Virus record (IMG/VR): IMGVR_UViG_3300014202_000415
Length of the DNA stretch: 38,031 nt
Reading direction: 5' to 3' (one strand)
Origin: a virus
Part shown: positions 1 to 38,031 of the stretch, piece after piece
Layout of the letters: every line of letters begins with the position of its first letter
How positions within the stretch are numbered: the stretch's first letter is position 1
Position numbers and translations under genes: made by a program
Notes under the pieces: model-generated
Seen by the model: only the letters and a program-made list of their open reading frames with translations
Database searches by the model: none
What the model was told of the DNA's origin: nothing

Positions 1-91
1 GCAATTACTTGAGGCACGCAGTGAAGTTGCTGAGTACAAACGCCAAAAACAGCAACTCTATACCCGCATACGCATTTTACTAAGCACCATA
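1..91. repeat. Terminal 91-bp direct overlap, copy 1 (identical to 37941..38031); signature of a circularly closed assembly
   Basis: Bases 1-91 (gcaattacttgagg...agcaccata) recur exactly at 37941-38031. They lie inside an ORF that stays open across the junction. Confidence 0.9.
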
Positions 92-154
92 AGCAAACTA
101 GAGGCAGCAGAGCGGGGGTTAAAAACCCCTTTACAAAAGAAACCCACGGCGTAA
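1..154 (+). CDS. 3' part of the junction-spanning gene (ATG at 37843); 83-aa coiled-coil protein once 37843..37940 is joined to 1..154
   Basis: The frame starting at base 2 is open to TAA 152-154. The joined product MQAAQQLLVLQADIRQLERKKGNLL...ILLSTISKLEAAERGLKTPLQKKPTA has a heptad-like Leu/Gln/Arg pattern. It follows the tail-fibre genes. Confidence 0.55.
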   Translation, partial: QLLEARSEVAEYKRQKQQLYTRIRILLSTISKLEAAERGLKTPLQKKPTA

Positions 155-307
155 TACTGGTTATAGCTACCAGCTCGAGCCCGTTTGACGGATTAGCGGG
201 GTAGCTGCAACCACCATAATTACTATTCAAGTACAGTGTACCCGTATGCTCGAGCCCGAGTTTGGGGCGGGCGGGTGCACTAAATAACATATTGGTAGCA
301 ATACCAC

Positions 308-336
308 TTGACAACCACCTAACATTGTGATACTTT
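308..336 (+). promoter_or_regulatory. Sigma70-type promoter, TTGACA-17-TACTTT, with the CTAACA spacer motif
   Basis: TTGACAACCACCTAACATTGTGATACTTT; identical at 19 of the first 20 positions to the promoter at 13657. About 85 nt upstream of ATG 422. Confidence 0.55.
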
Positions 337-421
337 TTTAGCATGATGCCTATGAGCCTTACCCCTTTGACCTCACGTAACCAATTATATAAATCCCAAT
401 TACCCAAAGGAGGGCAATAGT

Positions 422-1168
422 ATGGAAAGCCTAAATGACATTGTGGCGCTCAAAAACCTAGATAGTGTTGACTTTATGTTTATGTATGACAAGCGCGAGT
501 ATTACATACCCGCGGGCCAAATTAAGCGCTTCCCACGCTTCTTAGCCGACCATTGCCTCAAGCACTTTATTGACTACCTTATAACTAAAAACGGGGGCCG
601 TACCAACAACGTAGACCTGCGCAAAGAGTGGGCGGCTAAAATTGTTATTGAGGTGGAAACGTTTGACGAGCCGCCGCGCAAAAGCGCTGCTGATGAGTTA
701 GATGAGAGGGTGGGTAACATGAACCGTAAAAGTGACCTCGACAGCATATTAGGGCGACACCGTGAGGCAGTAGACCAACGGCCATACCAGGTTAAAGTAG
801 ACGGCAAGGGCCAAGAGATTAAGGACAGTGCCGTGGTTATTGAGCCACCCGCACCTAAAACACCCCCGCCAGCAGCTCCTACAACCCCTGCACAGCCCGC
901 AAAGGCTACAGAGGGTGCAGACGGTGGCAATGATGAGTTTGACGGGTTAAGCGACCCTACACAGCCTAAGCCAGGTGAGCCAACAGCGGCACCCGCGGCA
1001 GAGTTGCCGACCAAGGCGCAACTGCTTGAGTACGCTGTTAAAGTAGTGGGTATGACCAAAACAAATGACAAGGGCGAGGTGGATAAGTCGTGGAAAACGT
1101 TAGAGCGCATGACTGTACCGCAGCTTATAAAGGAGCTACAGTACCCTTTGCCTGGTGAGGACGAGTAA
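422..1168 (+). CDS. Hypothetical protein with a Pro/Ala-rich central linker (virion-associated by position)
   Basis: 248-aa ORF with an AAAGGAGGG SD about 6 nt upstream. No recognisable catalytic motif. Confidence 0.7.
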   Translation: MESLNDIVALKNLDSVDFMFMYDKREYYIPAGQIKRFPRFLADHCLKHFIDYLITKNGGRTNNVDLRKEWAAKIVIEVETFDEPPRKSAADELDERVGNMNRKSDLDSILGRHREAVDQRPYQVKVDGKGQEIKDSAVVIEPPAPKTPPPAAPTTPAQPAKATEGADGGNDEFDGLSDPTQPKPGEPTAAPAAELPTKAQLLEYAVKVVGMTKTNDKGEVDKSWKTLERMTVPQLIKELQYPLPGEDE

Positions 1169-1201
1169 ACCATTATATTGTTTGCATTATAAGGAGGGCC
1201 T

Positions 1202-2125
1202 ATGACCGATGCACTAAACCTTGACGACATAAGACTAAAAAGCGTTGAGAGCATGACTGACGCTGAAAAAGATTTTTTGGTGGAAAACAAAGCCGAGCTG
1301 ACAAAAGAGGAGCTGGCCGCGTTTACCGAGTTTATACCTGCTGACGACACAGCGGGTGACGAGGGGGAAGATGACGAGGAGGGCGAAGACGAGGGCGATG
1401 ATAAAGACAAGCAGCCCGCGTTTAAAACGGTTGAGGAGGCTAATAAGTGGCTTGCTGATAAGAAAAAAGAGTGGGAAACCGAGGAGGCAAAAAAAGAGGC
1501 AGACGCTAAGGCTGAGGCAGACCGCAAAGCTAAAGAGGGTGAGGTGCCCGAGTATTTTAAAGCAGGGTACAAACCGAAAGACTGGAACCAATTTACCCAT
1601 GACTTTATACCTATTTTGGTAAACAACCTGGTTAAAAATACCGAGTTTAGCGCGGGTATACGTGACGCGCTCGGGCAGCAAACCGTTGCAGAGCGTGAGC
1701 GTGTAGATAAAATAAATACCGAGTTTGACACTGAGTTAGCGGCAATGCACAAGGAGGGGCTGGTACCCGACCCTGCAACTGACGAGGGCAAAAAAGTGGA
1801 TAAAATGCTTACAACCATTGGTGCCATGCTTGGGTTAGGCTCTATGCGCGATGCGTATACCGCGGCCCAAAACCTTGGTAAAACCACTGGTGTAGACTTT
1901 TTAAAGGGTGGTAAGCCTGTTGCTGATGACGGGGCGGGCGGTGGTGAGGGCGGCGAGGGTGATGATAAAAAAAGCGATATGGCTACCCAAAAGAAAAAGG
2001 CGGGGCTTATTGGTAAGGGTGGCAGTGGTGCCCCAGCCAAAAAAGGTGAGAAAAACTATAAAGAAACGCACGGGCGCTCACTTGACGACATTATGGCTGA
2101 TGCAACAGCCAAATTAGAGGAGTAA
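1202..2125 (+). CDS. Highly acidic Glu/Lys/Asp-rich protein (scaffolding-like or internal virion protein)
   Basis: 307-aa ORF with a TAAGGAGGG SD. Long DEGEDDEEGEDEGDD and KKEADAKAEADRKAKE tracts. Function inferred only from composition. Confidence 0.65.
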   Translation: MTDALNLDDIRLKSVESMTDAEKDFLVENKAELTKEELAAFTEFIPADDTAGDEGEDDEEGEDEGDDKDKQPAFKTVEEANKWLADKKKEWETEEAKKEADAKAEADRKAKEGEVPEYFKAGYKPKDWNQFTHDFIPILVNNLVKNTEFSAGIRDALGQQTVAERERVDKINTEFDTELAAMHKEGLVPDPATDEGKKVDKMLTTIGAMLGLGSMRDAYTAAQNLGKTTGVDFLKGGKPVADDGAGGGEGGEGDDKKSDMATQKKKAGLIGKGGSGAPAKKGEKNYKETHGRSLDDIMADATAKLEE

Positions 2126-2129
2126 CCTT

Positions 2130-2327
2130 ATGGAAATAAAAGATATGCCTATAGCAGAGCGCGTTAAAGGCTTCCAAAAAGAGTATAACGAGCTTGCTAC
2201 AAAATGGGGCTGCGATTTTGCCTCAATACTCAAAGCAAGCGCGAGTGCTATAGAGGCGCAAATAGCCGTAAAAGACCTGTGGGATAAGAGAGAGGCCGCA
2301 GGCCATTTAGACAAACTGCCAAACTAG
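2130..2327 (+). CDS. Hypothetical small protein
   Basis: 65-aa ORF with a GAGGAG SD 7 nt upstream; last gene before the terminator at 2362. Confidence 0.6.
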   Translation: MEIKDMPIAERVKGFQKEYNELATKWGCDFASILKASASAIEAQIAVKDLWDKREAAGHLDKLPN

Positions 2328-2334
2328 CTGTAAG

Positions 2335-2344
2335 GTGATATAAT
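2335..2344 (+). promoter_or_regulatory. Extended -10 promoter GTGATATAAT (late class)
   Basis: Exact copy of the 10-mer found at 8 sites. Here it is followed by a hairpin rather than by an ATG. Confidence 0.55.
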
Positions 2345-2361
2345 AAGAGTACGAGGTAATT

Positions 2362-2386
2362 AGCCCGCAACCAGCGGGCTTTTTGT
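2362..2386 (+). terminator. Intrinsic terminator-like hairpin plus U-tract, part of the conserved element 2351-2386
   Basis: AGCCCGC-aacca-GCGGGCT gives a 7-bp stem, followed by TTTTTG. Near-identical element at 32100-32136. Confidence 0.7.
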
Positions 2387-2391
2387 GGTTT

Positions 2392-3297
2392 ATGCTTACA
2401 TACAGCCTATTACAAACGACCTGCCAGGAGGAGAGTAGCGACACAAGCGCGCCCTCACTCTCATTTTTTAAACGTAACATTAACGTAGGGCTGGTGACGC
2501 TGCAAGGCGCTTTGGGCTCGTATTACACCAATGACACCAAAACCGACACCACCATAGCTGGTACCAGCAGTTACAGGTTGCCAGTAAACTGTATACGGTT
2601 AAAGGCCCTCACCATTACAGTAAGTAACATAGAGTACCCAGCGGCAGAGATATACGATGAGGCATTATGGCGCTCTATAAAGGGCAATGCAATTGCACAA
2701 ACGGGCGATATACCCATGTATTATTTTGCACGGCGCGACACGGTAGAGGTTTACCCCACACCAGCAAGTAGCAGCAACACTATTACGCTCTATTTTGAGA
2801 GTGGAGGCAAGGAGTTGGTTGCTGACGACTACACTGACGGTACAATTTTAACGCTTGCTAACCTTGGTACAGCGGTTACGGGCAGCGGCACGACATGGAC
2901 GAGCGCAATGGCAAATAGGTATTTGCGCATAAGCAGTGAGGGTAACTGGTACAAAATAGCCTCTTTTGGTACAACAACCACCCTAACACTGGCAGACAAG
3001 TACCAGGGCATAGCCATTGCGGCAGGCAGTGAGGCATACCGTATTGGTGAGGTACCCAATACCCCGCAGGCAACCCATATTTTACCCGCGTATTTTGCCT
3101 TATGGCGCTATTACGGTGGGGTTAAAAAGGACGCAACCCGCGAGCTACAGTACAGAAAAAATTGGGAGGACGGCCTGAAAGACGCGGTGGCTACCTATGG
3201 CATACGGTACTCCTCAAAGGTGATACCAAGTACACGGGGGCTGCGGCGCGGTATACGGTACTCAAACCCGAACTGGAACCCGCAGGGCATGACATGA
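2392..3297 (+). CDS. Putative head-tail adaptor / tail tubular A-like structural protein
   Basis: 301-aa ORF from ATG 2392 (the ORF track starts at TTG 2383). It lies immediately upstream of the giant tail protein. Assignment is by position only. Confidence 0.6.
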   Translation: MLTYSLLQTTCQEESSDTSAPSLSFFKRNINVGLVTLQGALGSYYTNDTKTDTTIAGTSSYRLPVNCIRLKALTITVSNIEYPAAEIYDEALWRSIKGNAIAQTGDIPMYYFARRDTVEVYPTPASSSNTITLYFESGGKELVADDYTDGTILTLANLGTAVTGSGTTWTSAMANRYLRISSEGNWYKIASFGTTTTLTLADKYQGIAIAAGSEAYRIGEVPNTPQATHILPAYFALWRYYGGVKKDATRELQYRKNWEDGLKDAVATYGIRYSSKVIPSTRGLRRGIRYSNPNWNPQGMT

Positions 3298-3301
3298 AAT
3301 T

Positions 3302-6300
3302 ATGGCTAAACAAGTGGTATCGCAAACAAAGTTTTTGGGCATTGCAGACTACGAGAAAGAGGGCGTAGAGTTTACCTATGCGTTTGGCCGTAGTGTAGAC
3401 TACCGCACTAACCCCCGCCGTTTAACGTTATTACCCCGCACAGCAAAAGAGAGTGGCAGCGTGGTTACTGGCCTCATTAAGTGGTTTGAGGAGCATAACG
3501 GCGTAGTGTACGGGTATGACGCAAGCGGCCACCTATACAGCCGCACCAGCACGCCTACGTGGACTGACTTACGCACAGTGGCTAACAGCAGTGGTAACGG
3601 GCTTGGGTATTTTGGTGAGGACGATTACCTCTATTACCCCACTGACAAGGTTATAGGGCGTTATGGCCCGCTTGGTGGCACCCCCTCGTTTGCTGACGAC
3701 TTTTTAGGGGCACAGGGCGGCGTACCAACCAATACACACGCATTAGACCTTGAGAGTGGCAGCAGCCAATACGCGAGCCGCGCAGATACGTCCTCATTAT
3801 CTATTACGGGCGACTTGGCATTAGAGATTTACGCCAAGCCCGAGAGCCTGCCTACCGCGGGTAACAGCATGGTGTTAATGAGCAAGTGGGATACCAACAG
3901 CGATGAGCGTAGTTACCGTTTTGAGTTATACGCCGTAAGCGGGTATTTTGGTGACGGCTCGGATAGCTCACTTACCATAAGCAGTAATACCACTGAGGCA
4001 CCCATAGACAGTAGCGCCAGCGGTACCAGCGGCGCGTACAGCCTCACCGCGACCAATGCGAGTTTTGCGACAGGGCAGGAGATTTTGATACACCAAACAC
4101 GGGGCACGGGTGCTGGTACGTGGCAGCGCACCACTATTGCTGGGTATACGGCTGGCACCATTACTACCGAAGACCCTCTAAATTATGACTATGCCACCAG
4201 CGGCGCTAATTGTGCACAGGTAAGAGTTTTGCCGCAATATACAAGCGTCACTATTAACAGCGGTATAACCTATACGGCAAAGGCGTGGGACGGCACCGTT
4301 GGCGGTATATTGGCGTTTTTGGCAAACTCAACAGGTACCGTTACTGGAACAATAAGCGCGGAGGGTAAAGGGTTTAGGGGTGGGGTTGGCTCGACTGGCG
4401 CTGACGGCTCCACGCCAACAACGGGGTATGCTGGTGAGGGCACCACTGGTGCAACAGTACAGCAACAAACCGCAAATGGTAACGGCGGCGGTAGTGGTAA
4501 TAACAACCGCGGCCCTTACGGTGGTACGGCCTCGGGCGCTGGCGGTGGCGGTGGTAACGGGTTAGCAGGTAGTGAGGGCGGGCCAAACGGTACGGTTGGG
4601 GGTGACCCAGGCGGTACAGCAGGTAATACAGGCCTAACCAGCATGGTGTTTGGTGGGGGCGGCGGCGCGGGTGGGTGTGATTGGCCTAGTGGTTCTGGTA
4701 ACACTGGCGGTACAGGCGGTAGAGGTGGGGGCATTGTCTTTTTAACAATTGCTGACCTAACCGTAACTGGTGCAATAAACGTAAATGGGGCAGTAGGGGG
4801 CAACGCTTCGGGCTCTAACACAAATAACGGTGGTGCGGGTGGTGGTGGTGGCTCTGCGCTTTTGAAATCTCAAACGGCTACACTAGGTACTGGTTTGATA
4901 ACGGCGAGCGCTGGAACTGGCGGGAGCGCCACAGGTAGCGGCTCGGTTGGTGCAACTGGTGGGGTTGGCCGTATACACCTTGACTACTATACGAGCTACA
5001 CAGGTACAACAACCCCCACGCTTGACGTGGCACAAGACGACACGCTGGTAACCAACACCACATACCAATTACGGTTAATGCTCTCAAGTGACGGCTCTAA
5101 CAGTGAAACATTGGCAAAAGCCGTAAGCATTACCGCTGGCACATATTACCGCTTCCATGTGTCATGGGACGCGAGCGCCGCAACCGCTACGTTTTTCCTT
5201 AATGGTGTAAGCCAGGGTAGCAAAACAGGTGCGTTTACGGCTATTTATAACAGTACCGCGGCGTTTGCCTTGGGCTGCTCGTTTGGTGCGTCAAGTACGG
5301 CAGAAAACTTTTTTGACGGGCTTTTAGACGATGGGCGCGTATGGAATACCGAGCGTACGGAGGCACAATTTTACCAGTACCTCAACCGTGAGCTTGCGGG
5401 TACCGAAGCGGGGCTAGTGGCATACTACCAACTCGACAACAACGCAGACGACAGTACCAGTAATGCAAACCACCTTACTGCCACGGGCTCACCTGTGTAT
5501 AGCACTACGGTAGCCTTTGCTGGGCCAACCTCACGGCTTGACCTTGACCAAGAGTTAAATACCAGTGGCAATACATACACCACGCCAGTAGCTATAAGTG
5601 AAACGGCAACACACAGGCAAACGTTTGTGCCAACAAAAGACCCGCAAAAGAGCGTAGAGGTGTTGGTGGCTGGTAAGGGTACTGGTGACTGGACGCTGAC
5701 GGTGCACGATGCGCAAAACCGAGTTATGGCAACCAAAACGCTGACCAATGCGCAAATGAGCGCTGGGGATATTGAGTTTACATTTAGTAGTGTTTGGCGC
5801 CCTGTTATAGGACAAACGTACCACTTCCATATTACCAGTACGGTTAATGACGGCACGGTAACTACAACAACCTCGAGTGACTTGGAAACGGTAGACTACC
5901 ACACCTACTACCAGTTTTTAGTAGACGATGTGTACCACCCGACTAAGCAAATAATAAACGTGCTGGCTATTGGTAATGAGCGGTATTTAGCTACGTATGA
6001 CGGCAGCAGCTACGACCCACACAGGCTTACGTTACCCTCGGGGCACCGTATACGGGCGTTGGCACGGTGGAATGAGTACCTGGCTATTGGCACGTGGCAG
6101 GGCACCACGGTAAAGAGTAAAGACAAAGGGCACATATTTTTATGGAATGGCTACAGTAAAACGTACGATTTTGATTTTGAGGTACCCGAGGGGGCCATAA
6201 ACGCCTTGCAGGGTAATGAGGGTGTGCTGCACATGATAGTTGGGCACAAAGGCCAACACCTCAAGTATATTGGCGGCAATAAACCTACCCCCGTACGGCG

Positions 6301-6940
6301 TGTACCTAAAATGACTGACGCAACTTATATTGAGGTATACCCTGGTGCTATGACCATGTGGGGGGCGTTACTGCGCACAGGGTGGGCAGGTAACAGCGAC
6401 AATAGCGTAGTTGAGCGCGGCGTATATACCTATGGCACCATAACCGACACACAGCCTGAAACGTTGTCATACGACTACCCGATAAGTACGGGCACCAGGA
6501 CGGGTACAGGGGTGCAAATTGGTGCCGTCATACCTGTTAATGACCAACTACTCATAAGCTGGAAAGACGGGGTGGCATACGGTGTTGACGTGGTAGACCC
6601 AACAGCAGCCCCGTTTGCAACTGGTACGCTTGAGTTGCTTATTGGCGATAACAGCGAGATTTGGCGCGAAAAACTGTTTGACGTTGCACGGGGTGATTTT
6701 GAAGCACTAAACAGCGGCGAGAGTATGACCGTTAAATATAAGCTCGACAAAGCAAGCAACTGGACGAGTAGTGACGCAGAGGCTACCGCAGGGGCTAAAA
6801 AGGTGCGGTTACCCGTATTGGGTACTCGGTATAAAGAGGCACAAGTGGCAATAGACTTTGCCACCTCGGTAAGCACGAGCCCTGCCCTATTGGGCCTGGG
6901 GTACTCGTTTGACGACAACAAAACAGAGGAGGATTTTTAA
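3302..6940 (+). CDS. Giant tail (nozzle / tubular B-like) protein with inserted LamG domains and a glycine-rich domain
   Basis: 1212-aa ORF. LamG-type signature NFFDGLLDDGRVWN...YYQLD plus an earlier LamG-like segment. About 200 aa of GGxGG-rich sequence (nt 4366-4985). The N- and C-terminal parts have a repetitive beta-strand (propeller-like) pattern. Confidence 0.8.
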   Translation: MAKQVVSQTKFLGIADYEKEGVEFTYAFGRSVDYRTNPRRLTLLPRTAKESGSVVTGLIKWFEEHNGVVYGYDASGHLYSRTSTPTWTDLRTVANSSGNGLGYFGEDDYLYYPTDKVIGRYGPLGGTPSFADDFLGAQGGVPTNTHALDLESGSSQYASRADTSSLSITGDLALEIYAKPESLPTAGNSMVLMSKWDTNSDERSYRFELYAVSGYFGDGSDSSLTISSNTTEAPIDSSASGTSGAYSLTATNASFATGQEILIHQTRGTGAGTWQRTTIAGYTAGTITTEDPLNYDYATSGANCAQVRVLPQYTSVTINSGITYTAKAWDGTVGGILAFLANSTGTVTGTISAEGKGFRGGVGSTGADGSTPTTGYAGEGTTGATVQQQTANGNGGGSGNNNRGPYGGTASGAGGGGGNGLAGSEGGPNGTVGGDPGGTAGNTGLTSMVFGGGGGAGGCDWPSGSGNTGGTGGRGGGIVFLTIADLTVTGAINVNGAVGGNASGSNTNNGGAGGGGGSALLKSQTATLGTGLITASAGTGGSATGSGSVGATGGVGRIHLDYYTSYTGTTTPTLDVAQDDTLVTNTTYQLRLMLSSDGSNSETLAKAVSITAGTYYRFHVSWDASAATATFFLNGVSQGSKTGAFTAIYNSTAAFALGCSFGASSTAENFFDGLLDDGRVWNTERTEAQFYQYLNRELAGTEAGLVAYYQLDNNADDSTSNANHLTATGSPVYSTTVAFAGPTSRLDLDQELNTSGNTYTTPVAISETATHRQTFVPTKDPQKSVEVLVAGKGTGDWTLTVHDAQNRVMATKTLTNAQMSAGDIEFTFSSVWRPVIGQTYHFHITSTVNDGTVTTTTSSDLETVDYHTYYQFLVDDVYHPTKQIINVLAIGNERYLATYDGSSYDPHRLTLPSGHRIRALARWNEYLAIGTWQGTTVKSKDKGHIFLWNGYSKTYDFDFEVPEGAINALQGNEGVLHMIVGHKGQHLKYIGGNKPTPVRRVPKMTDATYIEVYPGAMTMWGALLRTGWAGNSDNSVVERGVYTYGTITDTQPETLSYDYPISTGTRTGTGVQIGAVIPVNDQLLISWKDGVAYGVDVVDPTAAPFATGTLELLIGDNSEIWREKLFDVARGDFEALNSGESMTVKYKLDKASNWTSSDAEATAGAKKVRLPVLGTRYKEAQVAIDFATSVSTSPALLGLGYSFDDNKTEEDF

Positions 6941-6941
6941 C

Positions 6942-7178
6942 ATGGACGAGCAAAAAATACGGCAGTTGATACGTGATGAGTTAAGCAGGTTGCACCAAAG
7001 CCAAATACCCGCTGGTACCATAAAACAGCGGCATATTGACGGCATGGTAATTACCCGAGGGTTGGCCGCAGACCTGCCAACAGACGGTGAGCAGGGCATA
7101 CAGGCGTATTTTGCTACCGATACTAACGTGCTCTATATTTGGAATGATAGCGCGTGGGTGAGCGAAACGTTGACGTGA
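6942..7178 (+). CDS. Small tail-fibre-like protein
   Basis: 78 aa from ATG 6942 with an AGAGGAGGA SD. The C-terminal ...YFATDTNVLYIWNDSAW motif resembles motifs common in phage fibre proteins. Confidence 0.6.
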   Translation: MDEQKIRQLIRDELSRLHQSQIPAGTIKQRHIDGMVITRGLAADLPTDGEQGIQAYFATDTNVLYIWNDSAWVSETLT

Positions 7179-7184
7179 TATAAT
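7175..7184 (+). promoter_or_regulatory. Late promoter GTGATATAAT, 7 nt from ATG 7192 (leaderless)
   Basis: TTGACGTGATATAAT-taagtgt-ATGGCA. Confidence 0.65.
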
Positions 7185-7191
7185 TAAGTGT

Positions 7192-8136
7192 ATGGCAGAT
7201 ACAGAGTTTCAACAATTAGCTAAGACAGACCGAAACCCCGCACAGGAAACGAGGTACCAGGAATTGTTAAAAACGCAGGGCGGCAGCGCTGGTGGTATCT
7301 CGCTTAATGATGTGGGCGGCAGCGCGGTAGACTTTGCTAAAGGGTTAAATGCAAGCGAGGACGAGGCATTTAACCAGTACGTTATGAGCCTGCGGGCACA
7401 GGCTAAACCCCTTGATATTTTTACCTCACTTGAGCAAAACGCTGGCTTACCCGAGATGCGCAAAACAGCCACAACCCTACGGGGCCAGGTAGGCAGTATT
7501 GAGGATTTACTTAGCCAGGTAGAGGGTGACGTAAGCGCTACAACCCGTGACAGCTTGGTAACTGAGGCACAACGGCGCGGTATGGTTAGTGCCAAAAAAG
7601 AGCCGTGGATTGAGCGACTAAATAAACTGGCAACCTCACTTGGGCGGGTAGAGCAAGGTATAAGCGCCGCTGGTGCCGATATTAGCCAACGCACGGGGTT
7701 GGTATTACAGGGGCAGCAGCAAGAGTTAGAGCCCTATAAAATGAAAATACAGGTCATGGCTGACCGCAGCGCACGGCTTATGACAGGGTTTACCTCAGAC
7801 CGTGAGGCCAACCTAACTATACTTATGGATAAATTACAACGGGAGCGCCAGCTCGATGATAGAGAGTGGCAAGAGGCAAGCGACCTGGCACAAAGCAAGC
7901 TCGAGTTTGACCAGCAAAAAGAGTTATTAGCCTCAAAATTGGAAACACAAATAGTAGAGCGTGGCGGGCGCAAGGTACTACTTAATATGCAGACAGGTGC
8001 AGTGGTAGCCGACCTTGGCGCAACTGGTGGCGGCGGTGGGGTACCAGCAAACCTTGGTAGTTACTATGGCACCACCACAACAACTAACCCACAAAGCAGT
8101 GGCAGTAGTATAACCGACCTATGGAATGTGGGGTAA
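7192..8136 (+). CDS. Hypothetical virion protein with coiled-coil segments
   Basis: 314-aa ORF. The start ATGGCA lies directly behind a -10 box. Confidence 0.7.
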   Translation: MADTEFQQLAKTDRNPAQETRYQELLKTQGGSAGGISLNDVGGSAVDFAKGLNASEDEAFNQYVMSLRAQAKPLDIFTSLEQNAGLPEMRKTATTLRGQVGSIEDLLSQVEGDVSATTRDSLVTEAQRRGMVSAKKEPWIERLNKLATSLGRVEQGISAAGADISQRTGLVLQGQQQELEPYKMKIQVMADRSARLMTGFTSDREANLTILMDKLQRERQLDDREWQEASDLAQSKLEFDQQKELLASKLETQIVERGGRKVLLNMQTGAVVADLGATGGGGGVPANLGSYYGTTTTTNPQSSGSSITDLWNVG

Positions 8137-8139
8137 CGT

Positions 8140-10566
8140 ATGGCACTAAACGCACAACAAATTAACAGTTTTAGAACGCGAGCAAAGGCCGCGGGGTACA
8201 CTGATGATGATATTGCAAAAGAGATTGCCCGCAAACAAGCAGAGGTACAGGCAACAGCCGCACCAGCAGCGCCAGCCGCGGGTATAGATATTGGCAGTGT
8301 AGGTGCTGAGGCGCCAGCCCCGACAAAGCCCTCACTGGCGGCCCGTATAGGTACGGGTGCCATAGATTTTGTAAAGGGTATGTTTGAGCCAGCTAAAAAC
8401 CTGGGCGAGGCAGTAGGTGAGAGCCTGCAAATGCCTGGTGAGGTGGCAGACCTGCAAAAGCGCCAGCAAAACGCATTGGCAACCAGTGAGCGCCTTATAC
8501 AAAGCGCTAAGCGGTTAGAGGCAGAGGGTAAAAAAGACGAGGCAAAAAAAATGCTTTTGCTCGCGCAGCGGGCAGCGGGGCAGACGACACCCGAGGCAAT
8601 AGCCCTTGAGGATAGAGCAAACAAAGGCATAAAAAAGACTATTAAGGGCGGCGTTGGTACCGCAGCGTTTATGGTGCCAGGTGGTGCCAGCCCAGCAACC
8701 CGTGTATTGGCAGGGGCCGCCACAGGGGCCGCCACAGGGTTTGCACATAGCCAGGAGGGTGAGGAGGTGGGCGCTACGGTAGGCGGTGGCGTATTAGGCG
8801 GTGCCATAAGTGGCGCTGGTGAGTTGGTAGGTGGGTTAGTGCGTAAGCGGGCAGCCGCAGCAGCAGCAAAAGCCGCAGCAGCTAAACCAGGTGACATAAA
8901 CGAGTTGGCCGCAAAATCGTACTCGCGCATTTTCCAAATACCAAAAAACAGACAGTATGCAGGCCTTGACCCTGTTAAAACCAGTAAGGCGCTTATGGGG
9001 TATGACGTAAAACCTAGCAGTTTAGACGACCTTGTAACTATTAGCGACAAGGTGACAGGCGAGAATGGCATACTAAAGCAGTCGGTTGATGATGCACTCG
9101 CGCAGGCAAAAGATACGGTAAATATCAGTGACGCAGTAGTGGCAGCCAAACGCTCCGTAAAAGGTAAGCTGCAAGCAAAAGAGGCTAAAGAGCTGTTACA
9201 GCTTATACGCGATGCCATGCCTGAAAACACTAATATAGACGCAGCACACCCATTGGACGTGTTACAAACAGAGCGGTTTTTGAGTGAGAACGCTAGCACG
9301 TATTGGAACGCATGGCAGCGCACAGGGGCACCAAAGGAAAAGGCCTACTATGAGGCATTTAGGGCGGCAACTGAGGTACTTAAAAACAGGCTTGACACGA
9401 GTAGTGCAGCCGTTATTAACACCATAAAAACACCCGAGCGTATAACCGAGCTGGCAAAAGTAAGCCCCAAACTCGCACAAGAGTTTTTAGACGCTACCAG
9501 CGTACGGCAGTTACGCTCATTACAGAAGCCCTTTGTTGACACTATGCGCCTCGTGCAGGCAACTAATGACCAGTCGGGCCGCATACTACAACAGACCGCA
9601 GAGCGCAGCGTAAGCGGTATGGTAGGGGCTGGCGCAGGGGCCGCAGTCGCGGGCGCACCTGGGGCCGTGGTTGGTAATGTGGTTGGGCAAGCGTTTGCCC
9701 CACTTGAGCAAGCAGCGGTTAAAAGCATACAGGTACCAGCGGTTACACGTATAGCGGGCATGATAGATGCTGCCTCTAAACTCGGGCTCAAGGGCGATGC
9801 GTTTGCAAAAATGGCTAATAATGTATGGGGCAAGGTGGGTGGTGATGCGGTACGTAACCTTATGGTTACCCAAGGTGTTAAAGCCGCGACCAAAACAAAA
9901 GATGCCGAACCGTTCCCTGGTGCATTACCCATGGGCGGTGAGGTTGCTGGTGCAGCTATGCCAGGTGGTGCACCTGGCGCAGCAGACATAGCCCCAGGTG
10001 AGGCAGAGGTACTACAAACCGACACGGTAACGGGCCACAGTGTTAAAGACCACATGACGGCATACAGCAAAGCGCTGGCCGCTGGTGACAAAAAAGCAGC
10101 CTCGTATATTAAGCAGCAACTTGATGTAGAGCAGGAGTACCAAAAGTCACAAGGCAAAGCCAAAGTATCGGCCAATATGCAAAAGGAGTTAATGAAGCTG
10201 GACGTAGCAGACGTTATTTACACTAATGTAGTCAATAGTATTAGCGCCGTTGGGCCTACAGGGCGCATTGCGGGTAAAGTGCAAGAGGGGGCAGCAGCGG
10301 TAGGGTTTAACGCCAAGGCAACCGCATACGAGGCGCTGCGCTCAAGTAGCATTGCCCCGTTGGCACGTATACTATCGGGTGAGAGTGGTGTACTAAACGA
10401 GGGCGACATAAAACGCGCAGAGAAATTACTACCAAAAATAACCGACACGCCACAAGAGGTACAGCTAAAACTTACACAGCTCAAGACAATTATTGACGCA
10501 CGGCGGGGCAAATTACAAACGGCACCAGACGCCACACCCGAGTTTACAACGGGGGCGGCTTTCTAA
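8140..10566 (+). CDS. Large Ala/Gly-rich internal virion / ejection (tape-measure-like) protein
   Basis: 808-aa ORF with Gly/Ala-rich hydrophobic stretches (GAATGAATGF..., GGGVLGGAISGAGELVGG). Function inferred from size, composition and position. Confidence 0.75.
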   Translation: MALNAQQINSFRTRAKAAGYTDDDIAKEIARKQAEVQATAAPAAPAAGIDIGSVGAEAPAPTKPSLAARIGTGAIDFVKGMFEPAKNLGEAVGESLQMPGEVADLQKRQQNALATSERLIQSAKRLEAEGKKDEAKKMLLLAQRAAGQTTPEAIALEDRANKGIKKTIKGGVGTAAFMVPGGASPATRVLAGAATGAATGFAHSQEGEEVGATVGGGVLGGAISGAGELVGGLVRKRAAAAAAKAAAAKPGDINELAAKSYSRIFQIPKNRQYAGLDPVKTSKALMGYDVKPSSLDDLVTISDKVTGENGILKQSVDDALAQAKDTVNISDAVVAAKRSVKGKLQAKEAKELLQLIRDAMPENTNIDAAHPLDVLQTERFLSENASTYWNAWQRTGAPKEKAYYEAFRAATEVLKNRLDTSSAAVINTIKTPERITELAKVSPKLAQEFLDATSVRQLRSLQKPFVDTMRLVQATNDQSGRILQQTAERSVSGMVGAGAGAAVAGAPGAVVGNVVGQAFAPLEQAAVKSIQVPAVTRIAGMIDAASKLGLKGDAFAKMANNVWGKVGGDAVRNLMVTQGVKAATKTKDAEPFPGALPMGGEVAGAAMPGGAPGAADIAPGEAEVLQTDTVTGHSVKDHMTAYSKALAAGDKKAASYIKQQLDVEQEYQKSQGKAKVSANMQKELMKLDVADVIYTNVVNSISAVGPTGRIAGKVQEGAAAVGFNAKATAYEALRSSSIAPLARILSGESGVLNEGDIKRAEKLLPKITDTPQEVQLKLTQLKTIIDARRGKLQTAPDATPEFTTGAAF

Positions 10567-10569
10567 CTG

Positions 10570-10579
10570 GTGATATAAT
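10570..10579 (+). promoter_or_regulatory. Late promoter GTGATATAAT, 6 nt from ATG 10586 (leaderless)
   Basis: GGTGATATAAT-atacct-ATGGCA. Confidence 0.65.
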
Positions 10580-10585
10580 ATACCT

Positions 10586-10876
10586 ATGGCAGTAGACGTA
10601 CAGGCAATTAGGGAAGTGTTTAGGCAACAGTTTGGGGGCCAACCCTCACGTGCTGGCGTTGTTGGAGCCCCGCCAGTGAGCCCCGTACAACCACTTACGC
10701 CTAATATGCAAAACCGACAACCCCCACAGCCGAGCCAAGCAGAGGTTACCCCAAGCTCGGGCACTATTAGCGCGTTAGGACAGCAAAAAGGCGAGGCGCA
10801 AGACATTACAAAGGCGTTAATAAAACGATTGGAAAGATTGGGGGGTAATGATGCAGGGGCAGGGGGTATGGTATGA
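10586..10876 (+). CDS. Hypothetical Pro/Gln-rich protein
   Basis: 96-aa ORF starting 6 nt after the -10 box. Confidence 0.6.
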   Translation: MAVDVQAIREVFRQQFGGQPSRAGVVGAPPVSPVQPLTPNMQNRQPPQPSQAEVTPSSGTISALGQQKGEAQDITKALIKRLERLGGNDAGAGGMV

Positions 10877-11139
10877 GCAAAAAACAAGACAACCAAAATA
10901 TAACCTGGTTACAGGTTAATAACATAGTGCCCATTGTCTTAATTGTAGTTAGCTCGTTGTTGGGGTACGGCGTTACGCTTACGCGTATTGCCGTTTTAGA
11001 GAATAAAATAGACTACATGACGAGGCAGCAAGATATAGTTTTACAAACCCTTACCTCAGTAGAGGGCCGTTATGGCAGGCTGGCAGTACAGGTTGGCAGG
11101 GTTGAGGAGCGGTTAGGTATGAAAAAAACAGAGGAGTAA
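10873..11139 (+). CDS. Membrane-anchored coiled-coil protein (lysis accessory / spanin- or holin-like)
   Basis: 88 aa with one TM segment (IVPIVLIVVSSLLGYGV) followed by a coiled coil. ATGA overlap with the upstream gene. Immediately upstream of the endolysin. Confidence 0.6.
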   Translation: MSKKQDNQNITWLQVNNIVPIVLIVVSSLLGYGVTLTRIAVLENKIDYMTRQQDIVLQTLTSVEGRYGRLAVQVGRVEERLGMKKTEE

Positions 11140-11143
11140 ACGT

Positions 11144-12058
11144 ATGGCAGTAAACGTACAAATACCAATTTTAGGCGACAAATACCAAGATTACCGCATG
11201 GGTATACCAGGCGATAGTTATAATTGGGGGCCAGTCGTTAACGCTAAAGACATACAGTATTTTGCCCTGCACCACAGCGTAACGGCTCAGACGGCAAAAA
11301 ACGATGGAAACTGGCGTGCTGAGGCAGACAAAATAGCCAACCTACATTTAAACCGTACCTATGTTGGGGCTGACGGTAAAACGTACACATGGCAAGGGGT
11401 AGGGTACCGCTTTATTATATGCTCAGACGGCACCGTAGCCTATGTAGGCGACCTCTCACACGGCGGCAGCGCTGTAGGCGGCAATAACCACATTATTTTT
11501 AGCGCCTGCCTTATTGGCGACTTTACAAAAGAGCTACCCACCGCGGCACAGGTACACAGTGCACACATACTGTGCGACTGGTTTATAAATAAAATGCCGC
11601 AGTACCCTGGTATTAGCGGTTGGGATAAAATAATAGGGCACCAAGACGCAAACAAATTACTGCACCTCTCGGGTGCAGAGGCCACAGCCTGCCCAGGCAG
11701 TAATTGGCGTGTAGCTGGCGACAGTTTACGCGAGCGCGTCATTAACGACCACTTTGACGGGTACCCAAACCCGCAGCCAACGTGGGCACTACCAGAGCCG
11801 ACACCAACCCCACCTGCACCGCCCGTGCCACCAGAGCCCGTACCGCAGCCACCTGCGCCCGAGCCAACACCACTACCGCCAACACCAGAGCCAATACCGA
11901 CACCCCCAGCACAGGAGGAGCCAGGGGTAAATTATAAAGAGCTGGCAACCAAGCTAAAAAAATACTTATATGACATTAAAACTATCGTTTACGGAAAAGG
12001 ATTTTGGTGGACGAAAGTGGCCAGAGTTAAAAAAGTATTTACCGAAAATAGCCTTTGA
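11144..12058 (+). CDS. Endolysin: N-acetylmuramoyl-L-alanine amidase (Amidase_2 / PGRP type) with a Pro-rich linker
   Basis: FALHHSVT..., GYRFII..., IIGHQDA...ATACPG zinc-amidase motifs. A PEPTPTPPAPPVPPEPVPQPPAPEPTPLPPTPEPIPTPP linker is followed by a short basic C-terminus. Confidence 0.8.
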   Translation: MAVNVQIPILGDKYQDYRMGIPGDSYNWGPVVNAKDIQYFALHHSVTAQTAKNDGNWRAEADKIANLHLNRTYVGADGKTYTWQGVGYRFIICSDGTVAYVGDLSHGGSAVGGNNHIIFSACLIGDFTKELPTAAQVHSAHILCDWFINKMPQYPGISGWDKIIGHQDANKLLHLSGAEATACPGSNWRVAGDSLRERVINDHFDGYPNPQPTWALPEPTPTPPAPPVPPEPVPQPPAPEPTPLPPTPEPIPTPPAQEEPGVNYKELATKLKKYLYDIKTIVYGKGFWWTKVARVKKVFTENSL

Positions 12059-12173
12059 GCGCGAGCGACAAGCGACCTATAAAGCGTTTGAGTCTATTAT
12101 AGATAGGTTGAGCGCAGCTATAATTATAGGGTTAGGAATAATAATAATTTTACTTGGTGTGATAAAATTGTAG
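11970..12173 (+). CDS. Overlapping +1-frame ORF with a C-terminal TM segment (independent gene or frameshift extension of the endolysin)
   Basis: 67-aa ORF with no SD. It starts 89 nt before the endolysin stop and ends in AAIIIGLGIIIILLGVIKL. Its frame opens at TAA 11955-11957, at the start of the A7 run 11956-11962. Confidence 0.4.
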   Translation: MTLKLSFTEKDFGGRKWPELKKYLPKIAFERERQATYKAFESIIDRLSAAIIIGLGIIIILLGVIKL

Positions 12174-12188
12174 TAGGAGGTATTGAGT

Positions 12189-12419
12189 ATGGATAACAAT
12201 GTTTTGGCAGTACCAGCAGTTGCGGCAATTATGGTAATTACCGAGGCCTTTAAAGAGGTGGTACCTAATAGGTACCTGCCACTCGTGGCACTCTTTTTAG
12301 GCGTGGCGTTTGGTTTACTCGAAAATAAAAGTTTACCTGGCCTTATCCAGGGCATACTCTATGGCGGTAGTGCCATGGGGCTTTACCGAGGGTATAAGGT
12401 TGCAGTTAAAGGCGAGTAA
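12189..12419 (+). CDS. Holin
   Basis: 76 aa from ATG 12189, with a TAGGAGGT SD 8 nt upstream. Two hydrophobic helices (LAVPAVAAIMVITEAFK, LPLVALFLGVAFGLL) and a charged C-terminus. Adjacent to the endolysin. Confidence 0.65.
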   Translation: MDNNVLAVPAVAAIMVITEAFKEVVPNRYLPLVALFLGVAFGLLENKSLPGLIQGILYGGSAMGLYRGYKVAVKGE

Positions 12420-12443
12420 CCAAAAAAACCGAAACCCAAAGAA

Positions 12444-12467
12444 AAGCCCCGTAACAGGGGCTTTTTT
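12444..12467 (+). terminator. Rho-independent terminator ending the late/lysis operon
   Basis: AAGCCCC-gtaaca-GGGGCTT followed by TTTTTT. Confidence 0.8.
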
Positions 12468-12785
12468 ATGGCTGATGCAGAGCGAAATTATTTTTATTGG
12501 CGTAATGACCAGGGGGTACCTATAAAATACCATGTTACCAGAGCACCAGAAATTATCCTTGGCGAGCCAGGGCAAGCGCCCGAGGCCGCGCGAGAAAATA
12601 CGGGGCAGCCAGTTTGTGAAGCGGGAGGAGAAAACACGCCCGAAATTAACAATACGCAACCCGTTTGAGGGTTGGAAAAAAAAGCAAAAGGTTACGCCAC
12701 CTAGATAACCTGCTGCACTATACGGGGTACTGGCATGGTACCTATTTTAGAAATGGCGTTGCACAGCCCCGCAAAAAATGACCCC

Positions 12786-12815
12786 TTGACACAACCAAAA
12801 AAACCGTGGTACTTT
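12786..12815 (+). promoter_or_regulatory. Candidate leftmost early promoter, CCCCTTGACA-18-TACTTT
   Basis: TTGACA at 12786-12791. GTGGTACTTT resembles GTGATACTTT of the promoter at 308. Confidence 0.45.
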
Positions 12816-12890
12816 GTTTATTGTATATGGAAAATACACCCCCGTTTAACCTCACATTAGGCTACACTTCGAAAAAACTTGTTTTTACCT

Positions 12891-13100
12891 ATGGCAGACG
12901 ACTACGATGATATAGAGCGTGACATAAACAGACGCCAAAGCCAGCGGTACTTTGCAAAGCGCAGAGGTACCGAGCCCCTGGGGTATTGCGACTGTGGTAC
13001 ACCTATTTACAAAGCCGATAAAAGCGGCATACCGTATAGACAATGCTATAAATGTTTTAGTGGTGCACGCCCCTTTGGGGCAACAGGTGGGCAACGTTGA
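12891..13100 (+). CDS. Small Cys-rich (zinc-binding?) protein
   Basis: 69 aa from ATGGCA 12891 (the ORF track starts at TTG 12879). Contains CDCG...CYKC. Confidence 0.55.
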   Translation: MADDYDDIERDINRRQSQRYFAKRRGTEPLGYCDCGTPIYKADKSGIPYRQCYKCFSGARPFGATGGQR

Positions 13101-13404
13101 AAGTGCGCGGTAGCCTGTATAAAACGATGACCGCGCCGAACTCTGATACGCAGGGCCGTACTGTTTAAACATCGGCAGGGTGGCGTAGCGAGTAACGAGC
13201 AAGTGCCGTGCACGTCATGGCGCAAAGACCACAGACCCTTACGGTAGTTGGAGGGAGGCCTACCCCGCAGGTGCGGGCTGAAAGTAATTACCGCCGTTTA
13301 AAACCCCTAGGGGGGTAGGGGGGCAACGTACTTTACCCTATCAGGGTATCGTAACGTTTAAAACAAAAACAGAGTTACTATATAGTTATTAGTTACTATA
13401 GCCT
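13101..13404 (+). other. 304-nt non-coding, GC-rich, hairpin-dense spacer ending in AT-rich direct repeats
   Basis: No ORF with a start and SD in any frame. Local stems: GCGCGGT...ACCGCGC (13106-13137), CCCGC-aggt-GCGGG (13264-13277) and TACCCT-atc-AGGGTA (13334-13348). G-runs GGGGGGTAGGGGGG. AGTTACTATA occurs twice at 13373-13400. Confidence 0.5.
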
Positions 13405-13641
13405 ATGAGCACTGACGACACAGTACCAGTTATAGACAAATGCCACGGTACTATTGAAATAAACGGCGAGCAAATGCCGTGCCCTGCAAAGCCCACACCT
13501 GGTGGGTACACCTGTTTAAAGCACAAAGTTAATTACGGCCAAACGGCAAAAAAGCGCACATACACCGTTACTGAAATGCGCGAAAAATTACAAAAAATGC
13601 GCAGCGATTACCGCAGACCACAAGAGCGCCCCGCGTTTTGA
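13405..13641 (+). CDS. Small Cys/His-containing protein
   Basis: 78-aa ORF with CHG...CP...CLKH. Confidence 0.55.
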   Translation: MSTDDTVPVIDKCHGTIEINGEQMPCPAKPTPGGYTCLKHKVNYGQTAKKRTYTVTEMREKLQKMRSDYRRPQERPAF

Positions 13642-13656
13642 GGCTAAACTGGATAC

Positions 13657-13685
13657 TTGACAACCACCTAACAATGGGCTATACT
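13657..13685 (+). promoter_or_regulatory. Early promoter TTGACA-17-TATACT with the ACCTAACAAT spacer
   Basis: TTGACAACCACCTAACAATGGGCTATACT. Confidence 0.7.
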
Positions 13686-13705
13686 TAATACGAAAGGTGG
13701 AAAAC

Positions 13706-13900
13706 ATGACAGGATTACTTTTGATAGCATACTTTACAGCCACAATTTTACTACTCGCAGGCATAGCCAAAGTAAATAAGTTTATGGCTGGCTACGGCCC
13801 TACCCCTAAAATAAAGACCCCACGCCCGCGCAGAGAAAACGGCCAGTATATGCGTAAAATAAAAATTGGTGGCATGGAGCCAGGCGAGCTTTACCTTTAA
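13706..13900 (+). CDS. Small membrane protein
   Basis: 64 aa from ATG 13706 with an AAAGGTGG SD. N-terminal TM segment LLLIAYFTATILLLAGIA. Confidence 0.6.
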   Translation: MTGLLLIAYFTATILLLAGIAKVNKFMAGYGPTPKIKTPRPRRENGQYMRKIKIGGMEPGELYL

Positions 13901-13904
13901 ACCT

Positions 13905-14147
13905 ATGATGACAGAAAAAGAAATACTAGCAACACTAAGCTCATTTTACCGCGCAAACGTGGTGGATTATGAGCAACTTGGAAGCACAGGCACAGATATT
14001 TATTTTAGAAGCATAACCGCTTTTAGGGGCCCCATGTGGGTATACCATACACTACGCCGCACCGCTATTTTTTTTGACCAAGCAGCCAGGTACGTAAGGC
14101 GTATTATTGGCAAGTTTGAGTACAATTTAGACGGGGAGCAATTATGA
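13905..14147 (+). CDS. Hypothetical protein
   Basis: 80 aa from ATG 13905, which is in frame within ORF-track 13866..14147. Confidence 0.55.
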   Translation: MMTEKEILATLSSFYRANVVDYEQLGSTGTDIYFRSITAFRGPMWVYHTLRRTAIFFDQAARYVRRIIGKFEYNLDGEQL

Positions 14148-14302
14148 GCACAAAAATAAAAACGACCTCAATACGGGCAAAGCAAAATAACACGACAAAA
14201 ACAACGCCCTCAACCCATTGCCCCGAGTGTGGCGAGCCGCTATTAGTTACTGAGAGCGGCAGGGTTGCAGAGTGCCCAGGGTGCGGGTATACGGAGGCAT
14301 AA
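14144..14302 (+). CDS. Zinc-ribbon microprotein (52 aa; below the ORF-track cutoff)
   Basis: ATGA overlap with the upstream gene. Product MSTKIKTT...HCPECGEPLLVTESGRVAECPGCGYTEA has a CxxC...CxxC pattern. Confidence 0.55.
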   Translation: MSTKIKTTSIRAKQNNTTKTTPSTHCPECGEPLLVTESGRVAECPGCGYTEA

Positions 14303-14303
14303 T

Positions 14304-14495
14304 ATGAGCGCAAAAGACCAACTACCAGAAATTGTAGAGTATTTTTTAAACTGCGCAAAGCTATTTGCAGCGGTATGCGCCGACACTAACGCTGATACGT
14401 TTACACAAAAAACGGTGGTAACCCATTTTGCCACAGGTGAAAAATACGATGTTAAATTATTGGTTACAAAGCAAAAAGGGGGTAAGCATGGATAA
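14304..14495 (+). CDS. Hypothetical protein
   Basis: 63 aa from ATG 14304, one base after the preceding stop. Confidence 0.55.
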   Translation: MSAKDQLPEIVEYFLNCAKLFAAVCADTNADTFTQKTVVTHFATGEKYDVKLLVTKQKGGKHG

Positions 14496-14688
14496 ACTCG
14501 ACAAACTCAAATGGCAAATACACTTGGAAACCTCATTAACCCAAATTATGCTATGGGTAATACTGTGGCGCTTATTTGGCGGCTGGTTGGGCTACGTGGC
14601 CTTTGTGTGTATTTTGGGTAATATGGTGACCCTGGGGAAATCTGCAAGTAAATTAGGCAAGGATTATTTTAAAGATGAGGAGGGCTAA
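14488..14688 (+). CDS. Small membrane protein
   Basis: 66 aa from ATG 14488. Two hydrophobic segments (IMLWVILWRLFGGWLGYVAFVCILG). Confidence 0.55.
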   Translation: MDKLDKLKWQIHLETSLTQIMLWVILWRLFGGWLGYVAFVCILGNMVTLGKSASKLGKDYFKDEEG

Positions 14689-14689
14689 T

Positions 14690-14821
14690 ATGCTATTTTT
14701 TTGGTTTATACTATGGTGGTTTAACGGCTTCCCAGCCTTTGGGCCTTGGGATATTTGGTTTATTTGGTTTTTGATTTGCTGGTTATTATTAAGCAGCTCA
14801 AGTAGCAGCAAAAATGACTAA
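14690..14821 (+). CDS. Trp/Phe-rich hydrophobic micropeptide (43 aa)
   Basis: GAGGAGGG SD 5-6 nt upstream. Product MLFFWFILWWFNGFPAFGPWDIWFIWFLICWLLLSSSSSSKND. Confidence 0.5.
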   Translation: MLFFWFILWWFNGFPAFGPWDIWFIWFLICWLLLSSSSSSKND

Positions 14822-14975
14822 ATACATGACCCACGCACAGCGCGTTAAAATAGCCATACAGCGGTACAAAAAGAGCCTACGCAAAAACGGCACCAGTGAG
14901 TTTGCGGTAAGCCTTGCGGTTGGCTCGGGGTTAGAGTTTTTGGTGTATTACAACACAGCGCATAAGAAAATATGA
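14814..14975 (+). CDS. Small basic protein (53 aa)
   Basis: Overlapping ATG/stop arrangement on both sides. Product MTKYMTHAQRVKIAIQRYKKSLRKNG... Confidence 0.45.
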   Translation: MTKYMTHAQRVKIAIQRYKKSLRKNGTSEFAVSLAVGSGLEFLVYYNTAHKKI

Positions 14976-15346
14976 AACGCTTTACTATACGACCACGTAC
15001 CGAGCACCAAATACAAAACGCACTTATAGAGTACCTGCAATACCATGGCATTATGGCCTGGCGACAAAATGCTGGCATGATTGCTATACCTGACGCTAAA
15101 GCCCGCCGCGGTAACCGCATGGTGCGCGTTGGGCCCACGGGCATACCCGACATTATAGGGGTGTGTGGCCCAGCGTTTAAACATAGCAAGCACCTTGGTA
15201 TGCTCATAGCCGTAGAGGTAAAGGTACCAGGCAACAAGCCTACAGAGGCCCAGGAGCGTATGATTGGCGAGCTACGGGCACATGGGGCGTATGTGGGGGT
15301 TATACACAGCGTAGACGAGCTAGAGAGCTGGTTAGCGAGCTTATGA
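14972..15346 (+). CDS. VRR-NUC domain nuclease (PD-(D/E)xK fold)
   Basis: EHQIQNALIEYL..., GIPDIIGV..., LIAVEVKVPGNKPTEAQ..., HSVDEL: the typical VRR-NUC order of motifs. Confidence 0.7.
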   Translation: MKRFTIRPRTEHQIQNALIEYLQYHGIMAWRQNAGMIAIPDAKARRGNRMVRVGPTGIPDIIGVCGPAFKHSKHLGMLIAVEVKVPGNKPTEAQERMIGELRAHGAYVGVIHSVDELESWLASL

Positions 15347-15492
15347 AAGCTATTTTACAGTTGGTAATAAAAATACTACTCAAACTGACTGAGGCGGCAA
15401 TAATAAACGGCACCGTGGATAAGGTGAGCGCTGTAGATTTGGTAACTGACCTTGGCAGGCTCAAACAAGAGGTAAATAGGTTACGTATGTAA
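15343..15492 (+). CDS. Small hypothetical protein (49 aa)
   Basis: ATGA overlap with the upstream gene and an open frame to TAA 15490-15492. Confidence 0.45.
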   Translation: MKAILQLVIKILLKLTEAAIINGTVDKVSAVDLVTDLGRLKQEVNRLRM

Positions 15493-15493
15493 T

Positions 15494-15661
15494 ATGAAAA
15501 AATACCACGCACAACGCATTATGGCAGCCTTAATTAGCATTGGCTTTATGTTCCCATTTTTTTGGTTTTTCCCCCAGGCCGCGGCTATAGTAACTATGTT
15601 TGTTATGTTTTTACTAGGTTACGGGCTTTTGCTGGCCCTTATTTTTACATGGGATTTATGA
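15494..15661 (+). CDS. Small two-TM membrane protein (55 aa)
   Basis: MKKYHAQRIMAALISIGFMFPFFWFFPQAAAIVTMFVMFLLGYGLLLALIFTWDL. ATGA overlap with the next gene. Confidence 0.5.
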   Translation: MKKYHAQRIMAALISIGFMFPFFWFFPQAAAIVTMFVMFLLGYGLLLALIFTWDL

Positions 15662-16098
15662 CTGCCAAACCTCATTGCATAATAGTAGACATAGACGGCA
15701 CACTGGCGCTTATGCAGGGCCGCGGGCCGTTTGAGTATGACAAGGTGGGCACTGACCTACCCAACTGGCCCATTATAGACCTCGTGCGCCGCCTCAAAAT
15801 AAAAGATTACCAAAAAGACATACACGCAATGAAAATAGCCTTGGTGAGCGGTAGAGAGGGCTCGTGCAGGTTGGAAACGGTAAAATGGCTTACCAAACAC
15901 TATGTGCCGTATGACTACCTGTTTATGCGTGAGGTGGGCGACAGGCGCAAAGATACTGAGGTAAAGGCAGAGCTTTACCACAGGTTTATTGAGCCGCAAT
16001 ATGACGTGCACTATATACTCGATGACCGCGACCAGGTGGTAAAAATGTGGCGTAGTTTAGGGCTCACCTGTTTGCAGGTGGCAGAGGGCAATTTTTAG
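15658..16098 (+). CDS. HAD-superfamily phosphatase, polynucleotide-kinase 3'-phosphatase-domain type
   Basis: 146 aa from ATG 15658. Contains IIVDIDGTLA (the DxDGT nucleophile motif), VSGR, and ILDDRDQVVKMWR...GLTCLQVAEGNF. Confidence 0.75.
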   Translation: MTAKPHCIIVDIDGTLALMQGRGPFEYDKVGTDLPNWPIIDLVRRLKIKDYQKDIHAMKIALVSGREGSCRLETVKWLTKHYVPYDYLFMREVGDRRKDTEVKAELYHRFIEPQYDVHYILDDRDQVVKMWRSLGLTCLQVAEGNF

Positions 16099-16099
16099 T

Positions 16100-16564
16100 A
16101 TGACCGACCTGCTCACCATGTTATTTGTTTTTTGGCTTGGGGTAACTAACCCCCATGAGCCACCCGCACAACAACCCAGCATTATTAGTGTTATGAACCG
16201 CGCGCGCAAAGTAAACGGGTTACGCCCGTTAAAAGAAAACGCCCAGCTTAACTTAAGTGCGGGGTACAAAGCCTGCGACATGAGCACGGAAAATTACTTT
16301 AGCCATACGCTGCCTGACGGTACCGCATGGTATTTTTATGTTGCTGCCGCGGGGTATGAGTATGACGCTGTAGGTGAGAACATGGCACGCGACATACCCG
16401 ACCATACCGAGGTGGTGGCACGCCTCTTATTAAGCCCAGGGCATAGGGCCAATATACTTAACCCTCGGTATACAGAGGTTGGGGTAGCAGAGTGTGGCAA
16501 GTATATGGTAACGCACTTTGGCCGCCCGCTAGTAGTCTTTTTTGATGACTTGACAAATAACTAA
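16100..16564 (+). CDS. Secreted or membrane-anchored CAP/SCP (YkwD-like) domain protein
   Basis: N-terminal hydrophobic signal-like segment LLTMLFVFWLGV. CAP pattern NRAR...GLRPL...L..A....C.DM....YFSH....G......GEN.A.......LL.SPGHRANIL...YTEVGVA. Confidence 0.6.
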   Translation: MTDLLTMLFVFWLGVTNPHEPPAQQPSIISVMNRARKVNGLRPLKENAQLNLSAGYKACDMSTENYFSHTLPDGTAWYFYVAAAGYEYDAVGENMARDIPDHTEVVARLLLSPGHRANILNPRYTEVGVAECGKYMVTHFGRPLVVFFDDLTNN

Positions 16565-16578
16565 CAATGAGCTATACT
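16550..16578 (+). promoter_or_regulatory. Early promoter TTGACA-17-TATACT with the ACTAACAAT spacer, 9 nt from ATG 16588
   Basis: TTGACAAATAACTAACAATGAGCTATACT. Embedded in the 3' end of the CAP gene. Confidence 0.7.
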
Positions 16579-16587
16579 ACGTAAGAT

Positions 16588-16827
16588 ATGAACACAATTA
16601 AGATTGAGTACAAAGGACATACACGCAGAAAAGAAAAGGCCCACAAGCTGTGGGTTGCTATGGCTATTGCCTATATTGCCCCGCCCGTAGGCGAGGGTAT
16701 GACGGTGCCCGAGATTGTTAATGACCCACGATTTTTAAAGGCTGACGGCAGCAAATACAACCGCAGCTATGTTTACCAAGTGCTCGCAAAACTCAAAGAT
16801 AACGAAAACCCTAAAGGGGGTGAGTAA
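16588..16827 (+). CDS. Small putative winged-helix DNA-binding protein
   Basis: 79-aa ORF. MTVPEIVNDPRF...YNRSYVYQVLAKL looks HTH-like (weak). Near-leaderless start. Confidence 0.55.
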   Translation: MNTIKIEYKGHTRRKEKAHKLWVAMAIAYIAPPVGEGMTVPEIVNDPRFLKADGSKYNRSYVYQVLAKLKDNENPKGGE

Positions 16828-16830
16828 ACT

Positions 16831-17025
16831 GTGGAACAACAGATAACGGAAAAAAAACAAACGAAAAAAACAGGACGCTTTAACTACATAACCCACACGC
16901 TTATTGTGCTGGCAGCTATATGGCTTTTGACCAGTCAAGTGCTTGCGGTTATGGCAATTAGATACGTTTTTACAAATTACCGATTGGTACCTAATACGGT
17001 AGTGGTAAGCCCAACGGCAGAATAA
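16831..17025 (+). CDS. Small membrane protein (GTG start)
   Basis: 64-aa ORF with TM segment ITHTLIVLAAIWLLTSQVLAVMAI. Confidence 0.45.
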   Translation: MEQQITEKKQTKKTGRFNYITHTLIVLAAIWLLTSQVLAVMAIRYVFTNYRLVPNTVVVSPTAE

Positions 17026-17055
17026 TATAAACAGGTACACGCCAAAGGAGGAACT

Positions 17056-17877
17056 ATGGCAAAAACCAGGACGCAGGCTACAACGCCCGCAGACCCTAAT
17101 ATAGTAGCTATTGAGCGGCTGACCCCTCGGGGGCAGAGCCCGCGCATATACCATGACCTAATAAAAAAGCAGGTGCTTGGTGTTGACAAGTCGGGCTGGG
17201 AGCGCCCGTTTGAGGACTTAATGCTTTTTATGTACGTTGCCAAGCGTACGGGGTTAGACCCGCTTGCACGGCAAATATACGCGGTGTACCGCTGGGATTA
17301 CCGCACGGGTAAAGAGGTTATGACCATACAGGCTGGTATTGACGGCTTGCGGGTTGTAGCACAGCGTACAGGCGAGTACGGCGGCAGTGACGATGCGGTA
17401 TTTGTTGAAAAAGACGACAAACCGCTAAAGGCCACCGTTACCGTATATAAGGTACACAAGCGCACAGGCGAGCGCATGGCAGTAGTAGCCAGTGCTCGGT
17501 ACGGTGAGTACGTACAGGAAAAAGACGGCAAGCCAATGGGTATGTGGGCAAAAATGCCCTTTAACCAGCTTGCTAAATGCGCAGAGGCATTAGCGCTGCG
17601 TAAGGCTTTCCCTAACGTATTAAGTAATGTGTACTCGAGCGACGAAATGGGCCAAGCTGAAAACGGCGGCGTGGAGGCATTACCCCCACCCCCTAAACCA
17701 GCTATGACCGCGACCAATACCAATAAGGCACGGGCAGATAAAAAGGCGGCAGAGGCACCAGAGGTGCCACCTACGCCCCCTGTACCACAGGCTGACAAGC
17801 CAGCGGTAGTAGAGAAGCCCGTCATGGTAGAACAAATAGCTGACCCCGTAGCATTACGGGCAAAGCTAAAGCAGTAA
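17056..17877 (+). CDS. recT: RecT-family single-strand annealing recombinase
   Basis: AAAGGAGG SD. FMYVAKRTGLDPLARQIYAV...IQAGIDGLRVVAQRTGEYGG...WAKMPFNQLAKCAEALALRKAFP matches RecT/Bet hallmark segments. Pro-rich acidic tail. Confidence 0.75.
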   Translation: MAKTRTQATTPADPNIVAIERLTPRGQSPRIYHDLIKKQVLGVDKSGWERPFEDLMLFMYVAKRTGLDPLARQIYAVYRWDYRTGKEVMTIQAGIDGLRVVAQRTGEYGGSDDAVFVEKDDKPLKATVTVYKVHKRTGERMAVVASARYGEYVQEKDGKPMGMWAKMPFNQLAKCAEALALRKAFPNVLSNVYSSDEMGQAENGGVEALPPPPKPAMTATNTNKARADKKAAEAPEVPPTPPVPQADKPAVVEKPVMVEQIADPVALRAKLKQ

Positions 17878-17913
17878 ACGTAATGGCCTGGGGGCGGTGT
17901 AAAAACTGCCCCC

Positions 17914-17942
17914 TTGACATTAACCTAACAATCAACTATACA
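17914..17942 (+). promoter_or_regulatory. Early promoter CCCCTTGACA-17-TATACA with the ACCTAACAAT spacer
   Basis: TTGACATTAACCTAACAATCAACTATACA. Confidence 0.65.
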
Positions 17943-17963
17943 TATAAACAGGAGGAAAAAAAT

Positions 17964-18428
17964 ATGGCACAGGACGCCACAATAAAATTAGACTTGGGTA
18001 ACCTTGAGGCTTTAGTGGCCGAGGCAGACACGATATTTTTAAAGCCAAAGGCAGAGGCAGTATTGCTAAAGCTGCTTGAGGCACAGGCAAAAGTTGAGGA
18101 CGCTATAGACAGGGCCAAGCAAAAATTAGAGGCCGCAGCCCTGGCAGTAAACCCCAATTTTAAAAGCATACGCGGTGACAAAACCAAAGTGTTTTACCGC
18201 CAGTATGGTGAGCGCTATAAGGTAGACGAGGCGCAAATAACCCAGGTACCACCCGAGCTATACGAGAGCCAGGTTAAAACGACCTACAAAGTCATACCCG
18301 AGGCAGTAGAAACGTGGACGCAGGCAAATAAAGGTATGCCCATTGGCATTATAGAGGTAGACCGTAAAAAAAGCCTCACGTTTGCACTCAAAGATAAACC
18401 CGCCAAGGAGGTGACCCATGCAGCCTAA
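17964..18428 (+). CDS. Hypothetical protein located between RecT and the exonuclease
   Basis: 154 aa from ATG 17964 with a CAGGAGGA SD. Confidence 0.65.
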   Translation: MAQDATIKLDLGNLEALVAEADTIFLKPKAEAVLLKLLEAQAKVEDAIDRAKQKLEAAALAVNPNFKSIRGDKTKVFYRQYGERYKVDEAQITQVPPELYESQVKTTYKVIPEAVETWTQANKGMPIGIIEVDRKKSLTFALKDKPAKEVTHAA

Positions 18429-19077
18429 ATTACGCGCGTCATACACGCTACTTGATATGTGGGCCAAAGGCGACTGGCAGGGGGCAATTAACTACTACTT
18501 TAAAATTAAGGCGTTTGTTACCCCAGCCATGGTAGACGGGCGCAATTGGCATACAAAGTGGGAGCATGAGGTTGAGCACACAAAAGCATTGCCCGCTATA
18601 TTTACACCGAAAAAAACATTTAACAACCCACTTACCGAGGTAAAAATAGAGGTAGACCTTGCCCCCTGGTTGCAGGTGGTTGGCAAGTTAGACGTGCTAG
18701 ATGCACCCACGGTAGTTGAGTTTAAAACGGGTAAGCAAGACAGCGAGCACTATACCAGCACCTACCAGCTACCGTTTTATGCCATGATATGCGCATACAA
18801 AGGGGTATACGTTGACCGCGGCGAGATTTACCACTATGACCAATACACCAAAAAAGTAGACATGAGCATAGTGTGGATTACTGACGAGCAACTGGCTAAT
18901 GTTAAAAATTGGCTGGAAACCTTGGGCAGCGAGATACATAATTATTTTGTGACCAACAAGCTGTATGAGAGATACGGTACCTATGTACGGGAAAAAGACG
19001 GCGTGGTAAGATTACAAAAGGTGGCTGGGCTTGATGTTAATACGGAGGGCGCAGCCATTATTGGAGGTGTAGCATGA
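18418..19077 (+). CDS. PD-(D/E)xK (RecB/Cas4-like) exonuclease, partner of RecT
   Basis: GKLDVLD...VVEFKTGK and YQLPFYAMI give a D-x(n)-ExK plus QxxxY pattern. Synteny with recT. Confidence 0.55.
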   Translation: MQPKLRASYTLLDMWAKGDWQGAINYYFKIKAFVTPAMVDGRNWHTKWEHEVEHTKALPAIFTPKKTFNNPLTEVKIEVDLAPWLQVVGKLDVLDAPTVVEFKTGKQDSEHYTSTYQLPFYAMICAYKGVYVDRGEIYHYDQYTKKVDMSIVWITDEQLANVKNWLETLGSEIHNYFVTNKLYERYGTYVREKDGVVRLQKVAGLDVNTEGAAIIGGVA

Positions 19078-19535
19078 TTGGCGTAGCCCTCATAGCTGCC
19101 GTAGGTATAGCTATAGGTGTAGCCGTTCCACTTATTCCCCCTGTTACACCAGCCCGTGTAGTGCCCAAGACGACCCCCCAAGTAGCCCAGGTGGTTACGA
19201 CACCAGCACCAACCCCACTACCTACCCCAAAGTACAGTAACGGCGTGCTTGCCTCATGGTATGGGGTACAAGAGTATTGCGCCAAATATAACCCAAGCTG
19301 CATTATGGCTAACCGTAAAAAATTGGTTGATGAGGATTTTACCGCGGCGTGTGCTAAAAAGTGGCCGCTCGGTACCAAGCTACACCTACGGCATAACGGT
19401 AAAGACGTAATAGTAGAGTGCACTGACCGAGGCAGTTTTGAGGAGAAGTACGGCAGGCAGTTAGACTTGAGCAAGGCGGCGTTTACCTCCCTGGCGCCAT
19501 TAAGCAGGGGGGTTATTGAGGTGGAGGTACAGTAA
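19074..19535 (+). CDS. Membrane-anchored RlpA-like double-psi beta-barrel (DPBB) protein
   Basis: N-terminal TM segment plus a Pro/Thr linker. LASWYG...CIMANRK...AAC..WPLGTKLHLRHNGKDVIVECTDRGSF...QLDLSKAAF matches the RlpA/DPBB pattern. Confidence 0.6.
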   Translation: MIGVALIAAVGIAIGVAVPLIPPVTPARVVPKTTPQVAQVVTTPAPTPLPTPKYSNGVLASWYGVQEYCAKYNPSCIMANRKKLVDEDFTAACAKKWPLGTKLHLRHNGKDVIVECTDRGSFEEKYGRQLDLSKAAFTSLAPLSRGVIEVEVQ

Positions 19536-19819
19536 TGATTTGTCATAATAAACATTGCCGTTATTGTCGTAAATACCAAAAGCTAATAGAGCAAGGATAT
19601 GCACACATTGGAGGCGGTATTTTTATAAAAATTAGCAGCATAAAAATTGACGGTATAATTACGGCAACTGGCACAGGTGGAGGTACAGTAATGAAATACA
19701 AACGAACTAAACCACGCAGACAAACTAAAAATGTACGCAGTAATTTACGGTGGCTAGGTAACAGCGCACGGCGGTTACCAGCTAATGACAAACGGCAGCT
19801 TTACCGTGCAAAGGAGTAA
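19535..19819 (+). CDS. Hypothetical Cys-rich / basic protein, possibly two products
   Basis: 94-aa ORF with a GGTGGAGG SD. AT-rich interior carrying a TTGACGGTATAAT promoter-like box at 19647-19659. Confidence 0.45.
   Translation: MICHNKHCRYCRKYQKLIEQGYAHIGGGIFIKISSIKIDGIITATGTGGGTVMKYKRTKPRRQTKNVRSNLRWLGNSARRLPANDKRQLYRAKE
19691..19819 (+). CDS. Nested in-frame 42-aa arginine-rich peptide
   Basis: An exact 20-nt copy (19675-19694) of the RBS-start cassette AGGTGGAGGTACAGTAATGA seen at 19519-19538. Product MKYKRTKPRRQTKNVRSNLRWLGNSARRLPANDKRQLYRAKE. Confidence 0.45.
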   Translation: MKYKRTKPRRQTKNVRSNLRWLGNSARRLPANDKRQLYRAKE

Positions 19820-19823
19820 TTTT

Positions 19824-20213
19824 ATGGCTAAGTTTATAATTGAGTTTACTGACGCTGAGGTAGATAACGTTGTGCAGACATTCCAACGCCTCGCAGGCGC
19901 TCAAACCCTCGAGCAAATAAAAGCTACGGTGGCAACAGAGTTTGGCCAGCGCATACAAACAGTTAAAGAGGGTATAGACGCGCTCGAGCATAAAGACAAA
20001 CCCAAAAAACATAAAAGTAAAACTGGTGGCCGCTGGGCCCGTAATTATGACGAGTGTATAAAATGCCACCAACAAGACCAGCCGCACGCAAGCAAAGGGC
20101 TGTGTAAGCGGTGTTACATGGCACGGTGGAGCCGTGAGAAAAAAGCCAAGGTTATTATACCCCTAGATGTGCGCAGTGAGGGGGTAGATACGAGGCCAAA
20201 AAATAGACTATGA
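19824..20213 (+). CDS. Hypothetical protein with a CxxC...CxxC zinc motif
   Basis: 129 aa from ATG 19824 with an AAAGGAG SD. Contains ECIKCHQQDQPHASKGLCKRCY. Confidence 0.6.
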   Translation: MAKFIIEFTDAEVDNVVQTFQRLAGAQTLEQIKATVATEFGQRIQTVKEGIDALEHKDKPKKHKSKTGGRWARNYDECIKCHQQDQPHASKGLCKRCYMARWSREKKAKVIIPLDVRSEGVDTRPKNRL

Positions 20214-20413
20214 AAAGCGGCATTTACAGACCACAACCAGGCGAGTATATAGCGTACGGTAACCCATGGGCAGACCCAAAACACCGCAAAGGGTATTACG
20301 CCGTCATAGCGTTTGCCTGGCATAATGCTAAGCCTATATGGGCGAGTGTGTATATACCAACAAGGGGCGAGGCGGCTTTAACCAATAATTTTACATTATT
20401 TAAAAAACTATGA
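20210..20413 (+). CDS. Hypothetical protein
   Basis: 67-aa ORF with ATGA overlaps on both sides. Confidence 0.55.
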   Translation: MKSGIYRPQPGEYIAYGNPWADPKHRKGYYAVIAFAWHNAKPIWASVYIPTRGEAALTNNFTLFKKL

Positions 20414-20853
20414 GGCGCAGCAACAAGCTATACGACCTGGTGCAGCAGTTACTTTATAACGACCCAACCCTGCGGGGTAGCGACAAACGCCTCATGTGGC
20501 AGGTGTGGAGCCGTTTAGGGTATGTGTTATTTGACGGCCTGGCGTATACGCATTTTATAGATAAAAACTGCCCGACCCCTGAGAGCGTGACCCGTTGCCG
20601 CCGCAAAATACAAGAGCTGCACCCCGAGCTACAGGCAGCCAACAGTACCCGCCGAGCCCGTGCAGACAAAGCAGAGCAAAAAGGCACCCACATATACCGT
20701 GAGCCAGCTAAAAAACTCGCTGACCCATGTATGCGGTGTGGGGTGGGCCGCATGATTGTTAAAGACTTATACGACTACTCAAGTGGCACGGCGGTTAAAA
20801 CAGGCTCATACACTGAGTGTAACCACTGCTACAAACGCGGGCCTGTGATATAA
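20410..20853 (+). CDS. Hypothetical protein with a C-terminal zinc ribbon
   Basis: 147-aa ORF with CMRCG...CNHC. Its stop codon lies inside the next TATAAT box. Confidence 0.6.
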   Translation: MRRSNKLYDLVQQLLYNDPTLRGSDKRLMWQVWSRLGYVLFDGLAYTHFIDKNCPTPESVTRCRRKIQELHPELQAANSTRRARADKAEQKGTHIYREPAKKLADPCMRCGVGRMIVKDLYDYSSGTAVKTGSYTECNHCYKRGPVI

Positions 20854-20854
20854 T
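20845..20854 (+). promoter_or_regulatory. GTGATATAAT promoter, 6 nt from ATG 20861 (leaderless)
   Basis: TGTGATATAAT-acgact-ATGGCA. Confidence 0.6.
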
Positions 20855-20860
20855 ACGACT

Positions 20861-21226
20861 ATGGCAAAAAGCTACCGTAACCGCAAAAAATTATCCACCG
20901 TAGTACCAGGTACTATTTTTACCCCTGACGTAAACGCTCTGACCGTAAGTACCCAAATTAACGGCGCAAAGCTCACGGTGCCAATGAAAATGATAGAGGA
21001 CGACCCTGATATGTTTGAGGAGGTACCTGAGTATTGGAAACCGTTAGACGGGCAAAAATACTATTTTATTGACAGCAATATGGTGGTTGCTTATACAGAC
21101 TACAAACCTGACGAGGACGGCACCCACAAACTACGCTGGGAGGCGCACAACTGTTTTGAAACGTTAGAGCTGGCGCAAGCAGCTTTAACCCGCGTACTCA
21201 AGGTGCTCGCTAAAAATGCAATCTAA
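20861..21226 (+). CDS. Hypothetical protein
   Basis: 121-aa ORF. Confidence 0.6.
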   Translation: MAKSYRNRKKLSTVVPGTIFTPDVNALTVSTQINGAKLTVPMKMIEDDPDMFEEVPEYWKPLDGQKYYFIDSNMVVAYTDYKPDEDGTHKLRWEAHNCFETLELAQAALTRVLKVLAKNAI

Positions 21227-21392
21227 GTTTTTAGATGTACGAGATAGAGCCTGCCCAAACTGTAACGGCCCCATGGGCATAAAGGGCTCAACACCCACAA
21301 CAACTGACTGGCAATGCCTACAGTGTCACGTATGGGGCAGGTGGGATAAAATAAAAGGTAAATGGCTACTGCTACGCCGCAAGTTAAAATAA
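21216..21392 (+). CDS. Zinc-ribbon microprotein (58 aa; below the ORF-track cutoff)
   Basis: MQSKFLDVRDRACPNCNGPMG...WQCLQCHVWGRW...; open frame to TAA 21390-21392. Confidence 0.5.
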   Translation: MQSKFLDVRDRACPNCNGPMGIKGSTPTTTDWQCLQCHVWGRWDKIKGKWLLLRRKLK

Positions 21393-21396
21393 CCCC

Positions 21397-21425
21397 TTGA
21401 CAGGATAATACCTCCGTGATATGTT
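21397..21425 (+). promoter_or_regulatory. Promoter of the chaperonin operon, CCCCTTGACA-17-TATGTT with TG extension
   Basis: TTGACAGGATAATACCTCCGTGATATGTT, 9 nt upstream of ATG 21435. Confidence 0.6.
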
Positions 21426-21434
21426 TATTGTGTT

Positions 21435-21725
21435 ATGCGATTGTTACCTGGAAAATACATCGTTATTTGCAAGGACGCTGGCCCCGAGAAGCTAAAGAGC
21501 GGCTTAGAAATGGTGCGCCAAGACAAAAACCAACCCGAGGTAGGCATCGTGTTTGACCTATATAAAGGTAACCCCCCTAAGACAGACGACAAAAACAAAC
21601 TACCATTCCCCCTAAAAAAAGACGACAAAATAGTATACCGAAAGTATAGTGATAATAAGGTGTATATTGGCGGTGTAGCGTACAATTTTATACGGTTTGA
21701 GGATATTATAGGTAAAATTATTTAA
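21435..21725 (+). CDS. groES: GroES-like co-chaperonin (Cpn10)
   Basis: 96 aa, directly upstream of GroEL. Pattern: N-terminal LLPGKYIV strand, a KSGL mobile-loop-like segment, KKDDKIVYRKY, and C-terminal IRFEDIIGKI. Confidence 0.6.
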   Translation: MRLLPGKYIVICKDAGPEKLKSGLEMVRQDKNQPEVGIVFDLYKGNPPKTDDKNKLPFPLKKDDKIVYRKYSDNKVYIGGVAYNFIRFEDIIGKII

Positions 21726-21738
21726 AGGAGGGTTGACC

Positions 21739-23334
21739 ATGAAAAAACTAACATTTAAAAAAGATGCCCGTAAGTCATTAGTTGCAGGGGTGCAAATGAT
21801 GTATGACGCGGTATGCACCACGCTTGGCCCCAAAGGGCGCAACGTGGCTATTGCCCGCCAGTGGGGCTTGCCTATTATTGTGCATGACGGCGTGACCGTG
21901 GCACGAGAGGTTGAGGCAAAAGACGAGTTTACTAACATGGGTATTAACCTCGTGCGCGAGGCGGCACAAAAAACCAATGACGAGGCGGGTGACGGTACAA
22001 CTACCAGCACTTTGCTTGCGTATAACATTGTAAGCCGCGGTATGGCGCTTTTGGAAAAGGGCACCAACCCCATGAGTTTACGCAATGAGATTAACGCTGC
22101 GCTCGACATACTGCGCGCTGAGCTTGCCAAGCTGGCTGTTAAAACTAACAAAAAAGACGATTTGCAGCGGGTGGCATTTATTAGCTCAAGTGATAAAGAG
22201 ATAGGCGACCTGGTAGGCCAGGCGGTGCATGAGGTGGGTTCTGACGGTGTGGTAGCGGTGGAGGAGAACTACGGGCCCGAAACGGAAACTGAGCACACTG
22301 ACGGTTTGCTCATAGATAAAGGCTGGGTTATACCCCACTTTGTGACCAACGTACAGCGTATGGAGGCAGTTATAGAAAACTGCTGGGTTGTGGTTACCGA
22401 CAAAAAGATAACCGCCCAGGTAGAGATTGCCCCACTATTTGAGGTACTGCTTGCTCAAAATAAAAACATACTGCTTATTGGTGACGTAAGCGGCGATGCG
22501 TTGCGCATGGTGGCCCTCAATAAACAGCGCGGCAACGTAAATGCTATTGTGGTTGAAACACCAGGGCACGGCGACAAGCGCCGCGAGTACCTACAGGATA
22601 TTTGCGTAGCCACGGGCGCACAAATTATTAGCGATGAGCTGGGGTTAAAGCTCGAGGATTTGGCCCAGCAGTTTGACCTCAAGGTAGTAGGCAAAGCCAA
22701 ACAGGTAGTGGCAGACAAAAAGAGCACGGTTATTGTAGGCGGTGGTGGTGACAAAAAGGCTATTGCCGAGCACATATCCAACCTCAAAAAACTGCGTGAT
22801 GCAGAGAAAAACCTATACGAGCGCGAGATTTTAGACGAGCGTATAGCTAAACTGAGCGCAGGCGTTACCGTCATTAAGGTAGGGGCTAAAACAGAGCTTG
22901 AGATGCGTGAGCGGTTAGAGCGTGTTAAAGACGCGGTGGGTGCCGCTAAGGCAGCCCTGCAAGAGGGTATAGTGCCAGGGGGCGGCGTAGCCTTTATACG
23001 GCTTGCCCAGGCGCTTGAGGCTCAAAAAGACCTTACCCAAGGTTCACAGCTTATGGTTGATGTGCTCTATGAGCCCGTACGCAAGCTGCTAGACAATGCA
23101 GGCGAGAGCCCAGCAAAAATGGAGGCATTGCTCGAGAAAATACTGGCCGCTGGCGGCAATAAGGGGTACGAGGTTAATAGCGGTAAGCTCGTGGATATGG
23201 TAGAGCAGGGGATTATTGACCCCACCAAGGTACTGCGGTTATCCTTGGAAAACGCTGTATCGGTAGCCACCAGCATACTTACAACCGATGTACTCATTGT
23301 TGACGAGCTGGTAGAGCCTAAAAAAGGTGATTAA
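21739..23334 (+). CDS. groEL: GroEL-like chaperonin (Cpn60) lacking the C-terminal GGM tail
   Basis: 531 aa from ATG 21739 with an AAAGGAGGG SD. Collinear with bacterial GroEL: TLGPKGRNV, DGVTVAREVE, AGDGTTTSTLLA, GVVAVEE, ETPGHGDKRRE, GGGVAFIR, GIIDPTKV. Confidence 0.9.
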   Translation: MKKLTFKKDARKSLVAGVQMMYDAVCTTLGPKGRNVAIARQWGLPIIVHDGVTVAREVEAKDEFTNMGINLVREAAQKTNDEAGDGTTTSTLLAYNIVSRGMALLEKGTNPMSLRNEINAALDILRAELAKLAVKTNKKDDLQRVAFISSSDKEIGDLVGQAVHEVGSDGVVAVEENYGPETETEHTDGLLIDKGWVIPHFVTNVQRMEAVIENCWVVVTDKKITAQVEIAPLFEVLLAQNKNILLIGDVSGDALRMVALNKQRGNVNAIVVETPGHGDKRREYLQDICVATGAQIISDELGLKLEDLAQQFDLKVVGKAKQVVADKKSTVIVGGGGDKKAIAEHISNLKKLRDAEKNLYEREILDERIAKLSAGVTVIKVGAKTELEMRERLERVKDAVGAAKAALQEGIVPGGGVAFIRLAQALEAQKDLTQGSQLMVDVLYEPVRKLLDNAGESPAKMEALLEKILAAGGNKGYEVNSGKLVDMVEQGIIDPTKVLRLSLENAVSVATSILTTDVLIVDELVEPKKGD

Positions 23335-23629
23335 GCGCTTTCAACTGGTAGAGGTAGCACAAATAACCGCCGAGGACGGCACCTACTTTTATACGCTTGA
23401 CGGCACGTTTATAGGAGGGTGGGAAAATGGGAAAATACTCACAGCCAAAGATGACCCTAACGCACAAGCGGCGGGTGATAAGGACGCTAGAGATAATAGT
23501 GGAAGCCCTGGGGCCGTTGTTAAACCGTTACCCCCACGTGAGCACAGGCGGCAGCAGCAAATTGAAGCCAGCAAAGAAATTAGCACGCTCGAGAGTAGGC
23601 TTGACAAAGCAAAGGGAGATAAACCATGA
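23327..23629 (+). CDS. Hypothetical protein
   Basis: 100-aa ORF that overlaps the groEL stop by 8 nt. Confidence 0.55.
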   Translation: MIKRFQLVEVAQITAEDGTYFYTLDGTFIGGWENGKILTAKDDPNAQAAGDKDARDNSGSPGAVVKPLPPREHRRQQQIEASKEISTLESRLDKAKGDKP

Positions 23630-23913
23630 CAAAATGCCCACGGTGCCAAAAAGAGCCAGCGACCATACACCCGTTTTACGGCGTACTGCCAGGGGTAAAG
23701 TGCCAGGCAAAAGACGCTAAGGGGGTGCGAGTAATGCGCGGGCCCGAGTTTTACGCCCATACTAAGGCGTACAGAATACAGAGCCAGCGCGACAGGTTCG
23801 CTAAAGATTTATTGCAGCCGTATGAGGGCAAAGGGCCAAGCAGAGATTTTGTTAAGGCGTACCCTGACAAAGCAACCGACTACTTTAAAAAAGACGAGCT
23901 AACCAAATTATGA
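23626..23913 (+). CDS. Hypothetical protein
   Basis: 95-aa ORF with an ATGA overlap. Confidence 0.55.
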   Translation: MTKCPRCQKEPATIHPFYGVLPGVKCQAKDAKGVRVMRGPEFYAHTKAYRIQSQRDRFAKDLLQPYEGKGPSRDFVKAYPDKATDYFKKDELTKL

Positions 23914-24020
23914 AAAAGGCAAACTACCGAGAGGTTAAAAACTTACTGCGCCCACTTACGCTGCATAGGTTAAAAGATTTATGGCGGCGGGCAGGCATTA
24001 AGCGGGAGGGTAAACTATGA
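23910..24020 (+). CDS. Basic micropeptide (36 aa)
   Basis: ATGA overlaps at both ends. Product MKKANYREVKNLLRPLTLHRLKDLWRRAGIKREGKL. Confidence 0.4.
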   Translation: MKKANYREVKNLLRPLTLHRLKDLWRRAGIKREGKL

Positions 24021-24406
24021 TTAAGCTACTCAAACCGTCACTAAAACTGGCAAAATTAGCTGGTATACCCAAGACGGCAATACTGTGCCCTATGCACCCA
24101 CGCATTACGGTAGAGGCAGAGTTAAAAACAATAGTAATGGTGCCATACAAAAATACCATGTTTGATAAAAAGCTCGGTATAGACCGTGTAGTAGGTATGG
24201 GCGTAAGCTGCCCACGCTGTAGTTTTACTCAGCCACTCGACACGAAAAAAACCGCACAAAAGCTGCAACTCGTAGACGAGAGCAAGCCTGCGGGAAATCC
24301 ACGGGTAAAAGGTGCAAGCCAAATGACCACTCCCCCACCGCTTATTTCCACGGTAGGGGAGAGTGGGGGAGAGGCGAAAAATGCGGGAAATGAGGCTAAA
24401 ATATGA
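24017..24406 (+). CDS. Hypothetical protein
   Basis: 129-aa ORF. Confidence 0.55.
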   Translation: MIKLLKPSLKLAKLAGIPKTAILCPMHPRITVEAELKTIVMVPYKNTMFDKKLGIDRVVGMGVSCPRCSFTQPLDTKKTAQKLQLVDESKPAGNPRVKGASQMTTPPPLISTVGESGGEAKNAGNEAKI

Positions 24407-24627
24407 GCGAGGCACAAACAATGTTAGAGCAAGCCCTAAAGGCATTTGACGTGCACCAGGGGGCACTTATGGCTATACTATTAGCCAAAGGCGTGTTTAC
24501 TATGGAGGAGTATAACGAGGCAGTAAAAGCGGCTACGCCCATAATAGAGGCGGCAGGTGAAAAACAAAGCGCAGCGTTTAAAGAAGCGTTAGAACGTGAC
24601 AAAGCAGCACGGGGGCAAAAACCATGA
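24403..24627 (+). CDS. Hypothetical protein
   Basis: 74-aa ORF with an ATGA overlap. Confidence 0.55.
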   Translation: MSEAQTMLEQALKAFDVHQGALMAILLAKGVFTMEEYNEAVKAATPIIEAAGEKQSAAFKEALERDKAARGQKP

Positions 24628-26042
24628 CTGACCAAACAAAATACCGTAAACCATTAACCACGTTGCATGAGTGGGAGCGTAACCCGCGCAGTATAACCAA
24701 GCGGGGTTTTGAGCGCCTTATTTACCAGGTTATTAAGCTCGAGCAGTACAAGCCCATTATTGTTAAAACTGACGGTACCGTATTAGGTGGCAATATGCGC
24801 CACAAGGTATACACCCACATTAGCACCATGCCCCTTACTAAGCTGCGTACCCTTATGCAAAAAATACGCAATGCCGAGGTAAGCCTGGCGCAAGCGCAGG
24901 CACTCAAACAAGAAGTGGATAACCCATGGGTAAGCGAGGTGCACCCCAAAAACGACAGCGAGGCGTTAGAGTATGCGCTAAGTGATAATGACGAGGCAGG
25001 GCATACAGACGAGGATTTATTGGCTAATATGCTACCCGACTTTAAACTAGACGACCCAAGTATGTTTGCCGTGCACTTTACCGACCCACTGGCGTTAAAC
25101 GACCTTATACCTAAAGAGGGTGACGGCTCGGGTACTGGCGCTGGGGCATTGGTTGACAAGTTTTTAGTACCCCCGTTTAGCATACTCGACACACGCCAGG
25201 GCTATTGGGCTGACCGTAAAGACGAGTGGCGCAAGCGTGTTGGTGACAAGGGTGAGAGCCGTGACGAGGTATTAAGCGGGCTTGATAGCCTAAATAAGGG
25301 CAATTTTGACAAGGATATACTCACGGTGAGCATTTTAGACCCTGTACTGGCTGAGCTGGCCGTGCGGTGGTTTTGCCCGCCTGGGGGCACCACCTTTGAC
25401 CCGTTTGCTGGCGATACTATATTTGGCTTTGTAAGCGGCACCCTGGGCAACCCATTTACGGGTATAGAGCTGCGCGAGGCACAGGCAAAGCTCAACCAGG
25501 AGCGCGTGGAGGGGCTGCCAGCCACGTATATTTGCGATGACGGCGTAAACGTATCAAAACACCTCAAACCAGATAGCCAGGATTTGCTATTTAGCTGCCC
25601 ACCCTATTTTGACCTCGAGGTATACAGTGACCTGCCAAATGACGCCAGTAACCAAAAAGACTACCAAAGCTACCTAGAGGTATTAGGTAAGGCGTTTGCC
25701 GCCTCATACGACTGCCTCAAGCCTGACCGTTTCGCGGTCATTGTTATTGGTGACATACGCGACAAAAAAACGGGTGCATACCGTGGTATACCCAGCGACA
25801 TAGTGCGCATTATGACCACCACAGGGTTTGTGCTCTATAACGATGCGGTACTGCTTAATGAAACGGGCACGGGGGCTATACGCGCCTCACGGTACTTTAA
25901 CGGCAGCCGTAAGCTCGTTAAGCTGCACCAAAACGTGCTGGTATTTTACAAAGGTGACATAAAAAAGATACCTGAAAACTACCCAAAGCTAGAGCTACCC
26001 CAAGAGGGTGAGCAGACCGAGGAGGTGGCCCATGAAGTTTAA
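24624..26042 (+). CDS. ParB-like N-terminal domain fused to a DNA methyltransferase
   Basis: N-terminus LHEWERNPR...VLGGNMRH (ParB/Srx-like). C-terminus [15 protein letters not shown] (SAM motif I-like) followed by [13 protein letters not shown] ((S/D/N)PPY catalytic-type motif). Confidence 0.75.
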
Positions 26043-26349
26043 CATACAAACACGCACCTACGGCGCAGAGGGTGATTTTAGCAATAATACGCAGGTGTGG
26101 CAGCAACTCTTATACATAGTGAGCAAGGCGGGCCTTACGCCGCTTGCCGTAGCAAAGCACGAGTTTTACCCCAAGGGGTTAAGTGGTGTAGTTATTATTG
26201 GTGAGAGCCACGTAGCCATACACACCTACCCTGAGTATAACCAAGCACTCATAGTGGTAAGTACCTGTGGGTTAGACGCCAGCGGGCACATATTACGTTT
26301 TAGTATGGCGCTGCAAAAAATATGGAAATCTACCGTAGTAAACCAGTAA
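26032..26349 (+). CDS. speD: S-adenosylmethionine decarboxylase (SpeD/AdoMetDC class 1)-like pyruvoyl proenzyme
   Basis: 105 aa from ATG 26032, overlapping the methyltransferase gene by 11 nt. [38 protein letters not shown] parallels B. subtilis SpeD [38 protein letters not shown], including the E-S self-cleavage site. Confidence 0.8.
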
Positions 26350-26521
26350 AGCTAATGGGGGTATACCGTTTGCCGTATTTGGCAGCTATTTGCCTGCCCT
26401 TGGCGTTTACAATGGCTATAAGCGGCATACAGCGGGCTTTTGCCTCGTCATACGTAATACCGCCCACATGGGCAGTGGCACATATAGCGCGGGCATGAGT
26501 AAGTGCGGTTTTAGCGTCCAT
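26330..26521 (-). CDS. The only minus-strand gene: 63-aa hypothetical protein, leaderless
   Basis: The ATG at 26521 lies 6 nt downstream of a TATACT box. Product [63 protein letters not shown]. The 3' end overlaps the speD-like gene convergently by 20 nt. Confidence 0.55.
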
Positions 26522-26527
26522 GAGCAT

Positions 26528-26556
26528 AGTATAGGTGATTGTTAGGTAAAAGTCAA
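26528..26556 (-). promoter_or_regulatory. Minus-strand promoter TTGACT-17-TATACT with the ACCTAACAAT spacer
   Basis: The reverse complement reads TTGACTTTTACCTAACAATCACCTATACT. Confidence 0.65.
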
Positions 26557-26591
26557 TAACCATGAGAACCTAAACGATATTTAGAGTAGTA

Positions 26592-26600
26592 TGATAAAAT
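26592..26600 (+). promoter_or_regulatory. Candidate extended -10 promoter TGATAAAAT for the packaging operon
   Basis: 13 nt upstream of ATG 26614, divergent from the minus-strand promoter. Confidence 0.4.
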
Positions 26601-26613
26601 ACACGAGAAGCCT

Positions 26614-27039
26614 ATGAGCAAAGCAATTGTTAAACATAAACGAGCAGGTAGACCAACAGTATTTACTAAAAAAGCTGTGGCTTTATTAGTACAGGCGTTT
26701 AAATACGGTTGCAATGATAGTACGGCGTGCCAATACGCTAAAGTGTCAAGAGAGGCATATTACGACCATTTAAAGAAAAACGAGGATTTCGCCACAATTA
26801 TTATGCAGGCACAAAACTACCCACGGCTATTAGCAGGGCAAGTGGTTATACAGAGCATGACTAAAAAGGGTGACGTTATGAGCGCGCGCTGGTGGTTAGA
26901 GAAAAAACACGCTGACGAGTTCGGCGGCGCACCCCCCATACAAAACAATACCCTCAACATATTTAGTTTTACTGACGAGCAAAAAGACACATTTAACACC
27001 CAATTTAGAGATTTTTTACGGAGGAGGCAATATGCGTGA
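26614..27039 (+). CDS. terS: Terminase small subunit (HTH type)
   Basis: KRAGRPTVFTKKAVALLVQAFKYGCNDSTACQYAKVSREAYYDHLKKNEDF is the typical N-terminal HTH of small terminases. Located upstream of TerL. Confidence 0.55.
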   Translation: MSKAIVKHKRAGRPTVFTKKAVALLVQAFKYGCNDSTACQYAKVSREAYYDHLKKNEDFATIIMQAQNYPRLLAGQVVIQSMTKKGDVMSARWWLEKKHADEFGGAPPIQNNTLNIFSFTDEQKDTFNTQFRDFLRRRQYA

Positions 27040-27229
27040 GCGACTATTTAGCTTTTTGTTTAGGGCGCTGTTTGCCCTACTGTACGGGCGTGAGTATACA
27101 CGCCTTATGCGCGTAATGAGCAAAGCCAAATGGACGGCGGTAATTAAGCGCGGCGACCTAGAGCGGTTAGAGTACCTAACCCGCCTGCGGGTTGTTATTT
27201 ACAATATGAAAGCTGGGGGTGGGATATGA
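27032..27229 (+). CDS. Hypothetical protein
   Basis: 65-aa ORF that overlaps the terS end by 8 nt. Confidence 0.45.
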   Translation: MRERLFSFLFRALFALLYGREYTRLMRVMSKAKWTAVIKRGDLERLEYLTRLRVVIYNMKAGGGI

Positions 27230-27428
27230 TTGCGCGCGGCATTTACTAACCTCTGCCTCTCCCAAGGGGCGGCGTCCTGGGTATTTGTAGCGTAGTTCCA
27301 AACCCGCAGGTAGGGCGCACTCTCACGCAGCCGCCTGCACCCAGCCTAACCATGGGCGGGGTTACATTGCAAACTCAATACCTTTAAAGCAATTTGGGTT
27401 GCCGTAGCGCTGCCCTTTGGTGTTCTAT
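27230..27428 (+). other. 199-nt GC-rich non-coding gap between the terS region and terL (candidate cos/pac region)
   Basis: No ORF. This is the only sizeable gap inside the packaging module. Confidence 0.35.
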
Positions 27429-29057
27429 ATGGCTATAACCGATTTAGATTTAGAAAAGGGCCAAGCATTTAACGTGCTGGCCTTTGTGTTGCACAACAAA
27501 ATAAAAAACGAAAACGATATGCCCATAGAGTTTAGGCGGCATAGCTTTATGATTGACCCGTACCTGGATAACAGCCCGCAACAGGTAGCGGCAAAGTGCA
27601 GCCAAATTGGGTGGAGCGTTGAGGCAATTATAAAAGCCATACACCTGTGCAAATACTATGACGCAAACGTAATTTATACCCTACCCAGCAAAAGCGTGGT
27701 TAAAGACTTTGTTATACCCAAGGTAAACCCCATTATTGAAAACAACCCCGCACTAAACGCCCTGGTGGGTAGCACTGACAGTACCGCACTCAAACGCATT
27801 GGTAACCGCTTTTTATACTTTAGGGGTAGTTGGGAGCAGACGGCGGCAATTAGCATATCAGGGCATATACTTATGAACGATGAGGTTGACCGCAGCAACC
27901 CTAAAGTGCTCAAGACCTACCGCACCCGTTTAGACGCTGCACGCGATGAGCGGCCCGATTTAGGCTGGGAGATACAGTTTAGTAACCCGAGCATACCAGG
28001 GGCGGGGGTTGATGAGCTGTGGCAAATAAGCGACCAAAAGCACTGGTTTATACGCTGCCCGCACTGTAACCTGCTGCAATACCTGGATTTTCCCGAAAAC
28101 ATAGACTTTGAGCGGCAAATATACATCTGCCGTAAATGCCATAAGCACCTACCTGACGAGGCACGCAGCACGGGTGAGTGGGTATACAAGCGCAAAAGCG
28201 CTATTAGCGGCTATTGGATTAGTCAACTCATGGCACCATGGATACCTGCCAAAAAGATTATTGAGGATAGCCAAGGCGACCAAAGTATATTTTATAACTT
28301 TACCCTGGGCAAACCGTACATAAGTAAGGAAACGAGCGTAACACGTGACATTATTGTAAGCTGCCTGAGCCCTGGCGATAACCCGCGCATTAACAATGCC
28401 ATGGGGGTAGACAACGGCGTAACAAAGCACTACGTAATAGGCAATGTATACGGTATTTTTAAAGTGGGTACTACGACAAGCTGGGATGAGATTGAAGACC
28501 TGCGTAACCGTTACAACGCCAGCATGGTTATTGACGCAAACCCGTACCCAAACACCCCTAAAAAGCTCGCAGAGGCCTACAGGGGCAAGGTGTGGATACA
28601 TTACTATATAGAGGATTTAAAGCGGTTGGGCATTATACGCTGGGGTGAGCACGACAAGCGCGGCGTGGTAGAGGCAGACCGTACCAAGATATTTGACCTG
28701 GTAGTAGCTGAGCTAAACAGCCAGGATATTACGTTTAACCTCACGGCTACCGAGCTTGAGGAGTATATTACGCAGTGGGGGCAAATGTACCGCACGGTGG
28801 AGGAAACCACCAAGGGTATACGCAAAGCCGTGTGGAAGACCATAGAGGGGCGCGCAGACCATTACGCCCATGCTACCGTGTATTGGCGAGTTGCACTGGA
28901 AAAGGCTGCCCTAAGCGGTGGTATTGTCAAGCCGCCACCCGTACGGCGTGAGGGTGACCACCCAGAGGTAGACGCAGAGGGTAACGTACCTGCATTAGAC
29001 ATACGCGAGGTTATACACCGTGCGGCTAAAGGCCGCCGAGATTGGAGGTTGCGATGA
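27429..29057 (+). CDS. terL: Terminase large subunit, GpA-like
   Basis: 542 aa from ATG 27429. KCSQIGWS resembles the lambda gpA P-loop KSARVGYS. ILMNDEVD is a Walker B motif. C-terminal nuclease-sized domain. Confidence 0.8.
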   Translation: MAITDLDLEKGQAFNVLAFVLHNKIKNENDMPIEFRRHSFMIDPYLDNSPQQVAAKCSQIGWSVEAIIKAIHLCKYYDANVIYTLPSKSVVKDFVIPKVNPIIENNPALNALVGSTDSTALKRIGNRFLYFRGSWEQTAAISISGHILMNDEVDRSNPKVLKTYRTRLDAARDERPDLGWEIQFSNPSIPGAGVDELWQISDQKHWFIRCPHCNLLQYLDFPENIDFERQIYICRKCHKHLPDEARSTGEWVYKRKSAISGYWISQLMAPWIPAKKIIEDSQGDQSIFYNFTLGKPYISKETSVTRDIIVSCLSPGDNPRINNAMGVDNGVTKHYVIGNVYGIFKVGTTTSWDEIEDLRNRYNASMVIDANPYPNTPKKLAEAYRGKVWIHYYIEDLKRLGIIRWGEHDKRGVVEADRTKIFDLVVAELNSQDITFNLTATELEEYITQWGQMYRTVEETTKGIRKAVWKTIEGRADHYAHATVYWRVALEKAALSGGIVKPPPVRREGDHPEVDAEGNVPALDIREVIHRAAKGRRDWRLR

Positions 29058-29317
29058 TAACTATTACCCCTGGTGACCAAACGCCACCACCGTTTGCGTA
29101 TAAAGAGCCATACTATATTAGCGTTATGCTTGGTAAACGTGCCTCGTTTGTTGAGAAGCCGTTTAGGTGTTTTAACTGCGGGGCCATACTGTTTAAATAC
29201 TATACAGACGTGCACATAGTATTTGACGGGCTCATAAGTGACGCTGACGCACATAAATACGGCTCACCTATTGACGTTATGTGCCGCAGGTGCAAAATTG
29301 TGGTGCGTATTTTATAG
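29054..29317 (+). CDS. Zinc-ribbon protein, Com-like (tentative)
   Basis: 87 aa from ATG 29054 with a GGAGG SD and an ATGA overlap with terL. Contains FRCFNCGAILFKY...VMCRRCKIVVRIL. Confidence 0.55.
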   Translation: MITITPGDQTPPPFAYKEPYYISVMLGKRASFVEKPFRCFNCGAILFKYYTDVHIVFDGLISDADAHKYGSPIDVMCRRCKIVVRIL

Positions 29318-29383
29318 GCATTGTAATTTTGAGGCTAAAAAGACAAGTACGCAGTTAGAGGCAATTATAAGCAGTGCAGCAAC

Positions 29384-29393
29384 GTGATATAAT
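29384..29393 (+). promoter_or_regulatory. Late promoter GTGATATAAT, 6 nt from ATG 29400 (leaderless)
   Basis: CGTGATATAAT-taagct-ATGGCA. Confidence 0.65.
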
Positions 29394-29399
29394 TAAGCT

Positions 29400-31508
29400 A
29401 TGGCAGGTTTTAACGAAACAAACACTTTGGGTGAGGATGAGGCGCGGGTTGGGTTATTGACCCAGGAGGACGCGCTTACCCTCAATATGACCGACCAAGA
29501 CGTAGGCCGCCTTATAAAGGGGCGCATTACCAATAGCGGAAAGTTTTGGGATAAGGAGCTTAACCTCACTAACGTACGCGACAGTAACGAAAAATACTAT
29601 CTCAATAAAGCATTAGACGAGGCCGCCCTATACGAGTACCAGGTGCCATATAAAGATAACCGCATATTTTTGAGCGTGGAAACTATGGTACCTATGGTAA
29701 ACGCCCGTATGGCTATGCCTATTGTGACCGAGGCGCAAGACACGGAGGCATCACGTGAGCTGGCTACTGACCTTGGGTACTCGCTTATGGGGCTGTATGA
29801 CGACCTAAGCCTCAAGCCTAAGTTTAGTATGGTAACCCGCCACTTGGTTATGGGTTTTAGATTGGCGTGTTTAAAGTACAGTTGGGATGCGGGCGGTGGG
29901 TTTTTTGACGAGGAGGGCGAGCCTATGGGTGAGATTGCCGTTAATTGGGTACGGCCCCAGCGCCTCATTATAGACGAGGGAGCAGACGACATTAGTGATG
30001 TACCGCTTATTGCTGAGGTTATAACCAATACGGCTGAGGAGATTATTTTAAAGTACCCCGAGAAGACACAGGAAATATACCGCGAGTTTGGATTTGTTAA
30101 AGGTACACGTAGCCAGTTGGGCAGCAAGCGCAACTACCATGAGGCATGGTTTAGCTATTACGACAAAAAGGGCATAAAGCAAGAGGCTGTAGCCTGGTTG
30201 GTTGGTAATACGCTGCTGGGTAAAATGAAAAACCCGCACTGGAACTATGACGAGTGGGAAACTGACAGTAACGGCGATAAGCACCGCCTCAACTTCTTTA
30301 AACGCCCCCAAAAGCCCTACGTGCTGTTTAACTACATAAACACAGGTAAGTACATACTGGACGATACCAGCTTGACCGAGCAGGCAAGCAACCAACAGGA
30401 CATACTTAATAAGCGTGGGCGGCAAATAGTCGAGAACGCTGACAGCGCCAACAGCGGCACAGTCTATAACAGCGAAATGATAAGCGCCGATGACGTAAGC
30501 AAAATTACGGGTGACCCGAGCGAGCGGGTGGTGGTTAAAGGGCCAGTGGGTAATGCTGCTATGCGGCTGCCAACCAACCTACTGCCCGAGTATGTGCTAC
30601 AGGATAAGTACGATGCACGTAATGAGATTGATAACATTTTTGGTACTCACGCACCTATACGCGGCGAGAAAAGCAAAACAAACACGCTGGGGCAAGAGGT
30701 TATGAGCCAGCGCAGTGACCTTGGCCGCACACAAACGCTTGCTGATGCTATGGAGGGTGGCGGCACACGGCTGTACCAAGGGTTAGTGCAAATGATGAAA
30801 GTATTTTGGGATACGCCACAAAAGGTACAGTACACGGGCGCTGACGGTAAAACCATGTTTTTAGAGTTTAGCCGTAACATGATACAAGACGGGGTAAAGG
30901 TACGGGTTAAAGCGGGTAGCGTGCTGCCTGACGACAAGTTTACTAAGCGGGAGGAAACGCTAAAGGCGCTGGCACTGCTTGACCCATTAAGCATTGCCGA
31001 GGGCTTGAGTAAGCCGAACCCCAAGGAGTTTGCTAAGCGCATGGTGCTGTTTAAAGCATTTTTGCCACGCTATATGACCGAGGTACTGCAAGACGCAGGC
31101 GAGGGGCAGGTAGACGCTGACGCACTCGACCACATTAAGAAGCTCAACTATGGTGAGCTGGTGCAACCAGGTAAAGAGGTTAAAAAAGAACACCTGGCTA
31201 CCCATGAGGTGTTTATAAAAAGCGATGAGTTTAAAGAGTTGACCCCCGAGGTGCGACAGCTACACTTTGCCCATGTACGCATGGAGCTTACTGTTGCTAA
31301 AGAGGCATTAGGTATGGATGGTGGCACTGAGGCACCGCCAGGTGGGCCGTTAGGTGAGGCTACCCCAGGTGGTGAGGGTACGGGTTTACCAGGGCAAGCA
31401 CCGCCAGGTGGTGAGGGTGAGCCAGCAGCCCCAGCACTACCAATGGGCGGGCAGGGTAATTTTGTGCAGGCACTTATGGCTCGGTTAAAGGGCGGTGGGC
31501 AGCAGTAG
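29400..31508 (+). CDS. Portal protein
   Basis: 702-aa ORF just downstream of terL, with portal-typical size. Gly/Pro-rich acidic C-terminal tail. Assignment by position and size. Confidence 0.65.
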   Translation: MAGFNETNTLGEDEARVGLLTQEDALTLNMTDQDVGRLIKGRITNSGKFWDKELNLTNVRDSNEKYYLNKALDEAALYEYQVPYKDNRIFLSVETMVPMVNARMAMPIVTEAQDTEASRELATDLGYSLMGLYDDLSLKPKFSMVTRHLVMGFRLACLKYSWDAGGGFFDEEGEPMGEIAVNWVRPQRLIIDEGADDISDVPLIAEVITNTAEEIILKYPEKTQEIYREFGFVKGTRSQLGSKRNYHEAWFSYYDKKGIKQEAVAWLVGNTLLGKMKNPHWNYDEWETDSNGDKHRLNFFKRPQKPYVLFNYINTGKYILDDTSLTEQASNQQDILNKRGRQIVENADSANSGTVYNSEMISADDVSKITGDPSERVVVKGPVGNAAMRLPTNLLPEYVLQDKYDARNEIDNIFGTHAPIRGEKSKTNTLGQEVMSQRSDLGRTQTLADAMEGGGTRLYQGLVQMMKVFWDTPQKVQYTGADGKTMFLEFSRNMIQDGVKVRVKAGSVLPDDKFTKREETLKALALLDPLSIAEGLSKPNPKEFAKRMVLFKAFLPRYMTEVLQDAGEGQVDADALDHIKKLNYGELVQPGKEVKKEHLATHEVFIKSDEFKELTPEVRQLHFAHVRMELTVAKEALGMDGGTEAPPGGPLGEATPGGEGTGLPGQAPPGGEGEPAAPALPMGGQGNFVQALMARLKGGGQQ

Positions 31509-31515
31509 TGTTGAC

Positions 31516-31525
31516 GTGATATAAT
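31516..31525 (+). promoter_or_regulatory. Late promoter GTGATATAAT, 9 nt from ATGGCA 31535
   Basis: TTGACGTGATATAAT, the same 15-mer as at 7170-7184. Confidence 0.6.
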
Positions 31526-31534
31526 ATGTTTATT

Positions 31535-31720
31535 ATGGCAAAAGCAAATGCAAAAGCACCAGTAGGACAAGGCGGCAAGTTTGCAGCTATGAAACAGCGG
31601 CTTGCTAAGCAAAAGGGTGATAAAAAGGTAGAAGACCCAGGCGCTATGGCAGCGTTTATTGGACGTAAAAAATACGGCCCGCACCAAATGGCAATGATGG
31701 CCCGAGCAGGGAGAAAATAA
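31535..31720 (+). CDS. Small basic head-module protein
   Basis: 61 aa from ATGGCA 31535. ...GGKFAAMKQRLAKQKG...PGAMAAFIGRKKYG... is a pattern recurrent next to portals in many phages. Confidence 0.55.
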   Translation: MAKANAKAPVGQGGKFAAMKQRLAKQKGDKKVEDPGAMAAFIGRKKYGPHQMAMMARAGRK

Positions 31721-31721
31721 T

Positions 31722-32021
31722 ATGATGGGTATGCACGTAGAAGATGGCCCCAATGATTACGAAAAGCGTATGCGCGAGCGTAACGCCGCAATGAAAAAGC
31801 GGCTTGAGAAGCTACCACAAAACGCCGTGGTACAGACAGCAACCAAGCGGGTAACTAAAACACTCACCGAAAAAGAGAACCGCGACAAGTGGGAGGCGGT
31901 AGACAGCCTAGTAAGTGCCGCATACGGGCAGTTTTGTGACGGTGACCTATCATTTATAGAGGCAACCAAAGGATTAGGGGAGGCGATTAGCGCCTTGGCA
32001 AAGGGCGATAAAACGGCTTGA
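31722..32021 (+). CDS. Hypothetical head-module protein
   Basis: 99-aa ORF. Confidence 0.55.
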   Translation: MMGMHVEDGPNDYEKRMRERNAAMKKRLEKLPQNAVVQTATKRVTKTLTEKENRDKWEAVDSLVSAAYGQFCDGDLSFIEATKGLGEAISALAKGDKTA

Positions 32022-32048
32022 TACGGCGCTCTAAACCATTTTGACCCC

Positions 32049-32076
32049 TTGACAAAACGACTAACTTTGATATAAT
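32049..32076 (+). promoter_or_regulatory. Capsid-operon promoter CCCCTTGACA-16-TATAAT with TG extension
   Basis: TTGACAAAACGACTAACTTTGATATAAT. Confidence 0.7.
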
Positions 32077-32110
32077 ACGTGCTTAATACAGTATAAATAA
32101 CGAGGCAATA

Positions 32111-32136
32111 AGCCCGCAATTGGCGGGTTTTTTTGT
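32111..32136 (+). terminator. Terminator-like hairpin plus U-tract inside the capsid mRNA leader (conserved element 32100-32136)
   Basis: AGCCCGC-aattg-GCGGGTT followed by TTTTTTG; about 83% identical to 2351-2386. Confidence 0.7.
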
Positions 32137-32162
32137 TCTCAAAAAAGTAAAGGAGTACAAAT

Positions 32163-33230
32163 ATGACATTTACAGACCGCGTTAAGTCAATTACTCAAGA
32201 CGAGATTTTACCCAAAGTTATAGATAACGTCCTCTCAGACAGCTTTGTGCCGTTTAGGTTCCTTAGTAACGGTAAAAAGTGGAATGGCGAAACACTGAAA
32301 CGCCCAATGAAAATTGCCAAAAACACACTTGGTGGCTCATTTAGCGGCCTTGATGTGCACAACACTGGCACAGTTGAAACCCGCGTACTCATTGCATACG
32401 ACCCGAGAGGGTACGAAATCCCCGTTGGGATTAGCGGCATGGAAAAGGCCGTTAATGCAACTGAGGCACGAGTGCTTGAGTTAGTGCGCACTGAGCTTGA
32501 GAGTGCACAACAGGATATGCTTGACGACATTAGTGATATTTTGTACGCAGACGGTACGGGCAACTCAAACAAGGATTTCCTTGGATTTGATGCGCTTGTT
32601 GATGACGGTACCAGTGCAGCCACTATTGGAGGCTTGAGCCGCACAACCTACCCCTCACTTGCTGGGGTACGTACGGCATCGGGTGGCACAATGGATTTGA
32701 CCAAACTTGCAACCCTGGTATCTGGTATCTCGGGTGGCTCTGCCTCAAAGCAGCGCCCAACCATTATATTCTCTAACGAAACCGTTTGGGATTTGTTTGA
32801 GAGTATTTTGAGCCCGACAGTAACGGCAAACTACGAAGCCCTCGGGTACCCGTATGTGAGCCGCTCAAGTAAAGGCACTATCCGCGCAGCCGAGTTAAAG
32901 GGTGGCGCAGGGTTTACCTCACTTGTCTATAAAGGTATCCCATGGGTAGCTGACGAAAAGGCAACTGCACAAACTGTGTGGGCCATAAACGAAAACTACA
33001 TCGACTGGTTCGGGTTGACTGACCCAGACCTCAAGGGCATAGACCTTGGAAGTGACACAATTGACGGGGTGTATGCAGAAGCCCCCTCAAAGAATACAGG
33101 TATGCAGTGGACGGGCTTTATGCGCCCAACCAACCAACACGGTGAAGTTGCCCATATTTACTTGCTCGGTAACCTGGTTACATTCCAGCCGCGCAGGCAC
33201 GGACGACTGACAGGTGTAACAACTGTATAA
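32163..33230 (+). CDS. Major capsid protein (HK97-fold type)
   Basis: 355-aa ORF with its own strong promoter and an AAAGGAG SD. LYADGTGNSNKDFLGFDAL resembles the HK97-family G-loop region. Codon usage is distinct from the rest of the genome. Confidence 0.65.
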   Translation: MTFTDRVKSITQDEILPKVIDNVLSDSFVPFRFLSNGKKWNGETLKRPMKIAKNTLGGSFSGLDVHNTGTVETRVLIAYDPRGYEIPVGISGMEKAVNATEARVLELVRTELESAQQDMLDDISDILYADGTGNSNKDFLGFDALVDDGTSAATIGGLSRTTYPSLAGVRTASGGTMDLTKLATLVSGISGGSASKQRPTIIFSNETVWDLFESILSPTVTANYEALGYPYVSRSSKGTIRAAELKGGAGFTSLVYKGIPWVADEKATAQTVWAINENYIDWFGLTDPDLKGIDLGSDTIDGVYAEAPSKNTGMQWTGFMRPTNQHGEVAHIYLLGNLVTFQPRRHGRLTGVTTV

Positions 33231-33251
33231 AAAAAATAAAAGGAGGAACCT

Positions 33252-33977
33252 ATGTTTAACTTAATAGCGCAAGACATTTTTACAGAGAGCCAGTACCAAC
33301 AGCACGAGCTTGGGCTGCTTGGCACTGACAAATACGGCAATAGATACCGCTACGTGAAAGCGGGCGCCTCTGCATTGGTAACTGGTAACCTCCTACAGGA
33401 GGCAGCCGAAGACACCAATTTTAGAAGCATGGCAGTATACGCCGCGGCAGCCATTGGGGCTGACGAGGTGACGGTTACCCTTGGGGGCACCGCAGTTACC
33501 GCCAACCTCTTTGACGAGGGGCACCTATACGTAGAGAGTGGCACAGGAATTGGGCAACAGTTTATGGTTAAGCGTCATGAGGTTGAAACCTCAACCACGG
33601 GGCAGTGTGTATTTACCCTGGATAGGCCGCTTAAAATTGCACTTGACACGACAAGCCAAGTTACGGTGCGTAAAAACCCGTATAAGGGCGTTATCCAGTA
33701 CCCTGTTACCACGCAGACTGGTGGAGCGGTTGGAGTAGCTCGGTATGCCATGACGGCAAGCTACTTTGGCTGGGTACAGTCGGGTGGAGAGTGTGCAGTA
33801 TTATTTGACACAGGCACCAATACCTCTAACGGGGTAACGGGTATTGCCCCCTCTGCGGCAGTCGCAGGCTCGGTAGCACCTGTACTTGATGCGGTAGGCT
33901 CAATAGTCATAGGATTTACACGAGAAGTGGTATCAGTAGATAGCACCATGGGATTGGCCCATTTAACAATTGACTAA
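33252..33977 (+). CDS. Second abundant head protein (decoration / cement-like)
   Basis: 241-aa ORF with an AAAGGAGGA SD, directly after the capsid gene. Gly/Ala/Thr/Val-rich beta-type sequence. Confidence 0.6.
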   Translation: MFNLIAQDIFTESQYQQHELGLLGTDKYGNRYRYVKAGASALVTGNLLQEAAEDTNFRSMAVYAAAAIGADEVTVTLGGTAVTANLFDEGHLYVESGTGIGQQFMVKRHEVETSTTGQCVFTLDRPLKIALDTTSQVTVRKNPYKGVIQYPVTTQTGGAVGVARYAMTASYFGWVQSGGECAVLFDTGTNTSNGVTGIAPSAAVAGSVAPVLDAVGSIVIGFTREVVSVDSTMGLAHLTID

Positions 33978-34032
33978 TAGTTAAGGCTTATTGACGAGGG
34001 GGTAGCAATACCTATTAAGGATAAGCGCCAGC

Positions 34033-34056
34033 AATGGCCCCTCGTTTGGGGCCATT
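34033..34056 (+). terminator. 9-bp hairpin after the head genes (partial terminator / attenuator)
   Basis: AATGGCCCC-tcgttt-GGGGCCATT. The downstream T-tract is weak (ATTGTATTT). Confidence 0.45.
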
Positions 34057-34080
34057 ATTGTATTTAAAAGGAGGCAGAGT

Positions 34081-34209
34081 ATGGCAAAAGATGCAAAAAA
34101 AGTAGACGCACGCCCACTTTGTAAAAAGTGTGACGGTAAAGGGTTTGACGCAGAGGCAGACCGCCCATGCGCAAGCTGTGACGGCTCGGGTAGGCAGAGT
34201 AAAAAATAA
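34081..34209 (+). CDS. 42-aa DnaJ-type zinc-finger microprotein (two CxxCxGxG repeats; below the ORF-track cutoff)
   Basis: AAAAGGAGG SD 5 nt upstream. Product MAKDAKKVDARPLCKKCDGKGFDAEADRPCASCDGSGRQSKK. CKKCDGKG and CASCDGSG fit the DnaJ cysteine-rich-domain repeat exactly. Confidence 0.65.
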   Translation: MAKDAKKVDARPLCKKCDGKGFDAEADRPCASCDGSGRQSKK

Positions 34210-34233
34210 TGTTAATTTAAAAGGAGGCACAAT

Positions 34234-35211
34234 ATGAAGTTTCGAGATTACCCACAGGGAGCACCACTACGACACGGGCACAAAATATACCCAGAGGATA
34301 TAGCGGGTATGCTTGGCCTGCCGTACGTTGGCAAAGTTATTTACGTTGACCCGAGCGCGGGCAGCGACAGTGCAAATGGTGGCAGAAGCCAAAATAGTGC
34401 ACTTGCTACCTTGGCAGGGGCATACGCAAAAATGACCAGTGGCGCACATGATGTGGTGGTATACGCCCCCTCGGGTGGTACTGGCCGCAGCGCTGAAACT
34501 ACCGCAATTACGTGGGCAAAACGATTTGCGCACGTCATTGGCTCAGCCGCACCGACTGTGCAAGATGCACGGGCTGGGGTGAGCTTTGGCACAGGTGGCT
34601 CACTGGTTATCTCTGAAAACGGTTGTATATTTAAAAACCTTACCTTTAACGGCACGGCTGACATAAACGAGCCAGTAAGCGTTACAGGTGACTACAACGC
34701 GTTCCTTGGGGTAGACTTTAAAGGCTCGCTTAATGCCACCACGGGTGATGATACGGCAATGCGGGCGCTCAACCTTGACGGTGGGCAGGAGAATTATTTT
34801 GGGGGCTGCACGTTTGGCTCTGATACCATTATGCGCAGTGCTGCCAATGCCACGGTTGAGTTTGAGAACGCGGCAAGCCGCAACGTATTTGAGGATTGTC
34901 GGTTTATTGCAGCAATAGACGCGGCAACACCTGTGCACGTATTGTTTACAGGCACCAGTGCAATTGACCGCTGGGTAGAGTTTAAAAATACGTCATTTTA
35001 CTCGTTTAGCGCTAATAACGCTACGGCTATGACGGCGTGTATGAACCTATCGGCTCAAACGGCAACAGGCCATGTACTCGCAACGGGCTTGACGAGCTTA
35101 ATGGGCGGTATTACTGATTGGGAGGCAACAGCTAGTGGACGTATTTATATCCAAGGTTATACGAATACGACCAATGTAATTGGTATCGCCATAAACCCAG
35201 CAGTATCATAA
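34234..35211 (+). CDS. Right-handed beta-helix (pectate-lyase-like) tail spike / depolymerase
   Basis: 325-aa ORF with an AAAGGAGG SD. N-terminus IYVDPSAGSDSANGGRSQNSALATLAGAYAKMTSGAHDVVVY. Repeated ~22-aa N/G/F-rich coils (IFKNLTFNG, FLGVDFKG, VFEDCRFI). Confidence 0.6.
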   Translation: MKFRDYPQGAPLRHGHKIYPEDIAGMLGLPYVGKVIYVDPSAGSDSANGGRSQNSALATLAGAYAKMTSGAHDVVVYAPSGGTGRSAETTAITWAKRFAHVIGSAAPTVQDARAGVSFGTGGSLVISENGCIFKNLTFNGTADINEPVSVTGDYNAFLGVDFKGSLNATTGDDTAMRALNLDGGQENYFGGCTFGSDTIMRSAANATVEFENAASRNVFEDCRFIAAIDAATPVHVLFTGTSAIDRWVEFKNTSFYSFSANNATAMTACMNLSAQTATGHVLATGLTSLMGGITDWEATASGRIYIQGYTNTTNVIGIAINPAVS

Positions 35212-35234
35212 TAGTAACTAGCAGTATTAACCAA

Positions 35235-35257
35235 AAGCCCCCTAACGGGGGCTTTTT
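35235..35257 (+). terminator. Rho-independent terminator
   Basis: AAGCCCCC-taac-GGGGGCTT followed by TTTTGG. Confidence 0.8.
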
Positions 35258-35581
35258 GGTATAGTTTGTTATAGATAAGTCAACACCACTAAAAATTAGG
35301 AAAGTGGCACCAATTTAGCCTCGTGTTTTTCCCACTTTAGGCACGACACCCAAAAAACGGACTTGACAAGATATTTTTACCCCATTGTAAGGCTAACCCA
35401 CCAGCAATTACGTGCGTAGACATTGTAGGTAAATGTTAGGTGTATAATATATATAGAGGGGTTTATGGCTAATAGACGCCTCAAAGCACCTTGACATACT
35501 AGCGAGCAAACCACGCAGACGGGATAGCAACCGACCCGTGCAGGACACTCGCCGCATATAAAAACATTTACAGGAGGTACT

Positions 35582-36043
35582 ATGCAAATAGTATACGATG
35601 ACGGCGGCAGGAAAGCCGCAGGCTATACAGGCACCACTAGCGATTGTGTTACACGGGCAATAGCCATTGCAACACAAAAGCCATACCAGGAGGTGTACGA
35701 TGCGCTTAATGACCTGGGGAAGCAAGAGCGACCCAGGAGCCATTGGGCAGGGTGGCAGCGCGGTATGGTACGCCGCAGCCGCTCAACAGCCCGTACAGGG
35801 GTGCACATTGCTACCATACGCAAGTATATGGCCAGTATAGGGTGGGTGTGGGTGCCCACCATGTTTATAGGCCAAGGTTGCAAAGTGCATTTAACCGCTG
35901 ACGAGTTGCCACCTGGGAGGCTCGTAGTGTCGGTATCAAAGCATGAGGTAGCCGTTATTGACGGTGTTATACATGATTTGTTTGACCCTGCACGCGGCGG
36001 CACACGCTGTGTATATGGGTATTACCGAAAGGGGGCCGTATGA
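35582..36043 (+). CDS. Moron gene 1: 153-aa protein with a possible papain-like Cys/His/Asp arrangement
   Basis: CAGGAGGT SD. GTTSDCVTRAIAIA (candidate nucleophile Cys) and VSKHEVAVIDGVIHDLFDP (candidate His/Asp). The fold assignment is tentative. Confidence 0.6.
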   Translation: MQIVYDDGGRKAAGYTGTTSDCVTRAIAIATQKPYQEVYDALNDLGKQERPRSHWAGWQRGMVRRSRSTARTGVHIATIRKYMASIGWVWVPTMFIGQGCKVHLTADELPPGRLVVSVSKHEVAVIDGVIHDLFDPARGGTRCVYGYYRKGAV

Positions 36044-36228
36044 AAGTCTATATAGTAAACGTGACGGCATACATACCCTACCCTATTAGTAGGGAGTATA
36101 CCGAGCGGGCAACAGAGTTTGGCGCTGCCATATCACGTGCCATACGTAAGTACCGCAGTGACGAGCGTATAAAAGGCCACCATATTGACACCATGCTAAT
36201 CCGCGTGGGCAAGGCGACCATTAAGTAA
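36040..36228 (+). CDS. Moron gene 2: 62-aa hypothetical protein
   Basis: ATGA overlap with gene 1 and followed immediately by a terminator. Confidence 0.55.
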   Translation: MKVYIVNVTAYIPYPISREYTERATEFGAAISRAIRKYRSDERIKGHHIDTMLIRVGKATIK

Positions 36229-36234
36229 CAACTA

Positions 36235-36266
36235 CCCCGCTTGGGAAACCAGGCGGGGTTTTTTGT
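36235..36266 (+). terminator. Rho-independent terminator
   Basis: CCCCGCTTGG-gaaa-CCAGGCGGGG gives a 10-bp stem (one G-U pair), followed by TTTTTTG. Confidence 0.8.
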
Positions 36267-36278
36267 GGCTTACAAAGC

Positions 36279-36288
36279 GTGATATAAT
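36279..36288 (+). promoter_or_regulatory. Late promoter GTGATATAAT, 6 nt from ATG 36295 (leaderless)
   Basis: CGTGATATAAT-aggggt-ATGGCA. Confidence 0.65.
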
Positions 36289-36294
36289 AGGGGT

Positions 36295-37341
36295 ATGGCA
36301 TTGCAATTTGACGGCTCCAATGATTTTATACGCTCTGCTGGTGCTATAGCCTTATGCCCAGCGGCAACTTACAGTATTGAGTTTAAACTAAAGTACCTGT
36401 TTGCCACCTCAAGCGTATCCGAAAAAGGCTACATGGCGTTTGGTGGCGCTTCCCCTACTGACGGTGGCGTAACTACGATATTTTTACAACGGAATGGCGA
36501 AGCCCACCGTATGTATTTTGGTGGCTATACAGACGATAGCGCAAATACAACCATGGTGCAAAACACGTGGTATGATTTTTACCTGGGGCACGATAATACA
36601 AACAACAAGGCGTATTTTGGGTTTAACGGTACGGTACGTGAGGTCACTGATGCACAAAACCATAATACGGCAGCCCAAGTATTTTGGCTTGGCGCTGGCT
36701 ACGCGGCCTATTTTAACGGCATATTTGATGAGGTTCGCGTATCAAATAATATACGGCATACGGCCAATTTTACACCCTCTGAGGTTAGGTATGAGGCAGA
36801 CGCAAATACTATAGCTTTATGGCACATGGACGAGGGCAGCGGTACTTTAGTCGCTGACGCATCGGCAAGTAATTTTGACCTAACCATAGCAGGTGATACC
36901 ACCGCCCCCTCATGGGTATCTGGGTATGCGTTTATAACCAACCAAGCACCAAATACCCCCACAATAAGCAGCCCCACAGCCAGCCAAACGGGGGTAAGCA
37001 TTAACCCGACAGTTACCAGTAGCGCGTTTAGTGACGATGACGTAGGCGACACTCACCAGGCGAGCCAATGGCAGGTGGCAACGGATAGTGGGTTTACGGC
37101 TGTTGTATGGGATAGCGGTACTGATACAACCAATAAAACGAGCACCGTAGTTAATGCAGCAAACGGCACCTTTGCTGGGGCATTAAGCGGTGAAACTACT
37201 TTAGCAAATAGCACCGTATATTATGTGCGCGTGCGACACCAGGATGATAGCAGTGAGTGGTCATCATATAGTACGGGCGTATCATTTACGACTGCTGCCC
37301 TCCCTAGCGGCCTTGGCGGTAAGCTATTGCTGCTTTTGTAG
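36295..37341 (+). CDS. Tail fibre / receptor-binding protein: LamG (concanavalin-like) domain plus an FN3/Ig-like domain
   Basis: LQFDGSNDFI...FNGIFDEVRVSN...LWHMDEG is a LamG signature. The C-terminus PNTPTISSP...THQASQWQVATDSGF...VYYVRVRHQD is an FN3-like repeat. Confidence 0.7.
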   Translation: MALQFDGSNDFIRSAGAIALCPAATYSIEFKLKYLFATSSVSEKGYMAFGGASPTDGGVTTIFLQRNGEAHRMYFGGYTDDSANTTMVQNTWYDFYLGHDNTNNKAYFGFNGTVREVTDAQNHNTAAQVFWLGAGYAAYFNGIFDEVRVSNNIRHTANFTPSEVRYEADANTIALWHMDEGSGTLVADASASNFDLTIAGDTTAPSWVSGYAFITNQAPNTPTISSPTASQTGVSINPTVTSSAFSDDDVGDTHQASQWQVATDSGFTAVVWDSGTDTTNKTSTVVNAANGTFAGALSGETTLANSTVYYVRVRHQDDSSEWSSYSTGVSFTTAALPSGLGGKLLLLL

Positions 37342-37343
37342 GT

Positions 37344-37353
37344 GTGATATAAT
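37344..37353 (+). promoter_or_regulatory. Late promoter GTGATATAAT, 6 nt from ATG 37360 (leaderless)
   Basis: TGTGATATAAT-ataaac-ATGAAA. Confidence 0.65.
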
Positions 37354-37359
37354 ATAAAC

Positions 37360-37839
37360 ATGAAAGCAAACCGCGGAATGTACCGAGATGCAAACTCTAT
37401 ACCAATACAGGGTATGAGTATGGTTGAAACCAAGGTAATGACCCTTGCAGGCGGTACGACAGACGACCCTGGCGACTATGACGGCACAGGTAACCCCGCA
37501 ACCCTCTTTACGGTAACTGGTGAGGTATTACTGGTTGTTTTTGGCTCATGCGACACTAATTTAGCAGGTGACAGCGCCACTATTGAGGTCGGGTTTAGCG
37601 GTAATACCGCAGCCCTTATTGCCCAAACAACAGCAACAGATATTGACGATGGTGATGTGTGGCTTGATGCAACCCCAGGGGTTGGTGGTGAGGCGTTGGG
37701 CTCAAGTGCTGTATTTGTTGTTAATGACGGTGCAGACGTAATACAGACAGTTGCAACGGCAAATATAACCGCAGGCGTGCTTAATTACTTCTGTTTATGG
37801 CGGCCCCTCTCCTCTGACGGTAACGTAGTAGCCGCATAA
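37360..37839 (+). CDS. Hypothetical tail-associated beta-rich protein
   Basis: 159-aa ORF. Confidence 0.6.
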   Translation: MKANRGMYRDANSIPIQGMSMVETKVMTLAGGTTDDPGDYDGTGNPATLFTVTGEVLLVVFGSCDTNLAGDSATIEVGFSGNTAALIAQTTATDIDDGDVWLDATPGVGGEALGSSAVFVVNDGADVIQTVATANITAGVLNYFCLWRPLSSDGNVVAA

Positions 37840-37842
37840 CTC

Positions 37843-38031
37843 ATGCAAGCAGCACAACAGCTTTTAGTATTGCAGGCAGACATACGCCAGTTAGAGCGTA
37901 AAAAGGGTAATTTACTCGCATTTTTAGACCGCACAGGCCAGCAATTACTTGAGGCACGCAGTGAAGTTGCTGAGTACAAACGCCAAAAACAGCAACTCTA
38001 TACCCGCATACGCATTTTACTAAGCACCATA
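37843..38031 (+). CDS. 5' part of the junction-spanning coiled-coil protein gene (continues at base 1; bases 37941-38031 duplicate 1-91)
   Basis: ATG at 37843, three bases after the preceding stop. The frame is open to the window end and continues in phase into 1..154. Confidence 0.55.
   Translation, partial: MQAAQQLLVLQADIRQLERKKGNLLAFLDRTGQQLLEARSEVAEYKRQKQQLYTRIRILLSTI
37941..38031. repeat. Terminal 91-bp direct overlap, copy 2
   Basis: Exact duplicate of bases 1-91. Confidence 0.9.

Follow-up and report, generated by a model that had tools for sequence, protein, structure and literature searches.

The cI mRNA that phage lambda makes from PRM is transcribed from the A of its AUG and translated without a Shine-Dalgarno sequence, and the early genes of two Thermus phages with genomes much larger than the one described here are served by -35/-10 promoters (phiYS40) or by a phage RNA polymerase (P23-45). 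Middle and late genes of both Thermus phages are driven by extended -10 promoters that lack a -35 box and are read by the host polymerase; the middle and late mRNAs of phiYS40 are mostly leaderless (PMC3594737), and the gp39 protein of P23-45 blocks -35-dependent promoters but not those of the extended -10 class, and it acts as an antiterminator at intrinsic terminators (PMC3351154). In Deinococcus, a -10 motif adjacent to the open reading frame drives leaderless genes, with the spacing being critical (PMC12340547), and a TANNNT -10 at a fixed short distance from the start codon is a genome-wide habit of the Deinococcus-Thermus group and the Actinobacteria. In 49 species transcription begins 7 bp past the -10 element, with TG or TRTG at the extended position, an enrichment found across bacteria (PMC12641261).

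The window analysed here, a stretch of 38,031 nucleotides from an uncultured 38-kb phage, combines several of these features. We think it likely that its nine copies of one short motif are extended -10 promoters for the host's primary-sigma polymerase, with seven of them heading leaderless units and two heading structured leaders that may act as attenuators. The leaderless late promoter strategy as such is already known from the Thermus phages, and phiYS40 and P23-45 are the closest precedents, though they are unrelated phages from a different host phylum. Two further differences from them are that, in the window, leaderless starts would be confined to the first cistron of each unit and that the motif does not vary in any of its 10 nt. 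Compared with lambda cI, the classic case of a leaderless phage mRNA (cited in PMC12340547) but a single regulatory gene under an activator-dependent promoter, the window has seven units for structure, lysis and packaging, and compared with the bacterial groups above it has a phage regulon carrying the full TG-n-TATAAT.

Among the named phages of the large uncultured family to which this phage belongs, the nearest is the TM7 (Saccharibacteria) phage DolZOral124_53_65 (MG269973.1; 38.8 kb; host field, candidate division TM7). The capsid proteins of the two are 36% identical over 100% of the length and the portals 31% over 90%, and both phages encode a Cpn60 chaperonin. MAGs labelled as CPR lineages hold 7 of the 11 relatives found in genome collections, and the host is probably an ultra-small Patescibacteria (CPR) bacterium. 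In its expression signals the TM7 phage is different, most of its genes having Shine-Dalgarno sites and leaders of roughly 20-30 nt; it has a single TATAAT-N6-ATG site, and the covariance model of the structured leader finds 0 matches in it. No description of leaderless usage in Patescibacteria was found in the literature searched.

The motif GTGATATAAT is present in eight exact copies, on the + strand only (2335, 7175, 10570, 20845, 29384, 31516, 36279 and 37344), as against a mean of 0.06 and a maximum of 1 in dinucleotide-preserving shuffles. A search with TGNTATAAT gives nine matches, the ninth being TTGATATAAT at 32067. This reproduces the count of eight and one in the preliminary description of the window, at the same positions and all on the coding strand. 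Every one of the nine lies within an intergenic gap or overlaps its end. The sites and the units around them are:

2335..2344 (hexamer 2339-2344), + strand, extended -10 promoter, GTGATATAAT; predicted start A2351, no ATG there; best -35 CTGCCA, 4/6
2351..2384, + strand, structured leader of the adaptor operon; begins 5'-ACGAGG; short 5' hairpin P1 is GGT 2355-2357 with GCC 2363-2365; dG -14.9
2362-2380, then U-tract to 2384, + strand, terminator hairpin T of the adaptor leader
2392..3297, + strand, SU10-like adaptor gene, first cistron after the 2335 leader; ATG 2392 without Shine-Dalgarno
3302-6940, + strand, tail or fibre-like gene of 1212 aa, 3' of the adaptor gene
7175..7184, + strand, extended -10 promoter; its own TGA (7176-7178) is the stop codon of ORF 6942-7178
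7192..8136, + strand, leaderless-type first cistron, 314 aa, function unknown; 7-nt spacing, ATGGCA
8140, + strand, start of an 808-aa gene coupled to the 7192..8136 cistron
10570..10579, + strand, extended -10 promoter, 4 nt past the stop of the 808-aa gene
10586..10876, + strand, leaderless-type first cistron of the lysis block, 96 aa; 6-nt spacing
11144 and 12189, + strand, amidase and holin of the lysis block, which also holds an 88-aa membrane protein
20845..20854, + strand, extended -10 promoter; the TAA within its TATAAT (20851-20853) is the stop of ORF 20410-20853
20861..21226, + strand, leaderless-type first cistron, 121 aa, function unknown, heading the GroES, GroEL, methylase and terminase block; 6-nt spacing
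29384..29393, + strand, extended -10 promoter; 66-nt gap from the stop at 29317 to the motif, with a terminator-like hairpin upstream at 29278-29309
29400..31508, + strand, portal gene, leaderless-type; 6-nt spacing
31516..31525, + strand, extended -10 promoter, 7 nt past the portal stop
31535..31720, + strand, 61-aa basic protein; 9-nt spacing, predicted leader at most 2-3 nt
32049..32076, + strand, major-capsid promoter; perfect TTGACA, 16-nt spacer, TG-n-TATAAT, 12/12 match
32100..32134, + strand, structured capsid leader; ACGAGG 32100-32105, P1 is GGC 32104-32106 with GCC 32112-32114
32110-32130, + strand, terminator T of the capsid leader; U7 tract
32163..33230, + strand, major capsid protein gene; Shine-Dalgarno AAGGAG at 32150-32155
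36234..36259, + strand, strong intrinsic terminator closing the preceding unit; 11 bp, 8 G-C pairs, U6
36279..36288, + strand, extended -10 promoter, GTGATATAAT
36295..37341, + strand, leaderless-type cistron, virion structural protein of 348 aa; 6-nt spacing
37344..37353, + strand, extended -10 promoter, 2 nt past the upstream stop
37360..37839, + strand, leaderless-type cistron, 159 aa, ATGAAA; 6-nt spacing

TATAAT is exact at all nine sites, and at all nine a TG occupies -15/-14, one base 5' of the hexamer; together the two match all 8 specified positions of the extended -10 consensus. The absence of a -35 box from most sites, also noted earlier, holds up, since the best TTGACA match at the eight GTGATATAAT sites is 2-4/6, which is not above random (at least 4/6 is reached by random positions in 21% of trials), and only 32067 has a perfect TTGACA. 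From these matches we infer that the nine (G/T)TGATATAAT sites are extended -10 promoters (TRTG-n-TATAAT) recognised by the host's primary-sigma RNA polymerase, of the sigma-70 or sigma-A type, which would read them with no need of a -35. They share G/A-TG-n-TATAAT and a dispensable -35 with the TRTG '-16 region' or extended -10 class (galP1 type; the Gram-positive -16 element), and the motif is assigned to that class, there being no difference in sequence between them.

It is highly improbable that the motif is no promoter at all and serves as an A/U-rich, S1-type translation enhancer in the RNA, or as a DNA repeat for recombination or packaging. A motif that is A/T-rich, sits directly 5' of start codons and marks module boundaries could be read in that way, the more so as A/T-rich leaders without Shine-Dalgarno sequences are frequent in the relatives; but the consensus is matched at every specified position with the TG in exact register, two copies precede a structured leader, not an ATG, in the 6-7 nt register, and the capsid copy is preceded, across a 16-nt spacer, by a perfect -35. 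The flanks of the motif are unconserved between the window copies, so these are not recent duplications.

Taking the sites as promoters, five ATGs (10586, 20861, 29400, 36295 and 37360) lie 6 nt past the TATAAT, one (7192) lies 7 nt and one (31535) 9 nt past it, and each of the seven opens a reading frame of 61-702 codons. These re-measured spacings agree with those first given (6-7 nt at six sites, 9 nt at a seventh), and the probability of meeting an ATG at a spacing of 6 or 7 by chance at six or more of the nine sites is about 7e-8. ATGGCA begins six of the seven promoter-adjacent genes, as against 5 of 55 other gene starts (Fisher p = 4.9e-5); these are five of the six at 6-7 nt, in agreement with the first count, and the one at 31535.

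The same register is found in the family, for which we used a set of about 96 related metagenomic loci and required the ATG to open an ORF of at least 50 codons. Over the 96 loci, TGnTAWAAT is followed by an ATG at a spacing of 6 nt in 48 instances, 7 nt in 8 and 8 nt in 9, with 0-5 at each other spacing between 0 and 30, and the minus strand of these loci has no such arrangement. Among 126 non-identical TATAAT-like-N6-ATG sites in relatives, TG is present at -15/-14 in 37% (background, 9%) and a purine at -16 in 82%; most have no -35, and the N6 spacer is unconserved. A fixed 6-nt spacing with free spacer bases is the signature expected for transcription starting on the A of the AUG. Of 33 relatives, 16 have a portal orthologue of the leaderless type and 1 has a portal orthologue that is Shine-Dalgarno-only, and the orthologue of the approximately 160-aa gene at 37360 is leaderless-type in 8 of 18. 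The relative L003, with a capsid protein 74% identical to that of the window, has TGATATAAT-N6-ATG at its portal gene and three others, TGATATAAT followed by a hairpin at its capsid and adaptor genes, and a 6-nt spacing at its orthologue of the gene for the 61-aa basic protein. L005 and L006 (66% capsid identity) lack the 6-nt arrangement.

None of the seven promoter-adjacent starts has a Shine-Dalgarno sequence, and there is no room for one in the 6-9 nt between the -10 and the ATG, while more than 20 other genes of the phage have AAGGAG, AGGAGG or GGAGGT at 4-9 nt. The preliminary description was right on both counts, though the lack is not unique to these starts: about 10 further internal genes (e.g. 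those at 3302, 8140 and 10873) also do without and are apparently translationally coupled, and relatives have many gene starts of this kind. A missing Shine-Dalgarno is by itself no proof of leaderless translation. Nor does the Y-1/R+1 start-site argument discriminate here, because a T directly before the ATG is general in the phage (41 of 55 other genes). Leaderless initiation requires an ATG start codon, and all seven promoter-adjacent start codons are ATG.

With a spacing of 6 nt, the usual start site, 7 nt past the -10, would fall on the A of the AUG. The first cistron of each of the seven units would then be carried by a leaderless or near-leaderless mRNA without a Shine-Dalgarno, presumably translated by 70S ribosomes, and the cistrons downstream would be reached through their own Shine-Dalgarno sites or by tight coupling. 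Such a layout would pack a complete expression signal into 19 nt, which would suit a compact genome transcribed off one strand.

It could be argued that the promoters are real but that these cistrons are translated mainly from longer read-through transcripts, through re-initiation or coupling that needs no Shine-Dalgarno, the short distance reflecting nothing other than genome compaction. Of the seven leaderless-type sites, five do have an upstream ORF that ends 2-20 nt before the ATG or within the motif, the starts at 3302, 8140, 10873, 20210 and 20410, with neither Shine-Dalgarno nor promoter, indicate that coupled starts are tolerated, and the abundance of such starts in relatives points the same way. 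Compaction, however, predicts variable short distances, not a family peak at exactly 6 nt (48, as against 0-5 outside 6-8), and all these sites have the ATG that leaderless initiation needs. In addition, the genes at 36295 and 29400, both without a Shine-Dalgarno, lie 3' of terminator-like hairpins with no ORF within 66-83 nt upstream; at 36295 the missing Shine-Dalgarno is not explicable by translational coupling, because no upstream ORF lies within 66 nt. We regard read-through as an unlikely explanation, and leaderless initiation at the first cistrons as the likelier one.

Two promoter architectures are present in the window. CTTGACA with a -10 occurs at 307, 12785, 13656, 16549, 17913, 21396 and 32048, and the extended -10 alone at 8 sites. 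Full -35/-10 promoters mostly precede the recombination and nuclease region, and the extended -10 class precedes virion and lysis genes, the motif having downstream of it the portal, virion, tail or fibre proteins, the lysis cassette and the chaperonin-terminase block; three of the first class (307, 21396 and 32048) fall in 'late' regions, against a clean split. The motif-driven units may be the late ones.

The two architectures might suggest a switch, for example a block of -35 recognition of the kind exerted by P23-45 gp39 or T4 AsiA, and the bases around the TG had been taken at first as a hint that G-TG-A is read by a specific factor. A phage-specific sigma, polymerase modifier or activator in place of the unmodified host holoenzyme is quite unlikely on the evidence from relatives, even though G at -16 is common to 8 window sites, A at -13 is found in 9/9 window sites and 6/6 sites of L003, and normal sigma contacts constrain both positions weakly. 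In the relatives any of the four bases can follow the TG, and the TG is preceded by G in 44% and by A in 38%, which is the general TRTG '-16' element (PMC12641261). Host polymerase alone recognises the equivalent promoters of the Thermus phages (PMC3351154), and Pfam and/or PHROGs scans of most ORFs brought up no sigma factor, RNA polymerase or known regulator. A temporal programme of the phiYS40 and P23-45 type would involve a phage protein of the gp39 or gp76 kind bound to the host polymerase, or else a shift in initiation factors (IF2/IF3). The two actions of gp39 would fit both the promoter-adjacent ATGs and the promoter-proximal terminators of the window; unlike phiYS40 and P23-45, however, the window yielded no phage RNA polymerase and no recognisable gp39 or gp76 homologue in Pfam/PHROGs scans of most ORFs, which easily miss small, family-specific proteins. 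Recognition by the host polymerase stays the preferred reading.

The description of all the motifs as leaderless operon starts fits the placement of seven sites only, since at 2335 and 32067 a structured leader with a terminator begins instead. A strong terminator-like hairpin, which the earlier account had not mentioned, lies downstream of these two in place of an ATG. In relatives this leader begins 6-8 nt past the -10, a register shared with the ATGs; the conserved leader before the window's capsid gene starts about 17-24 nt past the -10, off +1. P1 (alignment columns 6-8 with 17-19) is 97% paired in the family, with compensatory changes in 3/3 pairs, a level of pairing that 0/500 shuffles matched and that compares with 21-56% in slid controls. 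T is 90% paired in the family alignment, with compensatory changes in 7/8 pairs. Columns 17-19 are shared, forming one arm of P1 and the base of T, and since the base of T's 5' arm is a potential partner of the 5' (A)GAGG-N, P1 and T would be mutually exclusive.

All 28 matches to the covariance model are on the + strand, almost all of them directly 5' of a capsid or adaptor gene. Among relatives whose capsid identity is 46% or more, nearly all have a GC stem with a U-tract 5' of the capsid gene, the stem sequence varying between them, and CTTGACA with a -10 is kept upstream of that gene in relatives. Rfam 15 gives 0 matches at gathering score in the whole window. The adaptor and capsid leader is put forward as a candidate attenuator, without counterpart in Rfam, whose short 5' hairpin may compete with a strong terminator: a promoter equivalent to those of the leaderless units would start an RNA whose 5' (A)GAGG-N pairs with the base of T's 5' arm, and termination or antitermination at T would gate the most abundant virion genes. 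P1 alone should lose to T, because it has 3-5 bp and the terminator 8-12 bp.

More tentatively, and as something less likely than not, the window may represent a large, widespread podophage family of Patescibacteria whose late genes are expressed, from one kind of minimal promoter, through leaderless 5'-AUG mRNAs for most units and through an undescribed 5'-AGAGG / P1 / terminator attenuator at the capsid and adaptor-tail genes, controlled by the translation machinery or by an RNA-binding antiterminator of the phage. Were this so, gene-expression signals of CPR phages would be described here for the first time, and the ultra-small, ribosome-poor hosts would have to translate leaderless mRNAs efficiently.

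RAT elements need a protein to win over the terminator. The BglG/SacY RAT resembles P1 of the window in being a weak 5' hairpin that overlaps the base of the terminator's 5' arm. Lambda PR'-tR' with Q offers the other parallel, a strong promoter followed by an intrinsic terminator before the late genes (about 35-55 nt in the window), though the window leader is much shorter than lambda 6S RNA, has a P1 of 3-5 bp and finds no Rfam match. Pfam/PHROGs scans of most of the phage's ORFs turned up no match to the Q family, no BglG/SacY (CAT/PRD) or other antiterminator gene, and no effector gene for the leader. Lambda Q acts with a Q-binding element in the promoter and a sigma-dependent pause close to it; inspected by eye, the promoters of the relatives share no conserved internal element apart from the -35 and -10. 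At 36234-36288 the order is the usual one, with the terminator first and the promoter second.

The 10-mer GTGATATAAT occurs eight times in the window, always on the + strand (2335, 7175, 10570, 20845, 29384, 31516, 36279 and 37344) and against 0.06 copies expected, as the preliminary description had counted, and a variant, TTGATATAAT, lies at 32067. It reads as a textbook extended -10 promoter, and we regard the sites as very probably promoters. The distance from TATAAT to ATG also agrees with what was first described: it is 6 nt at five sites, with 7 and 9 nt occurring once each (ATGs at 7192, 10586, 20861, 29400, 31535, 36295 and 37360); each of these ATGs opens an ORF, of 61-702 codons, and the chance of finding an ATG at a spacing of 6 or 7 nt at six or more of nine sites is about 7e-8. 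The reported excess of ATGGCA is borne out (six of the seven motif-adjacent starts vs. 5 of 55 other starts, p = 4.9e-5), as is the absence of a Shine-Dalgarno sequence from all motif-adjacent starts and the lack of a -35 box, matches to which are at chance level at the eight GTGATATAAT sites. AAGGAG or AGGAGG-type sites stand 4-9 nt from the start of more than 20 other genes in the window. The motif also doubles as the stop of an upstream ORF, through TGA (7176-7178) in the GTGA at 7175 and TAA (20851-20853) in the TATAAT at 20845; two of the three frames of GTGATATAAT hold a stop codon.

The + strand carries all credible genes, and the extended -10-only sites head the chaperonin/methylase/terminase, portal, virion-protein, adaptor/tail/fibre and lysis blocks.

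Genes of the window recognised in Pfam/PHROGs scans (the holin in PHROGs); single coordinates are those noted for each gene
2392, + strand, SU10-like adaptor
3302, + strand, 1212-aa lectin-domain tail or fibre-like protein
11144, + strand, amidase (lysis)
12189, + strand, holin (lysis; PHROG 1299)
+ strand, RecT, Cas4-like nuclease, VRR-NUC and PNKP-type phosphatase
21435-21725, + strand, GroES-like protein (Cpn10)
21739-23334, + strand, GroEL-like protein (Cpn60)
+ strand, DNA methylase
26614, + strand, small terminase
27429, + strand, large terminase
29400, + strand, portal
32163, + strand, major capsid protein

Start sites in 49 bacterial species centre on the position 7 bp past the -10, and the extended position is enriched in TG or TRTG (PMC12641261). 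A spacer of 6 nt places the A of the ATG at position 7. The G before the TG is the R of TRTG, and the A after it is a habit of the lineage common to the window and L003, its closest long relative, rather than a family-wide requirement: among the relatives' sites a purine precedes TG in 82% (G 44%, A 38%) and any of the four bases follows it. The special factor proposed earlier to read G-TG-A is accordingly unnecessary and finds no support, given how these flanking bases vary. A phage RNA polymerase or sigma factor as reader of the motif was set aside, none being found in Pfam and/or PHROGs scans of most window ORFs; a polymerase signal is likewise absent from the 808-aa and 1212-aa proteins. 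T stands at -1 before 64% of the relatives' leaderless-type ATGs (vs. 34%), but since it also precedes 41 of the 55 other window genes and so does not discriminate, we dropped the Y-1/R+1 start-site argument.

For comparison we used 96 related loci, retrieved by capsid homology. L003, whose capsid protein is 74% identical to that of the window, carries the same TGATATAAT 6 nt ahead of the ATG of its portal gene and of three other genes. When all 96 loci were searched for TGnTAWAAT ahead of an ATG whose ORF runs for at least 50 codons, 48 cases had a spacing of 6 nt, 8 of 7 nt and 9 of 8 nt, with 0-5 at every other spacing from 0 to 30; on the minus strand of these loci there were none at short spacings. 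Dropping the TG requirement gave 126 non-identical TATAAT-like-N6-ATG sites; these show no conservation in the six spacer bases, carry TG in 37% of cases (vs. 9% background) and mostly lack a -35. At the portal gene a -10-like hexamer lies 5-7 nt from the ATG in 16 of 33 non-identical relatives, with a Shine-Dalgarno sequence alone in 1 of 33, and at orthologues of the gene at 37360 such a hexamer is near the ATG in 8 of 18. Spacing that is kept at orthologous genes while the sequence drifts is what would be expected if selection held the start site at the A of AUG; genome compaction or A/T-richness, the other sources considered for the arrangement, would not yield it.

The claim that these sites mark leaderless operon starts needs narrowing at two of them. 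Behind 2335 and 32067 come a GC hairpin and U-tract (2362-2380 and 32110-32130), and only then the adaptor and capsid genes; in L003, too, TGATATAAT stands in front of hairpins at both of these genes. Nearly all relatives whose capsid protein is at least 46% identical share the succession promoter, hairpin-U-tract, capsid gene, with stems that differ widely in sequence. In most relatives the predicted RNA starts 6-8 nt past the -10, in the same register as the leaderless ATGs, and begins AGAGG. In 26 of 29 sequences, or all 29 if G-U is included, the triplet following AGA can form Watson-Crick pairs with the base of the 5' arm of the terminator hairpin (T). The pairings fall into five covarying types (GGT:ACC, GGC:GCC, GAC:GTC, AGT:ACT and AGC:GCT); when sequences are mismatched, only 12% of pairs are complementary. 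A covariance model recovered 28 copies; every one is on the + strand, and nearly all precede a capsid or adaptor gene. In the window the leader spans 2351-2384 and 32100-32134; examples in relatives are L027:9947-9990, L024:4915-4954 and L045:13089-13130. In its alignment the short 5' hairpin (P1) is 97% paired with 3/3 pairs compensatory, a value reached by 0 of 500 shuffles (slid controls 21-56%), and T is 90% paired with 7/8 pairs compensatory.

Because P1 and the bottom of T share nucleotides, only one of them can form at a time. Attenuators are built in this way, and we regard the leader as a candidate one. As P1 is short (3-5 bp), we think that it needs a stabilising partner, as BglG/SacY RAT elements do; or else a general antiterminator resembling P23-45 gp39 may act at T (PMC3351154). 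No gene of either the BglG/SacY or the gp39 type was recognised in Pfam/PHROGs scans of most window ORFs. A palindromic DNA operator would be another way to read P1, but a loop of variable length (about 3 to 8 nt) favours RNA pairing. We also considered a split Shine-Dalgarno sequence, in which the hairpin moves the 5' GAGG near the AUG, as in T4 genes 38 and 25, and rejected it: the hairpin-AUG distance varies from 8 to 22 nt, the window and several relatives have a Shine-Dalgarno sequence of their own, and the AGAAGT and AGAGAC variants would be poor ones. A mini-ORF in the leader of L003 (ATG AGG CAA TAA; 3566-3577 and 13823-13834) is probably incidental, the window having ACG and other relatives AGA in place of its ATG. 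There is no Rfam match for the leader; the window as a whole gave no Rfam families and no tRNAs. This covariation-supported RNA structure is the more original element when set beside the promoter arrangement, and offers a route toward a new antitermination factor. Leaderless first cistrons together with attenuated capsid and adaptor units make up a reading of the sequence that we consider likely as a whole.

A second class of promoter is built on CTTGACA, present in 14 copies (12 on the + strand) against 2.6 expected; seven are followed by a proper -10 at a suitable spacing (307, 12785, 13656, 16549, 17913, 21396 and 32048). These dominate the recombination and nuclease region (12.7-20.8 kb), and the split hints at an early/late programme resembling those of phiYS40 and P23-45, though it is not clean, as 307, 21396 and 32048 sit among the apparently late genes. 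Four of the seven share a spacer motif, CTAACA, in the fixed arrangement cTTGACA-N5-CTAACA-N6-TATACT-like (297-338, 13646-13687, 16539-16580 and 17903-17944; also L003:~11855-11890), and a similar CTAAC lies in the spacer of the capsid promoter (32061-32065); the motif could be a regulator site or reflect common ancestry. CCC(C) precedes four of the -35 boxes, giving CCCCTTGACA (12781-12791, 17909-17919, 21392-21402 and 32044-32054). At 16549 and 21396 the ATGs of the gene at 16588 and of GroES (21435) lie just 9 nt past the -10 and have no Shine-Dalgarno sequence, so some -35-type promoters may also give near-leaderless mRNAs. GCCTATGAGC is found shortly downstream of promoter-like sites (343-360, 26605-26620 and L003:~11905); the window copies lie behind the promoters at 307 and 26592 (TGATAAAAT), and at 26614 the sequence marks the beginning of the small terminase.

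The classic single case of a leaderless message is lambda cI. The Thermus phages phiYS40 and P23-45 use the host polymerase, extended -10 promoters with no -35 and leaderless middle/late mRNAs (PMC3594737, PMC3351154), and a -10 adjoining the ORF is a common mode of expression in Deinococcus-Thermus (PMC12340547). The window phage would have the same combination, as read from its sequence, but belongs to an unrelated, uncultured family, and is an unusually clean new instance of a documented strategy; our literature search found no account of leaderless expression in Patescibacteria or their phages.

The family is abundant, with 1475 capsid protein homologues in metagenomes and 570 IMG/VR loci. 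Megablast of 25 kb of the window against 50,697 phage records gave no nucleotide-level match, and a close relative among known phages was rejected, matches being distant and at the protein level only. The nearest named phage is TM7 phage DolZOral124_53_65 (MG269973; capsid 36% identical over its full length, portal 31% over 90%; GenBank host field, candidate division TM7). Its genome matches that of the window phage in size and likewise encodes a Cpn60; a chaperonin present in both phages may be an old family trait. Seven of the 11 relatives from the species-genome collection are held in CPR-labelled MAGs (Woesebacteria, Berkelbacteria, Parcubacteria, Gracilibacteria, Nealsonbacteria and, twice, Patescibacteria). 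None of the genome-collection matches is an integrated prophage; all are phage-sized contigs inside MAG bins, so that co-binning is possible, for example via small-size-fraction sampling, and on balance we lean towards a host among the Patescibacteria. DolZOral124_53_65 itself has mostly Shine-Dalgarno-led genes, which makes the leaderless habit a trait of a sub-clade, not of all such phages; the Patescibacteria MAG contigs L013, L015 and L017 have too few genes for any reading of start contexts. In several relatives (L060, L067, L057, L076, L068 (portal), L004:10001 and L005:7650 (capsid)) starts lie 2-23 nt past a hairpin-U-tract with no Shine-Dalgarno sequence, and upstream of many genes of distant relatives there is just A/T-rich sequence. 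Hosts of the wider family seem often to initiate without Shine-Dalgarno sequences.

Patescibacteria are almost uncultured, and we know of nothing on gene expression in this phage family, for which the promoters and leaders provide a testable transcription map. If the leaderless reading holds, the hosts must translate 5'-AUG mRNAs well, which bears on initiation by reduced ribosomes; the 19-nt promoter plus ATG would be a complete expression signal and may serve as a compact synthetic part. Gene callers demanding a Shine-Dalgarno sequence will mis-start leaderless-type genes.

The first 91 bases of the window are identical to the last 91 (1-91 and 37941-38031), so the assembly closes into a circle of about 37,940 bp; the identity is an assembly overlap, not necessarily a terminal repeat, and the unit from the 37344 promoter runs on across the junction. 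Unusual accessory genes include S-adenosylmethionine decarboxylase-like, CAP-superfamily and DPBB (lytic transglycosylase-like) proteins (coordinates listed together as 26032-26349, 16100-16564 and 19074-19535). The unit of the 10570 promoter (10586-12419) looks like a lysis cassette, encoding a Pro-rich 96-aa protein, an 88-aa membrane protein, the amidase (which has a Pro-rich linker), a 67-aa protein bearing a membrane segment at its C-terminus, and the holin. The otherwise different proteins at 8140 (808 aa), 10586 (96 aa) and 11144 (amidase) have almost identical beginnings in both DNA and peptide, ATGGCA(G/C)TA(A/G)ACG(T/C)ACA(A/G) = MA(V/L)(N/D)(V/A)Q, which could be an N-terminal signal common to all three or a scar left by recombination.

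Follow-up and report, generated by a model that had tools for sequence, protein, structure and literature searches.

Introduction

In Bacillus subtilis pyrG, the very first bases of the transcript pair with the 5' arm of the terminator hairpin to give the antiterminator. The pairing segment is made by CTP-sensitive reiterative transcription, and a G-run at the start site is needed. With the extra G residues, attenuation does not occur (Meng, Turnbough and Switzer 2004, cited in PMC4448216). In the RAT leaders read by BglG, SacY and LicT, and in ANTAR targets, a small hairpin takes up part of the terminator's 5' arm and acts locally; as this hairpin is thermodynamically weaker than the terminator, it works only when factor-bound. 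Late control in lambda uses a constitutive strong promoter, PR', followed by a close terminator, tR'. The put RNA of HK022 is composed of two stem-loops (~65-70 nt), which act in cis and are not terminators themselves. In the jumbo phage 201phi2-1, terminators were mapped directly past capsid-gene promoters, and 5'UTR premature-termination RNAs were found before a tail gene; for 201phi2-1 and phiKZ, the authors hypothesise timing control by antitermination (PMC11512511). The PeSL stem-loop of T4-type phages is described as a terminator/attenuator for upstream transcription and is located upstream of the AT-rich region of the promoter (PMC2839356, PMC4122927). The uncultured phage family studied here is without a recognisable sigma factor or antiterminator.

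The stretch of viral DNA analysed (the window) comprises the 38,031 nucleotides of IMG/VR record IMGVR_UViG_3300014202_000415. A candidate switch of ~36 nt, with two covarying and mutually exclusive helices, is located before the capsid gene and before the tail module, as it is in dozens of divergent genomes. Judged from sequence, the element looks like a real transcription switch. We tentatively read it as a local terminator/antiterminator attenuator that needs a postulated factor, and not as processive antitermination of the lambda Q, N or put type; this reading is a serious possibility that falls somewhat short of probable.

As in pyrG, the leader is very short, combines the transcript 5' end with an intrinsic terminator (T) and contains no leader peptide ORF, and the start of the transcript base-pairs with the terminator's 5' arm, here as a helix (P1) that in copy 1 starts at the predicted +2. 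Unlike in pyrG, the segment that pairs (G-A plus 3-5 nt) is template-encoded, with no evident nucleotide sensing, and the start regions (ACGAGG, AGAGG, AGAAG) contain no run of 3 or more. The RAT and ANTAR systems share with P1 a small hairpin of local action that overlaps the 5' arm of the terminator and is weaker than it, but P1 (3-5 bp, a bulged A, an A-rich loop) mismatches the ~29-nt RAT and the dual-hexaloop ANTAR motif, and its factor is hypothetical; the proteins of the window gave no CAT-PRD or ANTAR match, and the element had no Rfam match.

Lambda PR'-tR' (Q, 6S RNA) has the same strong constitutive promoter, close intrinsic terminator, late genes and short default RNA, but the terminator is placed at +194 versus ~+35/+52 here, and lambda has one such cassette versus several per genome. 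Unlike put, the leader here is 35-55 nt and carries a single stable hairpin, which is itself a terminator. The likeness to 201phi2-1 and phiKZ is one of gross arrangement and gene classes (capsid, tail); those phages are unrelated ones that use RNA polymerases and promoters of their own, no competing 5' helix was described there, and transcript ends were measured there but are predicted here. T4-type PeSL cassettes are likewise repeated promoter and stem-loop composites, alike within a genome, but they flank ORFans in hyperplastic regions, whereas here the promoter precedes the stem-loop and core structural genes follow; the PeSL order is the ordinary one, seen here at 36234-36288.

Leader architecture in the window

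Table 1. Positions of promoters, leader elements and downstream genes within the window, with the basis of each assignment.
Feature	Position	Strand	Basis
Copy 1 promoter	2316-2344	+	10/12 match with TG; weak -35, extended -10
Copy 1 5' motif and helix P1, candidate antiterminator: ACGAGGUAAUUAGCCCGC	2351-2368	+	Nascent fold, covariation
Copy 1 terminator T	2362-2386	+	Hairpin fold; covariance-model match 2349-2389, 35.4 bits
Downstream gene 1: SU10-like adaptor, first gene of tail module	2392-3297	+	Pfam PF24175, E = 8e-8
Copy 2 promoter	32049-32076	+	Sole 12/12 promoter match within window
Copy 2 5' motif and helix P1: ACGAGGCAAUAAGCCCGC	32100-32117	+	Nascent fold, covariation
Copy 2 terminator T	32110-32136	+	Hairpin fold; covariance-model match 32098-32137, 43.3 bits
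Downstream gene 2: major capsid protein	32163-33230	+	PHROG 9953, E = 3e-46
Comparator outside the element: terminator then promoter	36234-36297	+	Ordinary order

The copy 1 promoter is composed of a weak -35 element (CTGCCA, 2316-2321), a 17-nt spacer and an extended -10 element, TGATATAAT, at 2336-2344. The transcript start was predicted at A2351, the distance being set by 6 other TGATATAAT sites at which an ATG lies exactly 7 nt past the last T. The first-pass annotation had placed GTGATATAAT at 2335-2344 and ACGAGGTAATTAGCCCGCAACCAGCGGGCTTTTTGT, with a 7-bp GC hairpin plus U-tract, at 2351-2386, and all of these were reconfirmed. P1 pairs 2352-2367, 2353-2366, 2355-2365, 2356-2364 and 2357-2363 (U-G), with A2354 bulged and the loop at 2358-2362; the MFE of the nascent 24-mer was -3.6 kcal/mol. 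The T stem, AGCCCGC/GCGGGCT, joins 2362-2368 with 2374-2380 (7 bp, 6 of them G-C) around the 5-nt loop AACCA, and the U-tract at 2380-2384 (U5) is followed by GU. The leader had an MFE of -14.9 and z = -2.5 versus shuffles (41-nt stretch). Hairpin and U-tract (2362-2385) end 6 nt ahead of ATG 2392, which is 11 nt past the stem and without an SD, and which is the true start of the adaptor gene, as the MLTY/MLSY N-terminus is kept in relatives.

The copy 2 promoter, the best sigma-70 match in the window, has TTGACA (32049-32054), a 16-nt spacer and a TG-extended TATAAT, which is again TGATATAAT (32068-32076), with the start predicted at ~32083. P1 pairs 32101-32116, 32102-32115, 32104-32114, 32105-32113 and 32106-32112, with A32103 bulged (nascent leader MFE -5.5 kcal/mol, ensemble frequency 0.92). 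The T stem, AAGCCCGC/GCGGGUUU, joins 32110-32117 with 32123-32130 (8 bp, 5 G-C and 1 G-U) around the 5-nt loop AAUUG, and the U-tract contains seven U (32128-32134); the MFE was -17.1, with z = -4.0 for the 41-nt stretch and z = -3.1 for the full leader from the predicted start. The recurrence of the element at 32100-32136, past a promoter and before a structural gene, had been put at ~83% identity; it holds at 82%, gapless, with the arms kept, the loop AATTG and a C to T change in the 3' arm that gives a G-U pair. Copy 2 sits 27 nt ahead of the capsid-gene ATG (32163), and between them is the gene's own SD (AAGGAG, 32150-32155). For the capsid protein, 1419 homologs were found at E <= 1e-30.

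TGATATAAT has 9 exact sites in the window, all on the + strand, and the same strand has only 5 strict terminators, 2 of which start 10-45 nt past a TGATATAAT site (probability ~7e-4, by our own arithmetic). The 18-nt core has 2 exact occurrences versus 0.21 matches expected at <=3 mismatches, and both leaders fold better than shuffled sequences. Degenerate extra copies at 25264 and 26409 were rejected; these lie within ORFs, have no hairpin and were missed by the covariance model. The normal order, which the first-pass annotation had seen at 36235-36288, is present as a terminator at 36234-36259 (-22.9 kcal/mol), TGATATAAT at 36280-36288 and a leaderless ATG at 36295, and the same arrangement was found in a relative (L016, at 6680). 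As the phage uses the ordinary order elsewhere, the genome does not impose the inverted one. Searched at the nucleotide level against GenBank phages, neither region had a match; the phage is novel at the DNA level.

Conservation among relatives

Leaders of relatives were found by an alignment-based scan of viral contigs; a metagenome scan with a single capsid protein gave only 2 loci. An exact-pattern scan of viral contigs with ACGAGGNAATNAGCCCGC gave 11 matches, all in coding sequence and without a hairpin, which were rejected as chance. The order promoter, 5' purine motif, hairpin, U-tract and ATG was present in 34 of 44 non-identical capsid-gene leaders from relatives with 49-74% capsid identity, and a variant form in 14 of the 24 capsid leaders of a clade with 35-41% identity. 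For the 32 of these 34 leaders in which the 5' motif was located by script, at least 6 U were counted in the 8 nt past the stem in 31, and the best promoter candidate had a perfect TTGACA in 23. The element was also found before adaptor genes (L016, L028, L050, L061, L068) and at a third position (L039, L068, L089), and the covariance-model matches at these leaders were all on the coding strand. The relatives were binned with Patescibacteria (CPR) genomes. Presence in relatives, which the first-pass annotation had named as a check, extends across deep divergence and to both capsid and adaptor genes; this conservation is the decisive evidence that the element is not a product of chance.

Identity was 0.77 between copies within one genome versus 0.64 between orthologous copies of different genomes, with the likeness greatest in the P1 part, which is the pattern expected of sites recognised by a factor particular to each genome. 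Among relatives, the motif was 2 to 26 nt from the -10 element (within 9 nt in 18 of 31), so the motif is not always at the RNA 5' end. Some relatives (L046, L052, L054, L057) keep P1 or the hairpin but are without the U-tract, and the hairpin may therefore serve something other than termination.

Covariation and energetics of the two helices

In the covariation analysis of relatives, which had also been proposed at first pass, both helices were found to covary. For the T stem, 96% of cells were paired and 7 of 8 pairs were changed on both sides; none of 500 shuffles did as well, and slid controls gave 29-57%. For P1, 86% of cells were paired and 10 cells were changed on both sides; again no shuffle out of 500 equalled this, slid controls gave 18-51%, and these shuffle statistics overstate independence, with P1 only 3-5 bp long and the sequences related. 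The P1 swap test (34 leaders) gave 8.65 vs 7.37 +/- 0.26 (0/5000). Pair types were varied (GGC/GCC, GGU/ACC, GUC/GAC, GAC/GUC, AGUCU/AGACU, GGUCU/AGACC), composition alone accounts for part of the P1 pairing (GG with CC), and two copies in one genome (L039) differed by a compensatory change, AGCA/UGCU vs GGCA/UGCC.

The G-A ahead of P1 was invariant in 22/22 elements, and the MFE fold of the nascent leader was P1 in 30/30, always starting directly past this G-A. P1 is the 5' end of the transcript paired with the 5' arm of T, and it excludes T: its 3' arm is inside that arm (2363-2367 in copy 1, 32112-32116 in copy 2), of which it takes 5 nt, or 5/7 paired positions in copy 1 and 5/8 in copy 2. 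As in attenuators, the alternative helix shares terminator-stem nucleotides and is backed by covariation. A covarying helix that excludes the terminator directly supports, at the level of sequence, a possible terminator/antiterminator switch.

Both copies of T have the form of an intrinsic terminator, with a GC-rich hairpin in the range of 5-11 bp, a short loop and a U-tract abutting the stem. The stability of T ranged from -10 to -18 kcal/mol, and T was the MFE of every full leader; P1 ranged from -1 to -6 kcal/mol, with a mean z of -0.7, not significantly better than shuffles. In the window copies P1 was 9-12 kcal/mol weaker than T; it is too weak on its own and therefore cannot act unaided. 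In the MFE structures of the full leaders of L049, L051 and window copy 2, the U-tract is paired with the AGAG purines of the 5' end.

Proposed mechanism

The attenuator would reside in the leaders ahead of the capsid gene and of the adaptor/tail module, each a late structural transcription unit. A host sigma-70-type promoter would fire first, and the 17-18 bases with which transcription of the conserved element begins would fold as P1 (invariant G, bulged A, 3-5 bp, A-rich loop), the 3' arm of which would double as the 5' arm of the terminator. T would come directly next as a canonical intrinsic terminator (GC stem plus 6-8 U) and, because it is 9-12 kcal/mol more stable than P1, would form by default in vivo, with the polymerase releasing a short RNA of ~35 nt (copy 1) or ~52 nt (copy 2). 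The downstream gene would be transcribed only while P1 holds the 5' arm of T. Since P1 alone is too weak, we infer a phage or host factor that stabilises P1 or otherwise suppresses T, by which read-through would be regulated; or else the switch may do no more than let a constant fraction of polymerases read through. Action would be local to one terminator, and the polymerase would not be made processively terminator-resistant.

An extension that we regard as unlikely, though conceivable, is that P1 is the operator of a phage-specific RNA-binding antiterminator, with each lineage co-evolving its own P1 with the factor, and with binding freeing capsid and tail transcription at the right time. 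If true, this would be a new minimal late-gene switch in a large uncultured phage family; if there is a fixed leak only, the element would still be a compact natural part tuning expression from a consensus promoter. P1 was also considered as a DNA operator of a dimeric protein, which was rejected on half-sites of 3-5 bp and a spacer varying from 3 to 15 nt. Being small, the element lends itself to direct in vitro tests with standard RNA polymerase. It is not in Rfam and would add a family to RNA databases, and it offers a handle for the trans-acting factor via co-variation or pull-down.

A terminator before the most abundantly needed protein would be costly unless read-through is efficient.

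Alternative explanations

The leaders may instead carry a 5' UTR stability or translation element, a stabiliser having been the alternative named in the first-pass annotation; this is unlikely on balance but still a contender. Here the hairpin would guard the mRNA 5' end (ompA or phage-leader type), the U-rich, A/U-rich tract past it would serve as an S1-type translational enhancer for genes that are often without an SD, and termination would be partial and incidental. The hairpin is indeed 12-35 nt ahead of the ATG, with an SD between them in only 3/32 relatives, the adaptor gene of the window is without one, AGAG/U-tract pairing closes the 5' end into a long helix (L049, L051, window copy 2), and variants without the U-tract retain the hairpin (L046, L054). 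Such an element needs no stem-abutting U-tract, yet a tract with at least 6/8 U was present in 31/32 leaders, and the covariation of the hairpin-competing P1 is left unexplained. With respect to the predicted 5' end, T of copy 1 is at +12 and its weak P1 at +2, and copy 2 has a ~17-nt tail before the motif; the -10 element and the motif are 14-26 nt apart in copy 2 and in several relatives, and the predicted single-stranded 5' tail of ~10-20 nt would defeat a stabiliser of the 5'-terminal hairpin type. The idea that the missing capsid-gene SD is special was rejected, as low-GC relatives are without an SD at most genes and its absence is not leader-specific.

The window motif GAGGCAAT looks like the ribosome binding sites of this phage minus the start codon, which also speaks for a stabiliser. 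An SD-like motif without a start codon is reminiscent of STAB-SD stabilisers. However, the SD-like GAGG is not conserved (it is present in the window and L016, but relatives have AGAGUC, AGAGAC or AGAAGC), and, unlike in the STAB-SD type, no strong SD-like sequence is kept close to the 5' end. Bridging of an SD by the hairpin (T4 gene 38 type) was rejected on the same lack of GAGG conservation, on an effective SD-ATG spacing that is variable (13-28 nt), and on the persistence of the motif beside a normal SD.

It is quite unlikely that the elements are dedicated short non-coding RNA genes of ~35-55 nt, with 2-3 paralogs per genome acting in trans as a sponge or sRNA and leakage supplying the structural mRNA. 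A promoter and terminator without an ORF are what an sRNA gene is made of, no other promoter in the genome is as strong, the 5' segment is conserved and single-stranded with a U-tail, 5'UTR-derived sRNAs from premature termination are reported in jumbo phages (PMC11512511), and there is a weak, sub-threshold likeness to the Hfq-binding prophage sRNAs isrK (18.3 bits) and AsxR (18.1 bits), but these Rfam matches fall far short of the threshold and come down to generic terminator likeness. The sequence of the supposed seed is not conserved but covaries with the arm of its own terminator, which points to cis folding; the element is always directly 5' of a structural gene on the same strand, and no target was identified.

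An ordinary operon-end terminator for the upstream genes, with a promoter that merely overlaps the gap, its transcripts also partly lost and no switch involved, is an improbable account. The hairpins are 35-90 nt past the stop codons of the upstream genes (2130-2327 and 31722-32021), and the late region is punctuated by terminators. Against this, the promoter-terminator order is kept from 74% to ~35% capsid identity at 2-3 sites per genome, and terminator-then-promoter is the order at other places in these genomes; neither the conserved G-A motif nor the covarying P1 is explained, and the best promoter of the genome would be wasted.

Search for regulators

Proteins of the window were compared with Pfam, PHROGs and NCBIfam, in which no RNA-binding regulator or sigma factor was recognised and nothing was found for a regulator among the early proteins; no Q, N or other antiterminator homolog was found in the window ORFs scanned, and such scans can miss remote homologs. 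The candidate factors of the first-pass annotation (19691-19819, 19824-20213, 20410-20853) had no informative homology. No match of the window in Rfam 15 reached the gathering threshold; the best sub-threshold match, Trp_leader (24.1 bits vs 41), reflects generic terminator similarity. For boxA (CGCTCTTTA-like), there was no match inside 2351-2391 or 32083-32162.

Lambdoid processive antitermination (Q, N/nut, put), in which a polymerase modified near the promoter ignores all later terminators, is very improbable: the strong constitutive promoter with a close terminator before late genes follows PR'-tR' logic, and the within-genome likeness of copies resembles nutL/nutR, but the scanned ORFs and leaders are without a Q or N homolog, Q-binding element or boxA, a -10-like pause element is not recognisable by eye in the initial transcribed region, one hairpin with no Rfam match is found versus two in put, and the late region is not one uninterrupted operon but contains further + strand terminators (34033, 35237, 36234) and many internal promoters, the 9 TGATATAAT sites among them, which would be pointless behind a processive complex and argue against a terminator-resistant polymerase. 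The earlier proposal that late structural expression may be gated by antitermination is thus retained in part: the promoter-terminator order is conserved and orientation-specific, whereas the analogies drawn to Q, N/nut and put (for which no homolog, boxA or two-hairpin RNA was found) are unsupported. A Zn-ribbon protein (23626-23913) is conserved, but also in relatives without the terminator, and has few indexed homologs.

Promoter and hairpin order in the window

The ends of the window (1-91 and 37941-38031) form an exact 91-nt repeat or overlap. The window is a complete genome, either assembled as a circle or terminally redundant; it measures 37,940 bp and has genes on the + strand throughout. 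In two leaders a promoter is followed by a hairpin with a U-tract. The hairpin of copy 1 (AGCCCGC/GCGGGCT) has a 5-nt loop, and the adaptor ATG behind it is the true start, with an N-terminus conserved among relatives. The promoter of copy 2, TTGACA-16-TGATATAAT, is the window's only 12/12 promoter match. The first-pass annotation was correct in all its coordinates and sequence statements for both copies on re-inspection of the sequence; its identity of ~83% for the second copy was computed as 82%, and the terminator-then-promoter order it had described elsewhere, the ordinary arrangement, was seen at 36234-36288.

Within the element, the GAGG(C/T)AAT(A/T)AG motif (2353-2363, 32102-32112) resembles the ribosome binding site that this phage generally uses, GGAGGCAAT..ATG (compared at 27015-27034, 34218-34236 and 405-424), with the start codon replaced by AAG or TAG. 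Between the copy 2 promoter and this motif lies the T4 late promoter consensus TATAAATA (32092-32099), probably a coincidence.

Features of the leaders, promoters and accessory genes in the window
Feature	Position	Strand	Basis or remark
Copy 1 extended -10 promoter, TGATATAAT	2336-2344	+	sequence
Copy 1 element, ACGAGGTAATTAGCCCGCAACCAGCGGGCTTTTTGT	2351-2386	+	sequence
SU10-like adaptor gene	ATG at 2392	+	Pfam PF24175
Copy 2 element	32100-32136	+	82% identity with copy 1
Major capsid gene, downstream of copy 2	start 32163	+	PHROG 9953
P1 pairs, copy 1	2352-53/2366-67, 2355-57/2363-65	+	folding
P1 pairs, copy 2	32101-02/32115-16, 32104-06/32112-14	+	folding
TGATATAAT-to-ATG spans	7176-7194, 10571-10588, 20846-20863, 29385-29402, 36280-36297, 37345-37362; also 31517-31537	+	
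Second promoter class	297-338, 13646-13687, 16539-16580, 17903-17944		3/4 in early region
Polynucleotide kinase-like gene	15562-16098	+	
RecT recombinase gene	17056-17877	+	
S-adenosylmethionine decarboxylase-like gene	26008-26349	+	

Conservation among relatives

Searches with both regions gave no nucleotide match in GenBank phages; the capsid protein had 1419 homologs at E <= 1e-30. Capsid loci (L-numbers) were taken from viral contigs and assemblies, and their leaders were compared over the 140 nt that precede the capsid gene. Absence of the element from relatives with the same gene order had been named as evidence against gating; it was present, with 34 of 44 non-identical leaders (capsid identity 49-74%) keeping the order of copies 1 and 2 under strict criteria and at least 2 more of this group showing it by eye. 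The deeply conserved order is strong promoter, purine motif (A)GA(G/A), GC hairpin, U-tract, short A/U-rich spacer and ATG. Where the 5' motif was located by script (32 leaders), the best promoter candidate had a perfect TTGACA in 23, and at least 6 U followed the stem within 8 nt in 31. A variant (TTGCAA...TAnnnT, AGGCAA, AGCCCC hairpin with Us, ~30 nt, SD) was found in 14/24 leaders of the 35-41% clade. The element also stands upstream of the adaptor gene in L016, L028, L050, L061 and L068, and before a third gene in L039, L068 and L089.

In the window, a covariance model of the element matched copies 1 and 2 and nothing else; across 53 sources, those of its matches that fell at these leaders were all on the coding strand. 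Rfam holds no family for the element, which is a candidate for a new family of cis-regulatory leaders in a large group of uncultured phages. Two copies from one genome resemble each other more (mean identity 0.77) than do orthologous copies between genomes (0.64), and the likeness peaks in the motif and the 5' helix (19/20 first nucleotides identical in L061). This fits either gene conversion between the copies or recognition of the sites by a factor specific to each genome.

Covariation of two mutually exclusive helices

Covariation analysis in relatives, proposed by the first-pass annotation, gave strong covariation of the terminator stem (T) and revealed an unexpected second helix that covaries, a small one at the 5' end (P1). 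For T, 96% of cells were paired and both sides had changed at 7/8 pairs (0/500 shuffles as good; slid controls 29-57%). P1 joins the nucleotides right after a G-A that is invariant in 22/22 elements to those that open T's 5' arm, and its pairs differ by lineage (GGC/GCC, GGU/ACC, GUC/GAC, GAC/GUC, AGUCU/AGACU, GGUCU/AGACC, GGUUA/UAACC). A swap test on 34 leaders gave 8.65 vs. 7.37 +/- 0.26 (0/5000 permutations as high), and on a MAFFT alignment 86% of P1 cells were paired, 10 of them showing changes in both arms (none of 500 shuffles did as well; slid controls 18-51%). The two copies of L039 differ by a compensatory P1 change (AGCA/UGCU vs. GGCA/UGCC) while the T 3' arm, GGGC, is unchanged, which favours real pairing of the 5' end with the 5' arm.

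In 30/30 elements the nascent RNA had P1 as its MFE fold, always at the identical position; in both window copies P1 has 5 bp with a bulged A. As it takes up 5 nt of T's 5' arm (5/7 paired positions in copy 1, 5/8 in copy 2), P1 and T are mutually exclusive. P1 is weak, at -3.6 (copy 1) and -5.5 kcal/mol (copy 2), where the full leaders reach -14.9 and -17.1, and T was the MFE structure in every complete leader.

Proposed mechanism and alternatives

In the favoured reading the element would act as an attenuator of the terminator/antiterminator type. By default, polymerase would terminate at T and release a short RNA of ~35 nt (copy 1) or ~52 nt (copy 2), and the capsid and adaptor genes would be transcribed when P1 holds T's 5' arm. 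P1 cannot outcompete T alone, therefore either a stabilising factor, in the RAT/BglG manner, or merely a tuned constant leak would let polymerase past T. The closest known architecture is the Bacillus subtilis pyrG leader, where the extreme 5' end of the transcript pairs with the terminator's 5' arm. The phage leaders differ in having no homopolymer run for reiterative transcription, by which pyrG attenuation was confirmed to act (PMC4448216).

A 5' stabiliser or translation leader would suit a hairpin 12-35 nt ahead of the ATG, the frequently missing SD and the variants without a U-tract, but it leaves unexplained both P1 and the near-universal U-tract abutting the stem, and in low-GC relatives most genes are without an SD in any case. 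In those variants (capsid leaders of L046 and L054, 9860-10000 each, and L052/L057) the AGAGGUC...GACC 5' helix is kept and the terminator is replaced, in L046 and L054 by a long hairpin, rich in A/U, with an SD-like AAAGGGG in its 3' arm at 4-6 nt from the ATG, in L052/L057 by a region without a U-tract. The anatomy would also fit a short RNA gene, with a precedent in the 5'UTR-derived RNAs of jumbo phages (PMC11512511), but what would be the seed shows covariation with the terminator arm of the same RNA, and this points to folding in cis.

Antitermination gating, as first proposed on the lambdoid model, stands in part: anatomy, conserved order and competing helix make a regulatory terminator likely, but lambda-type processive antitermination is unlikely, as the window's scanned ORFs (Pfam, PHROGs, NCBIfam) yielded no homolog of Q or N, no boxA was found in the leaders, the hairpin is single, and the late region downstream has further terminators (34033, 35237, 36234) and many promoters. 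A plain operon-end terminator cannot account for the conserved inverted order in genomes that use the ordinary order elsewhere, and the PeSL cassettes of T4-type phages have the ordinary order (PMC2839356, PMC4122927).

Promoters and predicted start sites

TGATATAAT occurs 9 times in the window, on the + strand only. An ATG lies exactly 7 nt after its last T (6 nt between) at 10571, 20846, 29385, 36280 and 37345, and a sixth case, at 7176, has 7 nt between (N7). The start codon context is usually ATGGCA with no Shine-Dalgarno sequence, and the predicted transcription start is the A of ATG. The canonical distance from -10 to start site is 7 nt. These sites look like real promoters, and the mRNAs of at least six genes of the late or middle class, the portal gene among them, look leaderless. 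Matching arrangements occur in the relatives L016 (732, 6724, 8258), L017 (13479, 15096) and L036 (~12950). By the 7-nt rule the copy 1 transcript would begin exactly where the conserved element does, at A2351, and that of copy 2 at ~32083, 17 nt ahead of the element; among TGATATAAT sites only these two promoters are followed by a hairpin-containing leader.

A second promoter class has TTGACA, a 17-nt spacer with conserved CTAACAAT, and TATACT; the promoter of the capsid gene, at 32049, is a hybrid (TTGACA...CTAAC plus TGATATAAT).

Other genome features

At the end of the lysis module (12442-12465) stands a symmetric hairpin, AAAAGCCCC-GTAACA-GGGGCTTTT, which is flanked by an A-tract and, opposite, a T-tract and looks like a bidirectional terminator at the late/early boundary, though all genes lie on one strand. 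Some capsid-gene relatives were binned with Patescibacteria (CPR) MAGs (Woesebacteria, Berkelbacteria, Parcubacteria, Gracilibacteria, Nealsonbacteria) and the distant relatives include a TM7 phage (together L102-L110 and H2 MG269973); for these reasons the family's host range may be CPR bacteria, with mis-binning of phage contigs possible. Of the small proteins without a structural role, the one conserved most widely in relatives (15 loci, 42-55% identity) is a 95-aa Zn-ribbon protein at 23626-23913 with an N-terminal CxxC...C and no family assignment; it occurs also in terminator-less relatives, and in L017 its homolog comes after a NinG-like gene. The window encodes its own GroES (Cpn10, 21435-21725) and GroEL (Cpn60, 21733-23334), a pair also found in L018, L034, L053 and other relatives.

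Follow-up and report, generated by a model that had tools for sequence, protein, structure and literature searches.

Viral operons in which a GroES gene precedes a GroEL gene have already been described from virioplankton metagenomes, and the published generalization takes them as a sign of genomes larger than 70 kb (Marine et al. 2017, ISME J, PMC5649160). Two cultured phages, Flavobacterium phage vB_FspM_immuto and Cellulophaga phage phi38:1, also carry both genes. Biochemical work on phage chaperonins has covered two types, lids that take over the host cage (T4 gp31) and cages of giant phages that have no lid (EL, OBP, and AR9) (PMC9598537, PMC5649160), and our literature search found no characterized phage-encoded two-component chaperonin system. 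The initial annotation of the locus considered here started from the premise that phages carry a GroES substitute or a lone GroEL, which is too narrow given the virioplankton operons, immuto, and phi38:1.

Here, we examined a GroES–GroEL pair at positions 21397–23334 of the window, by which we mean the whole 38,031-nucleotide stretch of viral DNA that was analyzed (IMG/VR virus record IMGVR_UViG_3300014202_000415). A phage GroES–GroEL pair is in itself an already known type of system, represented in viromes and a few cultured phages. What is new concerns the lineage: a phage-only GroEL clade, small genomes, the status of the chaperonin as a core gene, roofless lids, and a predicted short leader on the GroES message. 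Sequence comparison makes it likely that the pair is a functional two-component group I chaperonin, inherited vertically as a core module of widespread, uncultured podovirus-like phages of ~37–45 kb.

Locus architecture and phage genome

The features of the locus are as follows.

21397..21425, + strand: predicted sigma-70-type promoter (consensus match; perfect TTGACA also in relatives)
21435..21725, + strand: co-chaperonin GroES/Cpn10, 96 aa (Pfam PF00166, phrog_3188, AF2, Foldseek)
21477..21533, + strand: GroES mobile-loop region, approximately residues 15–33 (alignment with E. coli GroES and 71 clade co-chaperonins)
21570..21599, + strand: lineage-specific insert at the GroES roof-hairpin position, N46–K55 (NPPKTDDKNK) (clade alignment, AF2)
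21726..21738, + strand: 13-nt GroES–GroEL spacer (direct sequence reading)
21739..23334, + strand: group I chaperonin GroEL/Cpn60, 531 aa (Pfam, NCBIfam, PDB phmmer, phrog_5725, residue table, bootstrap)

Both the coordinates given earlier for the two ORFs, 96 aa and then 531 aa after 13 nt, and their reading as a phage-borne Cpn10–Cpn60 pair hold up, the latter through Pfam and PDB profile matches and the phage packaging and head genes in the window. Profile matches identified TerS, TerL, portal, major head protein, adaptor, and lysis genes, and all genes of the window lie on one strand. The first 91 nt are identical to the last 91 nt, a terminal redundancy indicating that the genome is complete at ~37,940 bp. 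GroES is encoded directly upstream of cpn60 on the same strand. It ends with a TAA codon (21723–21725) ahead of the 13-nt spacer, and GroEL begins with an ATG at 21739, 7 nt downstream of a strong Shine-Dalgarno sequence (AAGGAGGG, 21725–21732); a TTG at 21733 is in frame with GroEL and constitutes an alternative, though unlikely, start. The next ORF overlaps the GroEL stop codon, and no terminator was found 3′ of GroEL. The GC content of the pair matches that of the genome as a whole, and the GC skew is likewise uniform. A nucleotide search of positions 20000–25000 against 50,697 phage records gave no match, and no small heat shock protein (sHSP) gene or other chaperone partner was found in the flanks.

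GroEL sequence and phylogeny

The 531-aa ORF is a Cpn60 by Pfam (PF00118 Cpn60_TCP1, 193.8 bits against a cutoff of 34.3) and matches phrog_5725 at 447 bits, in line with the initial annotation. Searched against the PDB with phmmer, residues 2–522 aligned to 2–520 of 9rwr_A (433 bits), and the protein aligned to 3–522 of 1aon_A (376.5 bits), each in a single stretch; the equatorial, intermediate, and apical domains are thus collinear over their full length with solved GroEL structures. The peptides by which the likeness had first been recognized (TLGPKGRNV, DGVTVAREVE, AGDGTTTSTLLA, GGGVAFIR, and IIDPTKV) are all found in the ORF, as is the C-terminus VEPKKGD, which lacks a Gly-Gly-Met tail. 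Four NCBIfam GroEL subfamily models were passed (NF009487, 535.7 vs. 352; NF000592, 535.4 vs. 397; NF009488; and NF009489). The GroEL equivalog cutoff of TIGR02348 was missed (522.8 vs. 582.1 bits), a shortfall that fits a divergent, phage-specific GroEL branch.

The nucleotide-binding and catalytic residues are those of E. coli GroEL (T30-L-G-P33, D52, D87-G-T-T-T91, I150-S151, D398, G414-G-G416, I493, and D495), with His in place of K51 and variability at N479–A481. Loss of key ATP-binding residues, an outcome that the initial annotation had allowed for, is not seen. The apical residues Y199, S201, Y203, F204, L234, L237, L259, V263, and V264 of E. coli correspond to W, I, H, F, A, F, L, A, and L in the window; these positions remain mostly hydrophobic, with Y203H, L234A, and V263A differing from E. 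coli, and position 264 varies among relatives (H, D, A, S). Among the inter-ring contacts K105, A109, E434, R452, E461, and V464, R452 alone is conserved (1/6), so ring–ring communication may differ from that of E. coli GroEL. More speculatively, the window GroEL could be single-ring.

Identity to the bacterial-type GroELs tested is 39–42% (~39% for E. coli). A genuine Patescibacteria GroEL is ~39% identical to the clade and 57% identical to E. coli GroEL. In a neighbor-joining (NJ) phylogeny, the window GroEL fell within a monophyletic, phage-only clade (bootstrap 60/60); three ORFs that were not GroEL were left out of the IMG/VR set for this test.

GroES sequence and structure

The Pfam profile places the 96-aa ORF inside the Cpn10 family, which the initial annotation had treated as a point to be settled. 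Pfam PF00166 matched residues 7–95 to profile positions 7–93 of 93 (44.5 bits, cutoff 21.1, E = 1.7e-11), and phrog_3188 ("co-chaperonin GroES") matched at 25 bits; all cutoffs of the NCBIfam GroES models were missed (best, 37.3 vs. 96). The AF2 model (pLDDT 85.2, pTM 0.76) has the Cpn10 beta-barrel fold, as borne out by the Foldseek ranking, in which ranks 1–34 were all Cpn10-type co-chaperonin chains (probability at least 0.99, TM 0.6–0.69) and gp31 (1g31) appeared at rank 36 (TM 0.52, E = 0.34). Identity to E. coli GroES is 18%. A tblastn search of 50,697 phage records detected no relative, and a word-seeded search gave almost no matches; the lid has diverged too far for such methods, but profile searching did find relatives.

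The mobile-loop docking motif reads G23-L24-E25-M26, where the equivalent stretch in E. coli GroES is A-G-G-I-V-L: the Gly is kept, the first and third docking positions are hydrophobic, and the second is acidic. Across 71 GroES clusters, the clade consensus is K-[ST]-G-hydrophobic-x-hydrophobic, with x often acidic. The loop is the stretch of lowest confidence in the AF2 model (pLDDT 66), as expected of a flexible element. Given the acidic docking residue and the Y203H, L234A, and V263A substitutions in GroEL, a canonical lid–cage interaction is not guaranteed.

Lids of the clade are mostly roofless in sequence, with 10–11 residues at the roof position in 56 of the 71 clusters. The window lid has a lineage-specific insert there, N46–K55, which AF2 models as a loop containing one short turn of helix and not as a beta-hairpin. 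Three clusters have 19 residues at this position, and their inserts are unrelated in sequence.

Promoter and translation signals

The predicted promoter consists of a −35 element TTGACA (21397–21402), a 17-nt spacer with TG at −15/−14, and a −10 element TATGTT (21420–21425). The −10 element is separated from the GroES ATG by 9 nt, and GroES has no Shine-Dalgarno sequence, features that together suggest an mRNA with no leader or one of a few nucleotides. As predicted from these consensus matches, the transcript from which GroES is translated seems to have no leader or almost none. Its 5′-end RNA structure did not differ from that of shuffled sequences (z = +0.92). Perfect TTGACA occurs at the equivalent position 5′ of GroES in four of seven clade genomes and is absent there in three; relatives L003, L004, and L011 are among those having it, with 6–10 nt between the −10 element and the ATG.

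The region shows no enrichment of promoter-like sites of the generic kind (24 vs. 20.7 ± 5.2 expected). The extended motif CCCCTTGACA is enriched, with 9 matches at one mismatch or fewer against 1.9 ± 1.1 expected, a count that none of 100 shuffles attained. The genome contains about seven similar sigma-70-type promoters, that of GroES–GroEL among them. The proposal that the pair has its own promoter is therefore upheld in part: the TTGACA-17-TATGTT motif is exact and plausible, but it is not truly dedicated to the pair, being one of about seven and with no terminator after GroEL. Neither a CIRCE element, at up to three mismatches, nor a sigma-32-type promoter (CTTGAA-N12-16-CCCCATNT) was found in the window, and the sigma-70-type promoter likewise sets the locus apart from the bacterial heat-shock groESL operon type.

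A clade of small phages

A Cpn10 gene lies directly 5′ of the Cpn60 gene in all seven clade genomes, the window included, with conserved synteny, and at least six other samples yielded this architecture in independent assemblies. At 90% identity, the GroELs of the clade form about 120 clusters; its lids form about 70, spanning roofless, intermediate, and roofed variants. Some 27 genomes of the clade are near-complete, and 18 of the longest-contig sizes are common to the independent GroEL and GroES match lists. No contig bearing a member of the clade is longer than about 45 kb, which contradicts the view of complete chaperonins as marks of large phage genomes.

GroEL-like genes were found in 264 deposited phage records and, by an alignment-based scan, in at least 590 IMG/VR contigs; a scan of IMG/VR with a single GroEL protein gave no matches, its patterns being too specific, and a look-up of the exact window GroEL sequence gave no record. 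Many IMG/VR "viral" contigs bear groESL of a bacterial type, with tails rich in Met/Gly and 45–75% identity to E. coli. The pair had originally been called unusual for a phage of 38 kb. As to the presence of the genes, this must be given up, considering the 264 records, the 590 or more contigs, the published operons and cultured phages, and all seven clade genomes; as to a full chaperonin in ~38 kb, measured against the rule of more than 70 kb, it stands. Whether close, characterized relatives carry the pair routinely had been raised as a check, and the answer is again divided: carriage is routine in the seven clade genomes, but none of these phages has been characterized experimentally.

The nearest deposited relatives of the window phage, both very distant, are MW202566.1 (uncultured Caudoviricetes, 38,956 bp) and TM7 phage DolZOral124_53_65 (MG269973.1, 38,840 bp). 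Both are small circular genomes that share with the window a portal, major capsid protein, adaptor, large tail protein, and Cpn60, the last with His at the K51 position, and both have a small ORF immediately upstream of Cpn60, as in the window. GroEL is one of only five proteins common to the window and the TM7 phage and one of eight common to the window and MW202566.1. Its divergence parallels that of portal and capsid: identity to the window is 40% for GroEL, 39% for capsid, and 26% for portal in MW202566.1, and 29%, 36%, and 31%, respectively, in the TM7 phage. The upstream ORF of MW202566.1 scores 17.9 bits, below the Pfam Cpn10 threshold. That of the TM7 phage has no Pfam or custom-HMM match to Cpn10 (hhalign probability 26%), and the Cpn60 of this phage is shortened (480 aa), with GDGTTT changed to GDSTTL. 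In the sister lineage MW202497, GroEL was found with no recognizable Cpn10 upstream.

The assignment of one phage of the lineage to TM7 (Saccharibacteria) and the occurrence of terminase relatives in Patescibacteria raise the idea that the chaperonin may suit hosts with minimal proteostasis. TerL relatives occur in Gottesmanbacteria and Shapirobacteria metagenome-assembled genomes, which have nothing else in common with the window and no chaperonin near these genes. A "Patescibacteria" GroES on a 43.7-kb contig proved to belong to a genuine chromosomal groESL. The GroEL of this operon is no closer to that of the phage than E. coli GroEL is, and an origin of the chaperonin in the candidate phyla radiation (CPR) is thus not supported. 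The papers on CPR phages that we consulted make no mention of chaperonins. CPR hosts for the window lineage are only a lead.

Origin and mode of action

The canonical bacterial GroES–GroEL order with its short spacer, and the many IMG/VR "viral" contigs with bacterial-like groESL, would be compatible with a host groESL operon recently captured as an auxiliary gene, as opposed to a long-standing phage module. The divergence of the cage makes this very improbable: its 39–42% identity to bacterial types compares with ~57% between bacterial phyla, the clade is phage-only at 60/60 bootstrap, and the nearest representatives outside it (42–47%) are metagenomic proteins from contigs no longer than 40 kb. 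Synteny kept in seven of seven genomes, GC uniform with the genome, and the lack of CIRCE and sigma-32 promoter elements point the same way. One might also suspect a chimeric assembly, or a non-phage element with bacterial chaperonin genes, since the sequence is metagenomic and has no nucleotide-level resemblance to the phage collection. This is scarcely credible for a 37.9-kb unit that is closed by a 91-nt terminal overlap, has its genes on one strand with a full complement of packaging, head, adaptor, and lysis genes, is uniform in GC content and skew, and recurs in architecture across at least six other, independently assembled samples.

A more serious alternative is that the two proteins are not dedicated to each other, such that the phage GroES re-programs host GroEL, the phage GroEL works without a lid, or both. 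Each mode is documented in phages (PMC9598537, PMC5649160), the lid has diverged to an extreme degree, the roof hairpin is missing from most lids of the clade just as it is from gp31 and CocO, and a recognizable Cpn10 is missing upstream of GroEL in MW202497 and undetectable in the upstream ORF of the TM7 phage. We nevertheless consider it unlikely, as the genes are strictly adjacent and co-conserved in seven of seven clade genomes and the mobile-loop motif is conserved across the clade. Moreover, the GroEL is 27% identical to EL gp146 but 39–42% identical to lid-dependent group I GroELs, and the lid fold is nearer cellular Cpn10 (TM 0.6–0.69) than gp31 (rank 36, TM 0.52).

For the preferred reading, a functional two-component chaperonin, the following course of events can be proposed. 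Host RNA polymerase with the primary sigma factor would start at TTGACA-17-TATGTT, giving an mRNA whose 5′ end probably lies at or near the GroES AUG. GroES would be translated leaderless, and GroEL from the strong Shine-Dalgarno sequence, its start lying 13 nt beyond the GroES stop. Transcription presumably continues into the downstream small ORFs, as the ORF overlap and lack of a terminator suggest. GroEL, with its catalytic and phosphate-binding residues intact, is expected to assemble into heptameric rings that bind and hydrolyze ATP, and a GroES heptamer would cap the ring, with the G-L-E-M of the mobile loop docking in the apical groove to close a chamber for phage protein folding. Folding of phage capsid or tail proteins is a reasonable prediction for the role of the pair. 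The likeliest client would be the 355-aa HK97-type major capsid protein (32163–33230), given the precedent of T4 gp31/GroEL and gp23 and the co-inheritance of GroEL with the capsid, portal, and adaptor genes.

A broader scenario is possible but tentative: the pair may be an ancient, vertically inherited core set of a deep lineage of ~37–45 kb phages, co-inherited with capsid, portal, and adaptor and found in some of the smallest viral genomes with a full chaperonin, perhaps as an adaptation to hosts of low proteostasis. Its lid would be ancestrally roofless, with inserts at the roof position regained independently, and its expression leaderless.

The lineage offers a compact, abundant natural set of two-component systems in genomes small enough to synthesize or manipulate. 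As the chaperonin acts as a core gene of the virion module, the dependence of a capsid on a co-evolved private cage becomes directly testable. If the tentative CPR/Patescibacteria host link is true, it would suggest that ultra-small bacteria have a bottleneck in proteostasis for which their phages must compensate.

Comparison with known chaperonin systems

The operons of Marine et al. (PMC5649160) share with the window the GroES-then-GroEL order and a GroEL that has diverged from those of bacteria. In 23% of viral lids, the docking tripeptide contains a polar or charged residue (PMC5649160), and the acidic docking residue of the window is the same kind of deviation. Their GroES–GroEL lids, however, replace the loop Gly with Asn or Ser, where the window keeps Gly; their contigs often have an sHSP gene upstream, which the window lacks; and their roofless lids occur in contigs of GroEL–GroES order, whereas those of the window clade occur in the order GroES–GroEL (PMC5649160). 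The genomes they inferred exceed 70 kb, whereas the window is complete at 37.9 kb and clade contigs reach about 45 kb at most. The kept Gly, missing sHSP, and 37.9-kb size set the window apart from the Marine GroES–GroEL clade as its authors described it.

Immuto has an annotated GroES directly upstream of GroEL with a 3-nt spacer, the order seen in the window, while phi38:1 has GroES, a short ORF, and then GroEL. At 160 kb, the immuto genome is about four times that of the window. Its GroEL is 41% identical to that of the window and 52% to that of E. coli; its residue 51 is K, and it groups outside the clade. The immuto GroES shows no BLAST similarity to the window GroES.

The E. coli system resembles the window pair in full-length GroEL collinearity, all nucleotide-site residues, the hinge glycines G192, G375, and G410, a K/E pair at the R197–E386 position, the Cpn10 fold of the lid, and the GroES–GroEL gene order. 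It differs in sequence (39% identity for GroEL, 18% for GroES); the window GroEL lacks the GGM tail, carries K51H, Y203H, L234A, and V263A, and has five of six inter-ring contacts changed, and sigma-32/CIRCE control is absent.

The Cpn60s of giant phages, EL gp146, OBP gp246, and AR9 gp228, work without a co-chaperonin (PMC9598537) and, unlike the window GroEL, have no adjacent Cpn10. EL gp146 and the window GroEL are 27% identical over 442 aa. This value, set against 39–42% full-length identity to lid-dependent GroELs, and the adjacent Cpn10 speak against a lone chaperonin of the gp146 type. T4 gp31 and RB49 CocO are phage lids without a roof hairpin, like most lids of the clade. The window lid departs from the gp31/CocO type in having an insert at the roof position and in its closer structural match to Cpn10 (TM 0.6–0.69 vs. 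0.52 for gp31). T4 and RB49 have no GroEL of their own and use that of the host, whereas the window phage encodes its own.

A complete phage genome with a chaperonin pair

Comparison of the two ends of the window revealed an identical 91 nt at 1-91 and 37941-38031. This repeat is either a circular-assembly overlap or terminal redundancy, implying a closed, complete genome of ~37,940 bp. The genome is that of a phage, encoding TerS, a GpA-type TerL, portal, major head protein, and an SU10-type adaptor, along with an Amidase_2 endolysin, RecT, and a Cas4-like nuclease. Every gene lies on the + strand, no tRNA genes were found in the window, and the GC content of the chaperonin genes is uniform with their surroundings. 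Features discussed below are as follows.

3302-6940, +, 1212-aa virion or tail protein with a Laminin_G_3/ConA-like lectin domain
21435-21725, +, GroES/Cpn10 (lid), 96 aa, TAA stop, then a 13-nt spacer with AAGGAGGG before the GroEL ATG
21739-23334, +, GroEL, 531 aa, from ATG to a VEPKKGD C-terminus
23626-23913, +, 95-aa ORF downstream of GroEL, N-terminal CxxC, without family match
24624-26042, +, ParB-like N-terminal domain fused to an N6/N4 DNA methyltransferase, kept in relative L003
26008-26349, +, ORF resembling S-adenosylmethionine decarboxylase, overlapping the methyltransferase ORF, kept in L003

The early/middle region also encodes (+ strand) a polynucleotide-kinase-type phosphatase domain (15562-16098; 166.8 bits), a CAP/cysteine-rich secretory family protein (16100-16564), and a DPBB_1 lytic-transglycosylase-like protein (19074-19535), the latter two also found in L003 and L007.

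Identity of the two proteins

The initial annotation read the two ORFs as GroES and GroEL under a TTGACA-17-TATGTT promoter motif (21397-21425). The ORF boundaries, their 13-nt separation, the promoter motif, and all quoted GroEL peptide motifs proved exact, and the identification is right. The large ORF is unambiguously a group I chaperonin: it scores 193.8 bits against Pfam, passes four NCBIfam GroEL subfamily models, and aligns with solved GroELs in one full-length stretch (433 bits), while missing the strict TIGR02348 equivalog cutoff (522.8 vs 582.1). Loss of ATP-binding residues, raised as a possible objection, did not materialize; the listed nucleotide-site residues are all intact (E. 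coli numbering: T30-L-G-P33, D52, D87-G-T-T-T91, I150-S151, D398, G414-G-G416, I493, and D495). Relative to E. coli, K51 is replaced by His (H51), the apical domain carries Y203H, L234A, and V263A, the GGM tail is missing, and of six inter-ring contact residues R452 alone is retained. Among the best-scoring representatives in the exhaustive GroEL search were several double-length proteins: P0242 (1078 aa), P0244 (1081 aa), P0316 (1058 aa), and P0283 (1166 aa). Two separate stretches of both P0242 and P0244 match the GroEL query, so such proteins may be either two Cpn60 units fused in tandem or neighboring genes called as one.

The small ORF is more divergent. It passes Pfam Cpn10 across nearly the whole profile (44.5 bits vs a cutoff of 21.1) but fails all NCBIfam GroES cutoffs widely (best 37.3 vs 96). 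BLAST against 50,697 phage records detected no relative. An AlphaFold2 model built from 66 homologues was confident (pLDDT 85, pTM 0.76), and Foldseek ranks 1-34 against the PDB were all Cpn10-type co-chaperonin chains (TM 0.6-0.69), with T4 gp31 no better than rank 36 (TM 0.52). Placement outside Cpn10, the other objection considered, is not what the Pfam profile and predicted fold indicate. The pair is a real phage GroES-GroEL module and, judged from sequence, very probably a functional one.

Conservation of the pair in relatives

The closest 120 GroEL clusters share 48-76% identity with the window protein. None of their contigs exceeds 45,088 bp, and 27 are 32-45 kb. Genomic context was readable in six independent relatives (L003, L004, L005/L006, L007/L008, L011, and L012), and in all six a Cpn10 gene lies immediately 5' of Cpn60. 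Where flanks reach, the order is recombinase, Cpn10-Cpn60, small ORFs, N6/N4 methyltransferase, TerL, portal, and capsid. A search with a clade-lid profile retrieved 161 proteins, with PF00166 annotated on 120 of the 120 listed; longest-contig sizes agree between the GroEL and lid lists for 18 entries, from which we infer that both genes occupy the same contigs. The pair is therefore conserved rather than exceptional, and carriage by relatives is routine, although these relatives are known from sequence alone. The 95-aa CxxC ORF is kept 3' of GroEL in L003, L004, and L007 (42-59% identity) and may be a further module member. In L011, an IMG/VR contig of 40,884 bp, a tRNA-Gln(TTG) at 3924-3995 sits inside a 283-nt GroES-GroEL spacer, its 3' end 5 nt ahead of GroEL.

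Lineage and inheritance of GroEL

In a bootstrapped neighbor-joining (NJ) tree of GroELs, the phage-only clade containing the window was monophyletic (60/60), as was a wider NJ group adding MW202497, MW202566, L054, and L056. These four are all uncultured phages, three with ~39-43 kb genomes or contigs and L054 a 21.9-kb fragment. H51 marks 40/42 clade members, 4/4 sister sequences, and the Cpn60 of the TM7 (Saccharibacteria) phage DolZOral124_53_65 (MG269973.1), and is present in 0/37 other GroELs. In a survey of ~139 alignable single-length members among the best 150 representatives at 50% identity, 43 carried H51, just one of which had a Met/Gly-rich tail. Overlapping the GroEL start of the sister phage MW202497 is a 96-aa ORF (L002 5353-5643) that is not a Cpn10; it holds an HExxH-like motif (LHEILH), and glycosyltransferase genes flank this GroEL.

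Recent capture of a bacterial gene was weighed against long residence in phages. Window GroEL shares 39.1% identity with its E. coli counterpart and 39.5% with a genuine Patescibacteria chromosomal GroEL, whereas these two bacterial proteins are 57.3% identical to one another, which counts against recent capture and for long phage residence. Among deposited phages, portal and full-length capsid matches were confined to MW202566 (38,956 bp) and the TM7 phage (38,840 bp). By whole-proteome tblastn, the window and the TM7 phage have only the adaptor, 1212-aa tail protein, portal, capsid, and Cpn60 in common; MW202566 has these five plus three more window proteins. Identity to these two phages is 29-40% for the chaperonin, 26-31% for the portal, 36-39% for the capsid, and 26-31% for the tail protein. 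Chaperonin divergence thus tracks portal and capsid, as expected from vertical co-inheritance with the virion module.

Kinship with the TM7 phage, whose host is recorded as candidate division TM7, also points weakly to Patescibacteria as host. A GTDB species-representative scan returned only two TerL relatives (34-35% identity), both in Patescibacteria MAGs: L093 (JAHFKN010000001.1, Ca. Gottesmanbacteria, 385-kb contig) and L094 (Ca. Shapirobacteria). These loci may be prophages; no other window genes were found within +/-10 kb of either TerL. A further weak pointer is the LamG/ConA-like domain of the 1212-aa protein, a kind of domain described as characteristic of groundwater CPR phages (PMC11310336). 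Window GroEL has no special affinity to the CPR GroEL compared, and no mention of chaperonins was found in the published CPR-phage studies examined, PMC11310336 among these.

Expression signals

Across the window, ~7 predicted promoters lie between genes on the + strand, each pairing a perfect TTGACA with a spacer of 16-18 nt.

308, 12786, 13657, 16550, 17914, 21397, 32049, +, predicted sigma-70-type promoters, perfect TTGACA -35

The promoter at 32049, which precedes the capsid gene, has the best consensus of the set (TTGACA-16-TATAAT). A ACCTAACAAT-like spacer is common to 308, 13657, 16550, and 17914, and CCCCTTGACA, the extended motif, occurs in the window more often than expected by chance. 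Ahead of GroES, TTGACA (21397-21402) and TATGTT (21420-21425) flank a 17-nt spacer with TG at -15/-14. Regions 12786-12840 and 21397-21437 share the downstream string TGTTTATTGT, and both promoters have an ATG within ~10 nt without a Shine-Dalgarno (SD) sequence, suggesting that their mRNAs may be leaderless. L003, L004, and L011 have a perfect TTGACA at the equivalent site, with 6-10 nt from the -10 end to the GroES ATG and again no SD; in L003 the annotated start codon falls within the -10 element. With this spacing, the GroES message is predicted to have no leader or almost none, in contrast to GroEL with its strong SD. Neither a CIRCE operator nor a sigma-32 promoter was found. The promoter had been proposed as dedicated to the pair; the motif stands, but no terminator was found 3' of GroEL, whose stop codon is overlapped by the following ORF, so the promoter should drive more than the two chaperonin genes.

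Comparison with known systems

A 38-kb phage with both genes had been considered unusual, a rarity argument now outdated given conservation of the pair in relatives and published viral operons. Marine et al. (2017) found viral GroEL and GroES genes to be abundant, with GroES>GroEL order in 63 contigs, and judged that genomes with a complete operon are likely to be the larger ones, exceeding 70 kb (PMC5649160). In 2017, GenBank phages with both genes numbered just two (PMC5649160); a cultured one, Flavobacterium phage immuto (160 kb), has been added since. The biochemically characterized phage chaperonins EL, OBP, and AR9 are lid-independent, and EL gp146 is only 27% identical to window GroEL.

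Lid features also have precedents: the same viral set included roofless lids, and 23% of viral lids had polar residues in the lid tripeptide (PMC5649160). The clade mobile-loop consensus is K-[ST]-G-hydrophobic-x-hydrophobic, with x frequently acidic (G-L-E-M in the window). At the roof position, 56/71 lid clusters have 10-11 residues versus the 17-residue hairpin of E. coli and are roofless, as are gp31 and CocO; 12/71 are intermediate and three (window, P0170, and P0174) have 19 residues. These three inserts share no sequence relationship, which suggests separate, independent insertions; that of the window (NPPKTDDKNK) was modeled by AlphaFold2 as a loop and short helical turn, with no hairpin. 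The phage GroES-GroEL system is thus already known in kind. What sets this lineage apart is the size of its genomes, the way its lid features combine, and GroEL behaving as a core gene; its interest lies in a small-genome lineage that keeps a chaperonin as a core gene, varies its lid, and carries a leaderless-type expression signal.

Follow-up and report, generated by a model that had tools for sequence, protein, structure and literature searches.

DnaJ-type zinc fingers bind non-native proteins, both in DnaJ itself and in BSD2, a stand-alone DnaJ-like zinc-finger assembly factor of plants. The cysteine-rich domain of DnaJ/Hsp40 contains four CxxCxGxG repeats; adjacent repeats within it (1-2 and 3-4) coordinate separate zinc ions. 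In Anti-TRAP (RtpA) of Bacillus, one chain holds one zinc ion through four cysteines, and a C-terminal helix mediates the formation of trimers and dodecamers; the protein is a protein-protein inhibitor that blocks TRAP. Among phages, the chaperones of fibres and spikes tend to be small proteins whose genes adjoin those of their clients, as is the case for T4 gp57A and gp38 and for lambda Tfa, while in phage Mu the small Cys4 protein Com activates translation of the gene that lies immediately downstream of its own. A search of the literature gave no precedent for stand-alone DnaJ-type fingers in phages or for zinc proteins acting with tailspikes; the only related case comes from HMO-2011-type marine phages, whose DNA polymerase carries an inserted partial DnaJ central domain with two CXXCXGXG motifs (PMC9038755, PMC6918029). 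There the two-repeat motif is internal to a replication enzyme, whereas the product described here is a stand-alone peptide of 42 aa encoded in a structural operon.

This peptide is encoded in a stretch of viral DNA of 38,031 nt (IMG/VR record IMGVR_UViG_3300014202_000415), referred to here as the window, whose relevant features are collected in Table 1. It is the product of a gene under selection, is accessory to the neighbouring spike gene and is predicted to form a single Cys4 zinc site.

Table 1. Features of the window around the micro-ORF
Feature	Position	Strand	Basis
Conserved structured RNA element	33979..34033	+	covariation, covariance model
Terminator-like GC hairpin AATGGCCCC-TCGTTT-GGGGCCATT with T-rich tail	34033..34056	+	terminator scan
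15-nt direct repeat, copy 1, ATTTAAAAGGAGGCA, containing the Shine-Dalgarno sequence AAAAGGAGG	34062..34076	+	repeat search
Micro-ORF, 42 codons + stop, 42 aa, MAKDAKKVDARPLCKKCDGKGFDAEADRPCASCDGSGRQSKK	34081..34209	+	
Knuckle 1, CKKCDGKG, residues 14-21	34120..34143	+	motif scan and alignment A1
Knuckle 2, CASCDGSG, residues 30-37	34168..34191	+	motif scan and alignment A1
15-nt direct repeat, copy 2 (Shine-Dalgarno region of the spike gene)	34215..34229	+	repeat search
Gene of the 325-aa beta-helix (tailspike-like virion) protein	34234..35211	+	AF2, Foldseek, homolog search
Terminator-like hairpin CCCCTAACGGGGG with T-run, end of the two-gene unit	35239..35251	+	terminator scan

A selected micro-gene in a structural operon

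The region 34081-34209 is a genuine coding gene under selection. An earlier, sequence-only reading of the window had described it as an unannotated ORF with a strong Shine-Dalgarno sequence and two perfect CxxCxGxG copies, lying between the head and tail-spike genes. The translation obtained here is identical and both motif copies are confirmed; the Shine-Dalgarno sequence, at 34066-34074, precedes the ATG by 6 nt. The placement was broadly right, with the genes of the major capsid protein (phrog_9953, E=3e-46) and of a conserved 241-aa protein on the 5' side and the beta-helix gene downstream. 'Unannotated' reflects no more than the 60-aa cut-off of the ORF list used in that reading: the exact peptide is already present in the protein database (P0001), and its homologs are predicted as genes in other assemblies. 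Translated in all six frames, the window yields three CxxCxGxG motifs, namely the pair of the micro-ORF and a spurious off-frame match at 34557, against a mean of 0.33 motifs in shuffled windows, none of which (0/200) contained a pair spaced by 4-20 residues.

Loci of related uncultured phages were gathered by a terminase profile search, while single-sequence locus searches retrieved no relative with GroEL as the query and one with the portal protein. Conservation at the same position, which the sequence-only reading had proposed to look for, is found in the form of ~19 diverged versions of the micro-ORF. Across 11 homologs (alignment A1), the invariant residues are M1, C14, C17, G21, C30, C33, G35 and G37, so that, besides the start methionine, the sole conserved residues are the four cysteines and three motif glycines of a DnaJ-type Cys4 site; identity among the peptides is ~30-54%, with the cysteines and most motif glycines still kept. 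Equal frequencies of synonymous and non-synonymous changes, named in that reading as evidence against the gene, are not observed: NG86 dN/dS amounts to 0.05-0.27 in six of seven close pairs and 0.72 in the remaining one, values that few substitutions underlie. The tails of the homologous peptides vary widely in length and charge, with total lengths of 36-102 aa. Net charge is near zero for the peptides of the window and of locus L008, and net acidic tails are common, for example in L024, L036, L052, L078 and L084, strongly so in several relatives; a DNA-condensing or basic nucleic-acid-binding role was rejected on account of these charges.

The phage group itself is distant from deposited genomes. 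Its closest deposited relatives, recognizable at the protein level only, are MW202566 (Manatee Spring) and a TM7 phage, whose capsid proteins are 36-39% identical to that of the window; megablast of positions 32100-36300 against deposited phages gave no match. For the peptide, tblastn against deposited phages returned motif matches only (E>=0.2), among which those in Vibrio phage douglas and MW202573 were rejected as comparable cases, being larger proteins in early or regulatory regions (two contexts inspected). A single-sequence search of a 5.8-billion-protein database found only the peptide itself, and an exact-match contig look-up returned none. An exhaustive profile search of 1.84 billion representatives produced 6,089 matches, mostly long multi-repeat proteins, and because these dominate, the list is uninformative on stand-alone peptides; one multi-repeat relative, P0010, sits in a cellular gas-vesicle cluster and is unrelated.

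Predicted fold and zinc site

The AF2 model of the peptide has a pLDDT of ~86 over residues 11-40. According to this model, together with the sequence, the two knuckles very probably pack against each other and hold one zinc ion via the four cysteines. With two repeats instead of four, the peptide can contain at most one zinc centre rather than two. Both tails, a charged one at the N-terminus and a short basic one at the C-terminus, are predicted to be flexible; knuckle 2 is followed by just 5 residues, and no C-terminal helix is present in the model. The nearest structures found by Foldseek are those of Anti-TRAP (3ld0 and 2bx9; rmsd 1.8-2.0 Å over 30 columns, 33% identity), with E-values of 0.24-0.69 that are not significant, and the best PDB matches by sequence are DnaJ-type cysteine-rich domains (2ctt, 1nlt and 1exk; E=1.7e-4 to 5e-3). 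As modelled, the peptide is structurally closer to the one-zinc Anti-TRAP domain than to the four-repeat BSD2 or DnaJ.

The highest Pfam score, to DnaJ_CXXCXGXG (PF00684), is E=1.5e-4 and 22.4 bits against a gathering threshold of 32.7, and covers profile positions 1-28 of 65; a score below gathering is expected, because the peptide represents half a domain. NCBIfam DnaJ models score 13-20 bits (cut-offs 338-619) and Anti-TRAP PF15777 11.7 bits (cut-off 32); against NCBIfam RtpA (NF058604, cut-off 65), the window peptide reaches 16 bits and its relatives no more than 26.7. The analogy with BSD2 drawn in the sequence-only reading stands in that both proteins consist of a zinc finger without a J-domain; BSD2 has four repeats and two zinc centres against two repeats here, and Pfam BSD2_CRD (PF25436) scores 12.5 bits against a cut-off of 27. 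The lambda Q-like zinc finger TIGR02642 reaches 14 bits (cut-off 101.4) through the zinc finger only (profile positions 181-209 of 267), and the full architecture of Q-like proteins, about 150-270 aa, exceeds a 42-aa peptide. Q-like PHROGs match it at E>=0.03, lambda Q structures appear as weak motif-level matches in the structure search, and no Com or Q family is found in the Pfam scan of the peptide at E<=1. Since no curated family cut-off is reached, all transfer of function by homology is weak. PHROGs have no such cut-off; phrog_3931 is matched with E=1.4e-4 by the window peptide and 8.7e-5 by its homolog in L005, both over the C-terminal half of the 59-position profile. This and similar PHROGs group small Cys-rich phage proteins of ~59 aa, and the match, weak and motif-driven as it is, shows at the level of sequence that phage catalogues already include peptides of such a kind.

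Linkage to the spike gene, slot turnover and leader RNA

The downstream neighbour encodes a 325-aa protein modelled with a pTM of 0.83 as an all-beta, right-handed parallel beta-helix, preceded by a conserved, disordered N-terminal anchor of ~30 aa. Its Foldseek matches in the PDB at probability 1.0 include pectin methylesterase, pectate lyase, GVE2 ORF18, Kp32gp38, CBA120 TSP2 and the Sf6 tailspike. It has 470 homologs, the best 120 of which are 65-83% identical, and none of them carries a Pfam domain. A PAAR-like spike tip was considered as the identity of this protein and ruled out, as the right-handed beta-helix is single-chain and not a triple-stranded spike.

Peptide and spike genes are closely linked. 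In 12 of the 16 A-type loci, the peptide stop lies 1-2 nt from the spike start, and since such spacing prevails in most relatives, both products are expected to be made together. The pair is intact in L094, where an HNH endonuclease separates the peptide gene from the 241-aa gene, and is also present in L096, a mosaic genome with a different terminase family. L034 has the order reversed, with the same peptide type lying 4 nt past the spike gene. Two more types of zinc-knuckle micro-ORF, of 51-54 aa and 75-95 aa, occur 0-57 nt downstream of the spike gene (L008, L035, L047, L050, L066 and L090), so that some loci have one on each spike flank; the 75-95-aa type adds a coiled-coil-like helix. In ~100 loci, all ORFs with CxxCxGxG lie within the spike module except two off-frame chance ORFs; the module here means the flanks of the spike gene or, in loci where no spike homolog was detected, the interval from the 241-aa gene to the fibre gene that bears the anchor. 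In L078, L084 and L004, the downstream proteins differ in the rest of their sequence but have the N-terminal anchor motif in common with the 325-aa protein. In the first two of these, the peptide precedes fibre-like proteins without a beta-helix domain that share only this anchor, and the peptide cannot therefore be a fold-specific chaperone.

The strength of this linkage makes a role as assembly factor for the 325-aa protein the leading hypothesis. That role had been proposed at the outset for an adjacent putative decoration protein or the beta-helix spike; the link to the beta-helix gene is strong, as judged by coupling, retention in a mosaic background and the HNH split, while an obligate role and specificity for the beta-helix are not supported. 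The zinc peptide is accessory, and the spike protein can do without it. In some loci, a spike protein 65-78% identical to that of the window occurs without a nearby zinc micro-ORF in the available sequence, and the slot is occupied in other loci by an unrelated Cys-free B peptide (FYKGYDxKWL...DHPDYYLVAEY), by other small ORFs or by nothing. Over the 46 relatives (tips), the slot switches state no fewer than 15 times, compared with a mean of 20.7 and a minimum of 15 for shuffled labels. The presence of the Cys-free peptide is as compatible with an insertion hot spot as with functional replacement. In the window, the two copies of ATTTAAAAGGAGGCA are the only ones found with up to 2 mismatches allowed (0.21 expected); they lie 153 nt (51 codons) apart, and recombination between them would excise the micro-ORF precisely.

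The leader of the micro-ORF contains a new, candidate cis-regulatory RNA element. Its outer stem, ggctta/taagc, encloses an invariant core, UUGACGAG ... AUUAAGGA (AUUCAGGA in relatives), and an inner hairpin. Relatives provide 22 distinct versions. Each locus has a single one, which invariably lies 5' of the spike gene and in the orientation of the coding strand. The outer stem shows 51 doubly changed cells against 16.6 +/- 3.3 after shuffling (0/500 shuffles reach the observed value), with a covariation score of 0.54 versus 0.03-0.13 for slid registers, and a covariance model recovers the window copy with 40.5 bits (E=4e-8); no Rfam family scores above threshold for the element or elsewhere in the window. 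The adjoining terminator-like hairpin lies between the capsid/241-aa genes and the micro-ORF, and relatives have a hairpin with a T-run in this position too, though the sequences of the stems differ. Both RNA element and hairpin are equally present in loci with the B peptide or without a micro-ORF. Folding of 34020-34260 reveals no exceptional structure (z = -1.0) and nothing beyond the hairpin. After the hairpin that ends the two-gene unit, there is a gap of 370 nt, promoter-rich and devoid of ORFs.

Chaperonins have also been considered in this context, the peptide having been viewed as part of a 'proteostasis kit' together with the phage GroES/GroEL. This proposal is unsupported because GroEL is independent of slot state, being present with the zinc peptide (L077), with the Cys-free peptide (L074) and without a micro-ORF (L075), and because no J-domain, DnaJ or Hsp70 domain turned up when 37 ORFs of the window were scanned with Pfam, GroES and GroEL being the only chaperones. 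GroES/GroEL of this phage clade constitute a separate, clade-wide feature.

Possible roles and comparison with known systems

The account favoured here, albeit tentatively, is that of a real gene whose predicted zinc-knuckle peptide is a dispensable and exchangeable helper or partner of the spike/fibre protein, independent of GroES/GroEL. Peptide and spike/fibre gene would form a two-gene unit, bounded in the window by terminator-like hairpins, with the peptide gene expressed late, downstream of a leaky terminator-like hairpin. The peptide may then act as a holdase or assembly cofactor in folding, oligomerisation or attachment of the spike, or may be a minor bound partner. The account builds on coding status, selection on the Cys4/Gly positions, fold prediction and genetic linkage, from which we infer zinc binding, interaction with the spike and a chaperone-like action.

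Several other explanations share part of this evidence. The peptide could stem from a host-directed, 'moron'-type micro-gene, in which the knuckle scaffold blocks a host defence or regulatory protein and the intergenic site is merely tolerant of insertions. Very fast turnover of unrelated cargo, a homing endonuclease inserted in the same intergenic region (L094), the exact 15-nt repeat that brackets the ORF in a cassette-like manner, the protein-protein inhibitor Anti-TRAP as the closest structure and the reuse of the two-knuckle module in thousands of unrelated proteins all suit this explanation. It is nevertheless rather unlikely, given the tight translational coupling to a late structural gene, the way in which the peptide stays with the spike gene, on the opposite side of it in L034 and across a mosaic background in L096, and the clustering of three zinc-knuckle ORF types on the spike gene, with none elsewhere in ~100 loci or the 38-kb window; with 5 residues after knuckle 2, the peptide moreover lacks the Anti-TRAP oligomerisation helix. 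Alternatively, it could be a structural micro-subunit built into the virion with the spike/fibre, for instance as a clamp at the N-terminal anchor, and not a transient chaperone. Coupled translation implies a matched stoichiometry, the peptide tracks genes that share only the anchor motif, and the spike is unusually conserved (65-83% identity, best 120 of 470), as would be the case for fixed virion contacts. Related spikes with the same anchor do without the peptide, which means that the attachment site works in its absence, and the variation in tail length and charge (36-102 aa) would be unusual for a fixed contact; such a subunit is distinctly improbable.

A regulatory role at the RNA level is suggested by analogy with Mu Com and lambda Q, the peptide acting as a translational or antitermination regulator of the spike gene on the leader RNA or terminator. 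The peptide is small, of Cys4 type and Lys-rich in its tails, its gene immediately precedes the spike gene behind a conserved structured RNA and a terminator-like hairpin, and there are weak motif-level matches to Q-like PHROGs and lambda Q structures. Yet both RNA features accompany B-peptide and micro-ORF-less loci equally, the peptide gene sometimes follows the spike gene, net acidic tails are frequent (the five loci named above being examples), the Pfam scan at E<=1 yields no Com or Q family, and the spike start region is not folded in any unusual way that melting would have to undo (z = -1.0). Com requires a target hairpin occluding the downstream ribosome-binding site, which is not seen at the spike start, where the Shine-Dalgarno sequence is strong and open. 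A regulator of this type is very unlikely. Finally, very short length, absence in many relatives and an exact database match only to itself might point to a chance ORF or to a leader ORF whose translation, but not peptide, matters. This last interpretation has hardly any probability left: the motif pair is absent from all 200 shuffles, Cys/Gly positions are invariant at ~30-54% identity, dN/dS is well below 1 and the predicted fold is confident; conservation effectively refutes it.

Returning to the helper or partner of the spike/fibre protein, a wider view, itself unlikely, would be that the three zinc types (36-102 aa upstream, 51-54 aa downstream and 75-95 aa, helix-bearing, downstream) and the Cys-free peptide form an unrecognised class of interchangeable spike/fibre micro-chaperones or attachment cofactors, in one unit under a UUGACGAG...AUUCAGGA RNA gating read-through of the capsid-spike terminator. 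Should an action on the spike/fibre protein be borne out, the peptide would rank among the smallest dedicated assembly factors known, a minimal one-zinc DnaJ substrate-binding finger working without J-domain or Hsp70, and would offer a model for client recognition by the DnaJ finger, with practical use for soluble phage depolymerases and spikes. The rapid swapping of unrelated micro-proteins beside a very conserved spike gene represents a natural experiment on the tuning of virion assembly or host interaction. Micro-genes of this sort are usually dropped by annotation pipelines, and a candidate cis-regulatory RNA is added here to an uncultured phage group known only from environmental metagenomes.

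In comparison with known systems, the peptide has the exact CxxCxGxG consensus of the DnaJ/Hsp40 cysteine-rich domain, with two repeats instead of four, and lacks the J-domain, the G/F region and the C-terminal substrate domains. Assistance in the assembly of a specific client is the proposal that would bring it close to BSD2. With Anti-TRAP it shares tiny size, two adjacent knuckles and a short linker, the Cys-to-Cys spacing being 14 in Anti-TRAP and 14-16 in the micro-ORF family; it differs by the missing C-terminal helix and by its context, a phage late operon as opposed to the T-box-regulated rtpA operon, and we know of no TRAP connection for the phage peptide. T4 gp57A and gp38 and lambda Tfa resemble it in small size, adjacency to fibre or spike genes and being dispensable or exchangeable in some lineages. 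They have neither a zinc knuckle nor any relationship in sequence or fold to the peptide, so that the likeness is one of function by analogy, and the coiled-coil-like helix of the 75-95-aa downstream type recalls T4 gp57A.

Coding status of the micro-ORF and selection on its product

The micro-ORF runs from ATG through 42 codons to a stop and encodes MAKDAKKVDARPLCKKCDGKGFDAEADRPCASCDGSGRQSKK, with the Shine-Dalgarno sequence AAAAGGAGG (34066-34074) lying 6 nt 5′ of the start codon. Its coordinates and translation agree exactly with those of the sequence-only reading, which had described a two-knuckle ORF behind a strong ribosome-binding site. When the entire 38-kb window is translated in six frames, the motif CxxCxGxG occurs three times, twice inside the micro-ORF; shuffled windows contain on average 0.33 motifs, and a pair spaced by 4-20 residues arose in 0 of 200 shuffles. 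The third occurrence (CARCTGWG, at 34557), in a 34-aa alternative-frame ORF (34512-34616, + strand) inside the spike gene, is off-frame and due to chance; no CxxCxGxG ORF is found at the equivalent position in any related locus. The description of the micro-ORF as unannotated holds only because of the length cut-off of the first stage, since an identical peptide (P0001) was already present in the protein collection and other assemblies include gene calls for its homologs.

About 100 loci from related uncultured phages (L-numbers) were fetched through the conserved 241-aa protein, the 325-aa spike protein and a terminase profile. Sixteen non-identical loci carry the two-knuckle micro-ORF at the same position, immediately 5′ of the gene for the 325-aa homolog, and encode ~13 distinct peptides; ~19 distinct sequences of 36-102 aa are obtained when database matches and variants elsewhere in the module are counted. 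The peptides of relatives are ~30-54% identical to that of the window. Across 11 of them M1, C14, C17, G21, C30, C33, G35 and G37 are invariant and G19 is nearly so, and the N-terminal tails vary freely in length and charge. Two subgroups are close enough for codon analysis, with Nei-Gojobori dN/dS values of 0.05-0.27 in six of seven pairs and of 0.72 in the remaining pair, which shows very few changes. Non-synonymous changes are therefore not as frequent as synonymous ones, equality being the pattern that the sequence-only reading had set against its own proposal. The peptide is under selection, the selected part being the Cys4/Gly scaffold, and its sequence conservation effectively excludes a non-functional ORF.

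Coupling to the spike gene and turnover of the upstream slot

The window corresponds to an essentially complete, circularly permuted phage genome of ~38 kb, with virion genes, among them the SU10-type adaptor, running across its ends. No deposited phage is similar to it at the DNA level, and its close relatives all come from metagenome assemblies or uncultivated viral contigs.

Features of the window and of related loci
Feature	Coordinates	Strand
SU10-type adaptor	2383-3297	
PNKP-type phosphatase	15562-16098	
CAP (cysteine-rich secretory) domain protein	16100-16564	
RecT, with a weak sub-threshold Cas4-like nuclease match two genes downstream	17056-19077	
GroES	21435-21725	
GroEL	21733-23334	
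S-adenosylmethionine-decarboxylase-like protein	26008-26349	
Terminase	27417-29057	
Portal	29400-31508	
Major capsid protein (phrog_9953, E=3e-46)	32163-33230	
Conserved 241-aa protein, no assigned role	33252-33977	
Structured RNA candidate	33979-34033	+
Micro-ORF, 3′ of the 241-aa gene	34081-34209	+
325-aa spike protein	34234-35211	+
RNA candidate, copies	L036 125-167; L054 3800-3853; L003 6876-6918; L053 671-722; ~20 more	
Cys-free peptide	L009 3853-3993; L003 ~6966-7205; L051 3824-3961; L048 149-292; L054 3856-4005; L090 10664-10810; L070 7084-7224	
51-54-aa zinc-knuckle type, directly 3′ of spike gene	L008 1759-1914; L035 1285-1440; L047 1919-2083	
75-95-aa zinc-knuckle type, directly 3′ of spike gene	L090 11801-12028; L066 712-939; L050 5045-5332	
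68-83-aa ORF family, just 3′ of spike gene	L007 5017-5268; L093 4397-4627; L097 6190-6399; L044 1591-1809; L062 3562-3768; L070 8257-8496	

The peptide is closely coupled to the spike gene. In 12 of the 16 loci, 1-2 nt separate its stop codon from the start codon of the spike gene; the window differs in having 24 nt between the two and a separate Shine-Dalgarno sequence for the spike. Where an HNH homing endonuclease separates the 241-aa gene from the micro-ORF (L094), the micro-ORF is still joined to the spike gene, and the pair is kept in L096 despite a different terminase family (Terminase_3). L034 lacks the upstream micro-ORF and carries the same peptide type 4 nt downstream of the spike gene (4950-5078). 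Two other zinc-knuckle types also lie 3′ of this gene, and in L008, L035 and L047 zinc micro-ORFs are found on both sides of it. Across all loci, CxxCxGxG ORFs belong to this module, except for two off-frame chance ones. In the window, the pair is bracketed by terminator-like hairpins (34033-34056 and 35239-35251).

Several additional features of these loci were recorded. The endonuclease of L094 is of the HNH/NUMOD3 type (7393-7854), and the terminase gene of this locus (49-2637) encodes 862 aa with weak Hint/intein matches. One downstream zinc-knuckle type ends in ...GHIxWGY. Several members of the 68-83-aa family start with ...DPYTHxF; the family has no counterpart in the window, and L007, the sole member scanned, has no PHROG match.

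A candidate for a new structured RNA of the spike-gene leader lies between the 241-aa gene and the upstream hairpin. Its outer stem, of 5-6 bp and rich in compensatory changes, surrounds an invariant core, UUGACGAG ... (optional inner hairpin) ... AUUCAGGA, which could form a putative k-turn-like motif with tandem G.A pairs. In 24 of the 61 sources a covariance model recovers exactly one copy, and all of these are on the coding strand; a regex scan places all copies 5′ of the spike gene, those of L053 and L024 also 3′ of the zinc micro-ORF. The element therefore belongs to the spike gene and not to the peptide. Nothing similar exists in Rfam. In most loci a hairpin and a U-run follow, a layout resembling that of a cis-acting attenuator or antiterminator, for which the element is a candidate only.

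The occupancy of the slot directly upstream of the spike gene was surveyed in 50 non-redundant spike-bearing loci, using a regex classification in which two misassignments were corrected by eye. The slot contains the zinc peptide in 16 loci, an unrelated Cys-free peptide (...FYKGYDxKWL..E.DHPDYYLVAEY...) in 11, and no micro-ORF or another small ORF in 23. The Cys-free family (~45-60 aa, no PHROG match) is coupled to the spike gene as tightly as the zinc peptide, with spacers of -8 to +6 nt. A neighbour-joining tree built from the spike protein, with 46 tips, requires at least 15 changes of slot state, compared with a mean of 20.7 and a minimum of 15 for shuffled labels, and spikes up to 78% identical to that of the window exist without an upstream zinc peptide. 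The zinc peptide is thus accessory. A plausible route for its gain and loss is provided by an exact 15-nt repeat, ATTTAAAAGGAGGCA, present in only two copies in the window, 153 nt apart, immediately 5′ of the micro-ORF (34062-34076) and of the spike gene (34215-34229); a recombination event joining the two copies would excise exactly the micro-ORF, and the spike gene would retain an intact ribosome-binding site.

The spike protein and the possible role of the peptide

For the 325-aa protein, 470 metagenomic homologs were detected; identities within the best 120 are 65-83%, and Pfam domains are absent. This level of identity among the best 120 of 470 is unusually high for a receptor-binding protein. 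The model (pTM 0.83) shows a disordered N-terminal segment of ~30 residues followed by a right-handed parallel beta-helix, and is matched by Foldseek with probability 1.0 to pectin methylesterases, pectate lyase and phage tailspikes (GVE2 ORF18, Kp32gp38, CBA120 TSP2, Sf6). In distant relatives (L078, L084, L004) the N-terminal segment (...RDY.P..K.G...) is also carried by shorter proteins that otherwise differ and are encoded at the equivalent place in the genome. Virion-attached fibres and spikes usually combine a conserved anchor with swappable distal domains. The designation of the downstream gene as a tail-spike is therefore supported for fold and modularity, and at that level only.

The database product of this gene is a 300-aa protein with a later start; homologs favour the 325-aa start at 34234. 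In many relatives the spike gene is directly 3′ of the capsid gene and 5′ of the 241-aa gene. The 370 nt that follow it in the window (35212-35581) contain no + strand ORF of at least 30 aa; besides the downstream hairpin, they include several promoter-like sequences with TTGACA-like hexamers and an extended -10-like TGTATAAT around 35441-35449, and are probably an operon boundary.

The sequence-only reading had grouped the peptide with GroES/GroEL in a proteostasis kit. Among terminase-anchored loci with 10-kb flanks, GroEL co-occurs with the zinc peptide (L077), the Cys-free peptide (L074) and the absence of a micro-ORF (L075), and it is also encoded by several contigs ending short of the slot. 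Since GroEL is present whatever the state of the slot, it is a clade-wide feature independent of the peptide. Neither a J-domain nor Hsp70 was revealed by Pfam in the 37 window ORFs scanned, and the kit is not borne out. GroEL 44-52% identical to that of the window is encoded in L071, L072, L074, L075, L077, L079, L082, L084 and L092, and GroES was detected in L072, L074, L082 and L084.

A chaperone role of the peptide itself is plausible and unproven. Its fold is modelled, and its selection and genetic linkage to the spike gene are demonstrated. The best-supported interpretation is a dispensable spike/fibre helper, with presumed zinc binding, interaction and activity. The one-zinc knuckle peptide would be produced together with the spike/fibre protein and would act on it as an exchangeable helper, be it a holdase, a cofactor of assembly or attachment, or a minor partner bound to it. 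Since the peptide is also encoded 5′ of fibre genes without a beta-helix, a fold-specific chaperone is unlikely; the more likely contact point would be the shared N-terminal anchor. Competing with the helper are a host-directed, Anti-TRAP-like inhibitor sitting in an insertion hot spot, a structural micro-subunit of the virion, and an RNA-directed regulator of the Com/Q type.

The zinc-knuckle module among known systems

The Pfam DnaJ_CXXCXGXG profile matches the peptide with E=1.5e-4, but its 22.4 bits fall short of the 32.7-bit threshold, a shortfall to be expected of half a domain; the curated thresholds of the DnaJ, RtpA, BSD2 and TIGR02642 families are all missed. Small Cys-rich PHROGs of no known function match weakly (phrog_3931, E ~1e-4). 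An exhaustive profile search at E<=0.001 retrieved 6,089 proteins, the majority of them long and with multiple repeats. It shows that the two-knuckle unit is a very common repeat module and therefore of a kind already known, the micro-ORF product being its minimal stand-alone form.

In sequence comparison with solved structures, DnaJ-type cysteine-rich domains rank first (DNAJA3 2ctt, E=1.7e-4; Ydj1 1nlt, 3e-4; E. coli DnaJ 1exk, 5e-3), and Anti-TRAP is a weaker match. In the AlphaFold model, built with 17 family sequences, residues 11-40 reach a pLDDT of ~86 between disordered ends. Its best Foldseek matches are Anti-TRAP 3ld0 and 2bx9 (rmsd 1.8-2.0 Å over 30 columns, 33% identity), followed by DnaJA2, lambda Q and the DnaJ cysteine-rich domain, all statistically non-significant, which is unavoidable at a length of 42 residues.

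Adjacent repeats of DnaJ coordinate separate zinc ions; two adjacent knuckles of an Anti-TRAP chain hold one zinc jointly. With two knuckles only, the peptide would have to follow the Anti-TRAP arrangement, with which its Cys-to-Cys spacing of 14-16 residues agrees. The 75-95-aa downstream type carries a C-terminal coiled-coil-like helix, an architecture similar to that of Anti-TRAP. The finding is real and moderately interesting: what is new is a stand-alone, single-centre form of the DnaJ/Anti-TRAP zinc knuckle, with predicted zinc binding, tied genetically to a phage spike/fibre gene.
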